Of a stretch of DNA of 64,000 nucleotides, positions 1 through 64,000 are shown piece after piece (position 1 is the stretch's first letter; every line of letters starts with the position of its first letter). The stretch lies in the NCBI GenBank assembly GCA_027371855.1, contig DAHXLB010000011.1, positions 7,459 to 71,458 on the forward strand, read 5' to 3'. Source of the stretch: a bacterium (lineage in GTDB: Bacteria > Patescibacteriota > Dojkabacteria > JAKAPS01 > JAJZLI01). The notes under the pieces were generated by a model that did not search any database, was not told where the DNA came from, and saw only the letters and a list, made by a program, of their open reading frames with translations. A program made the position numbers and the translations under genes.

Positions 1-1050
1 CGTTTCACTAAATGGAATCCCTTTAGCCTCCCATAAATAGAAAGATAGAGATCCAGGAATAGTATTAATCTCTATTAGATAAAATTGATCATTATTTTGA
101 TCTATTAAAAAATCCAACCTTACTATACCTCTGGAATTAAGTATTTTATATGCATTAATTATTACTTTCCTAATTTTATCATCAAGATTATCCCCTATAT
201 TTGCTGGTATTATTTTGTTTGATGATGCCATACCTTCTTGATTTTGAATTTTTTTATTCCCTTTTAGATATTTCTCATCATAACTAAATAGTTTAATATC
301 ATCTTTTTTTATTTCTTCTGATTCTGATAATTCGTACTCTTTTATATTCTGCATCACAGAGTAGTTTATCTCACGCATATTCTCTCCAAATTTTTCAATA
401 ATGACATTATTATCATAGAGAAAATCTTCTGATATAGCATCTTCTAACTCTTCTTCATTTTCAACTTTTTTAACTCCAATACTAGAACCTAAAGATGATG
501 GTTTTACTATGTATGGAAAATCTGAGATAGTTTTTATTTTTTTTATACACTCTCCAATATTACTATTCCATTCATCTATATTAATATAAGTCCAAGGTAA
601 TATAGAAATATTGTTTTCCTCCAATATATATTTCATAACTATCTTATCCATTCCATAAACAGATCCTTTAACTCCAGAACCTGTATAAGGAATATCAAGT
701 ATATCTAAAAATCCTTGTATTGTACCATTTTCTCCATATCCTCCATGAAATGCTAATAGACATATGTCTGGCAATTGCAAAGTTTTTAATTTACCTATTT
801 TAAAAATAACTTTTTTGCTCTGAATTATTATTGTTAGATCTTGAATGCTTAGATTATTAAAATCTTTAAATGTGTCAAATTTTACAAAATCAGGTATATA
901 TTTAAATTTATTATTTTTATCCAAATAAATTGGATATATCGTATATTTATCTTTATTAATTTTTTTTAATATTTGTTTTGCTGTTATTATAGATATTTCA
1001 TGCTCTGGAGATTCACCACCAAACATTAAATATAAATTGATTTTTGACAT
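1..1050 (-). CDS. ddl: D-alanine--D-alanine ligase; the last few C-terminal codons run off the window edge
   Basis: Not in the supplied track because there is no stop inside the window. My reverse-strand translation from the ATG at 1050-1048 gives MSKINLYLMFGGESPEHEISIITAKQILKK. It continues ...LLAFHGGYGENGTIQGFLDILDIPYTGSGVKGS... and is still in frame at the edge (IPGSLSFYLWEAKGIPFSET). These match the Ddl signatures GG-S-EHE-S, HG-GE-G-QG and PY-G-G. It lies 6 nt downstream of murF. Confidence 0.85.
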   Translation of the reverse strand, partial: MSKINLYLMFGGESPEHEISIITAKQILKKINKDKYTIYPIYLDKNNKFKYIPDFVKFDTFKDFNNLSIQDLTIIIQSKKVIFKIGKLKTLQLPDICLLAFHGGYGENGTIQGFLDILDIPYTGSGVKGSVYGMDKIVMKYILEENNISILPWTYINIDEWNSNIGECIKKIKTISDFPYIVKPSSLGSSIGVKKVENEEELEDAISEDFLYDNNVIIEKFGENMREINYSVMQNIKEYELSESEEIKKDDIKLFSYDEKYLKGNKKIQNQEGMASSNKIIPANIGDNLDDKIRKVIINAYKILNSRGIVRLDFLIDQNNDQFYLIEINTIPGSLSFYLWEAKGIPFSET

Positions 1051-1056
1051 AGATTT

Positions 1057-2430
1057 TTATATATAATATAAATCAGTAATCTCATTTTGCATTAATACAA
1101 TATCACCTTTTTTAAGTATACTCTCTTTCATATAATCAAATTCTTTGTAGTCCTTTATATATATTATCTTTTTTTTATTATTAATTCCATTTTCTATGTA
1201 TTTTGTATATGGTGTGTTAAAAAGAAATATGACATTGATTTTGTTTAATAATTCTCCATAACTTTTATTAGCTGATTCAGTCTCCATACCTAGTTCTACT
1301 ATACCACCTGTTAGAATAGCCGTCCTTGATCCCACCTTTTTAGATTTTAAAAACATTAAAACATTTAAAGCTTGCTCGGCAGACTCAATACCTATATTAT
1401 ATGTATCATCTATAAATAGAATGTCCTTTTTGTAATATGGATAGAGTCTTCTCTCTACAGGTTTTATCATTTGAAGCTTACCTTGAATATTAGAAATATC
1501 TAGCAACTTTGCTATATCTATTGCAATGGTAAGGTTAGATAACATAGCCTTTCCTAATAGGCTTGTATGATAAATTTTCTTATCTTTTCTAAAATATGTT
1601 TTTAAATTTGAAAAATTAGTCTCTTTAAATTTAGTTACTCTATATTCCTTACTATCTATTTTAGGAATAGTTTTTATGTTGTATACATCTTCTGGTAAAA
1701 TGACTATTGAGTTTTTTTTTGCAAAAATAATATTTTCTGATTCTGCCTCAATAATATTTTCTCTACTTTTAAATCTTTCTAAATGTTCCGTACCTATTGA
1801 AGTTATTACTGATATATCTGGTGGAAACATTTTACACACTCTTTTTATATCTCCTTTCTTATAAGCTCCGACCTCTAATAAAAGAATTTCTGTATTAAGT
1901 GGCATTCCTGAATTTATTGATAAAGAAATACCCATAATTGTATTCACACTACTTGTATTCACATTACCTTTTGGAGTAAATACTTTTTTATCACCGTTCA
2001 ATAATGTATATATAAATGATGTCGTTGATGTTTTTCCGTACGATCCTGTAACAGCAATAATCTTAAGGTTATTTATACTTTTAACCTTCCTTTTAGCTTT
2101 CTCTATCACTATCCCCTCTAATATTAATGATATTGGTTCTAGTATAACTGACGATAATATAATGTATATAGGTGTTAGAAAATATATGAGGATCACAAAT
2201 AGTATTACAGGGATAATATTTTTTGAATATACTATGGTTAGATATAAAGTTATAATCTGCAAAATCAAAGTAAATACTATATATGTTTTAATTTTAATCG
2301 TATATACAAGTTTATCTTTAAAATTATATTTTTTAAAAATCCTTGATCTTAAAACAAAAAGAATAAATTTATATAAATCATATTCGTACAATTGAAATAT
2401 ATAGAGGTATCTATAATATATATTATACAT
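1057..2430 (-). CDS. murF: Mur ligase, most likely UDP-MurNAc-tripeptide--D-Ala-D-Ala ligase, with a hydrophobic N-terminus
   Basis: Carries the P-loop IIAVTGSYGKTSTTSFIYTLL and the MurF-like motif IDDTYNIGIESAEQAL. It is directly upstream of ddl. The first ~110 aa are transmembrane-like helices rather than the usual MurF N-domain. Confidence 0.75.
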   Translation of the reverse strand: MYNIYYRYLYIFQLYEYDLYKFILFVLRSRIFKKYNFKDKLVYTIKIKTYIVFTLILQIITLYLTIVYSKNIIPVILFVILIYFLTPIYIILSSVILEPISLILEGIVIEKAKRKVKSINNLKIIAVTGSYGKTSTTSFIYTLLNGDKKVFTPKGNVNTSSVNTIMGISLSINSGMPLNTEILLLEVGAYKKGDIKRVCKMFPPDISVITSIGTEHLERFKSRENIIEAESENIIFAKKNSIVILPEDVYNIKTIPKIDSKEYRVTKFKETNFSNLKTYFRKDKKIYHTSLLGKAMLSNLTIAIDIAKLLDISNIQGKLQMIKPVERRLYPYYKKDILFIDDTYNIGIESAEQALNVLMFLKSKKVGSRTAILTGGIVELGMETESANKSYGELLNKINVIFLFNTPYTKYIENGINNKKKIIYIKDYKEFDYMKESILKKGDIVLMQNEITDLYYI

Positions 2431-3202
2431 TTTTGTTCTCTTTTAAATTTAAATATTTTTTTATTATACCTGTAAAGAGATAAGGATTTTCAAGATGAGC
2501 GAAATGTCCATTGTTTTTCATAACCTCCAAAACAGATTTTTCTATGCCATTTTTAAATATATATGCATCTTTTAAGTCTAATTCTTTATCTTTGTCACCC
2601 CAAAGTATCAATGTAGGGGTTTCTATTTTATTAAGTTTTTCTTTAGCATTATAAGATATAGCATTTAAAAATAGATTTTTATATTCCTTTGCATTCTTAT
2701 AATCATTACTTCTTAGTTTTCCTGCTATATAAGCAGATCCAGGTATTTTTTTTAGGAATTGTATTTTTCTATATGGGGTTTTATGTATTATTCCTGCAGA
2801 GCTAAACAATATTAAATTGGAGACAACTTCTTGGTGTTTAGAGGTGAAATCTATTGCTATTCTACCACCAAATGAGTGTGCTAATATATTAACTTTTTTT
2901 ATTTTTAAATCATTTATAAAAGAAAATAAATATTCACTATAATCTGAAGTCATAAAATTATAGAAGCTATCATCTTTACTATCTCCAAATCCAGGTAAAT
3001 CAGGACATAATATATCCATATCTTTAGACAATAATCCTATTACTCCTTCCCAAGATTCCTTATTTTGCATCCATCCATGTAGTATTAATAGTGGTATTTT
3101 TCTAGAAGGACCTTTTGAATAGAAATAATACATTTTTTTATAATGCATATTTTGTAAATTGTTATCAGACATACTGTGATTATACAATAAGGGAGTGTTC
3201 AA
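2423..3202 (-). CDS. alpha/beta-fold hydrolase
   Basis: Contains LLILHGWMQNKESW, the nucleophile elbow AHSFGG (G-x-S-x-G) and a C-terminal GHFAHLENP (catalytic His region). It overlaps the murF start by 8 nt. Confidence 0.7.
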   Translation of the reverse strand: MNTPLLYNHSMSDNNLQNMHYKKMYYFYSKGPSRKIPLLILHGWMQNKESWEGVIGLLSKDMDILCPDLPGFGDSKDDSFYNFMTSDYSEYLFSFINDLKIKKVNILAHSFGGRIAIDFTSKHQEVVSNLILFSSAGIIHKTPYRKIQFLKKIPGSAYIAGKLRSNDYKNAKEYKNLFLNAISYNAKEKLNKIETPTLILWGDKDKELDLKDAYIFKNGIEKSVLEVMKNNGHFAHLENPYLFTGIIKKYLNLKENKNV

Positions 3203-3255
3203 TTAAAGTTTGTATTAATATATAATTATACATATACTTTATTATAAAAATTATA

Positions 3256-3882
3256 GTGAATATATTTTTAAATCTTTTGTTTGGATTTATTATATCTGGA
3301 GTGGCATTTATTCTTATTATAGTATTTGACTTTATAGCAAATTTTTTTATTGATAATAAGAATATAACTAGAGGTATTATACATATTTTTTTTGGATTGG
3401 TTTCAATATTTCTAGCTCTCCATCTCCTTGAAGTATCTTTCATTACTATAATTATTCTATCTTTCTTTATAATATTTCCATCATATAAATTAAAACTACT
3501 TTCATCTATTCATGGAGTTCACAGAAAGACATATGGAGAATTATTTTTACCTGCAGGTATTTTATTTGCATATATATTTTCTTTTTCAAATATGCATTAC
3601 TTTGTAGCTGTAGTTTTAATACTTACACTTGCTGATCCTATTGCGGGGTTTGTTGGTAGTTATATAAATAAAACTAAAAAAACTAATCTGGGATCTATAG
3701 CTTTCTATATAGTAACGTTTATTATTCTATATATAATGTTTCCTCAATATAACATAATTTATATTGCTATAATTGGATTAATAATTACTTTAGTTGAAAG
3801 GGTCTCTATTTTGGGGGCGGATGATATTACAATACCATTATCCGCACTTGTACTTATTTATCTTCTTGCACTATTTTCATAA
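3256..3882 (+). CDS. polytopic membrane protein, polyprenol/dolichol-kinase or CTP-transferase-1-like
   Basis: A 208-aa protein that is all hydrophobic helices. ITRGIIHIFFG, LADPIAGFVGSYINK and GADDITIPLS resemble the CTP-dependent polyprenol kinase / CdsA-like family. The assignment is tentative. Confidence 0.4.
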   Translation: MNIFLNLLFGFIISGVAFILIIVFDFIANFFIDNKNITRGIIHIFFGLVSIFLALHLLEVSFITIIILSFFIIFPSYKLKLLSSIHGVHRKTYGELFLPAGILFAYIFSFSNMHYFVAVVLILTLADPIAGFVGSYINKTKKTNLGSIAFYIVTFIILYIMFPQYNIIYIAIIGLIITLVERVSILGADDITIPLSALVLIYLLALFS

Positions 3883-4885
3883 TACTTCTGGCAAGTTTAC
3901 TACTATCATGTCTTATCAATGCTCTCTTAGTAGTATCACCTTTTTGTGGTACTACAGTTTTTTGTGAGATAACATTAAAGCGTCTTGCTTTATCATTATC
4001 TGATAGATCATCTATAATTGGGTAACCTCCTTCTTGCTCATATTTTCTTAATATGTTTTCAGGATATTTTCCATTATTTAATAATATAAAGTCTATTATG
4101 TTCTTACCAATATATTTCTCTATATCTTGAATACAGTCAGAAGCTTTATACTTATAAGTCTCGCTTTTTTTAGATATTAAGTTCATAACATATATAACTT
4201 TAGCTTTATTCTGAGAATCTTTGGTTCCATAACCCTTGGATTTTTTGATTGCATCAATTGTTCCACTCACAATAAAATTTGGTAATACACTTGTGTATAA
4301 GTCCCCTGGCCCAATTATTATATAGTCAGCATTTAATATAGCATTTTCAGCATCAAAAGAAATCATTACCTCTGGTTCTAGATATAGTTTTTTTATTCTG
4401 TATACTTTCTTATTATAATCTTGGCCTGTTCCTATATCATCATCACCTTTTACTATTTTACTATTTTCAAGTTTGGCTACTAAGGTAGCTTTTTGAAGTG
4501 ATACGGGAAGTACAGTGCCTTTAATATGTAATATTTTACCCATCTGTTTTATTGCTTCTTGCTCAGACCCTAAAATCTCTATAAGACCAGTTAAAAGCAG
4601 ATTGCCTAAGCTATGACCTTGTAACCCCTTCTCTCCTTTATCAAATCTATATGTAAATAATTGTCTTATTAATGTTCCATCTGGGGATAAAGCTGTTATG
4701 CATTGTCTTATATCTCCAACAGGTAATATACCAAATTCATCGATAAGTCTTCCAGTTGATCCACCATTATCAAAAGTAGTCACAATAGCTGATATATTAC
4801 AGTTTTTAATTTTTTTTATCCCTGATAATAATGTGAAGGATCCAGTTCCTCCACCTATTGTTACTATGTTAAGATTTTTTTTCAT
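3854..4885 (-). CDS. YvcK/CofD-family protein (UPF0052, gluconeogenesis-factor-like)
   Basis: The N-terminus IVTIGGGTGSFTLLSGIKK...AIVTTFDNGGSTGRLIDEFGILPVGDIRQCITALS is the characteristic YvcK/CofD motif block. Confidence 0.75.
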   Translation of the reverse strand: MKKNLNIVTIGGGTGSFTLLSGIKKIKNCNISAIVTTFDNGGSTGRLIDEFGILPVGDIRQCITALSPDGTLIRQLFTYRFDKGEKGLQGHSLGNLLLTGLIEILGSEQEAIKQMGKILHIKGTVLPVSLQKATLVAKLENSKIVKGDDDIGTGQDYNKKVYRIKKLYLEPEVMISFDAENAILNADYIIIGPGDLYTSVLPNFIVSGTIDAIKKSKGYGTKDSQNKAKVIYVMNLISKKSETYKYKASDCIQDIEKYIGKNIIDFILLNNGKYPENILRKYEQEGGYPIIDDLSDNDKARRFNVISQKTVVPQKGDTTKRALIRHDSSKLARSIMKIVQEDK

Positions 4886-4928
4886 ACAATTGATATATTA
4901 GCAAATTTAGCTATAAAAAGAAATTTTA

Positions 4929-6188
4929 TTATTTTACATTTAACCCTATTTTAGATATATATTCTTTTATTGTACTCTCATCTATTTTCTCTCTTGATTG
5001 TATCCTTCCAATTTCAATATTAGGATTTATTAAACCTTTGTTTTGTAATAATAGTAAATTATTACCATTAATACTTGTTATATCATAACCATCATTTATT
5101 TTTTCAAAATTCCTATTATATACACCATTAAAGTTAGACTTCATTTCTATAACATCATCTTTGGTGTTACGTATAATAAGTTGATTTAAATGATAATCAT
5201 CAAAAAGTAATTTATTAATTTTATCTACATCTATAGAGTATTCTTTGTTTAGAAACTCCAAAATATGAATTAATTTAAATGGCATCTCTCCTTTTTCTTG
5301 TTGTATTTTTGAGAAGGTTGGCATAGTTGCGTTCTCTCTTGCATTGATTTCAATAAGATATACCCTCTCATCATCTACTATAAAGTCTGCACCAAACATA
5401 CCTTTATAATTATCCTTCTTTAGTATGTTCCCTATCTGTATCATTGCATTTTGCAATAACTCTTTCTTTTTTTGATGGAGTTTGGTATTCCAATCATTGC
5501 CTACAGTACCTCCTTCATATTTGGTTAAATAAGATACTCCAGTTATCTGTTTTGTTAGATTACCAGTCAATATTCCATACTTAGTGACTACTCCATTTAG
5601 TGTATAATATTCTCCATCTATGAATCTTACTGCCTTTGCGTATCTTTTTGCGTATCTTGTCTTTAATTTATAATAATCATCTACATTTTTTATAAAAAAT
5701 GTAGTATTCCCACTTTGACCTCCTTGGAATTGAATTACAAATTTATTTCCTAGTGTATTTTTTAAGGATTCGTAACTATCTTTTTCTAAATTTATTATTT
5801 TTGTCTCAGGAATTAAATCTTTGAAAATTCTTACTATTTCTAATTTATTTTCATATTTTCTATTTAACCATGAGTCTGTATTTAATATATTTTTGTGATT
5901 TAAAGTAAACTCTATGTTAGGAGCTATTTTAAAAAACATAAAATATGGGTTTTTAAATTGCCCGATAAACTCTTTTGATTTACTCTCTTGTAATAATTTA
6001 TTTGAATTTCTAAATATTTCTATATTTGGATTGTCTTTTTTTAAAGAATAATATGATTTGATAAAGTTTAGTATATATGAGTCATCAATGCATAATATAT
6101 GATAATTCGAAATTATATCCTCAATACCAAGTGCTCTCTCAGGATCATTAGTTACATAAATTATATCTATATTATCTAGTTCTTTCAT
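4929..6188 (-). CDS. ATP-grasp ligase (L-amino-acid-ligase-like size and layout)
   Basis: A 419-aa protein. KGMFGADFIVDDERVYLIEINARENATMP is the ATP-grasp Mg/ATP-binding end motif. It has a central glycine-rich FQGGQSGNTTFF. Its start overlaps the upstream PLP-enzyme stop by 4 nt. Confidence 0.65.
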   Translation of the reverse strand: MKELDNIDIIYVTNDPERALGIEDIISNYHILCIDDSYILNFIKSYYSLKKDNPNIEIFRNSNKLLQESKSKEFIGQFKNPYFMFFKIAPNIEFTLNHKNILNTDSWLNRKYENKLEIVRIFKDLIPETKIINLEKDSYESLKNTLGNKFVIQFQGGQSGNTTFFIKNVDDYYKLKTRYAKRYAKAVRFIDGEYYTLNGVVTKYGILTGNLTKQITGVSYLTKYEGGTVGNDWNTKLHQKKKELLQNAMIQIGNILKKDNYKGMFGADFIVDDERVYLIEINARENATMPTFSKIQQEKGEMPFKLIHILEFLNKEYSIDVDKINKLLFDDYHLNQLIIRNTKDDVIEMKSNFNGVYNRNFEKINDGYDITSINGNNLLLLQNKGLINPNIEIGRIQSREKIDESTIKEYISKIGLNVK

Positions 6189-7150
6189 ACTGTATCTGGA
6201 TCCGCGGATCCTGTAAATAAAAGTATTACTCTATTAAATTTATAACCTTTTTTTAAAGCTTTTTTGAGTCCTGCAACTGTTAAAGCTCCTTCTGGTGATG
6301 TAAAAATATCATTTTTTATAAGTTGTTCTTGTGCTTTTTTAATCTCTTCATTTTGTATTGTCCATCCCCATCCCCTACTTTTTTTTATAACATCAATAAC
6401 TTTCTTTTTTCTTTCAGTTACTCTTGCCACTATAGAATCACATAAAGAATTATCTTCTTTAATAAAATCATTATCATAAAATTTGGATAGAGTATTTATT
6501 TTGGATGTTTGTACTAGATGAATTTGACAATTACTTGAGAGTGACTTAGATATCCCATACAATGTTGTTCCACTTGATACCGGGATAAATATTGAATCAG
6601 CCCTAATGTTTTCTATCTCTTTTGATATAGTTTTAAATCCTTCTATAGCATACTTGTCTTTAGAGCCTCTTAAAAGAGTGATATTTTTCTCTTTAGAATA
6701 TTTAAATGCGTCTGATAAAGGTTTTTTTGACTGGTGAATGCTAATTTTTTTTGAGTTTTTTTCTATATATTTAGCTAGTCTTTTTGTTTTTTCTTTAGAC
6801 AATTTATCTGAGATAAAGATGTCTAAATTAATATCTGCAAGTTTAGAATATGCTATTGCTGATATTGCGGTATTACCAGATGATGGGACTACAATATTCT
6901 CAATCTTTTTAGATTTTAGATAAGATATAAGGAAGGCTAAAGACCTATCTTTGGATGATCCAGTAGGATTTTTATCCTCTCTTTTTGCATATATATATGG
7001 GATTCCTGTTTCTTTTTCTAAAAAACCTAATCTTAAAAGTGGAGTACTTCCTTCATTTTTCGTTACTCTATATTTTTCTAGCACATTATATGAAAATAAT
7101 TCTTCATATTTCCAAATTCCTTGCATCTTGATGCCTTTGATACCTTTCAT
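6185..7150 (-). CDS. PLP-dependent threonine-synthase-like (fold type II) enzyme
   Basis: Contains EGSTPLLRL...YAKREDKNPTGSSKDRSLAFLIS (PLP-lysine motif NPTGS-KDR) and VVPSSGNTAISAIAYS. At 321 aa it is the size of a short ThrC or cysteine-synthase-like protein. Confidence 0.7.
   Translation of the reverse strand: MKGIKGIKMQGIWKYEELFSYNVLEKYRVTKNEGSTPLLRLGFLEKETGIPYIYAKREDKNPTGSSKDRSLAFLISYLKSKKIENIVVPSSGNTAISAIAYSKLADINLDIFISDKLSKEKTKRLAKYIEKNSKKISIHQSKKPLSDAFKYSKEKNITLLRGSKDKYAIEGFKTISKEIENIRADSIFIPVSSGTTLYGISKSLSSNCQIHLVQTSKINTLSKFYDNDFIKEDNSLCDSIVARVTERKKKVIDVIKKSRGWGWTIQNEEIKKAQEQLIKNDIFTSPEGALTVAGLKKALKKGYKFNRVILLFTGSADPDTV
6194..6214. repeat. palindromic GGATCCGCGGATCC at the ThrC-like/ATP-grasp junction
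   Basis: The sequence is ATCTGGATCCGCGGATCCTGT. The 14-nt perfect palindrome lies at 6198-6211 and encodes the tail TGSADPDTV*. Confidence 0.85.
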
Positions 7151-7194
7151 GTATTAATTTTATCATAAATATTACTATTTAGTATCATTATAAG

Positions 7195-7758
7195 CTATAT
7201 CTTTATATTTGTAATTTTGGGAATACCATACTTCTTTTTAAATTCATTCAATATTTCTATTTTATCCTCTCCAAAAGCCTGTAGTTCTAATTTAATATCA
7301 TCAAATGTACTAAATGTTCCTCTTTTAGAGTGAAAATTATCAGCATAGCATAGAATTTCTTCTTCAGTGCTTTCTGGAATAAAATCTTTTAAGGGTAATG
7401 GTAATTTTTGTCTTTTAATATCATTTTTTGATATTCCTACACCTGTATGATGAGATGCAAACCTAGCAATTTTATAATCAACTCCATTCCCTATTAAAAA
7501 TTTCTCTCCTAAAATGCCATGTTTTATATATGGAATCTTTATACTATAATCTTTATTCAGACAAAAATACGCTCCTATATCATGTAACAATGCTCCTGCT
7601 ATTAATAGATCAATATCAATATTCTGAATTTTTTTGTTTTCTATTATCTCTAAACTGAAATCTTTTACTATATTAGAATGTTTTAGAATTATATCACCAG
7701 ACACTCTAGCTATATCTGATGCTACTTTATGCAATTGCAATATTTTTTTGTATGTCAT
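7195..7758 (-). CDS. HD-domain phosphohydrolase
   Basis: Contains GALLHDIGAY (the HD motif), HHTGVG and CYADNFHS. The protein is 187 aa. Confidence 0.65.
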   Translation of the reverse strand: MTYKKILQLHKVASDIARVSGDIILKHSNIVKDFSLEIIENKKIQNIDIDLLIAGALLHDIGAYFCLNKDYSIKIPYIKHGILGEKFLIGNGVDYKIARFASHHTGVGISKNDIKRQKLPLPLKDFIPESTEEEILCYADNFHSKRGTFSTFDDIKLELQAFGEDKIEILNEFKKKYGIPKITNIKI

Positions 7759-7883
7759 TTTGAATAAATATTAAATATTTTATATATATTTTTAAAAATA
7801 ATTATATCATAGTCCTGGTCCTAACTTTGTCCACGATGAGGAGCTTTGTATATTTGTATTGTTCAATTTTTATATAATATATC

Positions 7884-7912
7884 TCTTGTATATTTTTTTA
7901 ATATGATATAAT
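7884..7912 (+). promoter_or_regulatory. sigma70-like promoter candidate for brnTA
   Basis: TTGTAT (7884-7889), a 17-nt spacer, then TATAAT (7907-7912) preceded by TGa (extended -10). It lies 38 nt upstream of the brnT ATG. Such hexamers are easy to find by chance in AT-rich DNA. Confidence 0.4.
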
Positions 7913-7950
7913 GTATATGTAATATATATACTTAAATACTGCTGAATTGA

Positions 7951-8271
7951 ATGGATAACATAAAAATATTTAATGGGAATATATTATTTGAGTGGAATGA
8001 AGGTAATATTATAAAAAATGTAAAGAAACATAGTATTACTAATGAGGAAAGTGAATCTATATTTTTTGATATTAATAAAATAATATACAATGATACTCCT
8101 CATTCAAATAATGAAATAAGGTATATAATATTAGGAAAAAGTAAATTTGGGAATATGTTATTTACTGTTTTTACAGAAAGAAATAAAAAAATAAGAATAA
8201 TATCTACAAGAACAGCAAATAAAAAGGAGGTCAATTTTTATGAAGAAGAAAATAGAATTACCAAAATTTAA
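7951..8271 (+). CDS. brnT: BrnT-family (DUF497) ribonuclease toxin
   Basis: FEWNEGNIIKNVKKHSITNEESESIFFD ... IRIISTRTANKKEVNFY matches the DUF497/BrnT pattern (FEWD..K...N..KHG..F.E ... RIISAR.A...E). The toxin comes first, as in brnTA loci. Confidence 0.8.
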   Translation: MDNIKIFNGNILFEWNEGNIIKNVKKHSITNEESESIFFDINKIIYNDTPHSNNEIRYIILGKSKFGNMLFTVFTERNKKIRIISTRTANKKEVNFYEEENRITKI

Positions 8272-8497
8272 AAACGAAACTGAGGAAAGAACTTTTTGGG
8301 AGAAATTTGACCTCTCAGAATACGCAGAAAAAGGAGATTTTAGAAAGGTTGCTTTTCCTGATTTAAAACCCACATCAAAAAGTATATCCATAAGAATACC
8401 TACATATATACTTTTAAAACTAAAAGAAGAAGCTAATAGTAAAGATATCCCTTATCAAAGCTTGATAAAAGAATTTATTGTAAATGGATTAGGATAA
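8240..8497 (+). CDS. brnA: BrnA-type (CopG/RHH-like) antitoxin
   Basis: Contains FKNETEERTFWEKFDLSEY and ISIRIPTYILLKLKEEANSKDIPYQSLIKEFI (a ribbon-helix-helix C-terminus). It overlaps brnT by 32 nt. Confidence 0.75.
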   Translation: MKKKIELPKFKNETEERTFWEKFDLSEYAEKGDFRKVAFPDLKPTSKSISIRIPTYILLKLKEEANSKDIPYQSLIKEFIVNGLG

Positions 8498-8499
8498 GA

Positions 8500-10890
8500 C
8501 TATACCTTGTTATCATTAAAAATAATATTTATTATAGTATTTTTTTTAAATATAACTTTTTGTATATTTTCCTCTCTTATCTTATCTTTAAATTTAAGAT
8601 TCTTGAAAAGCATTTTTACTATTTCATCTTCTTCTAGGTCTCTTAATACTTTAATATTTCCCCTATACTTACCATTTATTTGTATTGGAAGATCAATATA
8701 TGTATTAGTTTTATCTTTAATAACTTTAGTAACTTTAGGCCAAAGTTGTTTATGTATACTATATTTCTCTTCTATAACCTCCCATAATTCCTCCGATATG
8801 AATGGAGCGAATGGTGATAATACAATGATAAATTTTTTGAAAGATTCTTTAGAGATGCTACCAATTTTCTCAACTTCATTTAGGTATTTCATAAATTCTG
8901 AAACACATACATTAAATTTTCCGCTTTCTATATTTTGTGAGACAGATAATACAAGTTCGTTTATAAGAGTATAATCTGTTGTATTATTTAATGTATTTTT
9001 ATCTATAATATTTTGTAATCTCCATACCCTATCTATAAATCTTCTGACACCTATTATAGAACGTGTATTCCAACTATTGGATTGTGATAAAGGCCCCATA
9101 AACATCTCATACATTCTTAAAGAATCAGCACCATAGGTTTTTTCTGCAAATTCTGCAGATACTACATTGCCCCATCTTTTTGACATTTTCCTTCCATCAG
9201 GACCAAACATTTTTCCTTGATGTCTCAATTTAGTGAATGGTTCATTAATAGTAATTATTTTTTCTTCATTAAGGACTCTAGTTATAAATCTTGAATATAG
9301 AAGATGCCCTGTTGTGTGTTCGTCCCCCCCTACATAAAAATCTATAGGGAGCCATTTTTTAAATAGAGCTTCATCTCCTAAACTTTGTCTATTATCTGAA
9401 TCAATAAATCTTAGATAATACCAGGAAGAGTCTACAAATGTGTCTAATGTTTTAGATTCTCTTGTTGCAGGTTCACTACAAATAGGACACTCTACTATCA
9501 TAAATGAACTAGATGATGCTAGAGGGGGGGTGCCTTTAGGTCTATAATCTTTGATATCTTTTGGAATTAGTACTGGTAAATCTTTTTCTGGGACAGGGAC
9601 TTCTCCACATTTTTTACAGTATATTATTGGAATTGGAGCACCCCAATATCTTTCTCTTGATACTAACCAGTCTCTTAATTTATATTCTGTAGTTTTTTTT
9701 GCCATTGTAGATAAATCTTCTATGATTTTACTTTTGGCAACGTCAATTGCTATCCCTTTATATTTACCATACACTACTATACCTTTTTTATAATCAACAA
9801 CTTCTCTACTCTTGATGTTATGCAATTTGGCAAAAAGTTTATCTCTCTCATCATGAGTAGGAACTCCCATTACTGCTCCAGTACCATAATCCATTAGAAT
9901 GTAATCAGAAATATAAACTGGTATTTCTTCTTTATTTATAGGGTTTATAGCTATAATCCCAGTATCAAAGCCTGTTTTCACATCTTTTTTCCTTTTAATT
10001 TCTGATTGAGGAGACACAGTTTTTATATAGTTCTCAATTTCCTTTACCTTCTCTTTATCTTTAACAAGGTCAATATATTTAGATTCTGGAGCAATGGCTA
10101 TAAATGTAGTTCCATATATTGTTTCTATCTTTGTTGTAAAAATTTCAATATATTCTTTAGTATCTTTAATTTTGAATTTTACCCTAACTCCTTCAGATTT
10201 ACCTATCCAATTGTTTTGAGATACTTTTGTACTTTTTGGCCAGTCTAAATTTTCAATATCACTAATAAGAGCTTCTATATATTTTGTAATTCTAAAAAAC
10301 CATTGTTCTATATTTTTAAGTTCTACCATTGATCCACATCTTTCACATAATCCTTGTATTACCTGTTCATTTGAAATTACAGTAAGACATGAAGGACACC
10401 AATTTACAGGAGCCTTCTTTTTGTATGCTAATCCTTTATTGTATAATTTTAAAAAAATCCATTGAGTCCATTTATAATATAACTCATCTGATGTATCAAA
10501 TTCACGATTCCAATCTATACCAATTCCTGCATTTAATAGTTCCTGTTTGAAAGCTTTTGTATTTTCACGAGTAACATCAAATGGGTTTTTATTATTCTTA
10601 ATTGCAAAATTTTCTGTAGGTAAACCAAATGAATCCCACCCCATTGGATGTAATACTTCAAAGCCTTTCATTCTCATAAATCTAGCTACTATATCTGTTG
10701 CTGTATATCCTTTTAAATGACCAACATGTAACCCTACACCAGAGGGATAAGGAAACATATCTAGTATATAGAATTTAGGTTTTGTAGAATAGGAGTCTGT
10801 TTTATAAAGATTCTCTTTATACCATATTTTCTTCCATTTGTTTTCTACTTCTTTATGATTATATTCTAAATTATTTATCATTGGTCTCAA
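8500..10890 (-). CDS. leuS: leucyl-tRNA synthetase
   Basis: Contains PYPSGVGLHVGHLKGY (HIGH-type), KMSKRWGN (KMSKS) and a CP1/zinc region CPSC...CERCG. The track start is TTG at 10890. An ATG (MINNLEY...) at 10881 is the more likely start. Confidence 0.95.
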   Translation of the reverse strand: MRPMINNLEYNHKEVENKWKKIWYKENLYKTDSYSTKPKFYILDMFPYPSGVGLHVGHLKGYTATDIVARFMRMKGFEVLHPMGWDSFGLPTENFAIKNNKNPFDVTRENTKAFKQELLNAGIGIDWNREFDTSDELYYKWTQWIFLKLYNKGLAYKKKAPVNWCPSCLTVISNEQVIQGLCERCGSMVELKNIEQWFFRITKYIEALISDIENLDWPKSTKVSQNNWIGKSEGVRVKFKIKDTKEYIEIFTTKIETIYGTTFIAIAPESKYIDLVKDKEKVKEIENYIKTVSPQSEIKRKKDVKTGFDTGIIAINPINKEEIPVYISDYILMDYGTGAVMGVPTHDERDKLFAKLHNIKSREVVDYKKGIVVYGKYKGIAIDVAKSKIIEDLSTMAKKTTEYKLRDWLVSRERYWGAPIPIIYCKKCGEVPVPEKDLPVLIPKDIKDYRPKGTPPLASSSSFMIVECPICSEPATRESKTLDTFVDSSWYYLRFIDSDNRQSLGDEALFKKWLPIDFYVGGDEHTTGHLLYSRFITRVLNEEKIITINEPFTKLRHQGKMFGPDGRKMSKRWGNVVSAEFAEKTYGADSLRMYEMFMGPLSQSNSWNTRSIIGVRRFIDRVWRLQNIIDKNTLNNTTDYTLINELVLSVSQNIESGKFNVCVSEFMKYLNEVEKIGSISKESFKKFIIVLSPFAPFISEELWEVIEEKYSIHKQLWPKVTKVIKDKTNTYIDLPIQINGKYRGNIKVLRDLEEDEIVKMLFKNLKFKDKIREENIQKVIFKKNTIINIIFNDNKV

Positions 10891-10914
10891 ATAATTATTT
10901 TAATTAATATTTTT

Positions 10915-11829
10915 TTATATCTTATTTATTATATACATTCCCCCGGTCATAAGGATATAGTATAGATTTGAATAATAAAAAGAGGGTGTCTTTTTATGAG
11001 GGAATTCATTTCTTAATTTTTCTATATCGTCATCAGATATTTTAAAATCCAGAGATTTTAAGTTTTCTTTTAAATGTTCTATATTTCTTGTTTTTGAGAT
11101 TGTTACTACATTATCTTGAGATACTAACCAATTTATTGCTATTTGTGAATATGTCTTATTATATTTTTTAACCATGGTATCTAGTATAGGTGTCTGATTT
11201 TTATTATATATCCCCTTATGAACTGGTGTATATGCAACAATCATTATGTCATTCTCCTTACAATATTTAAGAAGTCCATTGTCTTCTGGAAACCTAGATG
11301 TTAAATTATACAGAACTTGGTTTACAACAATCTTATTTTTGGTTTCACTTTGAGCTTTTTCTAATTTTTTTACGCTAAAATTGCTTACACCTATATTTCT
11401 TATAAGTCCATCACTTTTTAATTTATCCATAGCTCTCATCGTTTCCTTTATACTGATAAGAGGGTTGTAACTGTGAAGTAAATATAAATCCAAATATCCA
11501 CTATTCATTCTTTTAATACTTTCTGTTGCAGATTTTATAAGATTATTATATGAAAAATTTTCTGGTTTTACTTTAGAAGTTATAAATAATTTTTCTCTAT
11601 CATACCCCTTTATACTCTCACCAATTAATTCTTCTGCATGACCACGTGCATATAATTCGGCAGTATCTATATGTGTAACCCCCATATCTATTGCAGTTTT
11701 CAGTGCGATAATATCAGCTTTATCATACCCATGATTTATTTTTCCTGCATCTCCTCCTACATACCACGTACCTATGCCATATAAAGGTAGTTTAAATCCA
11801 TTTTTTAATGCTTTTGAAGGTATATCCAC
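10915..11829 (-). CDS. aldo/keto reductase
   Basis: Contains LYGIGTW, THIDTAELY, LDLYLLHSYNP and NIGVSNF, the typical AKR motifs. Confidence 0.8.
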   Translation of the reverse strand: MDIPSKALKNGFKLPLYGIGTWYVGGDAGKINHGYDKADIIALKTAIDMGVTHIDTAELYARGHAEELIGESIKGYDREKLFITSKVKPENFSYNNLIKSATESIKRMNSGYLDLYLLHSYNPLISIKETMRAMDKLKSDGLIRNIGVSNFSVKKLEKAQSETKNKIVVNQVLYNLTSRFPEDNGLLKYCKENDIMIVAYTPVHKGIYNKNQTPILDTMVKKYNKTYSQIAINWLVSQDNVVTISKTRNIEHLKENLKSLDFKISDDDIEKLRNEFPHKKTPSFYYSNLYYILMTGGMYIINKI

Positions 11830-11967
11830 GATACTTATTATACACTATTTTCTATTGTATATTGAATAAAACTAATCTATAAAAGTAAGGGAATCTTTAT
11901 TTTCTCTTCAATTTCTGGTATATTCAATACAGTTATACATAACTAATTATTTTATTTTTACAAAATT

Positions 11968-12129
11968 ATGAAAGTTACATGTTTAGAATGTCAAAATGAA
12001 TTTGATATTGAAAACGGTATTGGAGCTGGAGATACTATAGAATGTCCTTTTTGTGGTATTGAACTTGAATATAAAGGTAAGGATAAATCAGGTAAAGTAA
12101 AACTTGAAATTATAGAAGAGGAAAAATAA
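11968..12129 (+). CDS. 53-aa LysW-like zinc-ribbon protein (not in the track)
   Basis: My translation is MKVTCLECQNEFDIENGIGAGDTIECPFCGIELEYKGKDKSGKVKLEIIEEEK*. It has two CxxC pairs 17 residues apart, ELE after the second pair, and an acidic tail. This is the LysW/TIGR01206-type layout, but without the terminal EDWGE. Confidence 0.5.
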   Translation: MKVTCLECQNEFDIENGIGAGDTIECPFCGIELEYKGKDKSGKVKLEIIEEEK

Positions 12130-12133
12130 AATT

Positions 12134-13132
12134 TTAGAAATCTCCTTTTAATATAATTTCTGGTGTTAATTTCAAGTTGAATTTTTTTAAAGCTTCTCCT
12201 TTTATTTTATCTATGATAGTTTTTACATCGCTAGCTTTTGCAAATCCTAGATTTACTATAAAATTAGCATGGTTTTTATATACTTCTGCTCCACCAATCT
12301 TAAAGCCCTTAAACCCTAATTGTTCAATCACCCATCCTGCCGAATTTACTGGTGCTCCAATTTCTTGTTTTTCTTCATCTGATATGTTTTTAAATACTGA
12401 TCCACAAGATGGGAGGGTAGGTTGAATTTTATGTTTTCTTTTAATCCACTCTTTTTGAATTGTTTTAGCTTTTTCTGTATCACCTTCAAACAATATCAAT
12501 TTTAAAGAAAGTAAAGTATATTGCTTTTGATGTAATACACTAGTGTCATATCCAAATTTAAAAAAATCATAATCAACTTCACTTACATTGCCTTCCATAT
12601 CTATAACTTTAGCTGAATGTAGAAGGTTACCTATAAGCCTAGTCCCTCCATGTATATTATTAAATATAGCACCCCCCAGTGTTCCAGGAATACCAGCAAA
12701 ATATTGTAATCCAGTTAACCCCTTAGAGATTGTATCATTTATTAGGTATGCAAGAGATAGTCCTGATGAAACTTCAACAAGTATCTTTTTATACTCAGAT
12801 TCATTATCTTCTAAGTCTTCAAATTGCATATATGAACCTTCTTTGTAAAAAGATTTTAAGTTTTTTATATCAAAATTATTAACATTTACATCTTCACGAA
12901 TAATTATTTCCTTTGTATTATTCTTTACTACTAAAGCTCTAATACCTTTATCTGATATTAATACATTACTACCACCTCCAATAATGTCAAAAGGTATATC
13001 ATTTGAATAGGCATATCTTACAAGATATTTTAAGTTTTCTTCTGTATATGCAGTCGCAAAAAAATCTGCAGGTCCGCCTATTTTATATGTTGTATATGGT
13101 TTTAGTTCTGTATTTTTTAATATATCAACCAT
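12134..13132 (-). CDS. murB: UDP-N-acetylenolpyruvoylglucosamine reductase
   Basis: LKPYTTYKIGGPADFF, IIGGGSNVLISD and PSCGSVFKN are MurB FAD-binding and active-site motifs. Confidence 0.9.
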   Translation of the reverse strand: MVDILKNTELKPYTTYKIGGPADFFATAYTEENLKYLVRYAYSNDIPFDIIGGGSNVLISDKGIRALVVKNNTKEIIIREDVNVNNFDIKNLKSFYKEGSYMQFEDLEDNESEYKKILVEVSSGLSLAYLINDTISKGLTGLQYFAGIPGTLGGAIFNNIHGGTRLIGNLLHSAKVIDMEGNVSEVDYDFFKFGYDTSVLHQKQYTLLSLKLILFEGDTEKAKTIQKEWIKRKHKIQPTLPSCGSVFKNISDEEKQEIGAPVNSAGWVIEQLGFKGFKIGGAEVYKNHANFIVNLGFAKASDVKTIIDKIKGEALKKFNLKLTPEIILKGDF

Positions 13133-14222
13133 TGATATTTATATTTCTAATATTATCTTTGAAAATTTGTGCTGATTGTTCCCAAGAGAATTGTTTTAAT
13201 ACTTCCTGGGATTTTCTAATTAAATCTTTTTTATACCCAGTATCTTTCATAATTTTTTTTATACCTTCTTTTATTTTATTTTCAGAATTAGGGTCAACTA
13301 AAAGTGCTCCATCTCCTGATACTTCAGGTAATGATGTTTTGTTTGCTGCAATGACAGGGATTTTATAACTAAATGCTTCAAGGATTGGTAAACCAAACCC
13401 TTCATAATAGGATAAGAAAACAAAAAGGTTGGAGCTTTTATATAGTGTTGCTAACTCACTATCTGTAACTCTACCTATAAGGTGTACTTTATTTTGTTCT
13501 TTTAAATTATCAAATTTAGAAGATTGTACAGTTCTTGTGATATCACCTACTATAACAAGATGTTCTTTAACCTTGGATTTTATGAACGCTTTTATTAGTG
13601 TTTTATTATTTTTTCTCGCCTCTCCTCCTCCTATTGCAAGTATATATGGAAAATTGATTTTTAAATCTTTTAATATTTTATCTGTATTTTTAGGCGTTTC
13701 AAAAGGAGATATTGCATTTGGAACAACAAATATTTTATCACTTTTTATTTTGAGTTTTTTAACTATTTCATTTTTTGAAAAATTTGATACAGTGAATATT
13801 CTATCCCGTTTTTTTAATAACTTTAAAGATAAAATCTTAACTTTATATTTTACCTTATCATACAATCTGTCATAATAATTATTAATGGAAAGAGGTATTA
13901 AATCTTGTATTGATACAATAGTAGTGCCTTTGAAAAATAAAGGATAAACCATATTTTCTACAGAGAAAAATATATCTATTGATAGTCTGTTTAAAATTCT
14001 TGGGAGTATAAATAGTTGCCATATATATGTAAACCTTTGATTACTGACTCTTCCTATATCATACTTTTCTACATCAAGATCTGGGAAAGGGTCTTTGTTA
14101 TGGAATAGAACAATATAATGATTATCTTTGTCATCTTTAATTAGGTTATAGAAAAGTCCGTATGTAACCCTTCCTGTTCCTGTGTCTATATTTGCAAGCC
14201 TTGCATCTAATGCTATTCTCAT
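13125..14222 (-). CDS. GT4-family glycosyltransferase (paralog of 16394-17509)
   Basis: Contains the C-terminal EGFGLPILEA (E-x7-E region). The N-terminus MRIALDARLANIDTGTGRVTY aligns with MRIAVDARFANTKTGIGRLTY of the paralog. Confidence 0.8.
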   Translation of the reverse strand: MRIALDARLANIDTGTGRVTYGLFYNLIKDDKDNHYIVLFHNKDPFPDLDVEKYDIGRVSNQRFTYIWQLFILPRILNRLSIDIFFSVENMVYPLFFKGTTIVSIQDLIPLSINNYYDRLYDKVKYKVKILSLKLLKKRDRIFTVSNFSKNEIVKKLKIKSDKIFVVPNAISPFETPKNTDKILKDLKINFPYILAIGGGEARKNNKTLIKAFIKSKVKEHLVIVGDITRTVQSSKFDNLKEQNKVHLIGRVTDSELATLYKSSNLFVFLSYYEGFGLPILEAFSYKIPVIAANKTSLPEVSGDGALLVDPNSENKIKEGIKKIMKDTGYKKDLIRKSQEVLKQFSWEQSAQIFKDNIRNINING

Positions 14223-14223
14223 T

Positions 14224-15333
14224 TCAGTGTATAATTTTAATTAATTCTTTAACTATTTTTTTTCTTGAATTTATATCTTTAAGTTTTAACATACTATTTT
14301 TTATATTATCCATTTCTCTTGTGTTATTACTTAATTTCTCTATAATTTCTAAGTAATTTTGTTCTGCTATTATACCTATTTTTTCCTTTTTGATATATTT
14401 TATATTCCCCTTTTCTTGGCCGTTTATAAATTCTATAACAATAGGAATTACACCTTTAGATATTAATTCTTGTAAAGTTATGGCTCCTGCTTTTGATATT
14501 GCAAAGTCTGATATTGACATTAATTCATACATATTATCTACAAACCCTAAATTTATAACTTTTATTTGTTTTTTCATTTTATCTATCGATTCTTTTGATT
14601 TTTGGTTTTCTCCATTTACTACAATTATTTGATATCTATTATATAGGTGATTAAATTTTTCAACAATTTTTTTTGCTTTAATTGTCCCAAATCCTCCAGA
14701 AGTTATAAGAATAGTTTTTTTATCTTTAGAAAGATTGTATTTTTTATATATGTTACTTTTATTTATTCGAGCAGAAAATCTTGGATCTATTGGAATAGCA
14801 TATGTTTTAACGTCTGATATTTTATGTCTCAAACATTCCTTCTCTACATATTTATTAGGGGCTATATGTAAGGTTGAATGCCTATCAAACCAGCTTTGAT
14901 AAACATTGAATAAGTCAGTAATTAGTATTACAAATGGTATAATTTTTTTATTCAAAGTTCTTGATATTATATGATTTAATAGAGGGTGAACTGAAATAAC
15001 AATATCAGGGTTATATTCTTCTATAAGTTTAGTTATCTTATTTCTAGTCTGTATTTTTAGTAAAGCAAATACAGGGAAGAATCTTTTTTCACTATCTGTG
15101 GCATAATATCCAGCAGAATAAAGAGAAGGGGCATGTCTTATTAATCCAGAATAAGAATGGATTGTTTTTTTAAGTATTTTTGCTGAATAATTCTCAAAAA
15201 AATCTATAATGATTACATTATATTTATTTGGATATTCAATATCGAAAGTTTCTTTTAAACTTTTTGCAATACTTATATGTCCATTCCCTGTTGTTGTTGA
15301 AGTTAGTATTAGTATAGTTTTTTTCAATTTCAT
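14224..15333 (-). CDS. GT28-family (MGDG-synthase/UgtP/MurG-like) glycosyltransferase
   Basis: The N-terminus ILILTSTTTGNGHISIAKSLKE is the G-x-GH motif of the MGDG-synthase N-domain. It also has KAGAITLQELISKG in a GT28 C-domain. Confidence 0.65.
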   Translation of the reverse strand: MKLKKTILILTSTTTGNGHISIAKSLKETFDIEYPNKYNVIIIDFFENYSAKILKKTIHSYSGLIRHAPSLYSAGYYATDSEKRFFPVFALLKIQTRNKITKLIEEYNPDIVISVHPLLNHIISRTLNKKIIPFVILITDLFNVYQSWFDRHSTLHIAPNKYVEKECLRHKISDVKTYAIPIDPRFSARINKSNIYKKYNLSKDKKTILITSGGFGTIKAKKIVEKFNHLYNRYQIIVVNGENQKSKESIDKMKKQIKVINLGFVDNMYELMSISDFAISKAGAITLQELISKGVIPIVIEFINGQEKGNIKYIKKEKIGIIAEQNYLEIIEKLSNNTREMDNIKNSMLKLKDINSRKKIVKELIKIIH

Positions 15334-16388
15334 AATTGTTTTCTGATGATTTCTATAATCTTATCTATAGCAGGGGTTTTTGTATCAACCAAATTTAAAT
15401 TTAATTTTATTTTATTGTTAATTATATTATATATGGTTTTATCTAGATCATCTAAATCATCAACAAGTACACAAGCATTATTCTCCATAAAATAGTTTAT
15501 ATTCCCCTTTTCTTGGCCAGTAGTTTTTTTATATAAAACAATAGGTATTTTTGATACAGCAAACTCAGTTAATGATATGCCTCCAGCTTTAGATATTACA
15601 ATATCACTTTGATCTATATAATATTTTATCTTATTAGTATATCGTATTGTTACTACATGATTCATTTTTAATTTTTCTACTTTATCTCTCAATACTTTAT
15701 TACTTCCTGCTATAAATATTATATTGTAATGAATGGAGAGTCTTTTTAGAATTTTTATAGGAGAATGAAAAACACCATCTCCTCCTCCCATCATAAGAAT
15801 TGTTTTTTTTAGAGGATCTATGTTTTTCATATGTATTCTCTTTTTTTTATTATAAAATTCTTTTCCTATAGGTATACCTGTTACATATATTTTATTTTCA
15901 CTAAAACCATATTCTAATAGTTTATTTTTTATGTTTAATGTTGCAACAAAATATCCATCAATATGTTTGTTAAACCACTCTTTGTGTATTTCTCCATAAT
16001 CTGTAGTTATGGTATATTTAGCTTTACATTTTATATTTGAAAGTCCAACTGTGGCATTTGGAAACAAAGATATAAAAATTGTATTTGTAATATCCCCTTT
16101 TAGTTTCTTCTTAATAGCTCTTAATGCTATTCTGTCAAATAAATTTCTTGTCTTTAAATCCGTAAGGTATCGGTACCTAATATCATATAGTGTAGGGAGA
16201 AACTCTCTAGTTAAGTTATACATAGAGGTTGCAATAAGCTCTATATTTTTACCATAGAGCTTCATATAATCTATAATTTCACAATTAAGGTCAAGATTTT
16301 TATTAATTTCTTCTTTGAGGTTTCTTGCTATTATATTATGACCTTTTCCAAAACTTGCTGTTAAAAGAATTACTCTTGTTTTAGTCAT
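15330..16388 (-). CDS. GT28-family (MGDG-synthase/UgtP/MurG-like) glycosyltransferase, second copy
   Basis: Contains VILLTASFGKGHNIIARNLKEE and SKAGGISLTEFAVSKIP. It overlaps the next gene by 4 nt. Confidence 0.65.
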   Translation of the reverse strand: MTKTRVILLTASFGKGHNIIARNLKEEINKNLDLNCEIIDYMKLYGKNIELIATSMYNLTREFLPTLYDIRYRYLTDLKTRNLFDRIALRAIKKKLKGDITNTIFISLFPNATVGLSNIKCKAKYTITTDYGEIHKEWFNKHIDGYFVATLNIKNKLLEYGFSENKIYVTGIPIGKEFYNKKKRIHMKNIDPLKKTILMMGGGDGVFHSPIKILKRLSIHYNIIFIAGSNKVLRDKVEKLKMNHVVTIRYTNKIKYYIDQSDIVISKAGGISLTEFAVSKIPIVLYKKTTGQEKGNINYFMENNACVLVDDLDDLDKTIYNIINNKIKLNLNLVDTKTPAIDKIIEIIRKQL

Positions 16389-16393
16389 AATAT

Positions 16394-17509
16394 TTACTTT
16401 AATTTATTAAACTCAGATACTAATGTTTTAGCAGTGTTACTCCAATTAAATTCTTTCAATCTAATAATTCCTTTTTCCACTAATTCTTTTTGTTTTCCTT
16501 CGTCTCTTATAAGCTTAAATATTGCATCTTCTAATTCTTCTTTTTTATATGGGTTTATTAGTATTGCTGCATCTCCTGTTACTTCTGGTATAGATGATAT
16601 ATTTGATGTAATAACTGGAGTTTTATGTTTGAAAGCTTCAATAGGAGGAAGTCCAAATCCCTCATATAAGGATGGATATACAAATATTGTAGCACTAGAA
16701 TATAATGCTGCAAGCTCATGATCTTTTACTTCTCCTATAAAATGTATTCTCTCATTGAGTGATTCTGGAATTGTAACCATACTTGCTGGAATTATACTAG
16801 ATTCTCTATTTCCAACAATAATGAGAGAATGTTTTAAATCAGCATTTTTTTGCATTAAAGATACAAATGCTTCTATAAGAACTTTGTTATTTTTTCGAAC
16901 CTCCATACCTCCTATCCCTAATATATATGGTTTTTCAACACCTAAAGCACGCAAAGTTTCTCTTGTAGATTTTATCTCAGTTATTCTATTATCAACTCCC
17001 TCTGTTATTATAAATATTTTATCTCTTGATATTTTCAATAATCTTTCTATTTCTTGTAGTGAAAATTCTGATATAGTCATTATTCTTTCAGGTTCGTTGA
17101 TTTTTGAAAGTAATACTCTAAGTTTATATTTTATATGTGACTTTTTACTCTTTAAATATTCGGAAAAAACCATTGGTATTAAATCTTGTATTGTCATTAT
17201 AGTTTTACCTCTATAAAAGAATGGAACTATAATAAAATTATTTGGTGAGAAAAAAATCTCAATCTTCTCTTTATTTAGGATATATGGGAGATATAATATT
17301 TGCCATAATATTTTCCTCTTTGTGGCATTTTTAAATGTTATTTTTTTTATATTTTGGTATTTAATATCAGGAAATGGATCTATACTATCAGTCAAAACTA
17401 CATAGAAGTTTTCTCTATCGAGTTTTAATATTTCAGATATTAGAGAGTACGTAAGTCTTCCTATCCCTGTTTTTGTGTTTGCAAATCTTGCATCAACGGC
17501 AATCCTCAT
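16394..17509 (-). CDS. GT4-family glycosyltransferase
   Basis: Contains YEGFGLPPIEAFKHKTPVI and is a paralog of 13125-14222. Confidence 0.8.
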   Translation of the reverse strand: MRIAVDARFANTKTGIGRLTYSLISEILKLDRENFYVVLTDSIDPFPDIKYQNIKKITFKNATKRKILWQILYLPYILNKEKIEIFFSPNNFIIVPFFYRGKTIMTIQDLIPMVFSEYLKSKKSHIKYKLRVLLSKINEPERIMTISEFSLQEIERLLKISRDKIFIITEGVDNRITEIKSTRETLRALGVEKPYILGIGGMEVRKNNKVLIEAFVSLMQKNADLKHSLIIVGNRESSIIPASMVTIPESLNERIHFIGEVKDHELAALYSSATIFVYPSLYEGFGLPPIEAFKHKTPVITSNISSIPEVTGDAAILINPYKKEELEDAIFKLIRDEGKQKELVEKGIIRLKEFNWSNTAKTLVSEFNKLK

Positions 17510-17514
17510 ATATT

Positions 17515-19038
17515 TTATGTAGATCCAGGCCCGACGGGGCCAGATTCGATGGGTCCTGAACCACCAGATCTAGATCTAAATCTTAAATTATCTTTTATGA
17601 ACTCTATACTTATTCCTTTGATTAAGACAAGTATAGCAAAGTATACAATAATTCCAATCGCTGATAAAGCTAATACATTTAGTGATGATAAGAATATGAA
17701 TACCAATGATGATAATCCCGCCGCAATTAATGGACGTAGAATATATCTTAGTATGCGTATATCAAAATCCTTTTTAAATAATAGATAAGCATATACTCCT
17801 ATGAACAATTCCGTAAATACTGCAGCTGCAGCTGCTCCTGATGCTGCAAATCTTGGTATTAAAATGAAATTTAAGGCTATATTTATTATCATGGATAAAA
17901 ATAAACCTTTAAGTAATGTTTTTTGTTTATCTACAGCTCCAAAAGCGTTACCTATAAGTGCATTTACAAATATTAATCCAGTTGATATAGATAAAAATTG
18001 AAGAGGTAGGACTGAGTTTATATACCTGTGTCCAAATACAAGTAATATAAGGCCACGAGATAAAAACATCATCTCAAGTACAAATATAAATGAAAGGATA
18101 ACCATTAATTTTATAGCATTATTCAAAAGTTCCAAGAATGCTTTTTTATTAGTTTTAAATAATGCAGAGAATGATGGGAATAGCACGCCTATTAGTATTC
18201 CTATTATAGATGTAATAACACCTGTTGTGGAGCGTGCAATTCCATAATACCCAACCTGTATTATTGGTTTAATACTTCCTAGGATAACTTGATCTATTGA
18301 AAAATATATAGTTACAACAATTGATGATAGTCCATAAGGCCATATCTCAAGTAGCATATATTTCCAGAATGCTGTATCAATACGTATACTGAATTTAGAA
18401 AATCTTTGTCTAATTATTTTGATTGCAAGAGTGAACCCTATTAGTGAGGTTATTGCAAATATAACTGTATAAAGAAGAAGACTGTTATAATAGAATAATG
18501 CTATAAAACCAAATATTAAAAGTATAGATTTTTCAAATATTATTGTATATGCTTCATATATCATCTGGTTATGTGATCTAAAAATTCCCCTAACCAAATA
18601 ATTAAATCCAGAGATAATATTATACAAACCTAAAAATAACATTATTAGCTCTATATCATGATATTGTCTTACGAAAAAGGACGTTATAATTATAAGAGAA
18701 AGTATTATTACTCCTATTATTATCTTCAAGAAGACAAGGTTATCTAAGTATTTTTTTGTTAGGGTTAGGTCTCTAGCAACATCTCTTATTAAAACTGTAG
18801 ACATACCAAAATCTACAAAAATTCCAAATATTGCAATAATTGATGTAGCATAGTTGTATATACCGTTATAGGTAGGCCCTAGGTGTCTTGCCAGTACTAT
18901 ATTAAGTATTAAGCTTGCGAAAATAGTAAGGACTTGTGCTGTTAAAAGCCAGAATGTGTTTTTTCTAAGATTTTGTATCATGCCTAGACTCTTTGGATCC
19001 AGATCCTTTGGCCTTAGGTCCCTGGGATCCAGATTCAT
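17515..19038 (-). CDS. Wzx-like polysaccharide/lipid-linked-oligosaccharide flippase (MOP superfamily)
   Basis: About 14 hydrophobic helices with a typical polysaccharide-biosynthesis-protein N-terminus (NTFWLLTAQVLTIFASLILNIVLARHLGP..YG.Y). The probable true start is the ATG at 18981 (MIQNLRK). The upstream 19 codons are the GATC-rich repeat read in another frame. It has a GC-rich C-terminal tail, RSRSGGSGPIESGPVGPGST. Confidence 0.7.
   Translation of the reverse strand: MNLDPRDLRPKDLDPKSLGMIQNLRKNTFWLLTAQVLTIFASLILNIVLARHLGPTYNGIYNYATSIIAIFGIFVDFGMSTVLIRDVARDLTLTKKYLDNLVFLKIIIGVIILSLIIITSFFVRQYHDIELIMLFLGLYNIISGFNYLVRGIFRSHNQMIYEAYTIIFEKSILLIFGFIALFYYNSLLLYTVIFAITSLIGFTLAIKIIRQRFSKFSIRIDTAFWKYMLLEIWPYGLSSIVVTIYFSIDQVILGSIKPIIQVGYYGIARSTTGVITSIIGILIGVLFPSFSALFKTNKKAFLELLNNAIKLMVILSFIFVLEMMFLSRGLILLVFGHRYINSVLPLQFLSISTGLIFVNALIGNAFGAVDKQKTLLKGLFLSMIINIALNFILIPRFAASGAAAAAVFTELFIGVYAYLLFKKDFDIRILRYILRPLIAAGLSSLVFIFLSSLNVLALSAIGIIVYFAILVLIKGISIEFIKDNLRFRSRSGGSGPIESGPVGPGST
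17521..17580. repeat. GATC-rich GC island encoding the flippase C-terminal tail
   Basis: The sequence is AGATCCAGGCCCGACGGGGCCAGATTCGATGGGTCCTGAACCACCAGATCTAGATCT. It includes a GGCCC/GGGCC hairpin and AGATCTAGATCT (17566-17577). It contrasts sharply with the AT-rich flanks. Confidence 0.8.
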
Positions 19039-20551
19039 TAATGATGTGGTAAGATATTAAATAGACCAACATTAAAACTAACCATATCTGAAGTATATAC
19101 AGTGTGGAAAATGTTAGGTATTGTAAAAGAATACCTACAAGTGCTGCAATGGATGATACCAAAGTTATTCTTAAAAATTTATTATCTAAATCTGTTTTGC
19201 TATTTTTCATCATTGATGCCTTAACACCTTTATAGAGGATAAGGATTATTAAAGATATGAATGTTATAAACCCTAATATTCCTGTTTCTGCAAGAATTTC
19301 TAAATATTCATTATTTACTATAGCCCAACCATAACCTTCAAATTGTCCATATAAAGCTGGAGGCATCACATAAGGATTTATTGACATGTAAGGGCCAAAA
19401 CCTCCTACTCCAATACCTAATATTGGATGAGTTGCGAATGCTTGCGTTGCATTATTATCTAGGAATACTCTATCAGGAGATGAAAGGTTTTCAGCCCTTT
19501 GTGCTAGTTTTGTAGCAAAGTGTGGAAGCTTATGAACAGATTGTAGTATAAAAAACATTGATACTAAAATTACAAAAGCAAGTATTATTGTAACTATAAT
19601 TTTCTTATTTATATTATATATATATGCTAAAAATCCTAATAATACTATTATAGCAAGGATTTCACCAATCCAAGCTCCTCTTGCATATGTAAGTATTAAA
19701 TTAATTCCTCCAAGAAGAAAAGCTATTATAGATAAAATAAACAAATATTTTGATATCATTGTATCTTTCAAATTTTTAATCTTTGATAATAGTCCGTATT
19801 CTTTTATATATGTGATTATGTACCCTAGAGCTAATGTTATTGAAAAAATCAAATAGGTTCCATAGTATAAAGGTTCAACTTCTGTTGCCTGTATTCTAGG
19901 GTATCCTAGGACGTCTTTTACATAGGGTGCTGATAACCCTACTACAGATCCTGGTAAGTTAAAAATCAAATTACCAAAATATTGAAAGAGTCCAAAAATT
20001 GATAATAATATTGTTACGGAGAATATTATATATGGTATATATTTTACATATTTAATATTAAAAAAATTAAATGGAACTAAGAAATAGACTATATATGTAA
20101 TAAATGTAAATAATAAGATTTCAATCTCTCTTGACATATTTACTGCATTTATTAAAGATAATATATTTACTGCAATTAGTATTAGTATTACTATAAAAAC
20201 GGGGTCTTTTTTTATCCTAAATCTCTTTAGAATTAATGCAGAAATCAAAAAAACAAAGACAGCTATACCTATTATCAACTGATCAAAACGTATGTGAATA
20301 GAATGATAATAAAATCCTCCTATCCTCTCAAAAGGCATGAGTGCGAAAGCCATCAATATACCTAAATTGGGGTTTTGCAATGTAGCTGATATAGCTGAAA
20401 AGAAAAAGAATATTAATATAAATATAAATGGCAATACTGTAAGAGGTAATATAAATATTTTATATGATAATAAAAGAGTTAAAATATCTATTAATAAAAA
20501 TATAGATAGAATTTTATAATTTGGATATATATACTTTATTACACTCTTCAT
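18965..20551 (-). CDS. Wzy/O-antigen-ligase-like polytopic membrane protein
   Basis: A 528-aa protein with >10 helices and a large loop, YARGAWIGEILAIIVLLGF, that resembles the Wzy_C/O-antigen ligase core. Its tail, ESGSQGPKAKGSGSKESRHDTKS, is encoded by the GATC-rich repeat. Confidence 0.55.
   Translation of the reverse strand: MKSVIKYIYPNYKILSIFLLIDILTLLLSYKIFILPLTVLPFIFILIFFFFSAISATLQNPNLGILMAFALMPFERIGGFYYHSIHIRFDQLIIGIAVFVFLISALILKRFRIKKDPVFIVILILIAVNILSLINAVNMSREIEILLFTFITYIVYFLVPFNFFNIKYVKYIPYIIFSVTILLSIFGLFQYFGNLIFNLPGSVVGLSAPYVKDVLGYPRIQATEVEPLYYGTYLIFSITLALGYIITYIKEYGLLSKIKNLKDTMISKYLFILSIIAFLLGGINLILTYARGAWIGEILAIIVLLGFLAYIYNINKKIIVTIILAFVILVSMFFILQSVHKLPHFATKLAQRAENLSSPDRVFLDNNATQAFATHPILGIGVGGFGPYMSINPYVMPPALYGQFEGYGWAIVNNEYLEILAETGILGFITFISLIILILYKGVKASMMKNSKTDLDNKFLRITLVSSIAALVGILLQYLTFSTLYILQIWLVLMLVYLISYHIINESGSQGPKAKGSGSKESRHDTKS
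18982..19036. repeat. GATC-rich dispersed repeat, longest copy, at the Wzy-like/flippase junction
   Basis: The sequence is GCCTAGACTCTTTGGATCCAGATCCTTTGGCCTTAGGTCCCTGGGATCCAGATTC. It contains GGATCCAGATCC (18995-19006) and GGATCCAGATTC (19025-19036). Confidence 0.85.
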
Positions 20552-21084
20552 TTTATAACATTAAATTTTTTAAATTCATTCTGGTATTTAAGATATTCTA
20601 CTCTAAAATCATGTATAATTGTTTTAGTAGTTCCATGTTTCATCCACTCAATAAGCTCTTCAACCTTATTGTACTTTCCCTCTATTTTAGCATCAATTGT
20701 ACCATCATCATTGTTTTTTATCCAACCAGTAATGCCTAACTCATCTGCGAATCTTTTTGTGGATGTATCATATGAAACATTCTGTATAATGCCAGATATA
20801 AATATATACACTTTCAATTTTACATCTTCAAAATGATCAGTTATGTACAGATTTTTAACCTTACCATCATAAGGAAGTTCTTTTATAACTATATTTCTTT
20901 CTCTCTTGAGGAATGTTCTTTTCTGTAATATTTTTACTAAACTATCTATATTCTTTTTATTTCCTTCTAATATGCAAAAATCTTTAGAGGACTTTATATA
21001 TCCATACAAATCTTTGTTTTTTGCATATTTTGTAATGTGAGAGATATTTAAATTTCCAGAAATTTCAGCCTTTATGTTTTTCAC
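20548..21084 (-). CDS. protein with tandem acylphosphatase-like domains (probably non-catalytic)
   Basis: The C-terminal half, VYIFISGIIQNVSYDTSTKRFADELGITGWIKNNDDGTIDAKIEGKYNKVEELIEWMKHG, follows the acylphosphatase fold pattern (V.G.VQGV.FR...A..LG..GWV.N..DG.V). However, the FR arginine is replaced (SYD). The N-terminal half is a more degenerate copy. It overlaps the Wzy-like gene by 4 nt. Confidence 0.5.
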   Translation of the reverse strand: MKNIKAEISGNLNISHITKYAKNKDLYGYIKSSKDFCILEGNKKNIDSLVKILQKRTFLKRERNIVIKELPYDGKVKNLYITDHFEDVKLKVYIFISGIIQNVSYDTSTKRFADELGITGWIKNNDDGTIDAKIEGKYNKVEELIEWMKHGTTKTIIHDFRVEYLKYQNEFKKFNVIK

Positions 21085-21140
21085 AGTATGACAATAAAAT
21101 AAATAGTAGAATTATATATAAATAATTCTACTTATTAGTG

Positions 21141-21260
21141 TTATTTAGAACAGTCGCAAGATCTAGAGCCTGACTCTTTATTACATTTTGTATTATTGCA
21201 AGTTTCTTTTTTGCAATTACAATTATCACAATTACATTTGGATTCAGATCCTTTATCCAT
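21141..21260 (-). CDS. 39-aa cysteine-rich (metallothionein-like) peptide (not in the track)
   Basis: My translation is MDKGSESKCNCDNCNCKKETCNNTKCNKESGSRSCDCSK*, with 9 Cys in CxC/CxxC spacing. The stretch is noticeably GC-richer than its flanks. No homology check was possible. Confidence 0.45.
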   Translation of the reverse strand: MDKGSESKCNCDNCNCKKETCNNTKCNKESGSRSCDCSK

Positions 21261-21340
21261 GATTTTTAAAAATAAATAATTAAGTAATATAGATTATATA
21301 TGAATATGTATTATATTTCCATATATCTTATATAAATAAT

Positions 21341-21895
21341 TTAATAATCAATACCCCTTTTTGCAAGTTTACCTGAGTTAAATGCATGTTTAATTTCCTT
21401 CATCTCTGTTACAGTATCAGCAAGTTCTATAATTTTAGGATTTACATAATTTCCAGTTAGTATAAGATCTAGATTCTTGTTTTTAATTTTGATTATATCA
21501 ATTACATCTTCTACACTAATGAGTTTTCCATGTACTGCATAATTTATCTCATCAAGTACTACAATATCATTTTTACTATTTTTAACTTCAATTTTAGCTT
21601 TTTCTATTGCCTCTTTTGCAGCATTCACATGATCAATTAGGGGCAGTTTATCATCTATTATTCCAACAAATCCTTTACCTAATGATAGAAGTTCAAAGTT
21701 AGGATTAAGTCTTTTAAAACTTTCTTTTTCTCCATAGAACCAAGATCCTTTTATAAATTGGATCATCACACCATGAAGATTATATCCACAGGCTCTAAGG
21801 AGTATGCCTAATGCAGCAGTAGTCTTTCCTTTTCCCCCTCCAGTATTTACTACTATCAATCCATTCTCTTTTCTTGGACCTAGATCCATTGTCAT
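21341..21895 (-). CDS. cobO: ATP:cob(I)alamin adenosyltransferase (CobA/CobO/BtuR type)
   Basis: Contains GLIVVNTGGGKGKTTAALGILLRA...VMIQFIKG. I place the start at the ATG at 21895 (MTMDLGP...), which overlaps the nrdJ stop as ATGA. The longer track ORF (to 21967) would lie inside nrdJ. Confidence 0.8.
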   Translation of the reverse strand: MTMDLGPRKENGLIVVNTGGGKGKTTAALGILLRACGYNLHGVMIQFIKGSWFYGEKESFKRLNPNFELLSLGKGFVGIIDDKLPLIDHVNAAKEAIEKAKIEVKNSKNDIVVLDEINYAVHGKLISVEDVIDIIKIKNKNLDLILTGNYVNPKIIELADTVTEMKEIKHAFNSGKLAKRGIDY

Positions 21896-24138
21896 ACTGA
21901 ACAGTACGAATACCCACAGTATGCACAAGTTGCACAACCCTCTTTCATCTCCATTTGTTCTCCACATTCAGGGCAATCAATTTTAGTTATTTTTGATAGT
22001 GATTCTTTTTTATGAGGGTCCTGTTTTTTCTCTATTAAGTTTAATACTTGCACTTCTCTTGATCCATCCCTATATACAGTGCATCCTTTACATCCTAGTT
22101 CCCATGCAAGAAGATATCCGGCTATAACATCTTGTTGTGTAGCGTTGTTTGGAAAGTTTATTGTTTTTGATATAGCATTGTCAGTATGTTTTTGAAAAGC
22201 TGCCTGCATTCTTATGTGATCTTCTGCAGATATATCCATTGCTACAACAAATACATCTCTAATGTCTTTTGGAATTTCTTTAATATTTTGTATAGAGCCA
22301 GTCTCTGATATTTTTTCAATCAGTTCCTCAGAATACAGTCCTCTTTCTTTGAGGATATTTTCAAGATGTTTATTAGTGTAGTAAAGATTTTGCCCACCCA
22401 TTACCTGTTTATAATAAGATAATGCAAAATATGGTTCTACTCCAGATGATACATCAAACATCATCGATATTGATCCTGTTGGAGCAACAGTAGTTAAGGC
22501 AGCATTCCTCATTTTCTTCCCACTCCCTTTGTATATTGAAAGATCATAATTCTCGAATACACCTTTCTCTTTTGCAAGCTGTTTTGACATTTCATGTGCC
22601 TCTGTATTTATTATTTTCATCACCTCTTCTGCTGTATCACGACCCTTTTTAGAGTTATACTGTACCCCCATAAGATATAGCATATCTGCAAACCCCATTA
22701 TTCCTAATCCTAATCTTCTATTTTTTCTAAAAACGTTATTTACTCTATCTACATGAAAGTCCGAGATGTCTATTACATTATCAAGTAGTCTTGTAGCACT
22801 TCTTGTAACTTTTTTTAATTTTTCAACATCAATCTTTTTATCATTGGATCCAGATCCATTAGTTACAAATTTTTCAAGGTTAATTGATCCTAGATTACAA
22901 ACATCTCCATCATGTAGAAATTGTTCACCGCAAGGGTTACAAGCCTCTATTCTACCAAGTTTAGGTACAGGGTTTGTTCTATTTACCTCATCAAGAAATA
23001 CAACTCCAGGTTCTCCGTTATTCCATGCTGCAGAAACTATTTCTTGAAATAACTCTCTGGCAGTTATAGAAGTCTCTTTGATATCAGTTACTATGTGGCT
23101 GTTATCTCTTGTAATAGTTCTTGGTTTCATTTTTATACCACCAAATTGGCACATCCATGGTTTTTTAGAATTATTTTTTACTTCTCTCATAAATTCATCT
23201 GTTATTCCAACAGATATGTTAAAATTTCTTATTTCTCCTTCAATTGCCTTACAATGTATGAAATCTAGAATATCTGGATGATCAACTGACATTACTGCCA
23301 TATTTGCTCCATGCCTTCCCTGTTGTTTAATAATACCAAAAGCTTCATTATATACTCTTAAAAAACTTACTGGGCCAGAAGATACACCTTTTGTTCTTAT
23401 TGTTCTTGATCCAGCAGGACGCAATAAATGGAATGGGAATCCTAATCCAGATCCTAGTTGCTGTAGCAAAGCAGCATCCTTTAACGTTTGAAAAATACCT
23501 TCCATGCTATCTTGTGGGTGCAATACTATACAGTTTGCTACAAGAGCAGTATCAGATCCAGCATTAGTAACAGTTCTTCCAGCAGGTGTAAATTCAAAAT
23601 TACTCATTATAGAATAGAAATCTTCTTTTATCTCTTCTATTTCTTTTTTGGAGTTAGCTCCTTTACTTTTTTTATATTTTTTTTCAACGTTAGCTAGTGC
23701 ATCAGCAACCCTTAGAAACATATCTTCTGGTGTCTCAACTATCTTTCCAGTTTTTGCATCTCTTTTAAGATATCTTCCAGCAATAACTCTTAAGGAATTT
23801 TCTGATAAAGGGAGATTTGTTGTAAAACCTTCCATAATCTCCTGTTGTCTTTCTCGAGCCTTATTATGCTCTTCTCTATATAGGATGTATGCTTTTGCAG
23901 CTTTTGCATGATTTTTTGCAATAAGCGCTATCTCTACTATGTCTTGAATATCTTCTACATCAGGGGTTTTTGATTTATATTTTTCTCCCAAAATTTGGAT
24001 TACAATATCGCTAACTTCTCTAGCTTCCTCTCTATCGAAATCTCTAGTTGCTTCTCCTGCCTTAAATACAGCGTTTACAATCTTTTTCTCATCAAAATCC
24101 ACTATAGAGCCGTTACGTTTTTTGATTTTTGTAACCAT
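21892..24138 (-). CDS. nrdJ: class II (adenosylcobalamin-dependent) ribonucleotide reductase with an N-terminal ATP-cone
   Basis: The ATP-cone is VTKIKKRNGSIVDFDEKKIVNAV. The catalytic core includes NPCGEQFL, VCNLGSINL and TVAPTGSIS, and the C-terminal zinc ribbon is CPECGEQMEMKEGCATCAYCGYSYC. The protein is 748 aa. Confidence 0.9.
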   Translation of the reverse strand: MVTKIKKRNGSIVDFDEKKIVNAVFKAGEATRDFDREEAREVSDIVIQILGEKYKSKTPDVEDIQDIVEIALIAKNHAKAAKAYILYREEHNKARERQQEIMEGFTTNLPLSENSLRVIAGRYLKRDAKTGKIVETPEDMFLRVADALANVEKKYKKSKGANSKKEIEEIKEDFYSIMSNFEFTPAGRTVTNAGSDTALVANCIVLHPQDSMEGIFQTLKDAALLQQLGSGLGFPFHLLRPAGSRTIRTKGVSSGPVSFLRVYNEAFGIIKQQGRHGANMAVMSVDHPDILDFIHCKAIEGEIRNFNISVGITDEFMREVKNNSKKPWMCQFGGIKMKPRTITRDNSHIVTDIKETSITARELFQEIVSAAWNNGEPGVVFLDEVNRTNPVPKLGRIEACNPCGEQFLHDGDVCNLGSINLEKFVTNGSGSNDKKIDVEKLKKVTRSATRLLDNVIDISDFHVDRVNNVFRKNRRLGLGIMGFADMLYLMGVQYNSKKGRDTAEEVMKIINTEAHEMSKQLAKEKGVFENYDLSIYKGSGKKMRNAALTTVAPTGSISMMFDVSSGVEPYFALSYYKQVMGGQNLYYTNKHLENILKERGLYSEELIEKISETGSIQNIKEIPKDIRDVFVVAMDISAEDHIRMQAAFQKHTDNAISKTINFPNNATQQDVIAGYLLAWELGCKGCTVYRDGSREVQVLNLIEKKQDPHKKESLSKITKIDCPECGEQMEMKEGCATCAYCGYSYCSV

Positions 24139-24229
24139 AATGAGTTGGGACTAAAATTATATCTTTATATCTACTCCGAGTGTAAAATGTGAGCTAAAAA
24201 ATGTCAACAAACCTGAATTTAGACTACAG

Positions 24230-24478
24230 CTATAGTAATGGATCATCCCCACCTTTGGAAAAGGGATTACAACGCAATATTCTGTATGCACCCTTCAATC
24301 CTCCTTTGATGACGCCATATTTTTCTATAGCCTCATATGTATACTCTGAGCATGATGGATTATATCTACAATATCCCTGAGGCCAGCCTCCTTGAGGATA
24401 TTTTTTAGAGAATATTCCATGATCAGGAGAGAGAGTCTTTTGATATAACCTTATTAGTTTTAACGCGTATTTTTTCAT
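24230..24478 (-). CDS. yidD: membrane protein insertion efficiency factor YidD
   Basis: Matches [11 protein letters not shown]...[44 protein letters not shown]. Confidence 0.9.
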
Positions 24479-24495
24479 CTATATATTCTAAAGTT

Positions 24496-25737
24496 TTATA
24501 AGAATATTAAAATTGAGGCTGTTACCATTATTATAACAGATAAAATACCAAAAAAATTATCAAATAAATTATTTTGCAAATGCCCCATTACCCTTTTCTT
24601 ATTAGCTATGATAAGTATTAATATCACTATTATAGGGGTTAAAATTCCATCGAGTACTTGAGAGTAAAATAAAGCAGATATTGGTTGTATTTTAAATATT
24701 GTAAATATAAATCCTGCAAGAAGAGATAATATAATGATATAGTAAAATAATTTTGCATCTTTAAATCTATGTGATAAGAATCCATGTTTTTTTGTTAACT
24801 CTGTAACAGCATATGCTGATGATATTGAAAGCACTGGTATTGCAATTAATCCTGCAGAGATTATTCCTACAGCAAAAAGCTGTCCTGCAAATATTCCGGC
24901 CAAAGGTTTTAGAACTTGTGCTGTTGCAATAGCTGGATATTGAGCATTAAGAATATTGATGTGATGTTTATATAGTGTTGCTCCTGCTGCTGTCATTATA
25001 AAAAGTGTAACAACTTGAGAGAATATGAAACCGTATGTTATAAAACCTCTTTCTTTCTTTGCAAATGATAATGGTCTATGCTCCTCTACTTCTTCCTTCT
25101 GTTGCCAAAATAACAAATATGGAGATATAGTTGTTCCTAAAATTCCAGTAGCTACGAGGGCATATGCTTTATTTGAAAAAAGACTTCCTATATCAGGGAT
25201 AAATGTGCCCTTCAGAACACTTAACCAATTTGGTCCAGCAATTATTGCAACAAAAATATATGAGACAAATACTAAGGACCCTATGATCATAAATTTTGCT
25301 ATCTTATCATAACTTTTGAAAATAATTATGTATGTAAGAAAAATAAATAAAGGAATTAGAATGTACTGGTATCCAACAGTACTATTTGTAAAAAACATTG
25401 TGATTGATGCTGAAGTTGCAAGCATATCTGCACCGATTGTAAATGTATTACATATGAGTAAAATTAGAAGTATTATATAGACAGCTACAATTCCAAATTC
25501 ATTCTTAATAACTTCATTTAGTCCTTCCTTTGTTATCACGCCTATTCTTGCTACCATCCCTTGTACGGCAATAAGCATTGGTATTGAGAGTAACATTATC
25601 CAATTTTGTGAATATCCAAATTGAGATCCTGAGATAGAGTAAGTAGATACTCCGGCTGGGTCGTTGTCTGCAGCACCCGTTATTATACCAGGCCTAACTT
25701 CCTTAATATAATTTGCTAATTTTTTATGTATTTTCAT
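24496..25737 (-). CDS. Nramp-related transporter with a non-canonical metal site (NRMT-like)
   Basis: Contains GIITGAADNDPAGVSTYS in the TM1 region and LGTTISPYLLFWQ in the TM6 region, with 11-12 helices. The canonical DPGN and MPH motifs are replaced by DPAG and SPY. Confidence 0.7.
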   Translation of the reverse strand: MKIHKKLANYIKEVRPGIITGAADNDPAGVSTYSISGSQFGYSQNWIMLLSIPMLIAVQGMVARIGVITKEGLNEVIKNEFGIVAVYIILLILLICNTFTIGADMLATSASITMFFTNSTVGYQYILIPLFIFLTYIIIFKSYDKIAKFMIIGSLVFVSYIFVAIIAGPNWLSVLKGTFIPDIGSLFSNKAYALVATGILGTTISPYLLFWQQKEEVEEHRPLSFAKKERGFITYGFIFSQVVTLFIMTAAGATLYKHHINILNAQYPAIATAQVLKPLAGIFAGQLFAVGIISAGLIAIPVLSISSAYAVTELTKKHGFLSHRFKDAKLFYYIIILSLLAGFIFTIFKIQPISALFYSQVLDGILTPIIVILILIIANKKRVMGHLQNNLFDNFFGILSVIIMVTASILIFL

Positions 25738-26277
25738 TTATTTTGAAGGTGTTACTAATTTAGATGATATCTTTATTTTTTTTAAATCTGCACCTATAAA
25801 TGGAGATAATATTTTTGTATCCTCTTTTGCTATAATGCCACCCAAGTATGACTTTTTTATAGTATTTTGTATAGTTGTTTCCCCTCTATATATATTTATA
25901 TTCATTATTAAGAATATAATAAAACTAACAAGAATTATACCTTCAATCAGAGACAAACCTGCACCAAGATATTTATTCATTTTAGCTTTATTTAGTTTTT
26001 TTGGTATGAACTTTTTATATATTATTGGTGATAAAAAATGTGACACTATAAGAAGTATTACAAATACGACTAGAATTCCTATAGGTTTTTCTACTGATGG
26101 AGGGATTTTAAAATAATGTTTTACAATATCATCTCCTAGAAAGTATAGTTTAAAAGAGATAATATATGTAATAATAAGACCAATAAATCCAGTAATAATT
26201 TTTATTAAGCCTTCAGAATATCCTCTCTGGATATAAATCATGAACACTACTATAATTATGATGGTTGTTAAATCCAT
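25738..26277 (-). CDS. CvpA-family membrane protein
   Basis: The N-terminus MDLTTIIIIVVFMIYIQRGYSEGLIKIITGFIGLII and four helices are typical of CvpA. It abuts the Nramp-like gene with a 0-nt gap. Confidence 0.55.
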   Translation of the reverse strand: MDLTTIIIIVVFMIYIQRGYSEGLIKIITGFIGLIITYIISFKLYFLGDDIVKHYFKIPPSVEKPIGILVVFVILLIVSHFLSPIIYKKFIPKKLNKAKMNKYLGAGLSLIEGIILVSFIIFLIMNINIYRGETTIQNTIKKSYLGGIIAKEDTKILSPFIGADLKKIKISSKLVTPSK

Positions 26278-26315
26278 ACCTTATATATTAACAGTTTTAC
26301 TATAACTTTCAATGC

Positions 26316-26333
26316 TTGGATCTGGATCCTTGG
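26316..26333. repeat. intergenic copy of the dodecamer in reverse orientation
   Basis: TTGGATCTGGATCCTTGG contains GGATCTGGATCC at 26318-26329, the exact reverse complement of GGATCCAGATCC. It lies between cvpA and htrA. Confidence 0.85.
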
Positions 26334-26455
26334 AAAACATATCATAAGATTAATAAATATTTAATGTTATTTTAATAATATACAGCTATAAGTATTCCGG
26401 AATTAATATCATTTAGGTTTATACACTAGATAGATTATTTTAATATTATAAAATT

Positions 26456-27724
26456 ATGGATGATACAAAAATAGTTACGCCTAAAACTGTAGCAACTACA
26501 CCTAAAACTTTGGAATATATATCAAAATCTGAGTTCAGGAGAACTATGTCTTTTGTTGTTGTGTTTACATTGGTTTTTGCAACTTTATTTGGAGGAATTT
26601 TAGGTTTTTTAGGTTCTCAATTATACAATAGTAATATTAATAGTACTATTGCAGGAACTTCATCAGGTATTGTACAGAATTTACCTGTTGTGAACCAGGA
26701 TTCTGCTGTAGTCAGCGTAGTAAAAAAGACTAACCCTGCAGTAGTAAGTATAGTCATCTCACAATATGTATCAAATAATAGTAATAATATATTTGGTAAT
26801 TTCTTTGGAGTCCCATCATCTGGATCTGGGTCCTCTGGACCAAGTTCTGGTAGTACAAAACAAACAGTAGGAGAAGGATCTGGTTTTATTGTGCAGTCCA
26901 ATGGGTACATATTAACTAATAAGCATGTAATTGTTAGCCCAACTGATTCATATACAGTAGTTATGAATAATGGTAAGAGTTACCCAGCTAAAGTTGTAGG
27001 TACTGATCCAACTAATGATCTTGCAATAGTTAAAATTAACGCAACTAATTTACCTATACTTTCTTTAGGTAACTCATCGAGTTTACAACTTGGAAGTGCT
27101 GTTGTTGCTATAGGGAATGCACTTGGTCAATACCAGAATACTATTGATACAGGGGTTATATCTGGGTTGTCAAGAAGTGTTCAAGCTCAGGACCCAGTTA
27201 CTGGTGCAGTAGAAAATCTTACAGGAATGATTCAAACTGATGCAGAGATTAATTCTGGTAATTCAGGGGGGCCTTTATTAAATCTTGCAGGTCAGGTTAT
27301 TGGTATTAATACTGCAGTGGCATCTACAGCACATGGAATTGGATTTGCCATACCAATAAATCAAGCCAAATCAGACATACTTTCGGTATTAAAGAATGGG
27401 AAAATCATAAAACCTGAACTTGGAGTGGATTATGAATTAATAACTCCTGCAATACAGCAATCTCAGCACCTTAAATATTCTTATGGAGCCTATTTAGTTG
27501 GAAGCTCAGGGAACCCTGCAGTACTTTCTAATACTCCCGCATCAAGAGCTGGACTTAAGAGTCATGATATTATTCTTGAAGTTAACGGAGTTAAAGTTAC
27601 TGAATCAAATTCTCTAGGATACCTTATAGGTCTGCATCAATTAAATTCTACTGTTACGCTTAAAGTGTATCAGGATGGGAAGGTTCAGGATATTAGTGTT
27701 ACTTTAAATAAAGCTTTTAGCTAG
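26456..27724 (+). CDS. HtrA/DegP-family serine protease with a PDZ domain
   Basis: It has an N-terminal TM anchor, the triad contexts TNKHVI, NDLAIVK and GNSGGPLLNLAGQVIGINTA, and a C-terminal PDZ (DIILEVNGVKV). Confidence 0.9.
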   Translation: MDDTKIVTPKTVATTPKTLEYISKSEFRRTMSFVVVFTLVFATLFGGILGFLGSQLYNSNINSTIAGTSSGIVQNLPVVNQDSAVVSVVKKTNPAVVSIVISQYVSNNSNNIFGNFFGVPSSGSGSSGPSSGSTKQTVGEGSGFIVQSNGYILTNKHVIVSPTDSYTVVMNNGKSYPAKVVGTDPTNDLAIVKINATNLPILSLGNSSSLQLGSAVVAIGNALGQYQNTIDTGVISGLSRSVQAQDPVTGAVENLTGMIQTDAEINSGNSGGPLLNLAGQVIGINTAVASTAHGIGFAIPINQAKSDILSVLKNGKIIKPELGVDYELITPAIQQSQHLKYSYGAYLVGSSGNPAVLSNTPASRAGLKSHDIILEVNGVKVTESNSLGYLIGLHQLNSTVTLKVYQDGKVQDISVTLNKAFS

Positions 27725-27755
27725 GATCAAGATCCTAATATAAAGTACAAACAAT

Positions 27756-28442
27756 ATGAATAATACAAATAAAATATTAGTAGTTGAAGATGAAAGGAAA
27801 ATTGCTAGTTTTATAAAAAGAGGATTAGTTGAGGCTGAGTACGAAGTTGATGTAGCATCTAATGGTACTGATGCCTTAAAAATGGTTCAAGAAGAGGAAA
27901 AAGGTTATACATTAATACTTTTAGATTTAATGTTGCCTGATATGGATGGATTTGATATATGTGCTAAAATAAGGGCTGATGGAGAGCAAACACCAATACT
28001 TATTCTGACTGCACGTAATTCTACAGAAGATAAGATAAAAGGACTTAATATTGGGGCTGATGATTATTTAACTAAACCTTTTGCAATAGGAGAACTTGTG
28101 GCAAGAATAAAGGCATTACTTAGAAGAGGTCCTTCAGCAGTTGATGGTATTTTAAAAATAGGAAACCTGACTTTAAATACAAAAACATATGAAGTATATA
28201 GAGGTGATAAAAGTATAGAATTATCACAAAAAGAGTTTGCTATCTTAGAATATATGATGAGAAATGAAGGTATAGTCTTAACAAGAACAATGATTGAAGA
28301 TCATGCTTGGGATTATGAATTTGATAGTTTCTCTAATGTAGTTGATGTGTATATAAGGCTTTTGAGAAAAAAAATAGATGATGGACATAAAAATAAAATT
28401 ATTAGAACCGTTAGAGGCGTGGGTTATAAAGTTAAGACATAA
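27756..28442 (+). CDS. OmpR-family response regulator
   Basis: The receiver domain is ILVVEDE...LILLDLMLPDMDG...ILTAR...DDYLTKPF. The winged-helix C-terminus ends RTVRGVGYKV. Confidence 0.9.
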   Translation: MNNTNKILVVEDERKIASFIKRGLVEAEYEVDVASNGTDALKMVQEEEKGYTLILLDLMLPDMDGFDICAKIRADGEQTPILILTARNSTEDKIKGLNIGADDYLTKPFAIGELVARIKALLRRGPSAVDGILKIGNLTLNTKTYEVYRGDKSIELSQKEFAILEYMMRNEGIVLTRTMIEDHAWDYEFDSFSNVVDVYIRLLRKKIDDGHKNKIIRTVRGVGYKVKT

Positions 28443-29826
28443 CCCTATATTCTTATCCCTAAAATTCAAATTTCTCTTTTGGAATCTTTTGGTCTCACTA
28501 CTAACAATGGTGATAATACTAATAGTATTTTTTGAGACTACTAGTTATGCACTCTACTCCCAATTTGACTCTAATATTATATATAACGCACATGAAGTTG
28601 CTAATGTAGTAAATCACTCAAGTGGTCTGTCTTCTAGTAAAATAGTTAGATTTTATGATAAAAACCTTATTGGGTATTTTGTCGTTATACTTAATTCTAA
28701 TGGTAATATTGTTGAAGAATCTAATAAGTATAACTTGAATAGTAAATTTATACAGCAAGTATTTTCTGCAGTAGAAAAAAAATCTGTATCTTCAGTATTT
28801 ACACAACAAATTGGAGGTTCCGAAGTTAGGATGGTTTCTCTACCAGTATTTACTAATGGGCAACTTGATGGGGTCGTTATTGTTGGAAACTCATTTGATG
28901 TAATTAAAGAGGCTTTAAATAGACTTTTTGATGTAATGATTATGGTTGCTTTGATCTTTATTCTTCTTATATTTATTATAACTTACTATTTATCTGAAAA
29001 GGTCACACAGCCGCTATATGAAATAACATCACAAATTGTGGCAATAACAGGGTTTAATTTAAAACAAAGATTAGAAACTGAAGGTTATGAACTTGAATTC
29101 AAAGCTATGGCAGAAGAATTTAATAAACTTTTTGATAGATTAGAAGATACATTTGAAAGGGAAAGAGTTTTTATAAATGATGTAGCACATGAGATTAAAA
29201 CACCTCTTGCGATAATGAATGGGGAAACAGAACTCGCACTGAGGAAAAAACAAAGTTTGGATCAGTATGAAAAGATATTGAAAGCCAATTTATATGAAAA
29301 TACTAGAATAGCAAAGGTTATTAATGATGTTTTATCGTTGGCTAGATTAGAATATCAAACATCAATGTCAAAAAATACCAGATTTGATCTTTTGGGTGTA
29401 ACTAATGCAATAGCAGAAGATCTAAAAATACTTTCTGATGCCAAAAAATTAAGTTTTGAATACACAGTAAAAGGCAAAAATTTCTATATGTTTGGAAGCA
29501 AAGAAACTATAAGAAAATCGTTATATAATATATGCACTAATGCTTTAAAATATACAAAAAAAGGCTCTATAAAAATAATACTATATAAAAGATTAAAAAG
29601 AATATATATAGTTGTTGAAGACACTGGTGTTGGGATAGAAAGTAAGGATATAGATAAAATATTTAATAGGTTTTATAGAGGAAAGAATACAAAAAGTTTT
29701 GATGGATCTGGTTTAGGGTTGTCTTTAGCTAAATCAATTATTGAGAAAAATAAAGGTACAATATTAGTTGAAAGTACTGTTTTAAAAGGAACTAAGTTTG
29801 AAATTTCATTCCCAGAGTTTAAATGA
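28378..29826 (+). CDS. sensor histidine kinase
   Basis: It has two TM segments, the H-box FINDVAHEIKTPLA, an N-box NALKYT, and G-boxes EDTGVGI and GSGLGLSLAKSI. The true start is probably downstream of 28378, because the ORF overlaps the regulator by 65 nt. Confidence 0.85.
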   Translation: MMDIKIKLLEPLEAWVIKLRHNPIFLSLKFKFLFWNLLVSLLTMVIILIVFFETTSYALYSQFDSNIIYNAHEVANVVNHSSGLSSSKIVRFYDKNLIGYFVVILNSNGNIVEESNKYNLNSKFIQQVFSAVEKKSVSSVFTQQIGGSEVRMVSLPVFTNGQLDGVVIVGNSFDVIKEALNRLFDVMIMVALIFILLIFIITYYLSEKVTQPLYEITSQIVAITGFNLKQRLETEGYELEFKAMAEEFNKLFDRLEDTFERERVFINDVAHEIKTPLAIMNGETELALRKKQSLDQYEKILKANLYENTRIAKVINDVLSLARLEYQTSMSKNTRFDLLGVTNAIAEDLKILSDAKKLSFEYTVKGKNFYMFGSKETIRKSLYNICTNALKYTKKGSIKIILYKRLKRIYIVVEDTGVGIESKDIDKIFNRFYRGKNTKSFDGSGLGLSLAKSIIEKNKGTILVESTVLKGTKFEISFPEFK

Positions 29827-29919
29827 TGAAATTTTACTATAAATCAAGCATATGAGTATTTTATTTGATCATAATATTGCCTTTACTACAACTTAAAATA
29901 CCCTATATATATTTTTATG

Positions 29920-29948
29920 TTTACATAATACATCTCTTTATGTATAAT
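29920..29948 (+). promoter_or_regulatory. sigma70-like promoter candidate
   Basis: TTTACA (29920-29925), a 17-nt spacer, then TATAAT (29943-29948). It sits ~25 nt upstream of the TTG at 29973 and ~37 nt upstream of the ATG at 29985. Confidence 0.45.
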
Positions 29949-29972
29949 AATTTAGATCTGCCTTAATTTAAT

Positions 29973-31370
29973 TTGATTATCTTAATGTTTGATATTGATG
30001 ATGTGGTTAGACCTCGGATATGGGGTTTTGATTTTAAAACTAAACTAAATATATTTGTTCAACTTCGTAACTCATTAATCACATACCTTGATGATAGGTC
30101 TGATCTTATCTCTTATTATATACAAAAATCAGATAAAACCTTAATAAAAATTAACTTCATAAAGGTTAACCTATTACAAAAATTCTACTTTGAAAGAGGA
30201 TCTTTATATAAACCTTTCTTAATGTTTTCAGTTTTATCTATATTTGTTTTTTCGTTCTTCATGTTTTTTATGATGAATGTAAATAATGTTAAAAATAAAA
30301 GTGTGGGTGTTACAAAAGCTTATGCTATAAAAGCAAATCTTCAAAATAGCATTCTATCTGATGTAAGTTCTCAAGCTCCAGAAAGTAATTTAACTAAATC
30401 AAGTGTAAAATCCAATAATTATGCTTTGATAAATCTATATACAGTACAAAAAGGAGATACACTTCAATCTATAGCAACAAAATTTAATACGTCTTCAAGC
30501 GTTATACAATGGTCAAATAATCTTCAAATAGGATCAGTAACTGTGGGTGAGAAGCTTAATATAGTACCTGTTCCAGGGAGTACTTATACTGTACAATCTG
30601 GTGATACCCTGCAGTCTATATCAACGAAGTTTAATATACCTCCAAGTAGTATTGAGAGTTGGAATACTTTAAGTTCTGCTACAACATTATCAGTGACTCC
30701 AGGTAAAGTCATATTTATTCCTAGCCAAACATTGTCTCCTACTATTGCTGCACCATCAAATGTTAATAATATTGCCCAAAATAACCCAAATACCCCTAAT
30801 GATACAACAAATTCAGGACAATCTACTGCACTCCCAGCAGCTTCAACTACTGATACACAGCTAGCTCAGATTTCAAGTAATGTATCTTCTAAACAGCATA
30901 TAGTAGCAACTCCACAGGGTTACTATTATAATCAAGGAGACCCTGCGTGGGCTAATATAGGTGTAGGCTACAGTGGATATACAATCGGTGAGGTTGGATG
31001 CTTAATAACAGCTGTAGCAATGGATGCAAAATATTATGGTTATAACATAACACCAGCTACAATAGCAGAAAATCCAGCTAATTTTGAAGGACCTTTGTTT
31101 AACTGGAATGGTCTTGGAATATTCAACGTTACTCCCCTTGGAAGCTTATTTGGAGGTTATGTAAACTGGGCAGGGATAAACGCCCAATTAAATGAAGAAC
31201 ATCCTGTAGTTGTATCTGTTGGCTATGGATACCACTATGTGTTATTAACTCAGGTTCTCTCTAACGGAGAGTATTTGATGAATGACCCTGCCTTAGGGCC
31301 GAATTTGATTTTTAACCAACACTACTCTATATCATCAGTAACTCAAGCTGTATTGTTCACTCCTAATTAA
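29973..31370 (+). CDS. membrane-anchored protein with 2x LysM and a papain-like (C39-like) cysteine peptidase domain; putative cell-wall hydrolase
   Basis: It has two LysM repeats (YTVQKGDTLQSIATKFN and YTVQSGDTLQSISTKFN) followed by a low-complexity linker. The C-terminal domain carries Cys (IGEVGCLITAVAM), His (GYGYHYVLL) and Asn/Asp (LMNDP) in papain-like order. Confidence 0.65.
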   Translation: MIILMFDIDDVVRPRIWGFDFKTKLNIFVQLRNSLITYLDDRSDLISYYIQKSDKTLIKINFIKVNLLQKFYFERGSLYKPFLMFSVLSIFVFSFFMFFMMNVNNVKNKSVGVTKAYAIKANLQNSILSDVSSQAPESNLTKSSVKSNNYALINLYTVQKGDTLQSIATKFNTSSSVIQWSNNLQIGSVTVGEKLNIVPVPGSTYTVQSGDTLQSISTKFNIPPSSIESWNTLSSATTLSVTPGKVIFIPSQTLSPTIAAPSNVNNIAQNNPNTPNDTTNSGQSTALPAASTTDTQLAQISSNVSSKQHIVATPQGYYYNQGDPAWANIGVGYSGYTIGEVGCLITAVAMDAKYYGYNITPATIAENPANFEGPLFNWNGLGIFNVTPLGSLFGGYVNWAGINAQLNEEHPVVVSVGYGYHYVLLTQVLSNGEYLMNDPALGPNLIFNQHYSISSVTQAVLFTPN

Positions 31371-31437
31371 ATTACAATATTATTGTTATAGTATTGCACA
31401 TATAGTATAATCCTATATTATATTTATTAGTGTTTTT

Positions 31438-32778
31438 ATGGAAAGAGAAGATGTAATATATAGCGAACACAGCACTCAATTAGATATTCCAGAAGATTTC
31501 AAATTCGGAGCAGGAGTTTCTGGTATGCAGGTAGAGGGTGATGACTATAATAGTGATTGGTCTGATAATTCCCTATTTGGTAGAACTGCACAAAAAAGAG
31601 GTAGAGAAGCATCCCAAAATACAGATTATGGTAATAATCAAGGTAAAGCATTACCTCAGGAATTATGGGATAGAATCAAATCTCAAGCACAGGATCCAGA
31701 AAATTATAAAAGAGGGAGATCTCTTGGTTGGGAGGAAGGTTCGTATACAGAAGATTTAGATATAGCTCAGGATCTAGGCCTTCATATGGTGCGTACGTCT
31801 GTGGAACGCTCAAGAATAGAACCACAAGAGGGTAATTTTGATCCTAAAGCCATACTTCATTACAGACGATTTATTGAAGATTGTAGAAAGAGAGGAATTG
31901 AGCCTGTGATAACATTATTCCACTTTTCAAACCCATTATGGTTATCAAAAAAAGGGGGTTTCGAATCTGAAGGAGTTGCTCAGAATTTTGCAGATTATGT
32001 AGAAAAATTACTAAGAGCAATTGATATTAATGGAGATATAAAACACATAATTATTCTTAATGAACCAGATATATATATATTTATGGGATATCTATACGGA
32101 GGATGGCCACCAGAGAAGAAAAAAAGCTTTGTTTCTGCACTTAAAGTTAGAAGAAATTTAATTGAAGCACATAAAAGATCTTATCAAAAAATTAAATCAT
32201 ATGATGAATCTTCTCTGGTTTCAACATCTGTGAATCTTGTCCATGTAGAACCTAAGTCTAGAAGTATACAGGATAGATTAGGTGCAGAGTTGTTTAGAAA
32301 GTTAAATAATATTTTTTTGCCATCAATAAAAGGAGATATTGATTTTATAGCATTAAGTCAATATATGCACAATGTCAAGAAAGGTATAAACCCTGGTAGT
32401 GGTAATTTCCAAAATAAAGATAGTGAACCAAGGTCAGATTTAGGATGGTATCTAAACCCAGAAAGTATATACCATGTACTTATGTATTTAAAAAAATATG
32501 GGTTACCCATTATGGTTAGCGAAAATGGCCTTGCAGATTCAGAAGATAGACAAAGACCTTGGTTTTTAAGAGAAAGTATTTATCAGGTAATGAGGGCTAT
32601 AAACGATGGAGCTGATGTTAGAGCATATCTTCATTGGTCACTTGTGGATAATATTGAGCTACACGAAGGTAAGTGGCCTAGGTTTGGTCTTATTGGCTTT
32701 GATTACAATACAGGAGAGAGAACTATAAGATGGAGTGCTAGAGAATATAAGAGGATAATAGCATCAAGAAAAGTTTAA
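31438..32778 (+). CDS. glycoside hydrolase family 1 (beta-glucosidase-like)
   Basis: Contains FKFGAGVSGMQVEG, TLFHFSNPLWL, the acid/base motif ILNEPDIY and the nucleophile motif IMVSENGLAD. Confidence 0.85.
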   Translation: MEREDVIYSEHSTQLDIPEDFKFGAGVSGMQVEGDDYNSDWSDNSLFGRTAQKRGREASQNTDYGNNQGKALPQELWDRIKSQAQDPENYKRGRSLGWEEGSYTEDLDIAQDLGLHMVRTSVERSRIEPQEGNFDPKAILHYRRFIEDCRKRGIEPVITLFHFSNPLWLSKKGGFESEGVAQNFADYVEKLLRAIDINGDIKHIIILNEPDIYIFMGYLYGGWPPEKKKSFVSALKVRRNLIEAHKRSYQKIKSYDESSLVSTSVNLVHVEPKSRSIQDRLGAELFRKLNNIFLPSIKGDIDFIALSQYMHNVKKGINPGSGNFQNKDSEPRSDLGWYLNPESIYHVLMYLKKYGLPIMVSENGLADSEDRQRPWFLRESIYQVMRAINDGADVRAYLHWSLVDNIELHEGKWPRFGLIGFDYNTGERTIRWSAREYKRIIASRKV

Positions 32779-34440
32779 TTACATCTTAGCTACAGTTTTT
32801 ATACCTAATAGATCTAACCCTACTTTTATCGTTTCCATTGTTTTGTGGGACAATAAAAGTCTTGAATTTTTAATAGGATCTTTTTCTTTTAGTATATTAT
32901 ATTTTTGATATATACCATTATATAATCTTGCTATATCAAGCAAATATTCTGCTAAAACATTAGGCGATAATTTAGCATTATCTACTACATTATTAAAATG
33001 ATATAATTTTCTGAGTAGAATGATCTCTTCTTTCTCATCAAATACTAAATTCTCCTTTTTTAAAGTAATATCACTAATAAGGCTTTTACATCTTACATAT
33101 GTATACTGTAGATACGTGGATGTGTTTCCATTAAAATCAAGTAGGCTATCCCAATTAAACTGGGTGTCTCCAGAGTAATGCTTCTTTAGAATATTAAATT
33201 TGATGGCCCCTACAGCTATATTCTCAATAATTGACTGGTCTTTTATACCTCTTCCTGTCATTATACTTTCCGTCTCTTTCTCTACTTCGTTTATTACATC
33301 TTCCACAGTGATAATATTTCCTTTTCTTGTAGATAACCTTTCTTTATTTTGTAATTTTACGAATCCGTTGAATATAAGGTATATTGTTGCATTTTTTGTA
33401 TACCCAAGCATTATTGCTGCCTTAACCATTTGATCAATTGCGTGCTTCTGCTCCACCCCTATCTCATAAATTATAATGTCCTCCTTCAGAGTTTCACATC
33501 TATATTTTAGTGCAGCTAGGTCTCTTGTTGAATATAAAGTTGTACCATCAGATTTTTGTATTAGTAAAGGTACTTTTTCCCCAGTATCTATAACTACACT
33601 TCCATCATCATCTTTTTTAGCGATTTTCCTTTTAAGTGCATCTTCTATAATCTCTTTTGCAGATACTTCATAAAAACTCTCACCATGCATATTTACAAAA
33701 CTAATGTCTAGAATTTTATATATCTTTTCTATTTCTTTTATACTCCAAGATCTATAATCGTTCCAAAGCTTCATTAATTCTTTATCGCCTTCTTGTAACT
33801 TTTTAAAATATATCTTTCCTTTGTCTTTTAAACTTTCATCAGTTTCCTCTTCTTTATGGAATCTAACGTATAGCTTTAAAAGTTCCTCACTTTTATTTTC
33901 TTCTATCTTTGCAGTATCTCCCCAACTTTCCACAGCATAAAGTAGTTTTCCAAATTGTGTTCCCCAGTCTCCTAAATGATTTTCATTTGTTGTGTCATAA
34001 TTTAAGTATTTATATATTCTATATATAGAATCCCCCACTATTGTAGATACTAGATTCCCTATATGCAGGGGTTTTGCTACATTTGGAGAGGAATATTCAA
34101 CAATAACTTTTTCAATTTTCTTCTCTATGATCTCGCTTATATAAAGATTTTGGGTGAGCTTACTTTGTGGTATCCATATATTTATAAAGCCACCATCCAC
34201 AGTACATTCAAAATCTACTAGATGGGATTTTATCTTCTCTGCAATATCTTTTGGGTTTTGATTAAGTTTTTTTGCAAGTATTAGTGCTATATTAGTGGAA
34301 TAATCTCCATGGTTAATGGATGGTACAGTTATTTTAGGTATAAACTCTAGATTAGAAGTATCAATATCATACTCACTCAGTAGTATTTCTATTATTTTGT
34401 TTTTAATTTCTTCTTTCATAAGATTAAGATCCTTTATCAA
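32779..34440 (-). CDS. argS: arginyl-tRNA synthetase
   Basis: Contains VEYSSPNVAKPLHIGNLVSTIVGD (HIGH region), a C-terminal DALR anticodon-binding domain, and a terminal ...GIKTVAKM. Its stop abuts the GH1 stop with a 0-nt gap. The track start is TTG; an ATG at 34419 is the alternative. Confidence 0.95.
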   Translation of the reverse strand: MIKDLNLMKEEIKNKIIEILLSEYDIDTSNLEFIPKITVPSINHGDYSTNIALILAKKLNQNPKDIAEKIKSHLVDFECTVDGGFINIWIPQSKLTQNLYISEIIEKKIEKVIVEYSSPNVAKPLHIGNLVSTIVGDSIYRIYKYLNYDTTNENHLGDWGTQFGKLLYAVESWGDTAKIEENKSEELLKLYVRFHKEEETDESLKDKGKIYFKKLQEGDKELMKLWNDYRSWSIKEIEKIYKILDISFVNMHGESFYEVSAKEIIEDALKRKIAKKDDDGSVVIDTGEKVPLLIQKSDGTTLYSTRDLAALKYRCETLKEDIIIYEIGVEQKHAIDQMVKAAIMLGYTKNATIYLIFNGFVKLQNKERLSTRKGNIITVEDVINEVEKETESIMTGRGIKDQSIIENIAVGAIKFNILKKHYSGDTQFNWDSLLDFNGNTSTYLQYTYVRCKSLISDITLKKENLVFDEKEEIILLRKLYHFNNVVDNAKLSPNVLAEYLLDIARLYNGIYQKYNILKEKDPIKNSRLLLSHKTMETIKVGLDLLGIKTVAKM

Positions 34441-34474
34441 ATTTTAACACACACGTAGTATTTTTTATATGTTT

Positions 34475-34503
34475 TTGACTATATTTTTTATTTACCTTAT
34501 AAT
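34475..34503 (+). promoter_or_regulatory. near-consensus sigma70 promoter upstream of thyX
   Basis: TTGACT (34475-34480), an exact 17-nt spacer, then TATAAT (34498-34503). This leaves a ~110-nt leader before the ATG at 34619. Confidence 0.55.
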
Positions 34504-34618
34504 ATTTCTAATCCCCCATTGAAGAATCTAGACTCTTTTTAAATTAGTTTGGAGTTTTATTATTGCTGTAGAAATTTTAGAGGCACAACAAAGTTTTGAA
34601 AGTGAAAATCCTGTACAA

Positions 34619-36400
34619 ATGGAATTCCCTTTTGGTTATGAGGTTCCTTATTTCGTTGAAGAATTTAGTGAAGAAGAAAAGGATATATTAAGACCTTTTT
34701 TTTCTAATTTAACAGATCCAGTTTATATAATACATAATCTTCCAGAGGAGATAATTGGTGCTTTATCCTCAAGATATTCTAGATCTACAAAATCATTAAG
34801 AAGATTGTTTCTTGATGAATATATAAAGCCAATGACGCACCCAGAGGAAACTCCAGAATGGGTTCATGAGAATAATACAGAAAGGCAATCACGTTTAGAA
34901 GTAAAGGATAATATACATAAACTTATTGAATTCCTAAATTTAAGAGGTGATTTGGATAGTGTTTTAAATGTTAAAAAAGGTAGGGAGTTTTTTGAAAAAT
35001 GGTTAGCTTTGTATGGGGATGATTCTATTGCAGAGATGGGGAATCTACATATATGTGTAGAAGGTATTTCAAATATTGCAACTAATGTTATTGAGTCACA
35101 AAGGGTTGGTGTATCTCCAATCGAAAAATCTTCAAGATATGTATCTTTTTCTGAAAAAAGGAGAGATTCTAAATATCAATATGTTATTCCTGAGATTAAG
35201 GATAGAAAACTTAAAGAGGAATATATAGAGGTTATGGATGAATTATTTGATTTATATGTTACATTATCTCCTATATACCTTGAATATATAAAGGATAAAT
35301 ACCCTAAAGGTGATGATGAGACAGAGACATCATTCACTTCATCACGTTCATCAAAAAGATTTGATGATTTAAGGGATATACTCCCCTTCTCTACCCAAAC
35401 ATCATTAGCACTAAACTGTAATGGAAGAGCACTTGAAGGACTTTTAAATAAAATGATTGCATCAGATAATGTAGAGGTTGTTGCTATAGCAGATAAAATA
35501 GTACAAGAGGTCTCAAAGGTAGCTCCTTCATTTATAAAGAGAGTGAAAACAAAAAGAGGAGAGGAAGTACAATCATACAGAAGAGGCATAAGGAATTTAA
35601 GTAATAGATCCCTAGGTCTTTTATCTTCTGATTTTACTGAAACTAAAGAAAAGTCAGATGGTTTTGTAACTTTGATAGATGCAAGTTCAAATGCTGAAAG
35701 AAAAGTTTTAATATCATACCTTTATGGTGACAATAAGATACCTCTTTCTTACCAGGATATACTCAAAATAGTAAATAATTTATCTTCTGATAAAGTAGCT
35801 GAAATTTTTAAAACATTATTTGAAGAAAGAGAGCAACTTGGTAGCGAATCTACAGATGGTAATAAAATTAAACGTGAAGTGGTAAGGTTTAGAAAAGTTC
35901 CTAGGGCATTTGAAATTGCATCATACGCATTTAGCATTGTAGCAAGAGGAGGAGATTTTAGAGATTTACATAGACACAGACAGTTAACATCACAAAGAGG
36001 TGTTTTCACAACTTCTCTTGGGTATGATCTTGACCAAGATGTTATTGAGTCTCCTTTTTTTAAAGATATACAAAGAGTATTCTCTAAAGTTGAGAGTTTA
36101 TATAAAAAATTATCTTTAGAATCTTCTGAGTCTGCACAGTATGCTATTCCATATGGTTACATGCAAGAATGGTATATGAATGCTACAGCAAGAGAAATAT
36201 TTTGGATGGTCGAACTTAGAACCGGTCCTCAAGGAAGACCTCACTATAGAGAAGTAATGCAGCAAATGGCTAAAATTGTTAAAGATAGACACCCAAACCT
36301 ATTTTCAGGATTACACTGTGATTGGGCTGATTATCATATTGCACGAAGAGAATCTGAAATAAGGATTGAGAAAAAAATACGAAGTATTAGTAAAGAATAA
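34619..36400 (+). CDS. thyX: FAD-dependent thymidylate synthase, double-length (fused two-domain) ThyX-like
   Basis: The protein is 593 aa, against ~220-250 aa for canonical ThyX. The first half has GALSSRYSRS (the S-x-RY part of the ThyX motif). The second half has DLHRHRQLTSQRG (the RHR...S part). A Tmk-like gene follows. Confidence 0.6.
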   Translation: MEFPFGYEVPYFVEEFSEEEKDILRPFFSNLTDPVYIIHNLPEEIIGALSSRYSRSTKSLRRLFLDEYIKPMTHPEETPEWVHENNTERQSRLEVKDNIHKLIEFLNLRGDLDSVLNVKKGREFFEKWLALYGDDSIAEMGNLHICVEGISNIATNVIESQRVGVSPIEKSSRYVSFSEKRRDSKYQYVIPEIKDRKLKEEYIEVMDELFDLYVTLSPIYLEYIKDKYPKGDDETETSFTSSRSSKRFDDLRDILPFSTQTSLALNCNGRALEGLLNKMIASDNVEVVAIADKIVQEVSKVAPSFIKRVKTKRGEEVQSYRRGIRNLSNRSLGLLSSDFTETKEKSDGFVTLIDASSNAERKVLISYLYGDNKIPLSYQDILKIVNNLSSDKVAEIFKTLFEEREQLGSESTDGNKIKREVVRFRKVPRAFEIASYAFSIVARGGDFRDLHRHRQLTSQRGVFTTSLGYDLDQDVIESPFFKDIQRVFSKVESLYKKLSLESSESAQYAIPYGYMQEWYMNATAREIFWMVELRTGPQGRPHYREVMQQMAKIVKDRHPNLFSGLHCDWADYHIARRESEIRIEKKIRSISKE

Positions 36401-36401
36401 C

Positions 36402-37238
36402 ATGGAATTTTCACCTGAAAGATTGAATGAACAAGAAAATTTTAAAATATCTGTAATAGATGGTATTGATGGGTCTGGAAAAGGTTCTGCAACAGAGGAG
36501 ATGGCAGATGTAATTTCAGGATTAGGATATAACGTATTAACTGTAGATTATCCTCAATATGATGCCTTGTGGGGTCAAATAATACAAAAACTTTTAAATA
36601 GTGATGATACTAGTATTGATATATACTCGAGGATGGCTATATATGCATTAAATAGGTTAGAGACAGTTCCTCAACTTAAAGAACAAATTGATGGTTTCAT
36701 TTCTCCTACATATGTACTTTTTGACAGATTTATAACATCTAATGCTATGACGTGTGCTTATTACTCAAAAAGAGACCCTAAAGTATTAGATGATGTTGAA
36801 TCTTTATATAGATTTATGTTTGATTTAGACTCCACCTTTTTACAGTCACTCGGTATTTCTGATTTTCATGTTGTTGTTCCTACAATTGATCATAAAAAAG
36901 CTGTTCAGTCTGTGGAGAAGGATAGCGGGAGAAGTGGTGCTGATTTATATGAACAGGAGGATGTTCTAAGATTAGGCAATAGGATATATCGTGAATTTGC
37001 TGAACTAGACCCACAAAGATTTACTCTTCTAAATCAAGCACCTTTGGGTATAAGGATGTCTAGAGGTGAAATTGCACATGAAATTATCAAAATTCAGTTT
37101 CCCAGGATAAAAGAACGTAAAGGTTTTGTAGGTGAAATTTCTAAATTTGAGTTTAATCAGTCTAGTGTTGATACTTCCCTATTCCAAGGTATATTAGATA
37201 GATTCCCTGTATTAAAGATGATAGATCCATATAAATAG
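36402..37238 (+). CDS. thymidylate-kinase-like P-loop kinase (long form)
   Basis: The P-loop ISVIDGIDGSGKGSATEEMA resembles the Tmk motif EG-DG-GK-T. I place the start at the ATG at 36402 (MEFSPERL), 1 nt after the thyX stop. The track ORF start at 36366 lies inside thyX. Confidence 0.5.
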   Translation: MEFSPERLNEQENFKISVIDGIDGSGKGSATEEMADVISGLGYNVLTVDYPQYDALWGQIIQKLLNSDDTSIDIYSRMAIYALNRLETVPQLKEQIDGFISPTYVLFDRFITSNAMTCAYYSKRDPKVLDDVESLYRFMFDLDSTFLQSLGISDFHVVVPTIDHKKAVQSVEKDSGRSGADLYEQEDVLRLGNRIYREFAELDPQRFTLLNQAPLGIRMSRGEIAHEIIKIQFPRIKERKGFVGEISKFEFNQSSVDTSLFQGILDRFPVLKMIDPYK

Positions 37239-37329
37239 AAGGTCATATGATCTAGCCCTTTTATGACCAAGGTTCCAGGACCAAGGTCAACGTTTGAATT
37301 TATAATTTTTTTTATATAATATATATTTC

Positions 37330-38679
37330 ATGGATGAATTAATTTTTAAAGCTTATGATATAAGGGGGATTTACCCAACAGAGATTAATGAGGATATAGT
37401 TTCAAGAATAGGATATTTCTTCGTTAAATACGGTAATTTGAAGAATATATGTGTTGGTAGAGATATACGATCATCTTCCCCATCACTGTTTTCAAGTTTC
37501 ACCAAAGGGGCTATTTCTGCAGGAGCTCAGGTTACTGATATTGGTGTTATTTCTACTGATATGATGTATTTTGCTGCAGGATACTATAAATTCGATGGAG
37601 GTGCTCAAATTACAGCATCTCATAATCCTAAAGAATATAACGGAGTGAAATTGGTACTTGGTGATGTGGATCCTATATCAGGAGATAACGGGATGTATGA
37701 ATTACGTGATATGGTAAAGGATAGTCTTTCTCATGATATAGACTATTCAGATAAAATAGAAACAGTAAAGATAAATATACTGGATGATTATGTTAATCAT
37801 GTTCTATCTTTTGTAGATAAAGACAGGATGAATGGTCTAAAAGTAGTTGTAGATGCAGGTAATGGCGTGGCTGGATATGTTGTTGATGCTATATTTAAAA
37901 AACTGGACTGTGAGCTTGTGAGCATGTATTTTGACCCTGATGAGAATTTTCCTAACCATCCTGCAAATCCTATGGAGGAAGCTAATCTTCAAGATATAGA
38001 AAAAAAAGTTATTGAAGTACATGCAGATTTGGGTGTAGCTTTCGATGGAGATGCGGACAGATGTGGTTTTGTTGATAATAACGGTGTTTCTTCAACAGGT
38101 TATTTTATTACAGCATTACTTTCAAAAAATATATTGATTAAAAATCATGGAGCTAAAATAATACATGACCCAAGACAGATTTGGGCTATAGATGATACTG
38201 TCAAAGAGATGGGAGGAATACCTATAATATCTAAGGCGGGACATTCTTTTATTGCAGCTAGAATGAAAAAAGAAGATGCTGTATTCGCAGGAGAAATAAG
38301 CTCTCATTTTTATTTTAAAGATAACTTCTATTCAGATAATGGTATGATACCTATGCTAATGATGATGGAGCTTTTAAAGACTCAAAATACTACATTTTCT
38401 TCCCTACTCTCATACTATAGATCAAAATATTTTACTTCTCCTGAAATCAATTATGAGGTTTTAGATACAGAAAAAGTACTTGATGATGTTGAAAGGCAAT
38501 ATTCAGGAAATAAAGATTGTAGAATAGCACATATTGATGGTTTATCAGTGGATTTTAGTGACTGGAGATTCAATCTAAGAGGTTCTAACACAGAACCGCT
38601 GGTAAGACTTAATGTTGAAGCAAAATCCCAAAATCTTCTGGATTCACATATTGAAGAAGTGAAAAATTTCATTAAGTAA
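37330..38679 (+). CDS. phosphoglucomutase/phosphomannomutase
   Basis: Contains FKAYDIRG, the active-site serine loop ITASHNPKEYNGVK, the Mg loop FDGDADR, and GEISSHFYF. Confidence 0.9.
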   Translation: MDELIFKAYDIRGIYPTEINEDIVSRIGYFFVKYGNLKNICVGRDIRSSSPSLFSSFTKGAISAGAQVTDIGVISTDMMYFAAGYYKFDGGAQITASHNPKEYNGVKLVLGDVDPISGDNGMYELRDMVKDSLSHDIDYSDKIETVKINILDDYVNHVLSFVDKDRMNGLKVVVDAGNGVAGYVVDAIFKKLDCELVSMYFDPDENFPNHPANPMEEANLQDIEKKVIEVHADLGVAFDGDADRCGFVDNNGVSSTGYFITALLSKNILIKNHGAKIIHDPRQIWAIDDTVKEMGGIPIISKAGHSFIAARMKKEDAVFAGEISSHFYFKDNFYSDNGMIPMLMMMELLKTQNTTFSSLLSYYRSKYFTSPEINYEVLDTEKVLDDVERQYSGNKDCRIAHIDGLSVDFSDWRFNLRGSNTEPLVRLNVEAKSQNLLDSHIEEVKNFIK

Positions 38680-38800
38680 GATATTTAATAATTTGATATA
38701 TCCCTATTTGACTTCATTTATTTCCATACAACCACCCTATAGTTCTAATATCAATACTATAGGTATTGATATATTAATTCTTTTAATATAAATTATTATT

Positions 38801-39508
38801 ATGTTAGAAATTATTAATCTGTCTAAATCATTTAATGGAAGAAAAGTTCTTCACGATATCAATATTAAGGTACAAGAAGGTGAAATATATGGATTTTTAG
38901 GGCCTAATGGTGCAGGAAAGAGTACTACAGTAAAAATAATGACTGGGATATATGTACAAGATAGTGGTAAGGTACTAATAGATGGCAAGGACAATAGAGA
39001 TATTGAAGTAAAAAAGATACTTGGATATATGCCTGATGAACCATATGTATATGAGAGACTTGATGCAAAAGAATTTCTATCCTTTGTAGCAGATATATAT
39101 GATGTTCAGGATAGGGATAGGAAAATAAAAGAAGCATTAACTCTTTTTGATATAGATGAAAACCCTGACTTAAATATAGAAAATCTATCTAGAGGTTCTA
39201 GACAAAAACTTGTTATTGCTGCAACCCTAATGCATGATCCTAAGATTTTAATAATAGATGAGCCTCTAATAGGGTTAGATCCCAAATCTGTTATACAATT
39301 TCAAGCTATATTAGAAGAGTTTGCAAAAAATAAGGGTATTGTATTCTTATCCACGCACTCACTAGATATAGCTTCCAAAATTTGTACAAGGATTGGAATA
39401 ATCAATCAGGGAAAGATCATTGATGAGGGTACTATAGATGAATTAAAAAGTGAAACTAAGAAAAATAATTTAGAAGATGTCTTTTTAAAACTGACATATG
39501 ATATATGA
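38801..39508 (+). CDS. ABC transporter ATP-binding protein
   Basis: Contains Walker A GPNGAGKST, the signature LSRGSRQKL and Walker B ILIIDEP. Confidence 0.9.
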   Translation: MLEIINLSKSFNGRKVLHDINIKVQEGEIYGFLGPNGAGKSTTVKIMTGIYVQDSGKVLIDGKDNRDIEVKKILGYMPDEPYVYERLDAKEFLSFVADIYDVQDRDRKIKEALTLFDIDENPDLNIENLSRGSRQKLVIAATLMHDPKILIIDEPLIGLDPKSVIQFQAILEEFAKNKGIVFLSTHSLDIASKICTRIGIINQGKIIDEGTIDELKSETKKNNLEDVFLKLTYDI

Positions 39509-39520
39509 GACATATGATAT

Positions 39521-41080
39521 ATGAAGAGTAAATATTTCATCAAGTATGCCCTACTTGCAAACTCAAAATATTTTAAAGAGAAGAATATTGCAAGGAAGAT
39601 CGTAATTTTCCTGTTTTTTCTTGCAGTAATATCTTTACTACTAATAGAGTTTGTACTTTATTTCTTCTTACTTACTATATTAAAACAACATAACGTTAAT
39701 ATTGATGTTGTAAATGCAATAATATCAGATTCATTGTTTTTTATATTTATATTCTCGCTTATATCATCTTGTGCGTTGCTTTTTAAAACTTTTTTGATAA
39801 ACCCTTTTGAAAGCTATATTTTAACATTTCCTGTTTCTAAAGGAGACGTAATAATATCAAAAATGGCTCATATATTTTTTACAAATATACTAATAATATC
39901 TCTTTTTTCATCTCCAATAATATTCACATACATTTACATATATAACATACAATTTTTTACCCTCCCCTTTCTAATTTTGGTAATAATACTTTTTATCCTT
40001 TCATCAATATTTGTTACTTTATTTGATGCTATATGGGTTATGATTACTAATCAAATATTCCCTCAACTTCGGGCTAGTATAAAGACAAATATTTCCTTGG
40101 TAGTTATACTTTTACTATCTTTCCTTTTAGCTTTAAGAAGTATTCCAAATCTAGAGTTACTTTCTAAATCAAAAAATGTTGCTTCATTTACAAATATAAT
40201 GATGCAGTCCAAGCCTTTTAGTTTTCTACCGTCAAGTCTTATATCTAATATATTAAGTTTTAGAGATTATTCACAACTTGTAATTCTAATTTTTGAGATA
40301 ATAATTTTATATTTTATTTTTACTTTTCTTTCAAAAAAAGTTGTTTTTAAACTATCAACTCAGATAAAATCTGATAAAAATACTAAATATTTTAAAAACT
40401 TTATTCTAAATAAAGAGCTAAATAATTTTTTTAAACAAGAGAGAAATTTGATTAACTCTTTATCAATATTTTTTCTTTTAGCGATATTTATAGTTTTGAT
40501 AATAAGTATAGGTAATGCTAATATATCTTCAAAATACTACAGCCTATTTTATGTATTAATTCTTGGAAGTTTTGCTTATATATTAACATTGTTATCGTTA
40601 TATTTTATCTTTCCATCACTATCTTTGGAGAAAAAAGGAGGTTGGGTAATATTCCAAGCACCCATAAAAAGAAGTGTAATTTTAAAATATAAATTCATAG
40701 CATCAGTGATATTTATGTTTGTACAAACTCTGATTTTATATTTAATTTTTCAATTTTTTCTCAATTTCAAGGGAAACTATTTTTACTATTTTATAATATT
40801 TACAATAATAACATTTTTAACTATTAGTGTAATATTCTTATCTTTGGGTACTATCTCTCCTAATTTTAAAAATAGGAGCCTACAGGATTTGTCTACTACG
40901 CCATCAGCATTGTTTGCTACATTTTTGAGTATATTCTATATAGCATTTCTACTATATATATTATATAAATATGGGGTTTTAGTATCTTTAATCTTAATGG
41001 TAATAATATCAGGACTAATTATTTTAATACTAATGAAAAAAGCATTTTTAAAAATTAATAATATGGATATAGATCTCTAG
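39521..41080 (+). CDS. large polytopic membrane protein, putative permease partner of the ABC ATPase
   Basis: A 519-aa protein with >10 hydrophobic helices, 12 nt downstream of the ATPase. I recognised no specific motif. Confidence 0.45.
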   Translation: MKSKYFIKYALLANSKYFKEKNIARKIVIFLFFLAVISLLLIEFVLYFFLLTILKQHNVNIDVVNAIISDSLFFIFIFSLISSCALLFKTFLINPFESYILTFPVSKGDVIISKMAHIFFTNILIISLFSSPIIFTYIYIYNIQFFTLPFLILVIILFILSSIFVTLFDAIWVMITNQIFPQLRASIKTNISLVVILLLSFLLALRSIPNLELLSKSKNVASFTNIMMQSKPFSFLPSSLISNILSFRDYSQLVILIFEIIILYFIFTFLSKKVVFKLSTQIKSDKNTKYFKNFILNKELNNFFKQERNLINSLSIFFLLAIFIVLIISIGNANISSKYYSLFYVLILGSFAYILTLLSLYFIFPSLSLEKKGGWVIFQAPIKRSVILKYKFIASVIFMFVQTLILYLIFQFFLNFKGNYFYYFIIFTIITFLTISVIFLSLGTISPNFKNRSLQDLSTTPSALFATFLSIFYIAFLLYILYKYGVLVSLILMVIISGLIILILMKKAFLKINNMDIDL

Positions 41081-41084
41081 TTCA

Positions 41085-41462
41085 TTATTTGTCTATTGTA
41101 TGGAATAAACCATCTTTTTCTATTCTATCTTCCATCTCGTGAAATACTTCTTGCCATGTATGTTCACCATCAAAACCTAATCTTTGAAGTTCAAAGAATA
41201 GTATTTCATCACACCTACCACTTTCTAAAACTGTTCCTATTATTTTAGAATATCTTAAAGCAATTTCATCCCATGTTAAAAGATTCTCTTCCATTAACCA
41301 CATAGATAATAATGTTCTTTCATCTAGGTCTAATTCTTCGTAAGCCTGATCTGCTCTTTTGCGCGATTTTTTTGCTTCATTAGCTATCTTACTAGCTTCT
41401 TTTCTTCTTTGAGCCCCTTCTGTAAAAATCAAATTTTGTCTTATGCTCTCTACAGTTTCCAT
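41085..41462 (-). CDS. hypothetical 125-aa cytoplasmic protein
   Basis: A complete ORF 1 nt downstream of proS. It has a charged helical N-terminus (RRKEASKIANEAKKSRKRADQAYEE) and a Trp/Glu-rich C-terminus. I recognised no family. Confidence 0.4.
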   Translation of the reverse strand: METVESIRQNLIFTEGAQRRKEASKIANEAKKSRKRADQAYEELDLDERTLLSMWLMEENLLTWDEIALRYSKIIGTVLESGRCDEILFFELQRLGFDGEHTWQEVFHEMEDRIEKDGLFHTIDK

Positions 41463-41463
41463 T

Positions 41464-42693
41464 TTAATATTTAATTTTATCTATAGGCAATATATTAACT
41501 TTATCTTCATTTCTTTTTTTTATCTCCGCTCCCCCAGCCTCAATACTTCTTTTAGTAATTAGAATTCTTAGAGGGATTCCTATTAGATCAGCATCTTGCA
41601 GTTTCTCTCCAATAGTAAGATTTTCTCTATCATCAAATAAAACACTCTTCCCATCTTTCTCTAGTTTGTCTGTTATCTTTGTTACTGTATCAATATTTTC
41701 ATTGTTAACATTTATGATATGAACATCATATGGGGCTACTGAAGTTGGCCAGATAATACCATTATCATCATTGAATTTCTCTACAATTATTCCCATTAAC
41801 CTACTTATTCCTATGCCATAACATCCCATATAGACCTCTTTATCCTGATTATTTTCATCTCTAAATAAGTAACCAAATGGTTTAGAATATTTTGTATCAA
41901 TTTGAAAAATGTTTGCTACTTCAGAAGCTTTTTCTGATTTAATAGAGGTCTTTAGATCTTTTGGTACAATTTCTTCATTATAGTAAATATTGTTTTTGGA
42001 ATCATAATAAATACTATCTTCTCCAGTACTACATCTAACTTGAAACTCTGTGGAGTAATTTTTTGTAAAATCACCTCCTGACGCTAAAACTTCTACAGTA
42101 TCTTTTTCAAGTTCTAATTTTTTAAAAATGTTCCAATAGTATTCTTTCATACCATCAAAATATTTCTGCAAATCTTCTTTATTCTGGTGAAAACTATATA
42201 AATCTTTCATAATAAATTCTCTTCCACGTAAGAGTCCAGATTTAGGTCTCTTTTCATTTCTAAACTTTGTTTGTATTTGGTATATAGCGAATGGAAGGTC
42301 TTTATAACTGGAATTATATTTTTTAGCTAGAGGTGTAACTATTTCTTCATGAGAAGGATTTAGAATATATTCATTGTTATTTTCTTCTTTTGATAATTTG
42401 TTTCCTCCCAAAGCTTTAAAAATGACATCAAAGCTATCTAATCTCCCAGTTATTTTCCATATATCCATAGGAGATATAGATGGCATTAAAATTTCATTGG
42501 AAATCTTATCCATCTCCTCTCTTATTATATTTTCTATCTTTGATATTACTCTAAGTCCTAGAGGTAAATATGTATAGACGCCAGCCATTTCCTGATTTAT
42601 AAAACCAGCTTTCTGAAGGAGAGTTGCATTTATGGAATCAAATTCTTTTGCTTCTTTATTAGTTTTTCCAAATAATTTTGAATATCTTTGCAT
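41464..42693 (-). CDS. proS: prolyl-tRNA synthetase, short bacterial type without the INS editing domain
   Basis: Contains LLQKAGFINQEMAGVYTYLPLGLRV (motif 1 region), QIQTKFRNEKRPKSGLLRGREFIMKD (motif 2), CYGIGISRL (motif 3) and a C-terminal HGTP anticodon-binding domain. The protein is only 409 aa. Confidence 0.9.
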   Translation of the reverse strand: MQRYSKLFGKTNKEAKEFDSINATLLQKAGFINQEMAGVYTYLPLGLRVISKIENIIREEMDKISNEILMPSISPMDIWKITGRLDSFDVIFKALGGNKLSKEENNNEYILNPSHEEIVTPLAKKYNSSYKDLPFAIYQIQTKFRNEKRPKSGLLRGREFIMKDLYSFHQNKEDLQKYFDGMKEYYWNIFKKLELEKDTVEVLASGGDFTKNYSTEFQVRCSTGEDSIYYDSKNNIYYNEEIVPKDLKTSIKSEKASEVANIFQIDTKYSKPFGYLFRDENNQDKEVYMGCYGIGISRLMGIIVEKFNDDNGIIWPTSVAPYDVHIINVNNENIDTVTKITDKLEKDGKSVLFDDRENLTIGEKLQDADLIGIPLRILITKRSIEAGGAEIKKRNEDKVNILPIDKIKY

Positions 42694-42764
42694 TACACAA
42701 TTATTATATCATTTATATATTATAAAGAGGAATGAACCATCTTAAATTATTATATTCTTAAAGT

Positions 42765-42793
42765 TTGATAAAACCTTTTAAATAAGATAAAAT
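42765..42793 (+). promoter_or_regulatory. sigma70-like promoter candidate for lysS
   Basis: TTGATA (42765-42770), a 17-nt spacer, then TAAAAT (42788-42793). The ATG at 42802 is only ~9 nt after the -10, which would give a leaderless or near-leaderless mRNA. Confidence 0.35.
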
Positions 42794-42801
42794 CTCTGTA
42801 C

Positions 42802-44250
42802 ATGGCAACATTTGATGAGTTGAGACAACAAAGATTAGACAAACTTAAACTTTTAAAAGATAAAGGTATAGATCCTTATCCAATAAAATCTAAGAAAGAC
42901 TACACCAACAAAGAAGCTTTGGATAGTTTTTTAAAATTTGAAAATAAATCAATATATCTTACTGGTAGAGTTGTGGGAGTAAGATCTCATGGTAAAATAT
43001 CTTTTTTTGATATTGAAGATGATAGCTCAAAAATACAACTTTTTCTATCTTTAAAAAATACCAATGACTATGATTTATTAGAACTTTTTGATTTAGGTGA
43101 TTATATAGAAGCTAAGGGATTATTGTTTAAAACAACTGCTGGGGAGATAACTTTAAATGTTGAAAAATTTAAAATGCTTGCTAAATCCATACGTCCTCTT
43201 CCTAGTGAATATTATGGATTACAGGATGAAGAAGAAAAGATAAGAAAAAGATATGTTGACCTTATAACTAATAAAGAATTAAAAGAAAAATTAAGATTAA
43301 AATCAAAGTTTTTTCAAGCATGTAGAGATTACCTACTTAAAGAGAATTTTCTTGAAGTAGATACGCCAATCCTTGAACTTATACCAGGTGGTGCCGAAGC
43401 AGAACCTTTCTTAACTCATCACAATTCTCTAAATCAAGATCTATATTTAAGAATAGCCTTGGAACTTTATCTAAAAAGACTTATGGTTGCAGGATTCGAT
43501 AAGGTTTTTGGAATAGGAAAGGTTTTTAGGAATGAAGGTATGAGTATGCAACACCTTCAAGAATTTACTATGATGGAATGTTACTGGGCATATTCAGACT
43601 ATGAGGATATGATGAAATTTATTGAAGGGTTGTATACGTATATGATTAAAGAAACATTTGGAACTCTTACTATTAAATACAAAGATGAAGAGATAGATTT
43701 TACTCCCCCATGGCCTAAAATAAAATACTCTGATTTGATGAAAGAAGTCGGATGTGATCTTTCAGAATATAATACATTAGAAAAACTAAGAAAAAAAGGT
43801 TTGGAAATAGGATTATCTGATGATACTACATCAGATAAAAATAGATGGATAGATAGGATATACAAAAAAATAGCAAGACCGACATTAAAAGGTCCTATAT
43901 TCTTAACAGATCACCCAATAGAAATATCTCTACTTGCAAAATCAAAAAGAGAAAACCCTAGTTTTGTTGATAGATTCCAAGTTTTGATGTTTGGAGCTGA
44001 AGTTGGAAATGCATTCTCTGAACTTAATGATCCCATTGATCAACTAAATAGATTTAAAGAGCAACAGAAGATGCGAGATAATGGAGATAAAGAAGCTCAA
44101 ATGATGGATCTAGATTTTATTGAGGCATTAGAGTATGGTATGCCTCCAGCATCTGGTTTTGGTGTTGGACTTGAAAGATTCTTTATGATTGTTGCAAATT
44201 TATCTAATATAAGAGAAACAGAATTCTTTCCTATCATTAAAAAAGTCTAA
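42802..44250 (+). CDS. lysS: lysyl-tRNA synthetase, class II
   Basis: It has an OB-fold N-domain and class II motifs: FLEVDTPIL, KVFRNEGMSMQHLQEFTMMECY and GFGVGLERFFM. Confidence 0.95.
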   Translation: MATFDELRQQRLDKLKLLKDKGIDPYPIKSKKDYTNKEALDSFLKFENKSIYLTGRVVGVRSHGKISFFDIEDDSSKIQLFLSLKNTNDYDLLELFDLGDYIEAKGLLFKTTAGEITLNVEKFKMLAKSIRPLPSEYYGLQDEEEKIRKRYVDLITNKELKEKLRLKSKFFQACRDYLLKENFLEVDTPILELIPGGAEAEPFLTHHNSLNQDLYLRIALELYLKRLMVAGFDKVFGIGKVFRNEGMSMQHLQEFTMMECYWAYSDYEDMMKFIEGLYTYMIKETFGTLTIKYKDEEIDFTPPWPKIKYSDLMKEVGCDLSEYNTLEKLRKKGLEIGLSDDTTSDKNRWIDRIYKKIARPTLKGPIFLTDHPIEISLLAKSKRENPSFVDRFQVLMFGAEVGNAFSELNDPIDQLNRFKEQQKMRDNGDKEAQMMDLDFIEALEYGMPPASGFGVGLERFFMIVANLSNIRETEFFPIIKKV

Positions 44251-44330
44251 ATAAACTCATCGGTAATATTATGATTATGTAACTTGTACACTATATTTGA
44301 CATTTTTATCTAATATATATATTAGATTAT

Positions 44331-44599
44331 ATGAAAACAGAAACTGTTAATTTTAAAACAGACGTCGTAACTAAATTAAAGGCACAAAAAGTTGCCAGAA
44401 AGTTGGGTATTCAGCAATTTACTTAATGCTTATCTGTAAGAGCTCTCTAGTACTGGAAGTGTACATTTTATAACTACCGACAATGACTGAAAAAATGGAA
44501 GAAATTGTTGCACAAGCAGAGATGGAGATAGCTTCTGGGAAAGTGAGTGGACCATTTGGAACACTTGAAAAAATGTTTGAGCATCTTGATTATTTGTAA
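44331..44599 (+). pseudogene. fragmented RelB/DinJ-like antitoxin
   Basis: The N-fragment MKTETVNFKTDVVTKLKAQKVARKLGIQQFT* (44331-44426) has the RHH-type pattern of DinJ/RelB. It continues only after frame changes. The C-fragment MTEKMEEIVAQAEMEIASGKVSGPFGTLEKMFEHLDYL* lies at 44483-44599. Confidence 0.55.
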
Positions 44600-44856
44600 T
44601 TGATATTCAAACCACAATAAACTTTGATAAACAATACTCAAGACTAAATATAAAAATCAAAAATCAGTTTTAAAATAAAATCAGAATATTTGAGATGAAT
44701 CCTTTTGACATAACTTTAAGGAACCACGCGCTTAAAGGGAAATATCTGGGATATAGGAGCATTGATATCAGTGGAGATGTAAGAGCACTATATACAGTCA
44801 AAGGTAACGTTATAATCCTATTTGCATTTATTGGTACACATAGCCAACTCTATTAA
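44599..44856 (+). pseudogene. YafQ/RelE-family toxin remnant with an in-frame stop and no start
   Basis: The frame reads IDIQTTINFDKQYSRLNIKIKNQF*NKIRIFEMNPFDITLRNHALKGKYLGYRSIDISGDVRALYTVKGNVIILFAFIGTHSQLY*. The TAA is at 44671-44673. The C-terminal H.L.G...G.RS..I..D.R.IY......I.L...G.HS.LY pattern is typical of YafQ/RelE-type mRNA interferases. Confidence 0.6.
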
Positions 44857-44985
44857 AATAATAGGTATTTAATTTATGTGAATTTTTCGTAATTATGTTC
44901 ACAAATATATTATAACAAGGATCTATATCCAATTCACACGCTACTTTACAATTTTAATATCATTTTCATTGGATAAAACTATGAG

Positions 44986-45014
44986 TTGACAAAACTCACC
45001 AGTTCTACTAGAAT
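44986..45014 (+). promoter_or_regulatory. near-consensus sigma70 promoter upstream of the 82-aa ORF
   Basis: TTGACA (44986-44991), a 17-nt spacer, then TAGAAT (45009-45014). It lies 27 nt upstream of the ATG at 45042. Confidence 0.5.
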
Positions 45015-45041
45015 CAGTTGATTAGTTTATTATATTAAAAT

Positions 45042-45290
45042 ATGTCACCAGAAATATTCAAAGACTATAACGCAGCACAAGAGATGGGATTTCAAAACCC
45101 AGATGATTCAATTGTAAAAATTCTCCCTGAAAGCCCATTAGAAGAATTAAAGTTAAGATTGAAAGAAAAATGGGGAATATTGATCACCAGTGAAGAAACT
45201 TTACCTTATGCATCAAGAATTACTAGTGAAGCTGATATGGAGATGGTAATTTCTGAAATATTAGATGAAACAGTAAAAAATCTTTACTAA
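45042..45290 (+). CDS. hypothetical acidic 82-aa protein
   Basis: A complete ORF with a good upstream promoter-like element. I recognised no family. Confidence 0.4.
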   Translation: MSPEIFKDYNAAQEMGFQNPDDSIVKILPESPLEELKLRLKEKWGILITSEETLPYASRITSEADMEMVISEILDETVKNLY

Positions 45291-45303
45291 TAAAAATACA
45301 ATT

Positions 45304-45915
45304 TCAATTGTTTATATACTCTACTATATCTTCCCAAGAATAAACTCTTTTTGTATTTTTGATTTTTTTCATATTTTGGTTCCATGGAGCATCGAATATT
45401 AGAGTATCAATACCTTGTGATGATACTTCTATAATATTTTCCTCTGCATCGTCTATAAAAAGATTGATGTCTAAATTTTTACATACCTCTGCTTTTGATA
45501 ATGTTATATCTTCACCATATCCTGTAAAATGTACGTCTTTATAATATCCTTTAAAATGGGTGTCTAAATTTTTTAATGTTCTGTCTTTTAAAAATAATGA
45601 ACGTGCAGTTATTAAATAGATATCATGATCCCTAGATAGTTTATTTAATGCTTTTTTTGATCCTTTAATGGGTTTTAGATTTAAAAACATTTCTGAATTA
45701 TGCCATTCTTTTAACCTTGACTCATATTCTTCTACAGAGTCCCAAACATTATGAAGAGCATATATCTTATTTATAGGTAACTCTTCTTTGTTTGGTGTCT
45801 TGTTCTTGCTATATATAGATTTTAGAGATGATATTTCATCTAATATAACATTATCAATATCGACACCAAGGATCAAGGTCCTTTTTTTAATTTTTCTTTT
45901 ATCATTGATTTTCAC
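45304..45915 (-). CDS. HAD-superfamily 5'(3')-deoxyribonucleotidase-like (NT5C-type) phosphatase
   Basis: Contains the HAD motif I ILGVDIDNVILDE, YLITARS and FIDDAEEN. Size and layout resemble the NT5C family. Confidence 0.5.
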   Translation of the reverse strand: MKINDKRKIKKRTLILGVDIDNVILDEISSLKSIYSKNKTPNKEELPINKIYALHNVWDSVEEYESRLKEWHNSEMFLNLKPIKGSKKALNKLSRDHDIYLITARSLFLKDRTLKNLDTHFKGYYKDVHFTGYGEDITLSKAEVCKNLDINLFIDDAEENIIEVSSQGIDTLIFDAPWNQNMKKIKNTKRVYSWEDIVEYINN

Positions 45916-45934
45916 TAAAAGGATTATATATCTA

Positions 45935-47284
45935 TTATAAATTACTTACTAATTGTTGGTACAGGGCAATATATTTTTCAGCAGATCTTCCCCAAGAGAA
46001 GTCTTCATTCATTGCTGTTTGTATCATTTCATCCCATTTAGGAGTATTAAACATAGATAAAGCTTCTTTTAATGTATTGACAAGACTTAAAGGTGAATAA
46101 TCCTCAAATGTAAATCCCGATACTAAACTCTCAACTGAATCTTTTAGTCCCCCTGTTGACCTTACAATAGGTAATGTTCCATATTTCATTGCAATCATTT
46201 GTGTTAGTCCAGAGGGTTCATATCTTGAAGGTATGATTAATGCGTCTGCCCCTGCATATATTTTTTCTGCTAGTGTTATGTCAAAAGTAATATCGGCAAA
46301 TAAAGATGGATTTTTTGTTCCTAAAATTTGCAATTGATTTTCAAAATCTTTGGCTCCGGTCCCAAGTATAATAAAATTAACATTTTTACTCTCTAAAGTC
46401 TCCATAGCTTTTATCAAGATATCAATACCTTTTTGATAATCCAATCTTGATATAAATGCAAAGAGAGGAGTGTCTATATTGAATTTTAAATGTAATTCCT
46501 CAATCAATCTTTTTTTATTTTCTAACTTCCCCATTTTATAATTGGATATATTATATTTAGAATATATCTTATCATCTTTATCTGGGTCATAAATAGAATA
46601 ATCTATACCATTTAATATTCCATATAAACTATTTTTTCTAAGTTCCATAAAATCCTCTATCTCTCCACCATATTCTTTGGTTAATATCTCTCTAGCATAT
46701 GTAGGTGATACAGTTGATACAATATTGGCATTTAATACACCTTGTAATAGAAGGTTGATTTGATTATCTGATTTATCTATCTCTATGGTTGAGTGATATT
46801 TTTGAAGTTTTAAAGCATCTAATATTTCTAATGAGTATCTACCCTGATAGGCTGGACCTAGATTATGAATAGTTAACATTGTTTTTACATTGTTCAATCC
46901 TACATCTTTTAGAAGTATAGGTATTAATGATGTATGGTAGTCATTAATATGAACTATATCTACTCTCCCGAATTTTTGATCCTTTATATCTTGAACTACT
47001 TTTTGTGAAAATATTGCAAACCTTATAGGATCATCTGGATATCCATAAACATTATCTCTTGATGAGAAATATTCTGGGATATCTATATAATTAATTTTAA
47101 CATCTGATCCAGGGATAGTTGTGGGTATTGGTGTAGGAATGATTTTATATTTTGGTATTACAACCTGTATATTAATAAAATCTAATAAACACTTTGGTAG
47201 AGCACCTGCAACATCTGCAAGACCACCAACTTTTATGATTGGTGCAAGTTCTGATGATACAAATAAAATATTAATCCTATCCAT
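45935..47284 (-). CDS. glgA: glycogen/starch synthase (GT5), copy 1
   Basis: The N-terminus ILFVSSELAPIIKVGGLADVAGALPK is the K-x-GGL motif. It also has HINDYHT, and a C-terminal PSRYEPSGLTQMIAMKYGTLPIVRSTGGLKDSV. Confidence 0.9.
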   Translation of the reverse strand: MDRINILFVSSELAPIIKVGGLADVAGALPKCLLDFINIQVVIPKYKIIPTPIPTTIPGSDVKINYIDIPEYFSSRDNVYGYPDDPIRFAIFSQKVVQDIKDQKFGRVDIVHINDYHTSLIPILLKDVGLNNVKTMLTIHNLGPAYQGRYSLEILDALKLQKYHSTIEIDKSDNQINLLLQGVLNANIVSTVSPTYAREILTKEYGGEIEDFMELRKNSLYGILNGIDYSIYDPDKDDKIYSKYNISNYKMGKLENKKRLIEELHLKFNIDTPLFAFISRLDYQKGIDILIKAMETLESKNVNFIILGTGAKDFENQLQILGTKNPSLFADITFDITLAEKIYAGADALIIPSRYEPSGLTQMIAMKYGTLPIVRSTGGLKDSVESLVSGFTFEDYSPLSLVNTLKEALSMFNTPKWDEMIQTAMNEDFSWGRSAEKYIALYQQLVSNL

Positions 47285-48701
47285 GCTTTTTATTATAACG
47301 TATTATTCCTTTTTGTTTCAAATAAAGATTATTTATTCTTTGCCTAAACTCTTCGGCTCTCTTAAAATTAAGTTTAGTAGCAGAGTCAAGCATCTGTTTT
47401 TCAAGATGTTTTATTATACTATCATATTCTTTAGGGTCAGCATAATATGATTTGGTTTCAATAATTTCTACTGCTTCTTCATCAAAGTTATTAGCCATTG
47501 TATCTATAACTCCATCTCTTTGCCAAGAAAATGAAGTGAATACTATTTCTTTATATAAATCTATTGCCTTCTTTTTATCTTCTTTACTTATATCTGGCAG
47601 TGTGAATATACTTTCTTTAAGTTCATATGCACCCTTCTCAATCATCTCAATGCTCCACCAAGGCCTTGCTGACGCCCACCAATATTGATCAGAATGTAGA
47701 GCTTTATCTAGTATACTTCTTGCTTTATGCCATTGTTTTTCTTTTTCATTCAGTATTCTATTATTTTGAGTTAGATCATTAAATCTATATGTAGAAGCAT
47801 TTATTTTTTCTATTGCAAAATGTGTAAGTTGCCATTGTAGTTGGTTTATTTCATTGTCATGATTTAACCATCTTTGATAGGGTTGATCTTTTAATAATTC
47901 TACTGGTATTAGTGCCCATGTAGACGGAACTATTGATACTGTATCCCCCACTTTAAAAATATCTAATAAATCTTCATACCTTGAGGTTTTTATCTTGTCA
48001 GATTTAAATATGTCCTCCAAAAGTAGTTCAAGTCCTGGTCTATGATGTCCAAATGTTTCTCCATCCATCGCAGTTGCAATGTAAATATTTTTATCAATTA
48101 AATCCTTTATTTCTGCTAAGAATATATTTCCATTTTCAAGTTGAGCAGATAATATTTTAAAACTAATGTCTCTATCTCTGAAAAAACCTACCATATCTGT
48201 TCCTTTGATTCTATATAATATATCATCTCTTATATCACCTTTGTCTTTCTCAAATGCTAGCTCGTCAAATAACATCCATTTATACCCCATTTTTGATACT
48301 ACATCCACAACTTTTTGTGATATTCCAAGCTCAGGAGAAAAAAATCCTTTTGGGTTATACGAAGGTCCATATACTGCTTTATTTATTTTATGGTTTAATT
48401 CTATCTGTCTTATTATTTCCTCTTCTGGAATAAGTGGTAAAAATGCATGGTATGCTGCAGAATCAGTCAATTCGATCTGCCCTCTTTCAAGTAATAATTT
48501 TATATCTGAAATTAGATTATCATATTTATATTTTATAAATAATTCAGTCAAGGATGCATTTATATTTAGTGTTATCTTTCCATTAGGGTTCTCTTTTAGA
48601 GTGTTTAGAATAACGCTATAACTTTCGTCTGCTATAAGGTCAAGCATCTCTTGTGTCTGCGTTGGTGGTTGATATATGTGTAGAAAATTTGCCCAAATCA
48701 T
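47277..48701 (-). CDS. GH57-family alpha-glucan-active enzyme with a C-terminal UVR motif
   Basis: GH57 conserved regions are present: FLHIYQPP (H-x-x-QP), RGQIELTDSAAYHAFLPL, GFFSPELGIS (nucleophile Glu context) and AMDGETFGHH (acid/base Asp context). The C-terminal HLEKQMLDSATKLNFKRAEEFRQRINNL resembles a UvrB/UvrC-type UVR helix pair. Confidence 0.7.
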   Translation of the reverse strand: MIWANFLHIYQPPTQTQEMLDLIADESYSVILNTLKENPNGKITLNINASLTELFIKYKYDNLISDIKLLLERGQIELTDSAAYHAFLPLIPEEEIIRQIELNHKINKAVYGPSYNPKGFFSPELGISQKVVDVVSKMGYKWMLFDELAFEKDKGDIRDDILYRIKGTDMVGFFRDRDISFKILSAQLENGNIFLAEIKDLIDKNIYIATAMDGETFGHHRPGLELLLEDIFKSDKIKTSRYEDLLDIFKVGDTVSIVPSTWALIPVELLKDQPYQRWLNHDNEINQLQWQLTHFAIEKINASTYRFNDLTQNNRILNEKEKQWHKARSILDKALHSDQYWWASARPWWSIEMIEKGAYELKESIFTLPDISKEDKKKAIDLYKEIVFTSFSWQRDGVIDTMANNFDEEAVEIIETKSYYADPKEYDSIIKHLEKQMLDSATKLNFKRAEEFRQRINNLYLKQKGIIRYNKKHG

Positions 48702-50086
48702 ATTTTAATTTTTCCTCTTAGATCTACGATTTCTTCAATTCTAGTTTTTAATTTATCTGCTATTTCATATTCCCTATTTTTAGATGCATTATACATCTCA
48801 TTCTCTAATCTTTTTATTGCTGTATCATATCCATGCGGATCATCTTTTGTATTTGATATTTCATTGTTACGCTCATCAATAAAAAATTGTGATGACAATT
48901 CCTTTACCTTTCCTTCTCTCTCCCATGATATTGCTGTTAATATTATATCTTCATAATATGATCTACCATTTTCTTTGTCAGGTTTTTTTGTATCTGGAAC
49001 TAAATCAATTACTACTGAAAGATTATATGCACCTCTTTCAATCATTTCTATATCCCATACAGGTTTTGAAGATGCAAAAAAGAATTGATTGTGATATAAA
49101 GATTGATCTAGTAGGTATCTTGCTTTAAGCCATGTTTTGTTTCTCTCTTGAAGGTATGTATACTCTATATCTACAATATATGGATCTTTAATTTTATATA
49201 TAGAATTATATACTGAATTTAGTGCTAAATTTAAAAGTTTTTGTTGCAATTGATGTATTTTGTTATCTTTACTCATCCATCGTTCAAAAGAATTTTTTTC
49301 GTTATATAAAGGTACAGTCCATGTGCTTTCACGTGGCTCAATATCAACTCTTTTTTTAATATTGCCTATTAGATCTTTAAATAAAATATAATTTAGAGAT
49401 TTTTGGTTATACAAATATTCAAACATTTTGATATATCCTATTCTTTGGTGTCCAAAAGTTTCACCATCTTCTCCGGTATATAAAAATTCACCATTTTTAA
49501 TTTTATTTGTAAAAGAAGATATTAAATCTTCTTTTTTTTCCATCTGGGCTGTAAGAATATAGAAGCTAGATGCTCTATCTCTTATAAAAATATCTAGTCC
49601 TCCATTTCTATATATACATGAATGATCTATTGGTTCTGATATTGCTGTCTCATCAAGCAAGATATATCTATATCCTAAATTTTTGATAACATCAAAAGAT
49701 TTCTTGTCATATGCCATTGCTGTAGGTAGAAAGCCTAAAGGTTCGTAGTTTTTAAAATATATCTGATTGATTTTTCTATTTACCAGTATTTGTCTTTCTA
49801 TCTCCTTTGCTGATAACATGGGAAGAAAAGCTTGGTAAGCTGGTGTGTCAACAAATTCTATTTGTCCTTGTAGCGCCAATTTAGATATTGTATCAAGTAG
49901 ATCAGTGTATCCTAATTTATATAGAGTTTCTGTTAACCCTGCATTTATTGCCAGATTAAGTGTTGCCTTTTTATTATTTTTCAGAGCATTAAATAGAGGT
50001 ATATAACTTTCTTCAATAACCTTCTTTAGAATTTCATCTTTTTGTGTTGGTGGTTGATAAATAAATAAGAGATTAGTCCAGTTCAT
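48698..50086 (-). CDS. GH57-family enzyme with a C-terminal UVR motif, paralog
   Basis: Contains LLFIYQPPTQ, QGQIEFVDTPAYQAFLPM, GFLPTAMAYD (the nucleophile Glu position is not conserved here), GEDGETFGHQ, and the UVR-like RLENEMYNASKNREYEIADKLKTRIEEI. I set the start at the ATG at 50086 (MNWTNLL). The track ORF start at 50191 lies inside glgA copy 2. Confidence 0.65.
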   Translation of the reverse strand: MNWTNLLFIYQPPTQKDEILKKVIEESYIPLFNALKNNKKATLNLAINAGLTETLYKLGYTDLLDTISKLALQGQIEFVDTPAYQAFLPMLSAKEIERQILVNRKINQIYFKNYEPLGFLPTAMAYDKKSFDVIKNLGYRYILLDETAISEPIDHSCIYRNGGLDIFIRDRASSFYILTAQMEKKEDLISSFTNKIKNGEFLYTGEDGETFGHQRIGYIKMFEYLYNQKSLNYILFKDLIGNIKKRVDIEPRESTWTVPLYNEKNSFERWMSKDNKIHQLQQKLLNLALNSVYNSIYKIKDPYIVDIEYTYLQERNKTWLKARYLLDQSLYHNQFFFASSKPVWDIEMIERGAYNLSVVIDLVPDTKKPDKENGRSYYEDIILTAISWEREGKVKELSSQFFIDERNNEISNTKDDPHGYDTAIKRLENEMYNASKNREYEIADKLKTRIEEIVDLRGKIKI

Positions 50087-50088
50087 GG

Positions 50089-51615
50089 CTAGAATATTTG
50101 ATAATTCATACCTAGTTTGTCTATTGGTCCATTCGTTATATTCATTGCTCTTATATACACATCTATATATTTTCTGGCAGAATTTTCCCAAGAAAAATCT
50201 GTTTTCATTGCAGATTCAACTATTTTCCTCCATAAACCTATGTTATTATACTGGTCTATTGCTCTTATTAATGTTCCATATAAAGAATATGGATTATAAT
50301 TATCAAACAAGAATCCATTACCAGAAATATTTTCCATATTAAAATCTGTAATTGAATCTGACAATCCTCCTATATTTCGTGCTATTGGGATACAACCATA
50401 TCTCATTGATTCCATTTGTGTTATTCCTGATGGCTCAAATCTTGAAGGTATTAATATCATATCTGCACCAGAAAATACTTTTTTAGGTAAAATAAAATCT
50501 GCCATTAGATGGGTACCTACTCTCTTTGGATATGTTTTCTCTAATTTTTGAAAGTATGATATATATCTCCCATCTCCACTTCCTATTATCACAAATTGTA
50601 TATCCTGATATTCCTTAAAAAGAGGTTCTAATACTTCTATTACAAGGTCCAATCCTTTTTGATCATCCAGTCTTGTAACCATAGATAATATAGGGCCATT
50701 GGATTTTTCTAGGTCAAATTCTTTTTGCAAAGCTATTTTATTAATATGTCTTTTTATTGAACTTTTCCAATCATAATTCTCTACAACATTTATATCTGTT
50801 TCAGGGTTCATATATGTATAGTCTATCCCGTTCAAAATACCTACCAGTTTAGTTCTAACCTCTTTTAGAAGATGTTCTAATCCTTCAGAATATTCAGGAG
50901 TTAAAATTTCTTTAGAGTATTTTTCTGAAACTGTTGATACTATATCGGCATACATTATCGCTCTTCTCATAAAATTTTGTTTTTGTAGTGCAGGGTCAAA
51001 TAAATCTGCTATCTCACCCCTACCATTATCAAAGTCTAAATCATTAGTATTCTTATGGTCAAATAATCCTTGATGCACTATATTATGTATACTAAATACA
51101 GTAGATATTTTATTTAACTTTGGATTATCTTTATAATTTATCTTTAATAGGTTTGGTATATGTCCTGTATGCCAATCTGCACAATTTATCACATCTGGAG
51201 TCCAGGTGGATATTTTTAAAAACTCAATTATTGATAGTGATAAAAGTAGAAATCTAATATGATCATCAGAGTATCCATATACATTAGATCTTGTTTCATA
51301 AAACTCTTCATTTTCTATAAAATATACAATAGGTTCTTCATCACTCTCTTGATAAACTTTAATATTGCAAATGATATCTCTTTGTGATTGAGTCGGTATT
51401 TTCAATCCCTCATATAACATTTTAAGTGGGTAACGCACTTCGTCAATATTTCCATATTTAGGCATGATTATTCTTGCATCCACACCTTCTTTCTTTAATG
51501 CTTTTGTAAGAAAATATGATACTTGACCAAGACCTCCAACACCTGCATAAGGGTAAACTTCAGCAGAGGTATATAATAATTTTATATTGTTTCTAATTTT
51601 CATTAAAGAATTCAT
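50089..51615 (-). CDS. glgA: glycogen/starch synthase (GT5), copy 2
   Basis: Contains LLYTSAEVYPYAGVGGLGQVSYFLTKALKKEG, CADWHTGH and PSRFEPSGITQMESMRYGCIPIARNIGGLSDSI. Confidence 0.85.
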   Translation of the reverse strand: MNSLMKIRNNIKLLYTSAEVYPYAGVGGLGQVSYFLTKALKKEGVDARIIMPKYGNIDEVRYPLKMLYEGLKIPTQSQRDIICNIKVYQESDEEPIVYFIENEEFYETRSNVYGYSDDHIRFLLLSLSIIEFLKISTWTPDVINCADWHTGHIPNLLKINYKDNPKLNKISTVFSIHNIVHQGLFDHKNTNDLDFDNGRGEIADLFDPALQKQNFMRRAIMYADIVSTVSEKYSKEILTPEYSEGLEHLLKEVRTKLVGILNGIDYTYMNPETDINVVENYDWKSSIKRHINKIALQKEFDLEKSNGPILSMVTRLDDQKGLDLVIEVLEPLFKEYQDIQFVIIGSGDGRYISYFQKLEKTYPKRVGTHLMADFILPKKVFSGADMILIPSRFEPSGITQMESMRYGCIPIARNIGGLSDSITDFNMENISGNGFLFDNYNPYSLYGTLIRAIDQYNNIGLWRKIVESAMKTDFSWENSARKYIDVYIRAMNITNGPIDKLGMNYQIF

Positions 51616-52687
51616 TTTCTATTGCCTTTTTAGTATCCTCAGGGAATCTATCTATTACAAACCTACCCATTAATTCTGAATATGCAAGATCAGATTGACG
51701 AGGCATTACCATTATATACATTCCGGAGTTAGTCTTACTATCTGTCCTTTTTCCTAAAAAATCAACGTTAAAACTTCTAACTCCAGCATTGACATCTTCT
51801 CCATCCTTATTTTTAAATTTCATTAAAGAAAGAGCCCTTAATACTTTATACAATATATTTGATAACTCTTCAATGGAATCTTCATCTAATGAAGATAAAT
51901 TTCCTAGCTCTCTATTTTTTGCTTGTATCTGTATTTCATCTTTGAATCTTGGAGAGAAAGGTGTGAATACTATAAAATTATCTGTCTCATATATAACTAG
52001 ATTACTAGACCTTAGAGCCTGATTATATAAATCTATGTAGCCTATACCTTTTTTATAAAATTGATTTATAACATCTTCATATTTATCATATAAAGGGAAG
52101 TAGCTATCTTTATATACTGCACCAATTTGCGCATGTAAATGGGGTTGACTTGCTCCTGCAGAATATTTTTCTTTATCTGTGCCAAAATTTATTCCTGCTG
52201 CGACCTGATTAATGCCATCTTTCAATGTGATTTCTTTAGCTCTCTTTGATAATGCAGAAATAATTCCAAACATATGTTTCCTCTGTATATTTGAAATTGT
52301 ATCTATATGATCTTTCAAAACTATAAGGTCATGGAATCCTGGATTGAATGCAAAAGGATTTGGTGCTTGATAAACCCCCCATTCATTATATTCTACAATG
52401 GGATGAGCCACATCATCAAGATTATCAAATAAACAATAACCCTCTTTAGTATCTTCACTATCTTTTATATCTGGTTGTGGTCTTTTTGATCTGGAGTATG
52501 ATATCAGTGTTGAATGAGATAGAAAAGGATCAATCCTTTCAACTACTTGATCAGATACTACATTACCTTTCAATGTAACCTCTTCCTCAGTTTTTTTTAC
52601 AAATTCTATAAAATATGGAGGTGTTTCAACTACAAGACTTTGTCTATTATTATCTTCTTTATTATTGAAAGGTATTGATTTGATCAT
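51593..52687 (-). CDS. GalT-family (HIT branch III) hexose-1-phosphate nucleotidyltransferase / NDP-glucose phosphorylase-like
   Basis: Contains VYQAPNPFAF, HDLIVLKDH and the active-site GASQPHLHAQIG (H-x-H-x-Q). The N-terminal zinc cysteines of classical GalT are not evident. Confidence 0.6.
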   Translation of the reverse strand: MIKSIPFNNKEDNNRQSLVVETPPYFIEFVKKTEEEVTLKGNVVSDQVVERIDPFLSHSTLISYSRSKRPQPDIKDSEDTKEGYCLFDNLDDVAHPIVEYNEWGVYQAPNPFAFNPGFHDLIVLKDHIDTISNIQRKHMFGIISALSKRAKEITLKDGINQVAAGINFGTDKEKYSAGASQPHLHAQIGAVYKDSYFPLYDKYEDVINQFYKKGIGYIDLYNQALRSSNLVIYETDNFIVFTPFSPRFKDEIQIQAKNRELGNLSSLDEDSIEELSNILYKVLRALSLMKFKNKDGEDVNAGVRSFNVDFLGKRTDSKTNSGMYIMVMPRQSDLAYSELMGRFVIDRFPEDTKKAIENEFFNEN

Positions 52688-52775
52688 ATAGTTAATATGT
52701 TATTGATCTTCATACTTGCAGGATTAATATAACAGATTTACAATTATTGTACAACAATAATTTAATGTAATATTA

Positions 52776-53468
52776 ATGATTTTTAAATATAAGAATGATG
52801 TAAACTATGTTCATAAATGTATTATAATGAAGACTAATATGAGAATTAAAAAATATGTTCTTGGTATAACTTTAGTTTTATTTTTGTGTTTCCCCTTATC
52901 TATATATGCTGCATCTAATAATATACCACTAAATACAGTCTCAGTAGGGACATTAGGTGGTGCTGTACATAGTGGAAATGTAACAGTATCATTTCCTTCT
53001 AGTGTATTTCCAGTTAGTGAGAATGTAACTCTTTCTCCTGTAGGGAATAGTTTTTTACCAGAAGCAGTCCCTTATGTAGTAGAATCTTTTAGTATTTCAA
53101 TAGGCTCTGATGGTCCACTAAACAGTAGAGATTTAACATTACCCAGAGAAATACAGGTACAAGTAAATCATATACATGCAGCATATTTATATATATGGGA
53201 CTCAGTAAGAAACAGATGGTTTTCTCTTTCAGGCGTAAACTATAAAAACAGTGAGGTTACAGGATATACATTTATGAGAGGGGGAACATTTATAGCAACC
53301 AGTCAAGAACTATCTTCTTCATTTGCATCAAACACGCCAATATCACAATCTACTAATTCTAATAATGTTCCAATATATGATGGATTTGGGTCAATAATAA
53401 AATATGTCGCCATTGTTGTTGTTATATTTGTAATCCTTGGGTTTTTCTATTATAGAAGAAAAAATTGA
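52776..53468 (+). CDS. hypothetical secreted protein with a C-terminal membrane anchor
   Basis: It has a signal-like sequence, MRIKKYVLGITLVLFLCFPLSIYA (an internal Met is the likely true start). It also has a Ser/Asn-rich stalk and a C-terminal helix plus basic tail (YVAIVVVIFVILGFFYYRRKN). There is no LPXTG motif. Confidence 0.45.
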   Translation: MIFKYKNDVNYVHKCIIMKTNMRIKKYVLGITLVLFLCFPLSIYAASNNIPLNTVSVGTLGGAVHSGNVTVSFPSSVFPVSENVTLSPVGNSFLPEAVPYVVESFSISIGSDGPLNSRDLTLPREIQVQVNHIHAAYLYIWDSVRNRWFSLSGVNYKNSEVTGYTFMRGGTFIATSQELSSSFASNTPISQSTNSNNVPIYDGFGSIIKYVAIVVVIFVILGFFYYRRKN

Positions 53469-53474
53469 AAAATA

Positions 53475-54140
53475 TTATTTGATTTCTTTAACTCCAATTT
53501 TTGGGCAAATATCTTTTAATATACACATATTACATCTAGGTTTTTTAGCTACACATATCTCTCTCCCATGTGCTATTATAAGATCTGAAAAATGTAGGTA
53601 ATTAGATTTTTCAACAATTTTGTTTAAAACTTGTTCTATCTTATCAGCATTCTTACTATCCATTAAATTTTTTCTTATAAGTCCTAATCTTCCTGATAAT
53701 CTTATCATATGTGTATCAACAACAACTCCTGTGTTTTTAGAAAATGCATTCATCAAAACCACATTTGCAGTCTTTCTTCCTATACCAGGCAATTTTATTA
53801 GTGTATCTATATCTTCAGGTATTTCACCTTTGTATTTATCTACAATATAAGTTGCAAGGTTCTTTATATTTTTTGCTTTATTTTTATAGAACCCCGTAGA
53901 ATATATGTCTTTTTGAAGTTCTTCTATATTTACATTCTTAAAATCTAGAGGAGTTTTATATTTCTCAAATAAATCTTTTGTAACAATATTAACCCTTTTA
54001 TCAGTACATTGAGCAGATAAAATTGTAGCTACTAAAAGTTCAAATGGATTTTTAAAATTTAGCGAAATTTTAGCATTAGGATATAAAACATCCAATTTTT
54101 CTATTATTTTCTTAACATATTCTTTTTTGTTTTTATTCAT
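53475..54140 (-). CDS. nth: endonuclease III
   Basis: Contains the HhH-GPD motif LPGIGRKTANVV, VDTH, and the 4Fe-4S cluster loop CVAKKPRCNMCILKDIC. Confidence 0.9.
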   Translation of the reverse strand: MNKNKKEYVKKIIEKLDVLYPNAKISLNFKNPFELLVATILSAQCTDKRVNIVTKDLFEKYKTPLDFKNVNIEELQKDIYSTGFYKNKAKNIKNLATYIVDKYKGEIPEDIDTLIKLPGIGRKTANVVLMNAFSKNTGVVVDTHMIRLSGRLGLIRKNLMDSKNADKIEQVLNKIVEKSNYLHFSDLIIAHGREICVAKKPRCNMCILKDICPKIGVKEIK

Positions 54141-54385
54141 TTTAATACTCTAGATACAATATATATTATTATTGTTAATATTATAGAGGCTAGTATTGAA
54201 AAGGTTAATGGAAAGTAAAAACTAAAATTTCCTTTTTTAAAGACAAAATTCCCAGGAACGCTGTTCCCAGGAACGCTGTTCCCTGGAACACTGTTCCCTG
54301 GAATATGGTATTTTTCAATGAAATAAAGAACTATACCTACTATGGTTATAAACAATCCTATGATTATAAATATTCTACCGTACAT
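54137..54385 (-). CDS. DUF2905-like small membrane protein carrying an in-frame tandem repeat
   Basis: An 82-aa protein with two helices. The ...PGN..FKKGNFSFYFPLTFSILASIILTII pattern resembles DUF2905 (LPGD.....FYFP). The loop reads PGNSVPGNSVPGNSVPGNFV. Confidence 0.5.
   Translation of the reverse strand: MYGRIFIIIGLFITIVGIVLYFIEKYHIPGNSVPGNSVPGNSVPGNFVFKKGNFSFYFPLTFSILASIILTIIIYIVSRVLK
54251..54310. repeat. 15-bp tandem repeat, about 3.5-4 units, inside a CDS
   Basis: The units are CCCAGGAACGCTGTT (54251-54265), CCCAGGAACGCTGTT (54266-54280), CCCTGGAACACTGTT (54281-54295) and a degenerate CCCTGGAATATGGTA (54296-54310). The repeat is GC-richer than its flanks. Confidence 0.9.
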
Positions 54386-54399
54386 ACTCTATTATAACA

Positions 54400-54774
54400 T
54401 TATGCAACAATGAAAATGGATATTAGTAGGATTATAAATACCATTAAAGTTGTGATAGATAATATATAATCTTTATCTTTTAAAAATAGAAAAATAGACA
54501 TCAGTACTCTTATAACTGGAGTCGCTATTAAAATTATAATAGGAATAAATAATAGGCTTAAAAATGAGAGGTGACTGAATGTAGTAGTTATGAATGCAAA
54601 GGTATTTTTGTATGAACCTGTTTGATAATTTATATTACCACTTATAAATATTAAAATAAGATCAATAATAGCCAAAGATACACTTACTATAACTCCTGTT
54701 CTAAGAGTGTACCCTATTATTGTTTCCATATCTTTATTTTGAGACTCTTTTTGATTAGATTTAGATTCATTCAT
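54400..54774 (-). CDS. DUF1634-like small membrane protein
   Basis: A 124-aa protein with four helices. It overlaps the end of the TauE/SafE gene by 4 nt, which is the usual DUF81-DUF1634 pairing. Confidence 0.5.
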   Translation of the reverse strand: MNESKSNQKESQNKDMETIIGYTLRTGVIVSVSLAIIDLILIFISGNINYQTGSYKNTFAFITTTFSHLSFLSLLFIPIIILIATPVIRVLMSIFLFLKDKDYILSITTLMVFIILLISIFIVA

Positions 54775-55607
54775 AATATATTCATAGCTCTTAAAATCAT
54801 TTCTATTGCTATAACTAATATAACTAATATAAATATTTTCTTTAAATATACATTAGAGGTTTTACCAATTAATTTAGTTCCATAATATGACCCTATAAAA
54901 ACACCAATCATTACTGGTATAGCTATATATGGATTTATGTATCCATTTATAAGGTATATAAATGCACTTGCTGCTGCGGTCACACCTATCATCATATTAG
55001 ATGTTGTAGTAGATACCTTCATTGGGAGTTTCATAACATCATCTAATGCTAAAACTTTAAATACACCACTGCCTATTCCTAACAGCCCAGAGATTAATCC
55101 TGCTATATACATTATTACAAACCCTCCAGGAATATTAGTTACGTTGTAAGTTATTTTTTTATTTTGTAATTTATCGTAATAAGAAGATGATAATTTTAGA
55201 TAATTTGCAATATTGTCATTTTTAACATTTTCATCTAATTCTTTATCCCTATTTTTTAAAAGAGGAAGGAGAGATATAAGAAGGACAAATACAAATATAA
55301 AGAGTAATATTTTAGTATTTAGTATGCCCATAATTTCTGCTCCAGTTATTGCTCCTATTGTAGTAGCAATTTCAAGTAACATCCCTACCTTAATATTTAT
55401 TATTTTATCTTTTAGATAAACTGATGCTGCAGATGAGGATGTTGCTATTACAGATACTATACTTGCTCCAATAGCAATTTTAATATTTATATGGAAGATT
55501 AGAATAAGTATTGGAATTATTACTATTCCGCCACCAATCCCAACTAATGCTCCTATAACTCCTGCAAGGATAGAAAATATGATTATCCCAAAATAAAAAA
55601 GTAACAT
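54771..55607 (-). CDS. TauE/SafE (DUF81) family anion exporter
   Basis: A 278-aa protein with a duplicated 4-helix layout and glycine-rich helices (GVIGALVGIGGGIVIIPILIL; GLLGIGSGVF). Confidence 0.7.
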   Translation of the reverse strand: MLLFYFGIIIFSILAGVIGALVGIGGGIVIIPILILIFHINIKIAIGASIVSVIATSSSAASVYLKDKIINIKVGMLLEIATTIGAITGAEIMGILNTKILLFIFVFVLLISLLPLLKNRDKELDENVKNDNIANYLKLSSSYYDKLQNKKITYNVTNIPGGFVIMYIAGLISGLLGIGSGVFKVLALDDVMKLPMKVSTTTSNMMIGVTAAASAFIYLINGYINPYIAIPVMIGVFIGSYYGTKLIGKTSNVYLKKIFILVILVIAIEMILRAMNIL

Positions 55608-55675
55608 AATAATATATTAAACATTATCATTCATGATATCAAATTTAAATGATTATGATTAATTATTTTCTTGAT

Positions 55676-56626
55676 TTAGATCCGTGGATCAAGATCCTCT
55701 ATGAAATGCATAGCATCAATTGCGGCTATACAGCCAATACCAGCAGATGATATTGCTTGTTTATATTTAGGATCTGATACATCTCCTGCAGCAAAAACAC
55801 CTTCAATATTTGTTTTTGTAAAATCATGGACTTTTATATATCCATTTGTATCTATGTCTAAAAATTCTTTAAAAATTTCTGTATTTGGGGTATGTCCTAT
55901 TGCTATAAATACACCTTGTACTCTAAGATCAGATTCAGTATTTATTTTATTATTCAAGATCTTTACTCCTTCTACAACACTCTCGCCATAAATATCCTTA
56001 AGTTCAGAGTTAAAAAGTATCTCTATCTTCTCATCTTTAAAAACTCTATCTTGCATTACTTTTGATGCTCTAAATTCATCTCTTCTGTGTACAAGGTATA
56101 TTTTTCTTACAAATTTTGTTAAAAATAAAGCCTCTTCCATGGAACTATCTCCTCCTCCAACTACAACTATATCTTTATCTTTAAAAAATGGTCCGTCACA
56201 AGTAGCACACCCAGAGACTCCCTTGCCCATTAATCTTGTCTCTCCATCAAGGCCTAACCATCTTACAGATGCTCCTGTAGAAATGATTATAGTTTTTGTT
56301 TTAAATTCTTTATCTTCAGTCCAAATAGTAAATGGTTTCTTTGAAAAATCAACTTTTATAACTACGCCCTCTTCAAATCTAACTCCCATATTTTTTGCTT
56401 GTTTTTGCATATTCAACATTAATTCTGGTCCCAATATACCATCCTCAAATCCTGGATAATTTTCAACTAATGATGTTATTGTAAGCTGACCTCCTGGGGT
56501 ACTCCCAGATATCAAAATAGGGTTTAAATCAGATCTAGCTGCATATATGGAGGCAGTTAGTCCTGCAGGCCCAGATCCTAAAATAATAACGTTTTCAATA
56601 TTCATAATTAAGTGTTTTTCTGACAT
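55676..56626 (-). CDS. trxB: thioredoxin-disulfide reductase
   Basis: Contains the FAD motif ILGSGPAGLTASIYAAR, the redox-active CATCDG, the NADPH motif VVGGGDSSMEEA, and GVFAAGDV. Confidence 0.95.
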   Translation of the reverse strand: MSEKHLIMNIENVIILGSGPAGLTASIYAARSDLNPILISGSTPGGQLTITSLVENYPGFEDGILGPELMLNMQKQAKNMGVRFEEGVVIKVDFSKKPFTIWTEDKEFKTKTIIISTGASVRWLGLDGETRLMGKGVSGCATCDGPFFKDKDIVVVGGGDSSMEEALFLTKFVRKIYLVHRRDEFRASKVMQDRVFKDEKIEILFNSELKDIYGESVVEGVKILNNKINTESDLRVQGVFIAIGHTPNTEIFKEFLDIDTNGYIKVHDFTKTNIEGVFAAGDVSDPKYKQAISSAGIGCIAAIDAMHFIEDLDPRI

Positions 56627-56689
56627 ATTTATTCTACCATAATAATCATGTATATCAAAAAAAGTAGTGCTCTTGGACTAATATGTTAG

Positions 56690-56900
56690 TTAATGATACA
56701 TTCATATTTTAATAGTATCTTAATGATAGTGAAAGATATAAAAACTAACAACGCGTTGAAGATAATTATATTGATTAACTAAAAACTAATTTTATCTATA
56801 CAAGACTATGTATATAAAAATGAAGGATATGAAATTACCGAGAATTACAGATATATTAGAAGCAAGAGGGAGCCGGTTTGGGGCTCCCTTCCATTTTCTT
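56690..56900 (+). ncRNA. candidate sRNA/leader module, copy 1 (promoter-like box, ~170 nt, terminator-like hairpin)
   Basis: It starts with TTAATG-17-TAGTAT (56690-56718). Copy 1 shares a block with copy 2 (57029-57228): the first ~45 nt are near-identical, and a conserved core AACTAAAAACTAATTTTATCTATACAA follows. It ends in the hairpin AGGGAGCC/GGCTCCCT (56867-56889) followed by TCCATTTTCTT. Confidence 0.4.
56867..56900 (+). terminator. intrinsic-terminator-like hairpin of copy 1
   Basis: An 8-bp GC-rich stem (56867-56874 with 56882-56889) and a 7-nt loop, followed by a T-rich tract. Confidence 0.45.
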
Positions 56901-57003
56901 ATGATTTCCCCAAAGGTATGGCAGTAAAAACAGAGATATCGTAGTAGAGTCACAAAACAATAAAAAAGTGGTGGAATGGCGTACTAATTGGGGAAGTCAT
57001 AAG
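56898..57003 (+). other. 106-nt element closed by a 16-bp long-range stem
   Basis: CTTATGATTTCCCCAA (56898-56913) pairs with TTGGGGAAGTCATAAG (56988-57003). That is 15 Watson-Crick pairs plus one G-T, readable as G-U on the + strand. A second helix pairs GTATGGC (56916-56922) with GGCGTAC (56978-56984), and the interior is A-rich. Confidence 0.4.
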
Positions 57004-57028
57004 AAACCATGAACTACCAATGCAGTAA

Positions 57029-57228
57029 TTAATGATACATTCATATTTTAATAGTATCTTAATAATAATGAAAGATATAAAAACTAGCTAGTCGTTATCA
57101 AGTAACTAAAAACTAATTTTATCTATACAACTATTATGTATATAAAAATAGAAGATAGAAAATTACGGCGAGAGACAGAGATATATAAAAAGATTTAGGG
57201 AGTCGAATCAGGGCTCTCTTTTATTTCC
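57029..57228 (+). ncRNA. candidate sRNA/leader module, copy 2, directly upstream of the GT39-like gene
   Basis: It has the same architecture as copy 1. The hairpin AGGGAGTC/GGCTCTCT (57197-57219) has the same 7-nt loop length and is followed by TTTTATTT. It ends 55 nt before the ATG at 57283. Confidence 0.4.
57197..57228 (+). terminator. intrinsic-terminator-like hairpin of copy 2
   Basis: An 8-bp stem with two G-T (G-U) pairs, followed by a T-run (TTTTATTT). Confidence 0.45.
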
Positions 57229-57282
57229 TGTGATATAATAATAACATTCAGTAATTGTTATCATTTATAAAATTAGTTAGTT

Positions 57283-58806
57283 ATGAATAGATACATTAAA
57301 TTTTTTCCCTTTTTGTTAACATTTTTATTAAGACTCCCCGCATTTTATGAGCCCCATTGGTATGAAGATACAGGTATGTATTCAGCAATAGGTATGGCTC
57401 TAAATCATGGTGCAGTTTTATATAGCACTGTATTTGATAATAAAACCCCTTTTATATATTACCTATATGCTTTATATGAACGTATTCCGCTATCTTTAAT
57501 TTTTGTTTACCAATCCGTTTCTTTGATCCTTGCTTTGCTTACTCAGTATTTTATTTTTAAAATAGCTCAATTAAAGTTTGGTAATAAAGTAGCAGTTATA
57601 TCATCCCTTCTTTTTGCTTTACTTATAGGGAGTGTTTTTCTAGAAGGAACATTGGCTAATGCTGAGAATTATTATATGTTCTTTTCTATATTATCTATAT
57701 ATATAATTCTGAAGAATGTTCCTGATATAAGTTTTTTAAAATTATATATTGCAGGACTTGTCATAGGTCTTGGATTAATGTTTAAGGTGTCAGTAATATT
57801 TGATGCATTCTTTATTATTGTATATTTCTTTTTTATATTTGATTTTAAAAAATATGTTAAATCATCATTTTTCTATACCTTGGGTTTGTTCACTCCATTG
57901 GTAATTTTTCTAGTTTATGAATTTTTCACAAACAATCTACCGAACACAATATATGCAATATTTTTGTATAATTTAGGATATGTCGCAAAGGCAAAACCTT
58001 TATTTGGTTTATCAATAGTTGATTTTCAGACTATACTTCTTTTCCTGATCCTATTCATATTTTTTGTATTTTATAAAAAAAGATGGATTAAAAGATCTAG
58101 ATCCAAAGATGTAACTCTCTTTATATATTTATGGGTTATTATTGATTTATACAGTGTATATTTATCAGGAAGACCTTATTTTCATTATCTTCTTCAAATA
58201 GCATTACCTCTTTGTATTTTACTAGGATACTATATATATAGAATATATAAAGAAAGGTGGTATAAAAAAATACTTATTGTATTTTTAGTTGGTATATCTA
58301 TATATCTTGGAGAACTATATTTCTTTAGAGGAGAATTATCATGGCAAATTTTCCAGCAGTTACAATTTAAATATGACTATTATCCTAATTCTTATGCATA
58401 TATGATAGGTAAAGAAACAAGTTCTCAATATAATTCTATTTTTATCTATAATACTAATGTTATATATGAGAAAACTGAGCAGAACGCAAATATAGTATAC
58501 CAGATTGCAAATAATCTGGATTCACTAAATGTTAAGGGTAAGAGAATATTTATAATGGGTAATTTTCCTTGGGATTACTATATGACAAAATCTATTCCCA
58601 GTGAGAAGTATGTAGTTGATTTTCAAATAATAGGGGAAAAAAGACAGAATACTGTTCTCTCTGAGCTAAATAAGAATAAGCCATATCTTATACTCTATTA
58701 TAACGATAGCTATGGATTTAATAAACTGACAGCCTTTATAAATAAATACTACAAACTAGCAAAAACCTCCAATGGTGCATATTTTTATATAATTAAAAGT
58801 AAATAG
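57283..58806 (+). CDS. GT39/ArnT-like (GT-C fold) polytopic glycosyltransferase
   Basis: A 507-aa protein with ~12 helices in the N-terminal two thirds and a soluble C-terminal domain. The first-loop acidic motif is EPHWYEDTGMY. The layout is typical of PMT/ArnT-family enzymes in reduced genomes. The family call is tentative. Confidence 0.5.
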   Translation: MNRYIKFFPFLLTFLLRLPAFYEPHWYEDTGMYSAIGMALNHGAVLYSTVFDNKTPFIYYLYALYERIPLSLIFVYQSVSLILALLTQYFIFKIAQLKFGNKVAVISSLLFALLIGSVFLEGTLANAENYYMFFSILSIYIILKNVPDISFLKLYIAGLVIGLGLMFKVSVIFDAFFIIVYFFFIFDFKKYVKSSFFYTLGLFTPLVIFLVYEFFTNNLPNTIYAIFLYNLGYVAKAKPLFGLSIVDFQTILLFLILFIFFVFYKKRWIKRSRSKDVTLFIYLWVIIDLYSVYLSGRPYFHYLLQIALPLCILLGYYIYRIYKERWYKKILIVFLVGISIYLGELYFFRGELSWQIFQQLQFKYDYYPNSYAYMIGKETSSQYNSIFIYNTNVIYEKTEQNANIVYQIANNLDSLNVKGKRIFIMGNFPWDYYMTKSIPSEKYVVDFQIIGEKRQNTVLSELNKNKPYLILYYNDSYGFNKLTAFINKYYKLAKTSNGAYFYIIKSK

Positions 58807-58842
58807 TCTAAAATTAAGAAGCCTAGACTCAAGAATCTGGAT

Positions 58843-60384
58843 TCAAGGGATCTGTGCAGTTGTAGAATTTAGTGTTGGGTATGTAGGTGTTTGGAAGTTT
58901 ACAATAGGTAAATTATTATTTTGAATATAATCCATTATCAATTGATGAGCCATAGGTCCTGTTTGGAATGCACCTACTGCATTTTGAGACATAAGTGAAT
59001 CGTTTATATTTCCAGCCCATACACCTACTGAAAGTTGAGGGATAAACATATAATCTGTTATATCTCTAGGTCCATTTGATGTCCCATCCTTAGATCCATA
59101 AGGTCTACCTTGAACTGAGTAGTAATAAGTATTAGATCCATATAATGGTTGCTTTAGAACAGTATCGCCTAGTACTGCATCCATCTCTGCTACAGCGTTA
59201 GCATCTAGTATTCTGTTTTTAGGAGGATTAGTGTTATTGAGTATTGTTTGATTGTTGTATACAATTTTAATAAATGGAGTGGATTGAGCATAGTATCCCC
59301 CATTATCTAATGCATTATATGCACCTACCATTCTAACTAAAGGTATTCCTGCAGCACCAAGTACTAGAGGTAATCCAACATATACTTTCGGATCTAACTG
59401 TATACCTTCTTTTATAAGTGTATTAAATCCATTCTGGTATCCTATTCTTGCAAGCATTTTTATTGCCGGAATATTAATTGACTGATTGATTGCCCTATCT
59501 ATTGAAACCCATCCAACTGTATATCCTTCATAATCTGTTGGACAGTAATTTCCATAACATATAGGAGAATCATTAATCATTGTTTGTGGAGAGTATCCCA
59601 TTTCAAATGCTTTAATGTAAATTAATGGTTTCATAGCAGATCCTTGTTGACGTGGAATATCAGCCATATTAAGGTATGCCCCATTGTTTGGCCCTCCAAT
59701 CATAGCAAGAACATATCCATTAGTTGGGTTGTCTGCTACCATAGCTGCAGAATCAGCTCCTATTGGTACATCATATTGTTGAAAGTCACTTGTAACTATT
59801 TGTTGAGCAAGGGTATTCAAGGCTGGATCTACAGTTGTGTAAACTTGTAATCCACCTAAAAGCAGATATTTTTGATAGTTTTGGTATAGTTTATGGATAA
59901 CATATTCTGTAAAATATGGGGTATGAAGAACACTGAAATATGGAGTATTAGTATTTTGATTTGCCAAAGTAATATCACTCTTGGTTATTGCACCTCCGTT
60001 ATATAAAAACTGCATAAAATCATTTTTTGCTTTCATAGCTAAAGATAAAACATCAGGATTTGATGAGTATGGAGGAATATTTTCAAGATGATACAATATA
60101 GAATCACCTGCATATGCTGAAGGATTGGAAACATATTGATATGCTTTCATCTCTGGTCCGTATATTTTACCAATAACTTCATTATTGTTTGCATATATTG
60201 TAGTTGCAGCTTTTGGTTGAGATAAACTTTCTGACGGATTAAATCCATTAAATGGAGTAAATTGTACTGCAGGAACTGTTGCAGTGTTAAAGAGTGTATA
60301 TACAAAACTTGCAAGCAAAAATATTACTGGTACAACTGCGAATTTAATATAAGTTGATTTTAAAATTTTACCCTTCAATTCCAT
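58843..60384 (-). CDS. penicillin-binding protein (class-A-like transpeptidase) with a truncated or degenerate transglycosylase region
   Basis: It has a TM anchor. The transpeptidase motifs are SxxK in RQQGSAMKPLIYIKAFEMG and SxN in NQSINIPAI. The third motif reads GSKDGTS (KDG instead of KTG). The ED..F..H.G motif of GT51 is not present in the ~130 aa between the anchor and the linker domain. Confidence 0.7.
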   Translation of the reverse strand: MELKGKILKSTYIKFAVVPVIFLLASFVYTLFNTATVPAVQFTPFNGFNPSESLSQPKAATTIYANNNEVIGKIYGPEMKAYQYVSNPSAYAGDSILYHLENIPPYSSNPDVLSLAMKAKNDFMQFLYNGGAITKSDITLANQNTNTPYFSVLHTPYFTEYVIHKLYQNYQKYLLLGGLQVYTTVDPALNTLAQQIVTSDFQQYDVPIGADSAAMVADNPTNGYVLAMIGGPNNGAYLNMADIPRQQGSAMKPLIYIKAFEMGYSPQTMINDSPICYGNYCPTDYEGYTVGWVSIDRAINQSINIPAIKMLARIGYQNGFNTLIKEGIQLDPKVYVGLPLVLGAAGIPLVRMVGAYNALDNGGYYAQSTPFIKIVYNNQTILNNTNPPKNRILDANAVAEMDAVLGDTVLKQPLYGSNTYYYSVQGRPYGSKDGTSNGPRDITDYMFIPQLSVGVWAGNINDSLMSQNAVGAFQTGPMAHQLIMDYIQNNNLPIVNFQTPTYPTLNSTTAQIP

Positions 60385-60388
60385 ATAT

Positions 60389-60688
60389 TTAATTATCTAA
60401 ATCTTGGTCTATATCTAGATCTGAATCTAAATCTACTTTTTCTAGTTCCTTATTTATCAGAGTGATTTTATTCTTTGTATTATTTAAATACTTAACACAT
60501 TCTTTATATAGCTTTGTTCCCTCTTCTATTTTTTTTATTTGATCCTCAATAGTTAATTCATCATTTTCAAGTTCTTGTATTATACTTTCGAATCTTTCAT
60601 ATTTTTTGGAAAAACTGATTCCATCGGATCCAGATCCAGATTCTTCATTATGTGTATTTTGAGTATTACTAGTTTTTTTAGCCATCAT
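60389..60688 (-). CDS. xseB: exodeoxyribonuclease VII small subunit
   Basis: Contains FEKYERFESIIQELENDELTIEDQIKKIEEGTKLYKECVKYL, the XseB helical hairpin. It has acidic low-complexity ends and overlaps xseA by 11 nt. Confidence 0.8.
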   Translation of the reverse strand: MMAKKTSNTQNTHNEESGSGSDGISFSKKYERFESIIQELENDELTIEDQIKKIEEGTKLYKECVKYLNNTKNKITLINKELEKVDLDSDLDIDQDLDN

Positions 60689-61946
60689 CTTTCTTATCTA
60701 AAATATTACTTTCAAGTTCTCCTTGCGCTAGTTTAATTTTTACCACATCTCCTATATCAATACTTGAGATAGATTTTATTATTTTATTATCCTTATACAC
60801 TATAGAATATCCTTTATCTAAAATATATAATGGATTTATAGAATTGAGTATTGTAACTTTATTATTAATCAAATTGATCTTATTGTCAACCGTATTTTTT
60901 ACCTTTATAAATTGTATTTTTATTTTATTTTTCATATCTATTCTAATATTATATAGAAAATTCACTCTATCTTTTAGAAAATAAGAAGATTCTTTGAGAT
61001 ATTGTATTTTTTCATTAATTGAATATTCTATATTACTTTTTGAACGCAACATCAAATTATCTATTAACGTGTATTGACCTGTGATTCGTGAGTTAGATTT
61101 TATTATTTCTGTAGATATACATTTTTTTAAATATGCCTTTAAATCATATTTGGAAGGAGCAAGAATATTTGCTGCATCTGTAGGAGTTATAGCATGTACA
61201 TCAGCTACTAGATCAGAAATAGAGACATTACCTTCATGACCTACTGCAGATACAATAACCTTTTTAGAATTGTATATAGTATCTGCCAGTTGTTCAGAAT
61301 TAAATGGCATTAAATCCTCTATTGATCCCCCACCCCTCGTTATTATTATTACCTCTATTCCTTTTATTTTTTCAAAATATTCTATCCCTTCAATGATTTG
61401 TTTCTCAGCATTCTCACCCTGTACTTTGGAGTCGTATAGTGAAATTTTAGTTATAGGGAACCTTTTTTTATATGTGTTTAAAAAGTCTTTATATGCCATT
61501 GAATGTTTGTCTAAAGATGTTACAACACCGATTTTTAAAGGAAACCTTGGTGGTTGTTTTTTTCTATCCTCTTTAAAATACCCCTTATTTAAAAGTTTAA
61601 CTTTTAGTTCCTCTATTGTTTTATATATGTCTCCATCACCTAATATTTTTATATCCTCCAAAACAAGCTGGAATGTTGCCTTTTTTTCAAATAAAGATAA
61701 TGTTCCTTTAACTATAATCTCAGATCCTTCCTTTATGAAGTCTCTATATTTTAATGTCTTCTGCCCAAAGTCTACGCATCTAATTGACGATGTTTCATCC
61801 TTCAGGGTTATAAAGACCCAGCTCTCTTTTGTAATAGTTAATTCTGCGATCTCTCCTTGAATAAAGATACTGTTGAAATTTTCTCTCAAGTGCCTGGATA
61901 CAAATTTATTTATTTGACTAACTGTAAAAATGTTATCTTCGGACAT
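60678..61946 (-). CDS. xseA: exodeoxyribonuclease VII large subunit
   Basis: It has an OB-fold N-terminus, FTVSQINKFVSRHLRENFNSIFIQGEI, and the catalytic region IGVVTS...IIITRGGGSIEDLMPFN...VSAVGHE. Confidence 0.9.
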   Translation of the reverse strand: MSEDNIFTVSQINKFVSRHLRENFNSIFIQGEIAELTITKESWVFITLKDETSSIRCVDFGQKTLKYRDFIKEGSEIIVKGTLSLFEKKATFQLVLEDIKILGDGDIYKTIEELKVKLLNKGYFKEDRKKQPPRFPLKIGVVTSLDKHSMAYKDFLNTYKKRFPITKISLYDSKVQGENAEKQIIEGIEYFEKIKGIEVIIITRGGGSIEDLMPFNSEQLADTIYNSKKVIVSAVGHEGNVSISDLVADVHAITPTDAANILAPSKYDLKAYLKKCISTEIIKSNSRITGQYTLIDNLMLRSKSNIEYSINEKIQYLKESSYFLKDRVNFLYNIRIDMKNKIKIQFIKVKNTVDNKINLINNKVTILNSINPLYILDKGYSIVYKDNKIIKSISSIDIGDVVKIKLAQGELESNILDKKDDG

Positions 61947-62286
61947 AGTTTTTATTTACGATATATTCTTTCAGTGCCTCTGCATTATTATACTTTGATG
62001 ATGAGGAATAGATTAAAATAATACTTTTATCCTTTTCTAAGTTTATAATTTTTCCTATATTTTCTTTATTGTTGTTTAGTTCAATAAAATATTTTTTTCT
62101 AAACTCATCCCATTTCACGGGATCATGCATAAACCATTGCCTAAGTTTATTAGATGGAGCAATTTCTTTTAACCATAAATCAACTTTTAGATTCTCTTTT
62201 GTTACCCATCTTGGCCAGAATCTTTCTACAAGTATTCTGTAGCCATTAGTATTTATTTTGTCATAAGCTCTGTTTAATATTATCAT
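61933..62286 (-). CDS. DUF488 (YeaO-like) protein
   Basis: YRILVERFWPRWVTKENLKVDLWLKEIAPSNKLRQWFMHDPVKWDEFRKKY matches the DUF488 pattern (R.WPRG........D.W...LAPS..L..WF.H....W..F...Y). Confidence 0.7.
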   Translation of the reverse strand: MIILNRAYDKINTNGYRILVERFWPRWVTKENLKVDLWLKEIAPSNKLRQWFMHDPVKWDEFRKKYFIELNNNKENIGKIINLEKDKSIILIYSSSSKYNNAEALKEYIVNKNYVRR

Positions 62287-63997
62287 TATTGGTTAGTATT
62301 TTTGTTTGGTATAAATCTTGTATAGTAAATCCACGATTTTTATAGTACTCCCTTGTTCCAATTCCGGATATAACTGATAACCTATAAAACCCATTATTTT
62401 TAGTTATCTCTTCAGCTTTCAAAAGTAATTTAGTTCCAATTCCTAAATGTTGTGCTGATTTTTCCGAGTCTTGGTTAGATATATCATGAATTCCTAAAGC
62501 TTGACCATATACATGTACTTCTCGTATCAAGGCACTATTTTTTAGTTCATCCAAATAATGATCTTTGTCTTTTGGGATAGATAATCTTAAAAATCCGAGT
62601 AGTTTAGATTCAAGGAAATCTGTTTTTGGTGATTTATCATTCGTATTATATGATAAAAATTTCTCAAAAGTTTTTGTTGTTTCATATTCATATACATCAT
62701 ATGTAATATCTCCTATACTTTGATCTTTTATTTCTCTACAACGTATACATTCACACTTAAGTCCACTCTCTTTCATTTTTATCTGCACTAGTTGTCTTAG
62801 ATTCGTTTTCTTATTGCCATCCATTATATAGGTTGATGGTATATCTCTAATGACTCTATTTATTCTGGAATATTTTTTAACTTGGGATTTTGCATGGATT
62901 AATATATCTATTAATTCTTCTTCAGAGTATGGTACATATTTTTTTGCTTTCCAATAATCATATAATTCTGCTGTCTCAATTATTGAACACGGATATATTT
63001 TTATTTCATCTGGCATATATGATTTATCTTTATATATAGTTTCAATATCTAATTTATCTATATCTGGAGTTGATCCATATAAATTTGGCATCCAGTGAAT
63101 TTGTATTTTGAATCCAAAACTACGTAATATATCTATTGCATTTCTTTGATCTTTTGATGTTTCTCCACGTTTATTAATTTCTAATACTCTATCATTTGTA
63201 CTTTGTATACCAAGTTGTATTTTTGTAGAACCAAGTTCTCTTAGATGTTTTGCCTCAAGATTACTTATTCTGTCAGGCCTTGTCTCTAGGGTTATTCCTA
63301 TACATCTATATTTAGAATTTTGATTAAGTTTTTGAGCATCCTTAAGCATTTGAATATTCCAATTTGAAGGTGGATCTACTTCATTCTGATGAGTGTTGAA
63401 ATTAACAGTGTTTTTTTTATAATTTAATGTTTCATATTTATATGAAAATTCATTCATTGCATCTAAACATCTTTTTATAAACCATTCTTGATAAGGTCTT
63501 GGATATACAGACCATGTTCCACCTAAAACTAAAAGTTCAATCTTTTCAGTTTTATGCCCAATGTTTTGTAATGCCTGCATTCTGTTTTTAACTTGTAGAT
63601 AAGGATCAAATTTATTCATTAGAGCTCTTTGAGCTCCTGGTTCTTTGGAAAGGTAACTTTTAGGCATCATCACATCATCTGGACAAAAAATACATTTACC
63701 TGGACACGGGAAGGGTTTTGTTAGTACTGTTATAGGAACTACTCCGGATATAGTTCTTATAGGTTTCATTTGAATTTTTTGTATTAGGGAATAGTCTTCT
63801 GTAATATTCTTATCCTTACACAATTTTTTGTATAGAGTTATTACTTTGCTTTGGGATAAGTTACTTTCTCTAATAAGTGTTTTTATATCTTGGGATGGAT
63901 TATCAATTAGGGTTTCTATTATATTCTGGTTAGAGAAATTTAAAGGTTTTACAGGTAAAGGCTGTTTCATATTAATATCTAATAAATATTTTTTCAC
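62261..63997 (-). CDS. elp3: Elp3-family radical-SAM / GNAT acetyltransferase (tRNA U34 modification enzyme homolog)
   Basis: Contains KPIRTISGVVPITVLTKPFPCPGKCIFCPDD (the CxxxCxxC radical-SAM cluster in Elp3 context), an LGIQS TIM-barrel region, and the C-terminal GNAT motif SAQHLGIGTKLLLKAEEI. It has a GTG start at 63997. Confidence 0.75.
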   Translation of the reverse strand: MKKYLLDINMKQPLPVKPLNFSNQNIIETLIDNPSQDIKTLIRESNLSQSKVITLYKKLCKDKNITEDYSLIQKIQMKPIRTISGVVPITVLTKPFPCPGKCIFCPDDVMMPKSYLSKEPGAQRALMNKFDPYLQVKNRMQALQNIGHKTEKIELLVLGGTWSVYPRPYQEWFIKRCLDAMNEFSYKYETLNYKKNTVNFNTHQNEVDPPSNWNIQMLKDAQKLNQNSKYRCIGITLETRPDRISNLEAKHLRELGSTKIQLGIQSTNDRVLEINKRGETSKDQRNAIDILRSFGFKIQIHWMPNLYGSTPDIDKLDIETIYKDKSYMPDEIKIYPCSIIETAELYDYWKAKKYVPYSEEELIDILIHAKSQVKKYSRINRVIRDIPSTYIMDGNKKTNLRQLVQIKMKESGLKCECIRCREIKDQSIGDITYDVYEYETTKTFEKFLSYNTNDKSPKTDFLESKLLGFLRLSIPKDKDHYLDELKNSALIREVHVYGQALGIHDISNQDSEKSAQHLGIGTKLLLKAEEITKNNGFYRLSVISGIGTREYYKNRGFTIQDLYQTKILTNNDNIKQSL

Positions 63998-64000
63998 TGA

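Follow-up and report, generated by a model that had tools for sequence, protein, structure and literature searches.

Distribution of the palindromic modules

The window (W), that is, the whole 64-kb stretch of DNA analysed, carries a family of sequences whose core is a 12-base near-palindrome, GGATCC-AGATCC, together with its variants. The family consensus, RRATC-YR-GATYY, consists of two 5-mers in inverted orientation that enclose a 2-nt centre (usually CTAG, CTGG or CCAG), and GGATCCAGATCC is the predominant variant in the window lineage. The comparison set was five sister genomes, 85-86% identical to the window, plus NrdJ homologues; relatives are labelled L001, L007, L011, L018, L019, L022 and so on. 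The analysis covered about 72 kb of the source genome and, for each relative, 20-40 kb. The sites are as follows.

4838..4849 (-): one-mismatch copy GGATCCAGTTCC near the N-terminus of a CofD-like ORF (3854-4885), peptide GGGTGS.
6192..6211 (-): overlapping units GTATCTGGATCC and GGATCCGCGGATCC in a ThrC-like ORF (6185-7150), forming the C-terminal tail TGSADPDTV* in phase 1 (D-P-D).
17566..17577 (-): perfect palindrome AGATCTAGATCT, read as R-S-R-S in the C-terminal tail of a Wzx-like flippase; W and L001 have the adjoining 15-nt block 17545-17559, which the L007 clade lacks.
18982..19036 (-): module cluster in a Wzy-like C-terminal tail, directly upstream of the likely Wzx start codon, with an exact copy (18995-19006; K-GSGS-K, flanks TTT/TTT), a one-mismatch copy (19025-19036) and GCCTAGACTC; L001 probably has the cluster in inverted orientation.
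21162..21173 (-): C-terminal unit GGCTCTAGATCT of a Cys-rich ORF (21141-21260, 39 aa), GSRS between two Cys; sister genomes have 0-3 such TGT+12-mer units.
21240..21254 (-): 15-nt unit AAA+GGATCTGAATCC after codon 2 of the same ORF, K-GSES, with identical AAA flanks; found in W and L007 only; the L007 copy reads GTATCAGAATAC, positions 2 and 11 having changed as a pair.
21995..22009 (-): NrdJ C-terminal linker, where a decayed 15-nt unit reads GAATCACTATC in W; the L007 and L011 clades have GAATCTGGATC or GAATCTAGATCC, and L001 lacks the unit.
22846..22860 (-): 15-nt in-frame NrdJ insertion AAT+GGATCTGGATCC, T-N-GSGS-N-D, with identical AAT flanks.
23650..23664 (-): second window-only 15-nt NrdJ insertion, AAA+GGAGCTAACTCC, G-A-N-S-K, with AAA flanks; it shares the 12+3 architecture, its 12-nt palindrome having one mismatch, and differs in sequence from the GGATC family.
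24383..24397 (-): window-only 15-nt insertion (PQGGW) in a YidD-like ORF, forming GAGGC-TG-GCCTC across the junction; it could alternatively be a diverged tandem duplication.
26313..26337: 25 nt inserted into the divergent cvpA/htrA spacer in the window lineage only, with an exact copy at 26318-26329 and 2-nt flanks TT/TT.
26822..26833 (+): GGATCTGGGTCC in the HtrA linker, S-GSGS-S, flanks TCT/TCT.
27722..27737: TAGGATCAAGATCCTA, which overlaps the stop codon of HtrA; sister genomes have 1-3 units of 14-nt period in the homologous spacer, with three in L011.
54260..54299 (-): tandem 15-nt units GTTCC-TG-GGAAC + AGC in a DUF2905 ORF, coding VPGNS repeats (~4 in W, 2 in L019, 1 in L018); the architecture is shared and the stem sequence unrelated.
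55678..55697 (-): AGATCCGTGGATCAAGATCC in the TrxB tail (...EDLDPRI*), phase 1; the L018 tail has a different palindrome, GGTTTAAACC, with the same centre, and the L019 and L022 tails are unrelated.
58093..58110 (+): AGATCTAGATCC in a PMT_2 (GT39-like) protein, K-RSRS-K, flanks AAA/AAA; L018 lacks the 15-nt block, and L019 and L022 have it in decayed form.
58821..58854: 14-nt-period array CCTAGACTCAAG / AATCTGGATTCAAG / GGATCTG in the convergent PMT_2/PBP spacer; L018 and L022 have a shorter array and L019 has none.
60621..60643 (-): exact copy (60626-60637) overlapping AGATCCAGATTC in the XseB N-terminal extension E-S-GSGS-D-G; the 15-nt block is missing in L018 and is TAAATCTAAGTCTGA in L019.

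All sequences and coordinates listed in a previous sequence-only reading of this DNA were recovered, except that the second exact copy lies at 22846-22857 rather than 22845-22856. Its peptides were likewise reproduced (NGSGSND, ESGSGSDG, SSGSGSSGPSS, KRSRSKD, TGSADPDTV*, EDLDPRI*, KAKGSGSKES, RSRSGGSGP, and GSES and GSRS in the Cys-rich peptide).

Abundance and unit structure

Several counts exclude chance as the source of the GGATCCAGATCC copies, as the sequence-only reading had estimated. Four exact copies occur on the two strands of the window, at 18995(+), 22846(+), 60626(+) and 26318(-), compared with 0.004-0.015 expected under Markov models of order 1-5. With up to one mismatch allowed there are 11 copies, adding 19025, 21240, 26822, 4838, 6192, 27724 and 55686, against 0.09 +/- 0.32 in dinucleotide shuffles. 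Among the 12-mers of the window that are not almost wholly A/T, GGATCCAGATCC is the sole one with four copies, and in a family-wise test any 12-mer with at least 5 G/C reached four copies in 1/100 shuffles. The self-complementary pattern RRATCNNGATYY (RRATC-NN-GATYY) has 14 sites against 1.84 expected, and GCCTAGACTC occurs twice against 0.01 expected. One further pattern match, at 21465, is ordinary conserved coding sequence and not a module. The copy number is modest: exact GGATCCAGATCC has a density of ~1 per 16 kb, and the family as a whole 2.2 per 10 kb across the window. The description of the family as GATC-rich is misleading, since GATC (187 sites), GGATCC, AGATCT and AGATCC all lie at or near Markov expectation in the window; the enrichment is confined to the paired arrangement. 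Twelve-nucleotide quasi-palindromes as a general class are not enriched either (72 against 63 +/- 7.5).

The unit of change is larger than the core. Within ORFs, the 12-nt core comes with 3 nt that directly repeat its flank, for a total of 15 nt or five residues, mostly read as x-G-S-G-S or x-R-S-R-S; in spacers the core comes with 2 nt, for a total of 14 nt. In a multi-genome alignment of ~40 kb, gap blocks of exactly 15 nt are the dominant indel class (12 blocks, compared with four of 6 nt, two of 9 nt and one of 12 nt), and there is one 30-nt (2x15) insertion. Spacer insertions come in ~14-nt units, namely 28 nt in L018, 40 nt in L015/L016, the three-unit array in L011 and the window array at 58821-58854. 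Identical 3-nt flanks, which vary by site (AAA, AAT, TCT), are confined to 5/17 copies, against a background of 3.6% (binomial p = 2.5e-4, for a copy list chosen post hoc), and identical 2-nt flanks are found at 3/3 intergenic copies against 8.8%. Neither the unit size (12+3 nt within genes and 12+2 nt between them) nor the quasi-palindromic nature of the core and the members of the same architecture that lack GATC (GGAGCTAACTCC, GTTCCTGGGAAC) figured in the sequence-only reading.

Lineage-specific insertion

Alignment with the relatives shows discrete 14/15-nt blocks that are present or absent by lineage. Among the six genomes, the NrdJ copy at 22846, the second NrdJ 15-mer, the YidD 15-mer and the 25-nt spacer insertion are confined to the window lineage, and 16 homologues, reaching down to 61% identity, likewise lack both NrdJ insertions. 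Blocks of 15 nt vary in presence in XseB, PMT_2, the Cys-rich ORF, the NrdJ C-terminal linker and the Wzy and Wzx tails. The family reaches a density of 2-2.7 per 10 kb in the nrdJ loci of four sister lineages, and no copies were found at the syntenic loci of the next relatives, L023 and L024, or in L025. By this comparison the family is clade-restricted.

Alternative explanations

One rival, which we consider unlikely, is low-complexity linker evolution. A GGATCY hexanucleotide microsatellite coding (Gly-Ser)n would have expanded and contracted by replication slippage under selection for flexible hydrophilic linkers; the common 12-mer would then be merely two hexamer units, and linker selection would account for the location in loops and tails. 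The HtrA linker fits this account. It is made up of arrayed GGATCN hexamers, all sister genomes differ in how many they have, and the sole in-frame indel between two genomes that are 99.8% identical is one hexamer (6 nt) in this array, which points to very recent slippage. In outgroups, the HtrA linker at this position is likewise rich in S, G and N, though not GGATC-encoded. The XseB copy, moreover, can be written as a TCCAGA duplication, and every copy sits in a tolerant position. Some 11/13 genic copies are in phase 0, reading G/R/E-S-G/R/E-S, which would need either strong selective filtering or selection on the peptide. The GSGS peptide itself is over-represented (4 in the window against 0.32 expected). 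However, all four are coded GGA TCT GGA/GGG TCC; the exact 12-mer GGA TCT GGA TCC underlies three and the remaining one is 1 nt off, although TCC makes up 7% of Ser codons and the probability of GGA TCT GGA TCC given GSGS is ~0.006. The identity of the copies thus lies at the DNA rather than the peptide level. Some copies also lie in non-coding spacers, and others are read in phase 1, as DPD (ThrC-like tail) and DLD (TrxB tail). The insertions in NrdJ, the Cys-rich ORF and the spacers arose at sites free of any repeat in all relatives and changed by 15 or 14 nt, not 6, flank triplets are duplicated, and outgroups have the same proteins without such sequence. Convergent Gly-Ser coding, one suggestion of the sequence-only reading, thus holds in part for the HtrA linker only; it fails for the dispersed copies because the same codons, including the rare TCC, recur in all four GSGS peptides and orthologues have no such segment at all, instead of a differently encoded one.

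Alternatively, palindromy could be under selection, the modules being sites of dimeric DNA-binding proteins or RNA/DNA hairpins at gene junctions with roles in termination, mRNA processing or translational coupling. We regard this as distinctly improbable. About 11/17 copies lie in spacers or within ~60 nt of a gene start or stop, and the perfect palindrome GGATCTAGATCC occupies the same mscS/methyltransferase junction in two ~85%-identical lineages (L027, position 7273; L018, position 2343). The different palindromes of the W and L018 TrxB tails have a common centre, the paired changes between the L007 and W copies in the Cys-rich ORF keep complementarity, and so do all four stem variants (GGATC/GATCC, GAATC/GATTC, GAGTC/GACTC and GGGTC/GACCC). 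Template switching at quasi-palindromes, however, could also restore arm complementarity mechanically. At most sites, close relatives differ in whether they have a copy. Older copies are degenerate (in W, the one in the NrdJ C-terminal linker; in L019 and L022, those in PMT_2), which argues against selection on the sequence. Several copies lie deep within ORFs (NrdJ, PMT_2 loops), the hairpin of a single unit is weak (-1.6 to -2.8 kcal/mol, z = -0.7 to -1.9), and there was no match in Rfam.

It is very unlikely, in our view, that the modules are by-products of restriction, nicking or methylation with a recognition sequence of GGATC, GANTC or RGATCY, either as clustered methylation targets or as palindromes made by a polymerase with a nicking or restriction endonuclease and captured at breaks. 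Every half-site is RGATCY-like or GANTC-like, and GGATC is the recognition site of Nt.AlwI. Nickases including Nt.AlwI stimulate Bst polymerase in vitro to make short repeated palindromes with the nickase site (review PMC10520511), and such products are similar to the tandem arrays in spacers, where inverted 5-mers alternate. Against this stand the unremarkable GATC and hexamer counts, including RGATCY, which is neither enriched nor avoided in the window, and the members GGAGCTAACTCC and GTTCCTGGGAAC, which have no GGATC, GANTC or RGATCY site. No methyltransferase, restriction endonuclease or nickase gene was found in the window or fetched flanks, and we know of no in vivo precedent. The clusters of methylation or restriction targets envisaged by the sequence-only reading are therefore not borne out.

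Its further suggestion of a DNA-uptake signal like Neisseria DUS or Pasteurellaceae USS is hardly credible: a specific over-represented 12-mer is indeed dispersed in genes and at gene ends, but known uptake sequences occur ~1 per kb, against ~1 exact copy per 16 kb here, and the copies arise as insertions with flank repeats rather than via substitution, are quasi-palindromic, form tandem arrays and coexist in many variants.

A proposed family of ultra-short invasive modules

We favor, at what we would call an even chance, the hypothesis that these sequences are a clade-restricted family of ultra-short quasi-palindromic invasive modules, with a 12-nt core and a 2-3-nt target-like duplication, amplified by slippage and kept only where harmless. 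Lineage-specific 15-nt insertions, identical flank triplets, intergenic copies and clade restriction all fit the idea, already raised by the sequence-only reading, of an insertion tolerated in frame in the manner of Rickettsia palindromic elements (RPEs), to which the family is analogous in spirit. Its closest analogues are the GC clusters of yeast mitochondria, which have AG or ACT direct repeats at their flanks (PMC4478555), and MUSE1, an 11-bp invasive element reported from Podospora mtDNA (cited in PMC7218506 and PMC1864894). The most likely origin is that a short palindromic duplex entered a break with a 2-3-nt stagger, which would account for the duplicated flanks; the same has been proposed for GC clusters and MUSE elements in the AT-rich mitochondria of fungi. 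Once arrived, a module may be amplified locally into tandem arrays via slippage, of which the one-hexamer difference in the HtrA array is a very recent case, may invert with the reading frame staying open and decays by substitution, persisting only at surface loops, linkers, N- and C-terminal tails and gene junctions, where it does no harm.

We infer that the modules are mobile, in the sense of being copied from one another, and that they lack a cellular function. No candidate transposase, integrase, homing endonuclease or restriction endonuclease was found in the window or fetched flanks, and 12 bp is, to our knowledge, far below the recognition length of known transposases. Some 15-nt insertions are different quasi-palindromes (GGAGCTAACTCC, GAGGCTGGCCTC, GTTCCTGGGAAC), so a process that makes palindromes de novo could take the place of copying from a master. 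Under the hypothesis of invasive modules, such units would have been repeatedly gained, lost, amplified and probably inverted within one small clade of the candidate phyla radiation, and its essential proteins would gain five-residue inserts of Gly/Ser type from them.

Abundance and Architecture of the 12-mer Family

The window, whose G+C content is 29%, carries four exact copies of the 12-mer GGATCCAGATCC, three on the forward strand (18995, 22846, and 60626) and one as its reverse complement (26318). The sequence-only reading had listed the same four, although it began the second one base early, at 22845, and the related units that it quoted were all found where it had placed them. It had also held that four copies exceed chance, and this is borne out by Markov models of order 1–5, which predict 0.004–0.015 exact copies over both strands of the window. 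Sites with at most one mismatch number 11, compared with 0.09 +/- 0.32 in dinucleotide-preserving shuffles, and the self-complementary pattern RRATC-NN-GATYY has 14 matches where 1.84 are expected. Among the 12-mers of the window that are not nearly all A/T, GGATCCAGATCC alone reaches four copies, and any 12-mer with at least five G/C did so in one of 100 shuffles. Together, the shuffles, the Markov models, and the counts of 12-mers and of the family pattern rule out a chance origin. An assembly artifact is unlikely, given that the window sequence recurs at 99.98–100% identity in four independent assemblies (L006, L026, L027, and L028).

The 12-mer is a quasi-palindrome, GGATC / CA / GATCC, that is complementary at five of its six pairs and has a G+C content of 50% in a genome of 29%. 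The enriched feature is the paired arrangement of the half-sites, not GATC itself: GATC (187 sites, or 374 counting both strands, vs. 396–437 expected under the Markov models), GGATCC (20 vs. 14–30), AGATCT (52 vs. 58–84, both strands), and AGATCC all occur in the window at or near expectation. Clustered restriction or methylation targets, which had been suggested earlier, are not supported as an account of the family, as the sites of Dam (GATC), BamHI (GGATCC), BglII (AGATCT), and BstYI (RGATCY) are neither avoided nor enriched. There is no general excess of 12-nt GC-containing quasi-palindromes (72 observed vs. 63 +/- 7.5), and the signal is therefore specific to this family.

Shared DNA Rather Than Shared Coding

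In most genic copies the coding strand reads GGA TCT GGA TCC, that is, G-S-G-S, and convergent coding of Gly-Ser linkers was accordingly among the earlier suggestions. With the codon usage of the window (GGA 0.478, TCT 0.351, and TCC 0.073), the probability of this spelling given GSGS is 0.006. Nevertheless, of the window's four GSGS peptides, three are spelled in exactly this way and the remaining one is a single base off, and the GSGS peptide as such occurs about 12 times as often as expected (4 vs. 0.32). Further copies are read in another phase, as D-P-D in the ThrC-like tail and D-L-D-P in the TrxB tail, and those at 26318, 27724, and 58833 are untranslated. The near-identical spelling, the copies in other phases, and the untranslated copies exclude the possibility that the shared sequence arose by convergent coding of linkers. 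Moreover, orthologs do not spell the segment with other synonymous codons but lack it. In the outgroups (L023, L024, and L025), the HtrA linker is rich in S, G, and N and uses unrelated codons.

Lineage-Specific Insertions at Orthologous Sites

About 72 kb of this genome and 20–40 kb per relative were examined. Syntenic DNA of the nrdJ region from five relatives (L001, L007/L008, L011, L015, and L016) covers 11.9–34.2 kb of the window, and DNA of the trxB–xseB region from three relatives (L018, L019, and L022) covers 46.5–64 kb. One close relative came from a genome scan and the others from cluster and encoding-contig look-ups; a metagenome scan with NrdJ gave a distant partial match only. The window, L001, and the L007–L011–L015 clade are about 85–86% identical to one another, with 92–99.8% identity within the clade. 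One metagenome-assembled genome, GCA_021805885.1, holds L007-type contigs (L008 and L020) as well as L028, which is 100% identical to the window lineage, and this bin thus seems to be a mix of two co-occurring lineages of about 85% identity.

The modules are present in some close relatives and missing in others at orthologous sites, as follows.

Optional modules and related repeats in the window and its relatives
NrdJ, 15-nt insertion: AAT-GGATCTGGATCC before AAT, in the window lineage only
NrdJ, second 15-nt insertion: AAA-GGAGCTAACTCC before AAA, in the window only
cvpA/htrA spacer, 25-nt insertion: holds the 26318 copy, in the window only
21240, Cys-rich ORF, 15-nt block: AAA-GGATCTGAATCC before AAA at codon 3, only in the window and L007
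XseB and PMT_2 copies, 15-nt blocks: missing in the L018 lineage, diverged forms in L019 and L022
54260–54299, minus strand, DUF2905 ORF (54137–54385): tandem 15-nt repeat, GTTCC-TG-GGAAC + AGC, encoding VPGNS
Spacer downstream of htrA in L011: three 14-nt units
yidD/nrdJ spacer in L015/L016, 40-nt insertion: GAATCTAGATTC + AA, about three units
Spacer in L018, 28-nt insertion: 2x14
58821–58854, spacer array of the window: 14-nt unit

None of the five relatives, and none of 16 NrdJ homologs (down to 61% identity), has the first NrdJ insertion; the second consists of a 12-nt palindrome with one mismatch plus the repeated triplet. The Cys-rich ORF (21141–21260, minus strand) encodes a metallothionein-like peptide of 39 residues, nine of them Cys (MDKGSESKCNCDNCNCKKETCNNTKCNKESGSRSCDCSK). 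It is kept in all sister genomes with block differences of 12, 15, and 30 nt at three positions, and the 30-nt (2x15) insertion in L001 amounts to two extra units. Lineage-variable 15-nt blocks also occur in the NrdJ C-terminal linker, the Wzy tail, the Wzx tail, and the middle of the Cys-rich ORF.

In-frame 15-nt insertions are found in NrdJ (two), YidD, XseB, PMT_2, and the Cys-rich ORF, with the frame kept in all. Over all alignments, the gap blocks comprise 12 of 15 nt, four of 6 nt, two of 9 nt, and one of 12 nt, and an indel spectrum dominated by a 15-nt class is very unusual. The earlier idea of a tiny insertion tolerated in frame fits these lineage-specific 15-nt insertions and their flanking repeats. 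The DUF2905 unit has the architecture of the GATC family (a 12-nt quasi-palindrome + 3 nt) with an unrelated stem sequence, and it occurs about four times in the window, twice in L019, and once in L018. A window-only insertion of 21 nt at the HtrA N-terminus (26474–26494) represents a partial tandem duplication of the ordinary kind (VTPKTVATTPKT) and does not count among the palindromic modules.

Flanking Repeats

Identical 3-nt flanks border five of 17 family members, a post hoc set in which most members lack the repeat (TTT/TTT twice, ATT/ATT, TCT/TCT, and AAA/AAA; background 3.6%, binomial p = 2.5e-4). All three intergenic copies have identical 2-nt flanks (TT, TA, and AA), against a background of 8.8%. 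Because the repeated flank varies between sites, it does not belong to the element; it resembles a target duplication of 2–3 nt. At the first NrdJ site both AAT triplets are unlike the ancestral AAG/AAA, and the pair is most simply explained by the duplication of a single pre-existing AAT.

Changes after Arrival

Some copies have changed in length. The genomes L015 and L016 are 99.8% identical, and their sole in-frame indel in 22 kb is one hexamer of the HtrA array, so this array is still undergoing slippage. The fold of a single unit is weak (-1.6 to -2.8 kcal/mol), whereas hairpins of -8 to -10 kcal/mol are possible in arrays, which would favor slippage. Others may have been reoriented. For the module cluster in the Wzy tail (window 18973–19037 vs. 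about 15085–15130 in L001), reverse-complement alignment scores 18.4 and direct alignment 6.0, which suggests a small inversion in L001, a call that palindromy makes uncertain. The Wzy ORF stays open to its terminal DTKS and stop codon in all lineages, since the modules encode G-S-G-S in one orientation and R-S-R-S in the reverse. The mechanical start at 19038 of ORF 17515–19038 is probably over-extended. In relatives the Wzx-like gene starts at the ATG of ATGATACAAAATC (window about 18977), overlapping the Wzy stop, and the reading 'MNLDPRDLRPKDLDP' is therefore likely untranslated.

Stem variants stay complementary (GGATC/GATCC, GAATC/GATTC, GAGTC/GACTC, and GGGTC/GACCC), and the unit in the Cys-rich ORF of L007 differs from that of the window by paired changes at positions 2 and 11. 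This could reflect selection for palindromy or arm-to-arm correction via template switching, the latter a known mutational mechanism in bacteria.

Host and Phylogenetic Extent

The host DNA is a Patescibacteria (candidate phyla radiation) chromosome, not an organellar genome, as judged by its bacterial housekeeping genes and contigs of up to 574 kb, and the nearest named homologs are from the same group. The window encodes NrdJ, HtrA, TrxB, XseA/B, aminoacyl-tRNA synthetases, and ThyX, along with a PBP, a Wzy/Wzx/glycosyltransferase cluster, CvpA, Nramp, YidD, and CobA; it contains no tRNA genes. In four of the sister lineages the nrdJ loci carry 2–2.7 family members per 10 kb, and the whole window carries 2.2, but the family has no match in the syntenic loci of the next relatives, L023 and L024 (NrdJ 70% identical, same gene order), or in L025. 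The family was therefore acquired, or expanded, recently within a restricted clade. We found no report of such elements in Patescibacteria in the literature.

Several other features of these loci were observed. An ORF for a BrnT-family ribonuclease toxin (7951–8271; Pfam E = 7e-22) with a small ORF downstream (8240–8497) looks like a toxin–antitoxin pair among the housekeeping genes. The trxB/PMT_2 spacer (56687–57184) contains two diverged tandem copies of about 330 nt, with segments of 71, 50, and 35 nt at 78–91% identity. The trxB/tauE spacer (55608–55675; vs. L018 11164–15425 and L019 11073–11628) is a hot spot of gene insertion: downstream of trxB, L018 has a GT2 + GH8 pair and L019/L020 a nucleotidyltransferase toxin–antitoxin-like pair, neither of which is in the window. 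A 275-nt segment (62024–62298) that spans most of a DUF488 ORF (61933–62286), found in the window and L018, is missing from L019. Finally, a 39-nt intergenic insertion exclusive to L007 (CCCCATAACTAAATCAATAGGTTTTATGACGATTTGAGG; L007 about 2831–2870, window about 31375) bears no resemblance to the palindromic family.

Origin of the Modules

We propose that ultra-short quasi-palindromic modules would be added as discrete units, each a 12-nt core with a flank repeat of 2–3 nt, and that slippage would later amplify them, an inversion would occasionally turn them around, and mutation would erode them. Only in-frame (15 nt) copies in tolerant places would survive purifying selection, a filter that would explain why copies are enriched in tails, linkers, loops, and junctions and probably also why codon phase 0 prevails. 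As to mechanism, we favor, at about even odds, an activity encoded in another part of the genome that would insert a short palindromic duplex at a staggered break.

In the chief competing explanation, a Gly-Ser-coding hexamer expands and contracts by slippage while selection acts on linkers. This explains the HtrA array, in which length changes in 6-nt steps, and the family does resemble coding microsatellites and Gly-Ser linkers both there and in the 15-nt steps of VPGNS in DUF2905. However, the HtrA linker (6-nt) and DUF2905 (15-nt) are the only cases in which length changes by unit multiples at a resident tandem repeat. Microsatellite slippage needs such a repeat, whereas the copies in NrdJ, the Cys-rich ORF, and the spacers arose at sites free of repeats and carry flank duplications, and hexamer slippage fails for the de novo 15-nt insertions, the spacer copies, and the flank repeats alike.

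A second alternative, that the palindromes are functional, is kept alive by three points. The perfect palindrome GGATCTAGATCC, which fills the short methyltransferase/mscS-like spacer (L027 7273–7284 and L018 2343–2354), is perfectly conserved at this one gene junction in two lineages of about 85% identity, unlike most other copies; the TrxB tails contain co-centered palindromes; and the stem variants are complementary. On the other hand, older copies, in the NrdJ C-terminal linker of the window and in PMT_2 of L019/L022, are degenerate, which argues against selection on the sequence.

An origin driven by restriction–modification or a nickase is speculative. No genes for transposases, R-M-type methyltransferases, or restriction enzymes were found in the window or in the flanks examined; there is a precedent in vitro, where nickases including Nt.AlwI stimulate the synthesis of short repeated palindromes containing their own site (PMC10520511). 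A DNA uptake signal, also among the earlier suggestions, does not fit, as there are four exact copies in 64 kb and the copies arise by insertion, as opposed to the roughly one per kb, arising by substitution in conserved sequence, of DUS/USS. Local template switching is rejected as the source of the window-only insertions, for which only chance-level 7-mers occur as templates within +/-300 nt. Derivation from, or a footprint of, a larger MITE or IS is rejected given 64 kb without a MITE-size repeat family, and none of the orthologous sites in six genomes holds a full-length parent element. A stable hairpin or known RNA is dismissed on the weak folding of single units and the lack of any Rfam match in the window.

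Relation to Known Systems

In behavior, the modules come closest to the mobile GC clusters of mitochondrial DNA in yeast (e.g., GC42), which have flanking 2–3-nt direct repeats (AG or ACT) resembling target-site duplications (Wu & Hao 2015; PMC4478555). Like the modules, these are short palindromes, G+C-richer than a very AT-rich host, with dispersed identical copies, rapid gain and loss between close relatives, and merging into arrays (PMC4478555); short direct repeats border part of the module copies as well. They differ in being organellar and about 30–50 nt long with real stems and loops, compared with a 12-nt core in a Patescibacteria chromosome, and the modules are mostly translated, whereas the main text of that paper gives GC clusters no regular role as in-frame protein inserts (PMC4478555). 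Also close, as described in papers that cite it, appears to be MUSE1, an 11-bp invasive "mitochondrial ultra-short sequence element" of Podospora mtDNA (PMC7218506, PMC1864894). According to those descriptions it resembles the modules in being ultra-short (11 bp vs. 12 nt), invasive, and tied to recombination junctions, and differs in being organellar. A dispersed G+C-richer palindrome in a very AT-rich genome and optional presence at orthologous sites in close relatives are common to the organellar short invasive palindromes (GC clusters, MUSE, and PstI palindromes) and to the present family.

Rickettsia palindromic elements (RPEs) likewise lie in frame in housekeeping genes that are unrelated to one another, within a bacterial genome that is reduced and AT-rich, and add a peptide segment at tolerated positions; however, they are about 100–150 bp long with a conserved peptide of tens of residues, and the modules, at five residues, are ten-fold shorter (PMC10969869). 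A core of 12 nt falls below the length of about 50–400 bp, with terminal inverted repeats, that marks MITEs and RPEs. HIP1 (GCGATCGC) of cyanobacteria is an octamer at about one per kb that is thought to spread by substitution, not insertion, and REPs, the units of the REP/BIME system, are extragenic, 20–40 nt long, and mobilized by RAYT transposases. Both are short over-represented palindromes, and HIP1 has a GATC core and also lies inside genes, but neither yields the 15-nt indel class seen here. Because the modules fall outside the MITE/RPE size range and their host is not organellar as for GC clusters, we do not place them in any named family.

Implications

Lineage-specific inserts of five residues, which could otherwise be mistaken for adaptive changes or assembly errors, are explained by these modules, which also mark hot spots of indels and small inversions useful for strain typing. 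It is possible, though less likely than not, that they represent an undescribed class of bacterial mobile DNA in this Patescibacteria clade, namely 12-bp quasi-palindromes placed at 2–3-nt staggered breaks by a trans-acting activity. Such a class would in effect carry out a natural "pentapeptide-scanning" of the proteome, would explain why 15-nt indels dominate in essential genes, and would stand in bacteria as the counterpart of the GC clusters and MUSE elements of mitochondria. No smaller invasive DNA unit would have been described in a bacterial chromosome if the modules truly spread by insertion. In that case they would offer a tractable comparative system of many closely related MAGs with clear-cut presence/absence sites, in which one could approach the old question of how GC clusters in organelles and other short palindromes move, and they would act directly and repeatedly as an origin of short insertions in the loops and tails of essential enzymes (NrdJ, XseB, HtrA, and TrxB) in ultra-small CPR genomes.

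What the first reader, a model, noticed from the sequence alone, without database searches (positions are those of the whole stretch)
56690..57228. Two diverged copies of a ~200-nt module with strand-specific structure conservation in a 656-nt intergenic region
The trxB / GT39-like divergent spacer (56627-57282) is about ten times longer than typical spacers in this window. It holds two collinear copies, 56690-56900 and 57029-57228. Their first ~45 nt are near-identical (TTAATGATACATTCATATTTTAATAGTATCTTAAT), which includes a TTAATG-17-TAGTAT promoter-like box. They share a conserved core, AACTAAAAACTAATTTTATCTATACAA.

Both copies end in an 8-bp stem, a 7-nt loop and a T-rich tail. The two stem differences between copies (C to T on the 3' arm, C to T on the 5' arm) turn G-C pairs into G-T pairs. 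Those are G-U wobbles if the + strand is transcribed, but A-C mismatches on the other strand. This is the signature expected of a transcribed, structured RNA.

Short ORFs inside the copies are not conserved in frame: MYIKMKDMKLPR... versus MYIKIEDRKLRR..., with an indel.

Copy 2 ends 55 nt before the GT39-like start, so it could be a cis-acting attenuator. Copy 1 would then be an orphan paralog or a free-standing sRNA.
Basis: seen in the sequence. Interest (0 to 1): 0.6.

Follow-up and report, generated by a model that had tools for sequence, protein, structure and literature searches.

The report
Duplicated mini-gene with built-in terminator
The two repeats are copies of a small, unannotated unit found in one group of Patescibacteria: a promoter-like block and a ~30-codon reading frame that runs through a terminator hairpin, probably a ribosome-sensitive switch ahead of a cell-envelope glycosyltransferase gene, though nothing here shows it is transcribed or translated.

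Summary
Two collinear ~200-nt copies (81% identical) lie in the 656-nt trxB/PMT_2 spacer and nowhere else in the window. There is no Rfam match.

Nine related Patescibacteria lineages carry the same module in the same divergent trxB/PMT_2 spacer, usually once. Three features are conserved:
- a GC-rich 8-bp hairpin plus U-rich tail. All 80 pair cells pair, three pairs show compensatory changes, and every wobble is G·U on the + strand.
- a 29-39-codon ORF (57 in L013) that is open in the same frame through the hairpin in all 10 intact copies. Its stop lies after the U-tract.
- in close relatives, a 118-nt upstream block that is 89-97.5% identical, against 84-89% for the flanking genes.

Synonymous sites in the ORF are strongly conserved (dS 0-0.12 versus 0.4-0.85 in the flanks). 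The constraint is therefore mainly on nucleotides, not on the peptide.

Copy 1 is the conserved ortholog. Copy 2, next to PMT_2, is the decaying paralog, with a +2 frameshift and a weaker hairpin.

Best reading (about 0.4): a pyrL-like leader ORF whose translation modulates an embedded terminator. Rivals are a stand-alone sRNA or a small protein. Interest is moderate.

The parts
56631..56658 (-). Promoter-like site for trxB (TTGATA-16-TAGAAT). The -10 box lies 4 nt before the trxB ATG. It is outside the repeated module and is listed as context.
   Evidence: 10 of 12 matches, TG present. (tagaataaatATG). The motif is also present in the L006 spacer.
56690..56807 (+). Copy 1, 5' non-coding block. 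It contains TTAATG-17-TAGTAT, the inverted repeat GATAC-N15-GTATC, the palindrome CAACGCGTTG, the core AACTAAAAACTAATTTTATCTATACAA, and a -10-like TATACA (56797-56802) 5 nt before the ORF's ATG.
   Evidence: 97.5%, 94% and 89% identical to L048, L006 and L047. The flanking coding sequences are 84-89% identical and the trxB-proximal spacer 67-76%. The GATAC-N15-GTATC repeat occurs only at the two copies.
56808..56927 (+). Copy 1 small ORF, 39 codons: MYIKMKDMKLPRITDILEARGSRFGAPFHFLMISPKVWQ*. It runs through the hairpin. The rare codon CCG sits at 56838-56840. The tail after codon 31 reads into the inserted segment.
   Evidence: Orthologous ORFs of 29-34 codons (57 in L013) are open in the same frame in L006, L047, L048, L009a, L009b, L013, L010, L051 and L055.
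56866..56900 (+). Copy 1 terminator-like hairpin (GAGGGAGCC / GGTTTGG / GGCTCCCTT, -17.8 kcal/mol) followed by the tail CCATTTTCTT.
56892..57011 (.). Segment between the copies. It can form a long hairpin with a stem of about 22 bp. The 5' arm reuses the T-tail of copy 1. No homolog was found.
   Evidence: I4: 19-nt arms, 95% complementary. (-37.2 kcal/mol, z = -3.46). (no other match in 640 kb held).
57029..57135 (+). Copy 2, 5' block. The first 35 nt and the 27-nt core are identical to copy 1. There is a 12-nt deletion, and the GC palindrome is replaced by CTAGCTAG.
   Evidence: 84-90% identical to the other modules.
57136..57198 (+). Copy 2 truncated ORF, 20 codons: MYIKIEDRKLRRETEIYKKI*. 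It has +2 nt relative to the orthologs, and its TAG stop overlaps the foot of the hairpin. The rare codon CGG sits at 57166-57168.
   Evidence: This part is only 63-73% identical to the other copies.
57197..57229 (+). Copy 2 weakened hairpin (AGGGAGTC / GAATCAG / GGCTCTCT, two G·U pairs, -10.6 kcal/mol) followed by the tail TTTATTTCCT.
57229..57282 (+). Stretch between the copy 2 terminator and the PMT_2 start. It holds -10-like boxes: the extended -10 TGTGATATAAT at 57229-57239 and TATAAA at 57266-57271. There is no Shine-Dalgarno sequence.
   Evidence: Equivalent boxes occur in L009 (TGTGATATTAT, 6 nt before the ATG), L013, and L006, L047 and L048 (TATAAT, 9 nt before the ATG).
57283..58806 (+). 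PMT_2 / ArnT-like GT-C glycosyltransferase gene, the gene downstream of the module (context).
   Evidence: PF13231, E = 1e-11..

Best explanation
The module is a small, conserved transcription unit on the + strand. It has a promoter/operator-like block and then a ~30-codon ORF. In this Shine-Dalgarno-less genome the ORF probably starts at or very near the 5' end of the RNA. The last third of the ORF is a GC-rich hairpin plus U-tract, that is, an intrinsic terminator inside the ORF, and the stop codon lies beyond the U-tract.

Proposed mechanism (inferred, not shown). By default RNA polymerase terminates at the hairpin and makes a short RNA. When a ribosome translating the ORF follows the polymerase closely, it covers the 5' arm, the hairpin cannot form, and transcription runs on into the PMT_2 glycosyltransferase gene. 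This read-through adds to whatever PMT_2's own promoter-like boxes give. It is the logic of the E. coli pyrL/pyrBI attenuator. A conserved very rare codon (CGG or CCG, ORF codon 11 in the window clade and L051, codons 7-10 in the others), 24-33 nt before the hairpin, is a candidate pause point that would set the ribosome-polymerase distance.

In the window the module was duplicated. Copy 1 keeps the ancestral form. Copy 2, next to PMT_2, has lost the through-hairpin frame and has a weakened hairpin.

Shown: the conservation, the hairpin covariation, the open frame and the constraint on synonymous sites.
Inferred: transcription, termination, translation and their coupling.
For: 1. Hairpin. 80 of 80 cells pair, 3 pairs carry compensatory changes, and wobbles occur only on the + strand. 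Slid-register controls give 39-75% pairing. A U-rich tail is present in all 10 copies. These are the only intergenic terminator-like hairpins found in 64 kb.

2. Open frame. The ORF is open from an ATG through the hairpin in the same frame in all 10 intact copies. Per-sequence chance of this is 0.05-0.14, and most other frames hold 2-7 stops. The ATG-to-hairpin distance varies only by multiples of 3 (51, 57, 63, 69 nt).

3. Stop position. The stop codon starts 13-22 nt after the hairpin core in 8 of 10 intact copies. Terminated RNAs would therefore lack a stop. That fits a regulatory ORF better than a protein gene.

4. Where compensatory stem changes occur, the amino acids change (S to D, A to V in L010). 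This shows the RNA pairing is the primary constraint.

5. Synonymous sites. dS in the sORF is 0-0.12, against 0.37-0.85 in trxB and PMT_2.

6. Position. The module is always upstream of and co-oriented with PMT_2, in 9 of 9 lineages with a divergent trxB/PMT_2 pair. It was found nowhere else in 640 kb.

7. Rare codons. CGG is used 4 times in 18,922 window codons and CCG 15 times. One of the two sits at a conserved ORF position in 10 of 11 copies (all but L010).

8. Translation start. The genome lacks Shine-Dalgarno sequences, and -10 boxes sit 4-9 nt before many starts, including the sORF ATG.

9. Published precedent. Ribosomes close to a terminator repress it, and the pyrBI attenuator lies inside the 135-bp leader ORF (PMC4824070, PMC5021804).
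Against: - There are no expression data. The transcription start, termination and translation are all unverified.
- -10-like boxes lie between the terminator and PMT_2 in every lineage. PMT_2 may be transcribed independently, which would make the module a separate gene.
- No antiterminator or U-rich pause tract was seen upstream of the hairpin.
- In the window, the PMT_2-proximal copy is the one that decayed. The distal copy 1 stayed under selection. A purely cis-acting leader does not predict this, although weakening of copy 2's terminator is compatible with it.
- The highly conserved 118-nt 5' block is not explained by this model.
- Only about 5 independent lineages are available, all from a few sample series.
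Confidence: 0.4

Rival explanations
1. The module is a stand-alone small RNA gene, about 90-175 nt depending on the start site, ended by its own intrinsic terminator. It would act in trans or as an antisense-type regulator, for example by pairing of the conserved core with the PMT_2 start region. The ORF would be incidental to an RNA that begins near an AUG in a leaderless-translating organism.
For: - The constraint is at nucleotide level, with no codon periodicity: variable columns by codon position are 4, 4 and 8, and dS is depressed.
- The 5' block is more conserved than the neighbouring genes.
- After duplication, the copy not adjacent to PMT_2 is the conserved one.
- PMT_2 has its own -10-like boxes.
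- The core AACTAAAAACTAATTTTAT is complementary to ATAAAATTAGTTAGTT just before the PMT_2 ATG (I1 and I2). The two core substitutions in L006 and L047 would keep G·U pairing.
Against: - An incidental ORF would not stay open through the hairpin in the same frame in all 10 intact copies.
- The core-to-start-region complementarity ranks only 2nd to 5th among 51 gene starts in this AT-rich window. It is absent from the compact modules of L009, L013 and L055.
- No structure other than the terminator is supported.
- No second genomic target could be examined.
Confidence: 0.25
2. The module is a bona fide small-protein gene. It would encode a basic, non-hydrophobic peptide of about 30 residues (consensus ..K-L-R-R....R-G-S-H/R-x-G-A-P-F-H-F) that works with TrxB or the glycosyltransferase. 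Its terminator would overlap the 3' end of the coding sequence because the genome is compact.
For: - The ORF is open and of similar length in most lineages (29-34 codons in eight of the ten intact copies; 39 in window copy 1, 57 in L013).
- P and F are invariant, and S and A nearly so.
- Measured against the flanking genes' dS, nonsynonymous sites are also constrained: dN is 0.04-0.16 against a neutral rate of about 0.4-0.85.
Against: - The invariant residues are exactly those encoded by the hairpin arms and the start of the U-tract. In L010, compensatory stem changes alter the residues (S to D, A to V).
- dN in the sORF is about twice that of the flanking proteins, and dN/dS within the ORF is 0.9-2.9.
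- The stop codon lies beyond the expected termination point, so terminated RNAs would be non-stop.
- There is no Pfam or PDB match and no called homolog in 5.8 billion proteins.
- The C-terminal tail is variable (HFV*, NLL*, LIY*, LFYVNY*, and longer in copy 1 and L013).
Confidence: 0.15
3. The module is mainly a DNA-level regulatory region of the divergent trxB/PMT_2 promoter pair, made of transcription-factor sites, with a terminator that merely insulates the PMT_2 promoter. The two copies would be a by-product of insertion or recombination in this spacer, and the ORF would have no role.
For: - The most conserved blocks are AT-rich sequences with repeat symmetry: GATAC-N15-GTATC, TTAATGATA twice, and GC palindromes.
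- Module duplication flanking inserted DNA arose independently in L009, where about 2.4 kb including an adh_short gene lies between the copies. This suggests both neighbouring genes need the region.
Against: - This does not explain the strand-specific G·U pattern, the compensatory stem changes or the conserved open frame.
- The motifs do not recur elsewhere in the window: TTAATGATA occurs 7 times against 5.4 expected.
Confidence: 0.1

Closest known systems
pyrL leader / pyrBI attenuator of Escherichia coli (Roland, Liu and Turnbough 1988, as cited in PMC5021804; also discussed in PMC4824070)
   Same: - A short leader ORF contains an intrinsic terminator.
- The stop codon lies downstream of the terminator.
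- No antiterminator structure is required. A closely following ribosome suppresses hairpin formation.
- The unit lies directly upstream of and co-oriented with the regulated gene.
   Different: - There is no sequence relation to pyrL.
- No U-rich, UTP-sensitive pause tract lies upstream of the hairpin.
- The downstream gene is a GT-C glycosyltransferase, not a pyrimidine gene.
- The organism lacks Shine-Dalgarno sequences, and the ORF is probably leaderless.
- The downstream gene seems to have its own promoter boxes.
- The signal sensed is unknown.
Classical leader-peptide attenuators (trpL, hisL, pheL and others)
   Same: A short upstream ORF with conspicuous control-type codons (here a conserved rare CGG or CCG), followed by an intrinsic terminator before the structural gene.
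   Different: Those systems use alternative antiterminator and terminator hairpins, and their terminator lies more than 20 nt downstream of the leader ORF (PMC4824070). Here the terminator is inside the ORF and no alternative pairing was found.
Dual-function small RNAs that also encode a peptide (SgrS/SgrT, RNAIII/hld, SR1/SR1P; cited from general knowledge)
   Same: A short transcript with its own promoter and intrinsic terminator, carrying both nucleotide-level constraint and a small ORF.
   Different: In those RNAs the ORF ends before the terminator, and a base-pairing seed with defined targets is known. Here the ORF spans the terminator and no target is established.
Ribosome arrest peptides (SecM, TnaC, SpeFL; cited from general knowledge)
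   Same: A short upstream ORF with an aromatic- and Pro-containing C-terminal motif (G-A-P-F-H-F) next to a regulatory RNA element.
   Different: - The conserved residues are explained by the hairpin nucleotides.
- A profile search of PDB chains at E up to 10 listed only two chains, an autolysin and ribosomal protein uS11, and no arrest peptide.
- The rest of the peptide evolves fast.

Membership tests
Any Rfam 15 RNA family | A covariance-model score at or above the family's gathering threshold | tested here: not met
   No match at gathering threshold in the whole window. The best sub-threshold hits in 56000-58000 are chance level: SNORD70 at 24.6 bits (E = 0.86) and RsaOG at 19.5 bits (E = 5.5).
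Intrinsic (Rho-independent) terminator | A GC-rich stem-loop immediately followed by a U-rich tract on the transcribed strand | tested here: met
   The scan finds both copies on the + strand. Stems of 8-10 bp have energies of -10.6 to -17.8 kcal/mol, with 6-8 T in the next 10 nt, in all 10 copies. Pairing is kept by covariation.
Intrinsic (Rho-independent) terminator | Transcripts actually end there | not testable with these tools
   No transcriptome or 3'-end data are available. The proximal U-tract is interrupted (UUCCAUUUU) in the window clade.
pyrL-type attenuator (terminator inside a leader ORF) | A leader ORF that reads through the terminator hairpin and stops downstream of it | tested here: met
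   This holds in all 10 intact copies. The stop starts 13-22 nt after the hairpin core in 8 copies, and further downstream in window copy 1 and L013. Window copy 2 instead stops at the hairpin foot.
pyrL-type attenuator (terminator inside a leader ORF) | The downstream gene depends on read-through, with no independent promoter between terminator and gene | tested here: inconclusive
   -10-like boxes, including the extended -10 TGTGATATAAT/TGTGATATTAT, lie between the terminator and the PMT_2 ATG in all lineages. Such boxes are common in 29% GC DNA, where 10 promoter-like sites are found against 6.3 expected.
pyrL-type attenuator (terminator inside a leader ORF) | An NTP-sensitive pause tract (a U-run) upstream of the attenuator that couples ribosome and polymerase | tested here: not met
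   The ORF upstream of the hairpin is A-rich, with no T-run of 4 or more between the ATG and the hairpin. A conserved rare CGG or CCG codon is the only candidate pause feature.
Antiterminator-type leader-peptide attenuator (trpL-like) | An alternative hairpin that sequesters the 5' arm of the terminator | tested here: not met
   No upstream segment is complementary to AGAGGGAGCC. The minimum-energy and consensus folds show only the terminator as a stable element.
Protein-coding small gene | An open reading frame conserved across lineages | tested here: met
   zero stops in frame 0 in all 10 intact copies, with length differences in multiples of 3.
Protein-coding small gene | Purifying selection on the amino-acid sequence (an excess of synonymous change, third-position periodicity) | tested here: not met
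   Within the ORF, dN/dS is 0.9-2.9, with dS of 0-0.12 against 0.37-0.85 in the flanks. Variable columns by codon position are 4, 4 and 8. Only 31 codons are available, so the estimate is noisy.
Protein-coding small gene | Homology to a known protein family | tested here: not met
   No Pfam family, no meaningful PDB hit, and no word-sharing protein in the 5.8 billion-protein collection. No gene caller annotated the ORF in any of the contigs.
Mobile element / MITE | Multiple dispersed copies or terminal inverted repeats with target duplications | tested here: not met
   The module occurs only in the trxB/PMT_2 spacer across 640 kb of held sequence. The 125-nt insert has no other copy. There is no match in the phage collection or viral contigs.

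The most novel reading that the evidence does not exclude
A previously undescribed attenuator class adapted to organisms without Shine-Dalgarno sequences. In this reading, a leaderless micro-ORF with a conserved ultra-rare codon (CGG or CCG) reads through an embedded intrinsic terminator. Ribosome-polymerase spacing, and so translational capacity or supply of one rare tRNA, would set expression of a cell-envelope GT-C glycosyltransferase in Patescibacteria. The unusually conserved 118-nt upstream block would add a second, still unknown layer, either a protein-binding site or an RNA function.
Probability: 0.25. Interest if true: 0.65.

Novelty: new variant of a known kind. Interest (0 to 1): 0.45.

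Why it matters
To my knowledge (no literature search addressed this), few regulatory elements have been described in Patescibacteria (CPR), and automated annotation misses this one completely. No gene caller, Rfam family or Pfam family recognises it.

If the ORF-in-terminator design works as proposed, it would be a simple way for a reduced-genome, Shine-Dalgarno-less bacterium to tie envelope glycosylation to translational status. It would also give a tractable reporter for transcription-translation coupling and leaderless translation in this uncultivated group.

The case also shows that a repeat dismissed as non-coding from within-genome comparison can prove to carry a conserved reading frame once orthologs are examined.

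Tried and rejected
- **Rfam.** The region at E up to 10 and the whole window at gathering thresholds gave nothing real. No tRNA or tmRNA was found.

- **Scan of genome contigs.** The hairpin pattern GGAGYC-N6-RGGGCTCYYTTYNATTT found 23 hits, all generic terminators in unrelated bacteria and none in Patescibacteria.

- **Scan of metagenome contigs.** A PMT_2 alignment as query returned only relatives at 19-40% identity.

- **Viral contigs and phage records.** No relevant match.

- **Peptide searches.** Pfam and PDB gave no hit. The alignment query was too short. The 45-residue open-frame query found no word-sharing protein.

- **Long-range RNA structure or anti-start pairing.** The consensus fold pairs AACTAAC-type motifs with the PMT_2 start region, but the covariation term is only -0.38. 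In a control against 51 gene starts, PMT_2 ranks only 2nd to 5th. This is kept as an idea, not a finding.

- **A second leaderless ORF at 56723 (MIVKDIKTNNALKIIILIN).** Rejected, because its frame and length are not conserved in copy 2 or L006 (read).

- **A regulon-type operator.** The GATAC-N15-GTATC and TTAATGATA motifs do not recur elsewhere in the window beyond chance.

- **A MITE or mobile-element origin of the 125-nt insert.** No other copy exists.

- **A decayed protein gene.** Rejected, because all 9 lineages carry the same short ORF-plus-hairpin arrangement rather than a longer gene.
Full report
**1.

The window is a 29% GC Patescibacteria (CPR) sequence. The closest named PMT_2 homolog is annotated as a MAG of 'Patescibacteria group bacterium'.

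A thioredoxin-reductase-like gene (55676-56626, - strand) and a PMT_2/ArnT-like GT-C glycosyltransferase gene (57283-58806, + strand) are divergent and 656 nt apart.

Two collinear copies lie in the spacer:
- They span 56687-56900 and 57026-57228 and are 81-83% identical.
- Each copy ends in a terminator-like hairpin with a 7-nt loop and a T-rich tail.
- The two stem substitutions in copy 2 are G·U-compatible only on the + strand.

The same spacer is present in two other assemblies (L001, L003). Two further assemblies break inside copy 2. This is what a real repeat would cause.

**2. Related genomes.**

Look-ups with PMT_2 and TrxB homologs recovered eight further lineages. In these, PMT_2 is 46-88% identical for the five lineages found through PMT_2, and TrxB is 63-89% identical for the six whose TrxB is listed (L006's and L013's are not listed).

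All of them have trxB and PMT_2 divergent and adjacent, except L009, where inserted DNA lies between them, and all carry the module in that spacer. The lineages are L006, L047, L048, L009, L013, L010, L051 and L055.

More distant PMT_2 homologs with a different upstream neighbour (a tRNA-synthetase-type gene where known) lack the module (L014-L018).

A profile search of all 640 kb held found the module only at these spacers.

Most lineages have one copy. The single copy of L006, L047 and L048 resembles window copy 1 in its body and copy 2 in its 3' flank, so the window's duplication is derived. L009 has an independent, recent duplication with about 2.4 kb of foreign DNA between the copies.

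**3. What is conserved.**

(a) The hairpin.
- In an alignment of 10 copies, all 80 pair cells form standard pairs.
- Three pairs show compensatory double changes, for example GGAGCC/GGCTCC versus GGGACC/GGTCCC.
- All five wobble cells are G·U or U·G on the + strand.
- Slid-register controls give only 39-75% pairing.
- Energies are -10.6 to -17.8 kcal/mol, with 6-8 T in the next 10 nt.
- In a scan of the whole window, these are the only intergenic terminator-like hairpins. The other six hits are inside coding sequences.

(b) An open reading frame.
- From an ATG 48-66 nt upstream, a frame of 29-39 codons (57 in L013, where it runs into PMT_2) is open through the hairpin.
- The phase relative to the hairpin is the same in all 10 intact copies. 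The Ser or Asp codon always falls on the same stem positions.
- Most other frames carry 2-7 stops. The per-sequence chance of an open frame is 0.05-0.14.
- In 8 of 10 copies the stop codon starts 13-22 nt after the hairpin core, beyond the usual RNA release point.

(c) The 5' block.
- Among close relatives, the 118-nt block at 56690-56807 is 97.5%, 94% and 89% identical.
- For comparison, trxB and PMT_2 coding DNA is 84-89% identical and the trxB-proximal spacer 67-76%.

**4. Coding or RNA?**

Between the window and its close relatives, the flanking genes have dS of 0.37-0.85 and dN of 0.06-0.095. The sORF has dS of 0-0.12 and dN of 0.04-0.16, with no clear third-position excess.

Synonymous sites are therefore several-fold more conserved than neutral, and the peptide changes about twice as fast as the neighbouring proteins.

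The invariant residues (S, A, P, F) are exactly those encoded by the stem arms and the first U-tract codon. Where the stem changed by compensation (L010), the residues changed too (S to D, A to V).

The peptide has no Pfam, PDB or database homolog, and no gene caller annotated it anywhere (and the gene tables).

The constraint is thus mostly on nucleotides. The maintained frame nevertheless indicates that passage of a ribosome matters.

**5. Context of gene expression.**

None of 51 gene starts in the window has a Shine-Dalgarno sequence. Many have a -10-like box 4-9 nt before the start codon, for example trxB with TAGAAT-aaat-ATG. This suggests widespread leaderless or near-leaderless mRNAs (inference).

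The sORF ATG has such a box 4-7 nt upstream in every lineage. PMT_2 also has -10-like boxes between the terminator and its ATG.

One of the genome's rarest codons sits at a conserved position (ORF codon 7-11), 24-33 nt before the hairpin, in 10 of 11 copies (all but L010). CGG is used 4 times in 18,922 codons and CCG 15 times.

**6. Mechanism proposed.**

The combination is this: a terminator inside a short ORF, a stop codon downstream of it, no antiterminator, and co-orientation with the next gene. That is the architecture of the pyrL/pyrBI attenuator, where a ribosome close behind RNA polymerase prevents terminator folding (PMC5021804, PMC4824070).

PMC4824070 also shows two relevant points. 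Terminators within about the first 100 nt of an ORF are usually not suppressed, so termination would be the default here. A stop codon a few nt before a terminator strongly represses it, which is relevant to the geometry of copy 2.

I therefore rate a ribosome-sensitive attenuator ahead of PMT_2 as the best explanation (about 0.4). Its weaknesses are:
- There are no expression data.
- PMT_2 has possible promoters of its own.
- There is no U-rich pause tract.
- The 5' block is unexplained.

Rivals are a stand-alone or dual-function sRNA (0.25), a small protein (0.15), and a mainly DNA-level regulatory region with an insulating terminator (0.1).

**7. The two copies.**

Copy 1 groups with the orthologs at 90-93% identity. 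Copy 2 is 77-81% identical to every other copy. It is near-neutral in the ORF part (63-73%) and the hairpin (71%). It also carries a +2 frameshift, a TAG at the hairpin foot, a 12-nt deletion, and a hairpin of -10.6 versus -17.8 kcal/mol.

This is compatible with the attenuator model, because copy 2's terminator must weaken if read-through from copy 1 is to reach PMT_2. It is equally compatible with an autonomous gene product.

**8. Verdict.**

The feature is real, conserved, unannotated and specific to one clade. It is best described as a micro-ORF with an embedded intrinsic terminator.

The architecture belongs to a known kind (leader ORF and terminator attenuators). The family, the host group, the Shine-Dalgarno-less setting and the highly conserved upstream block are new.

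Interest is moderate (0.45). It would rise if transcript mapping and reporter tests confirm ribosome-dependent read-through.

Noticed in passing
window 56892-57011: The 125-nt segment between the two copies can form a stem of about 22 bp (-37.2 kcal/mol, z = -3.46). Its 5' arm reuses the T-tail of copy 1's terminator, and its 3' arm is an inverted copy of that tail. It has no homolog in any held sequence, and its origin and role are unexplained.
   Followed up: partly
window, all 51 long ORF starts (e.g. trxB 56626-56640; 10915-11829; 41464-42693; 45935-47284): No gene start has a Shine-Dalgarno sequence. Many have a TATAAT-like box 4-9 nt upstream of the start codon, which suggests that leaderless or near-leaderless mRNAs are the rule in this genome.
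   Followed up: partly
window 44251-45303 (ORF 44695-44856 +): A second long spacer of about 1 kb follows the lysyl-tRNA-synthetase-like gene. It holds a 53-aa ORF that matches only the C-terminal half of the YafQ toxin profile (positions 42-86 of 88, E = 1e-7). This is probably a truncated toxin-antitoxin remnant.
   Followed up: partly
L009 3300-3450 and 5840-6000: The module was duplicated independently in a relative whose PMT_2 is 47% identical. The two copies are nearly identical, both have intact ORFs, and they flank about 2.4 kb of inserted DNA that includes an opposite-strand adh_short gene. In both lineages, insertions into this spacer were accompanied by duplication of the module.
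   Followed up: partly
L002 1-145; L004 1-131 (equivalent to window about 57138-57282): Two independent assemblies of the same organism end inside copy 2. The repeat breaks short-read assemblies at this locus.
   Followed up: yes
window 57186-57219: In copy 2 the sequence U AAA AAG (57186-57192) lies 4 nt before the hairpin. A -1 shift there would restore the ancestral frame through the hairpin (…KKDLGSRIRALFYFL*). This resembles a dnaX-type frameshift site but may be coincidence.
   Followed up: no
window 56777-56795 and 57104-57122 versus 57267-57282: The invariant core AACTAAAAACTAATTTTAT is complementary to ATAAAATTAGTTAGTT immediately before the PMT_2 ATG (16 bp with a 3-nt bulge). The core substitutions in L006 and L047 would keep G·U pairing. 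As a control, PMT_2 ranks only 2nd to 5th among 51 gene starts.
   Followed up: partly
window 56838-56840, 56874-56876, 57166-57171: The short ORFs hold the genome's rarest codons: CCG and CGG in copy 1, and CGG CGA in copy 2. CGG occurs only 4 times in 18,922 codons of the window.
   Followed up: partly
window, whole (scan): Terminator-like GC-rich hairpins with a T-tail are very rare in this window. There are 8 hits on both strands: the two module hairpins on the + strand, a - strand hit at copy 1's own hairpin (56867-56889), and five inside coding sequences. Canonical intrinsic terminators do not seem to be the general way genes end here.
   Followed up: partly
L005-L008 and L046-L047, between trxB and the TauE-like gene: Close relatives carry a GT2 glycosyltransferase plus GH8 glycosyl hydrolase pair (about 4.3 kb) downstream of trxB. 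The window and L048 lack this pair.
   Followed up: no
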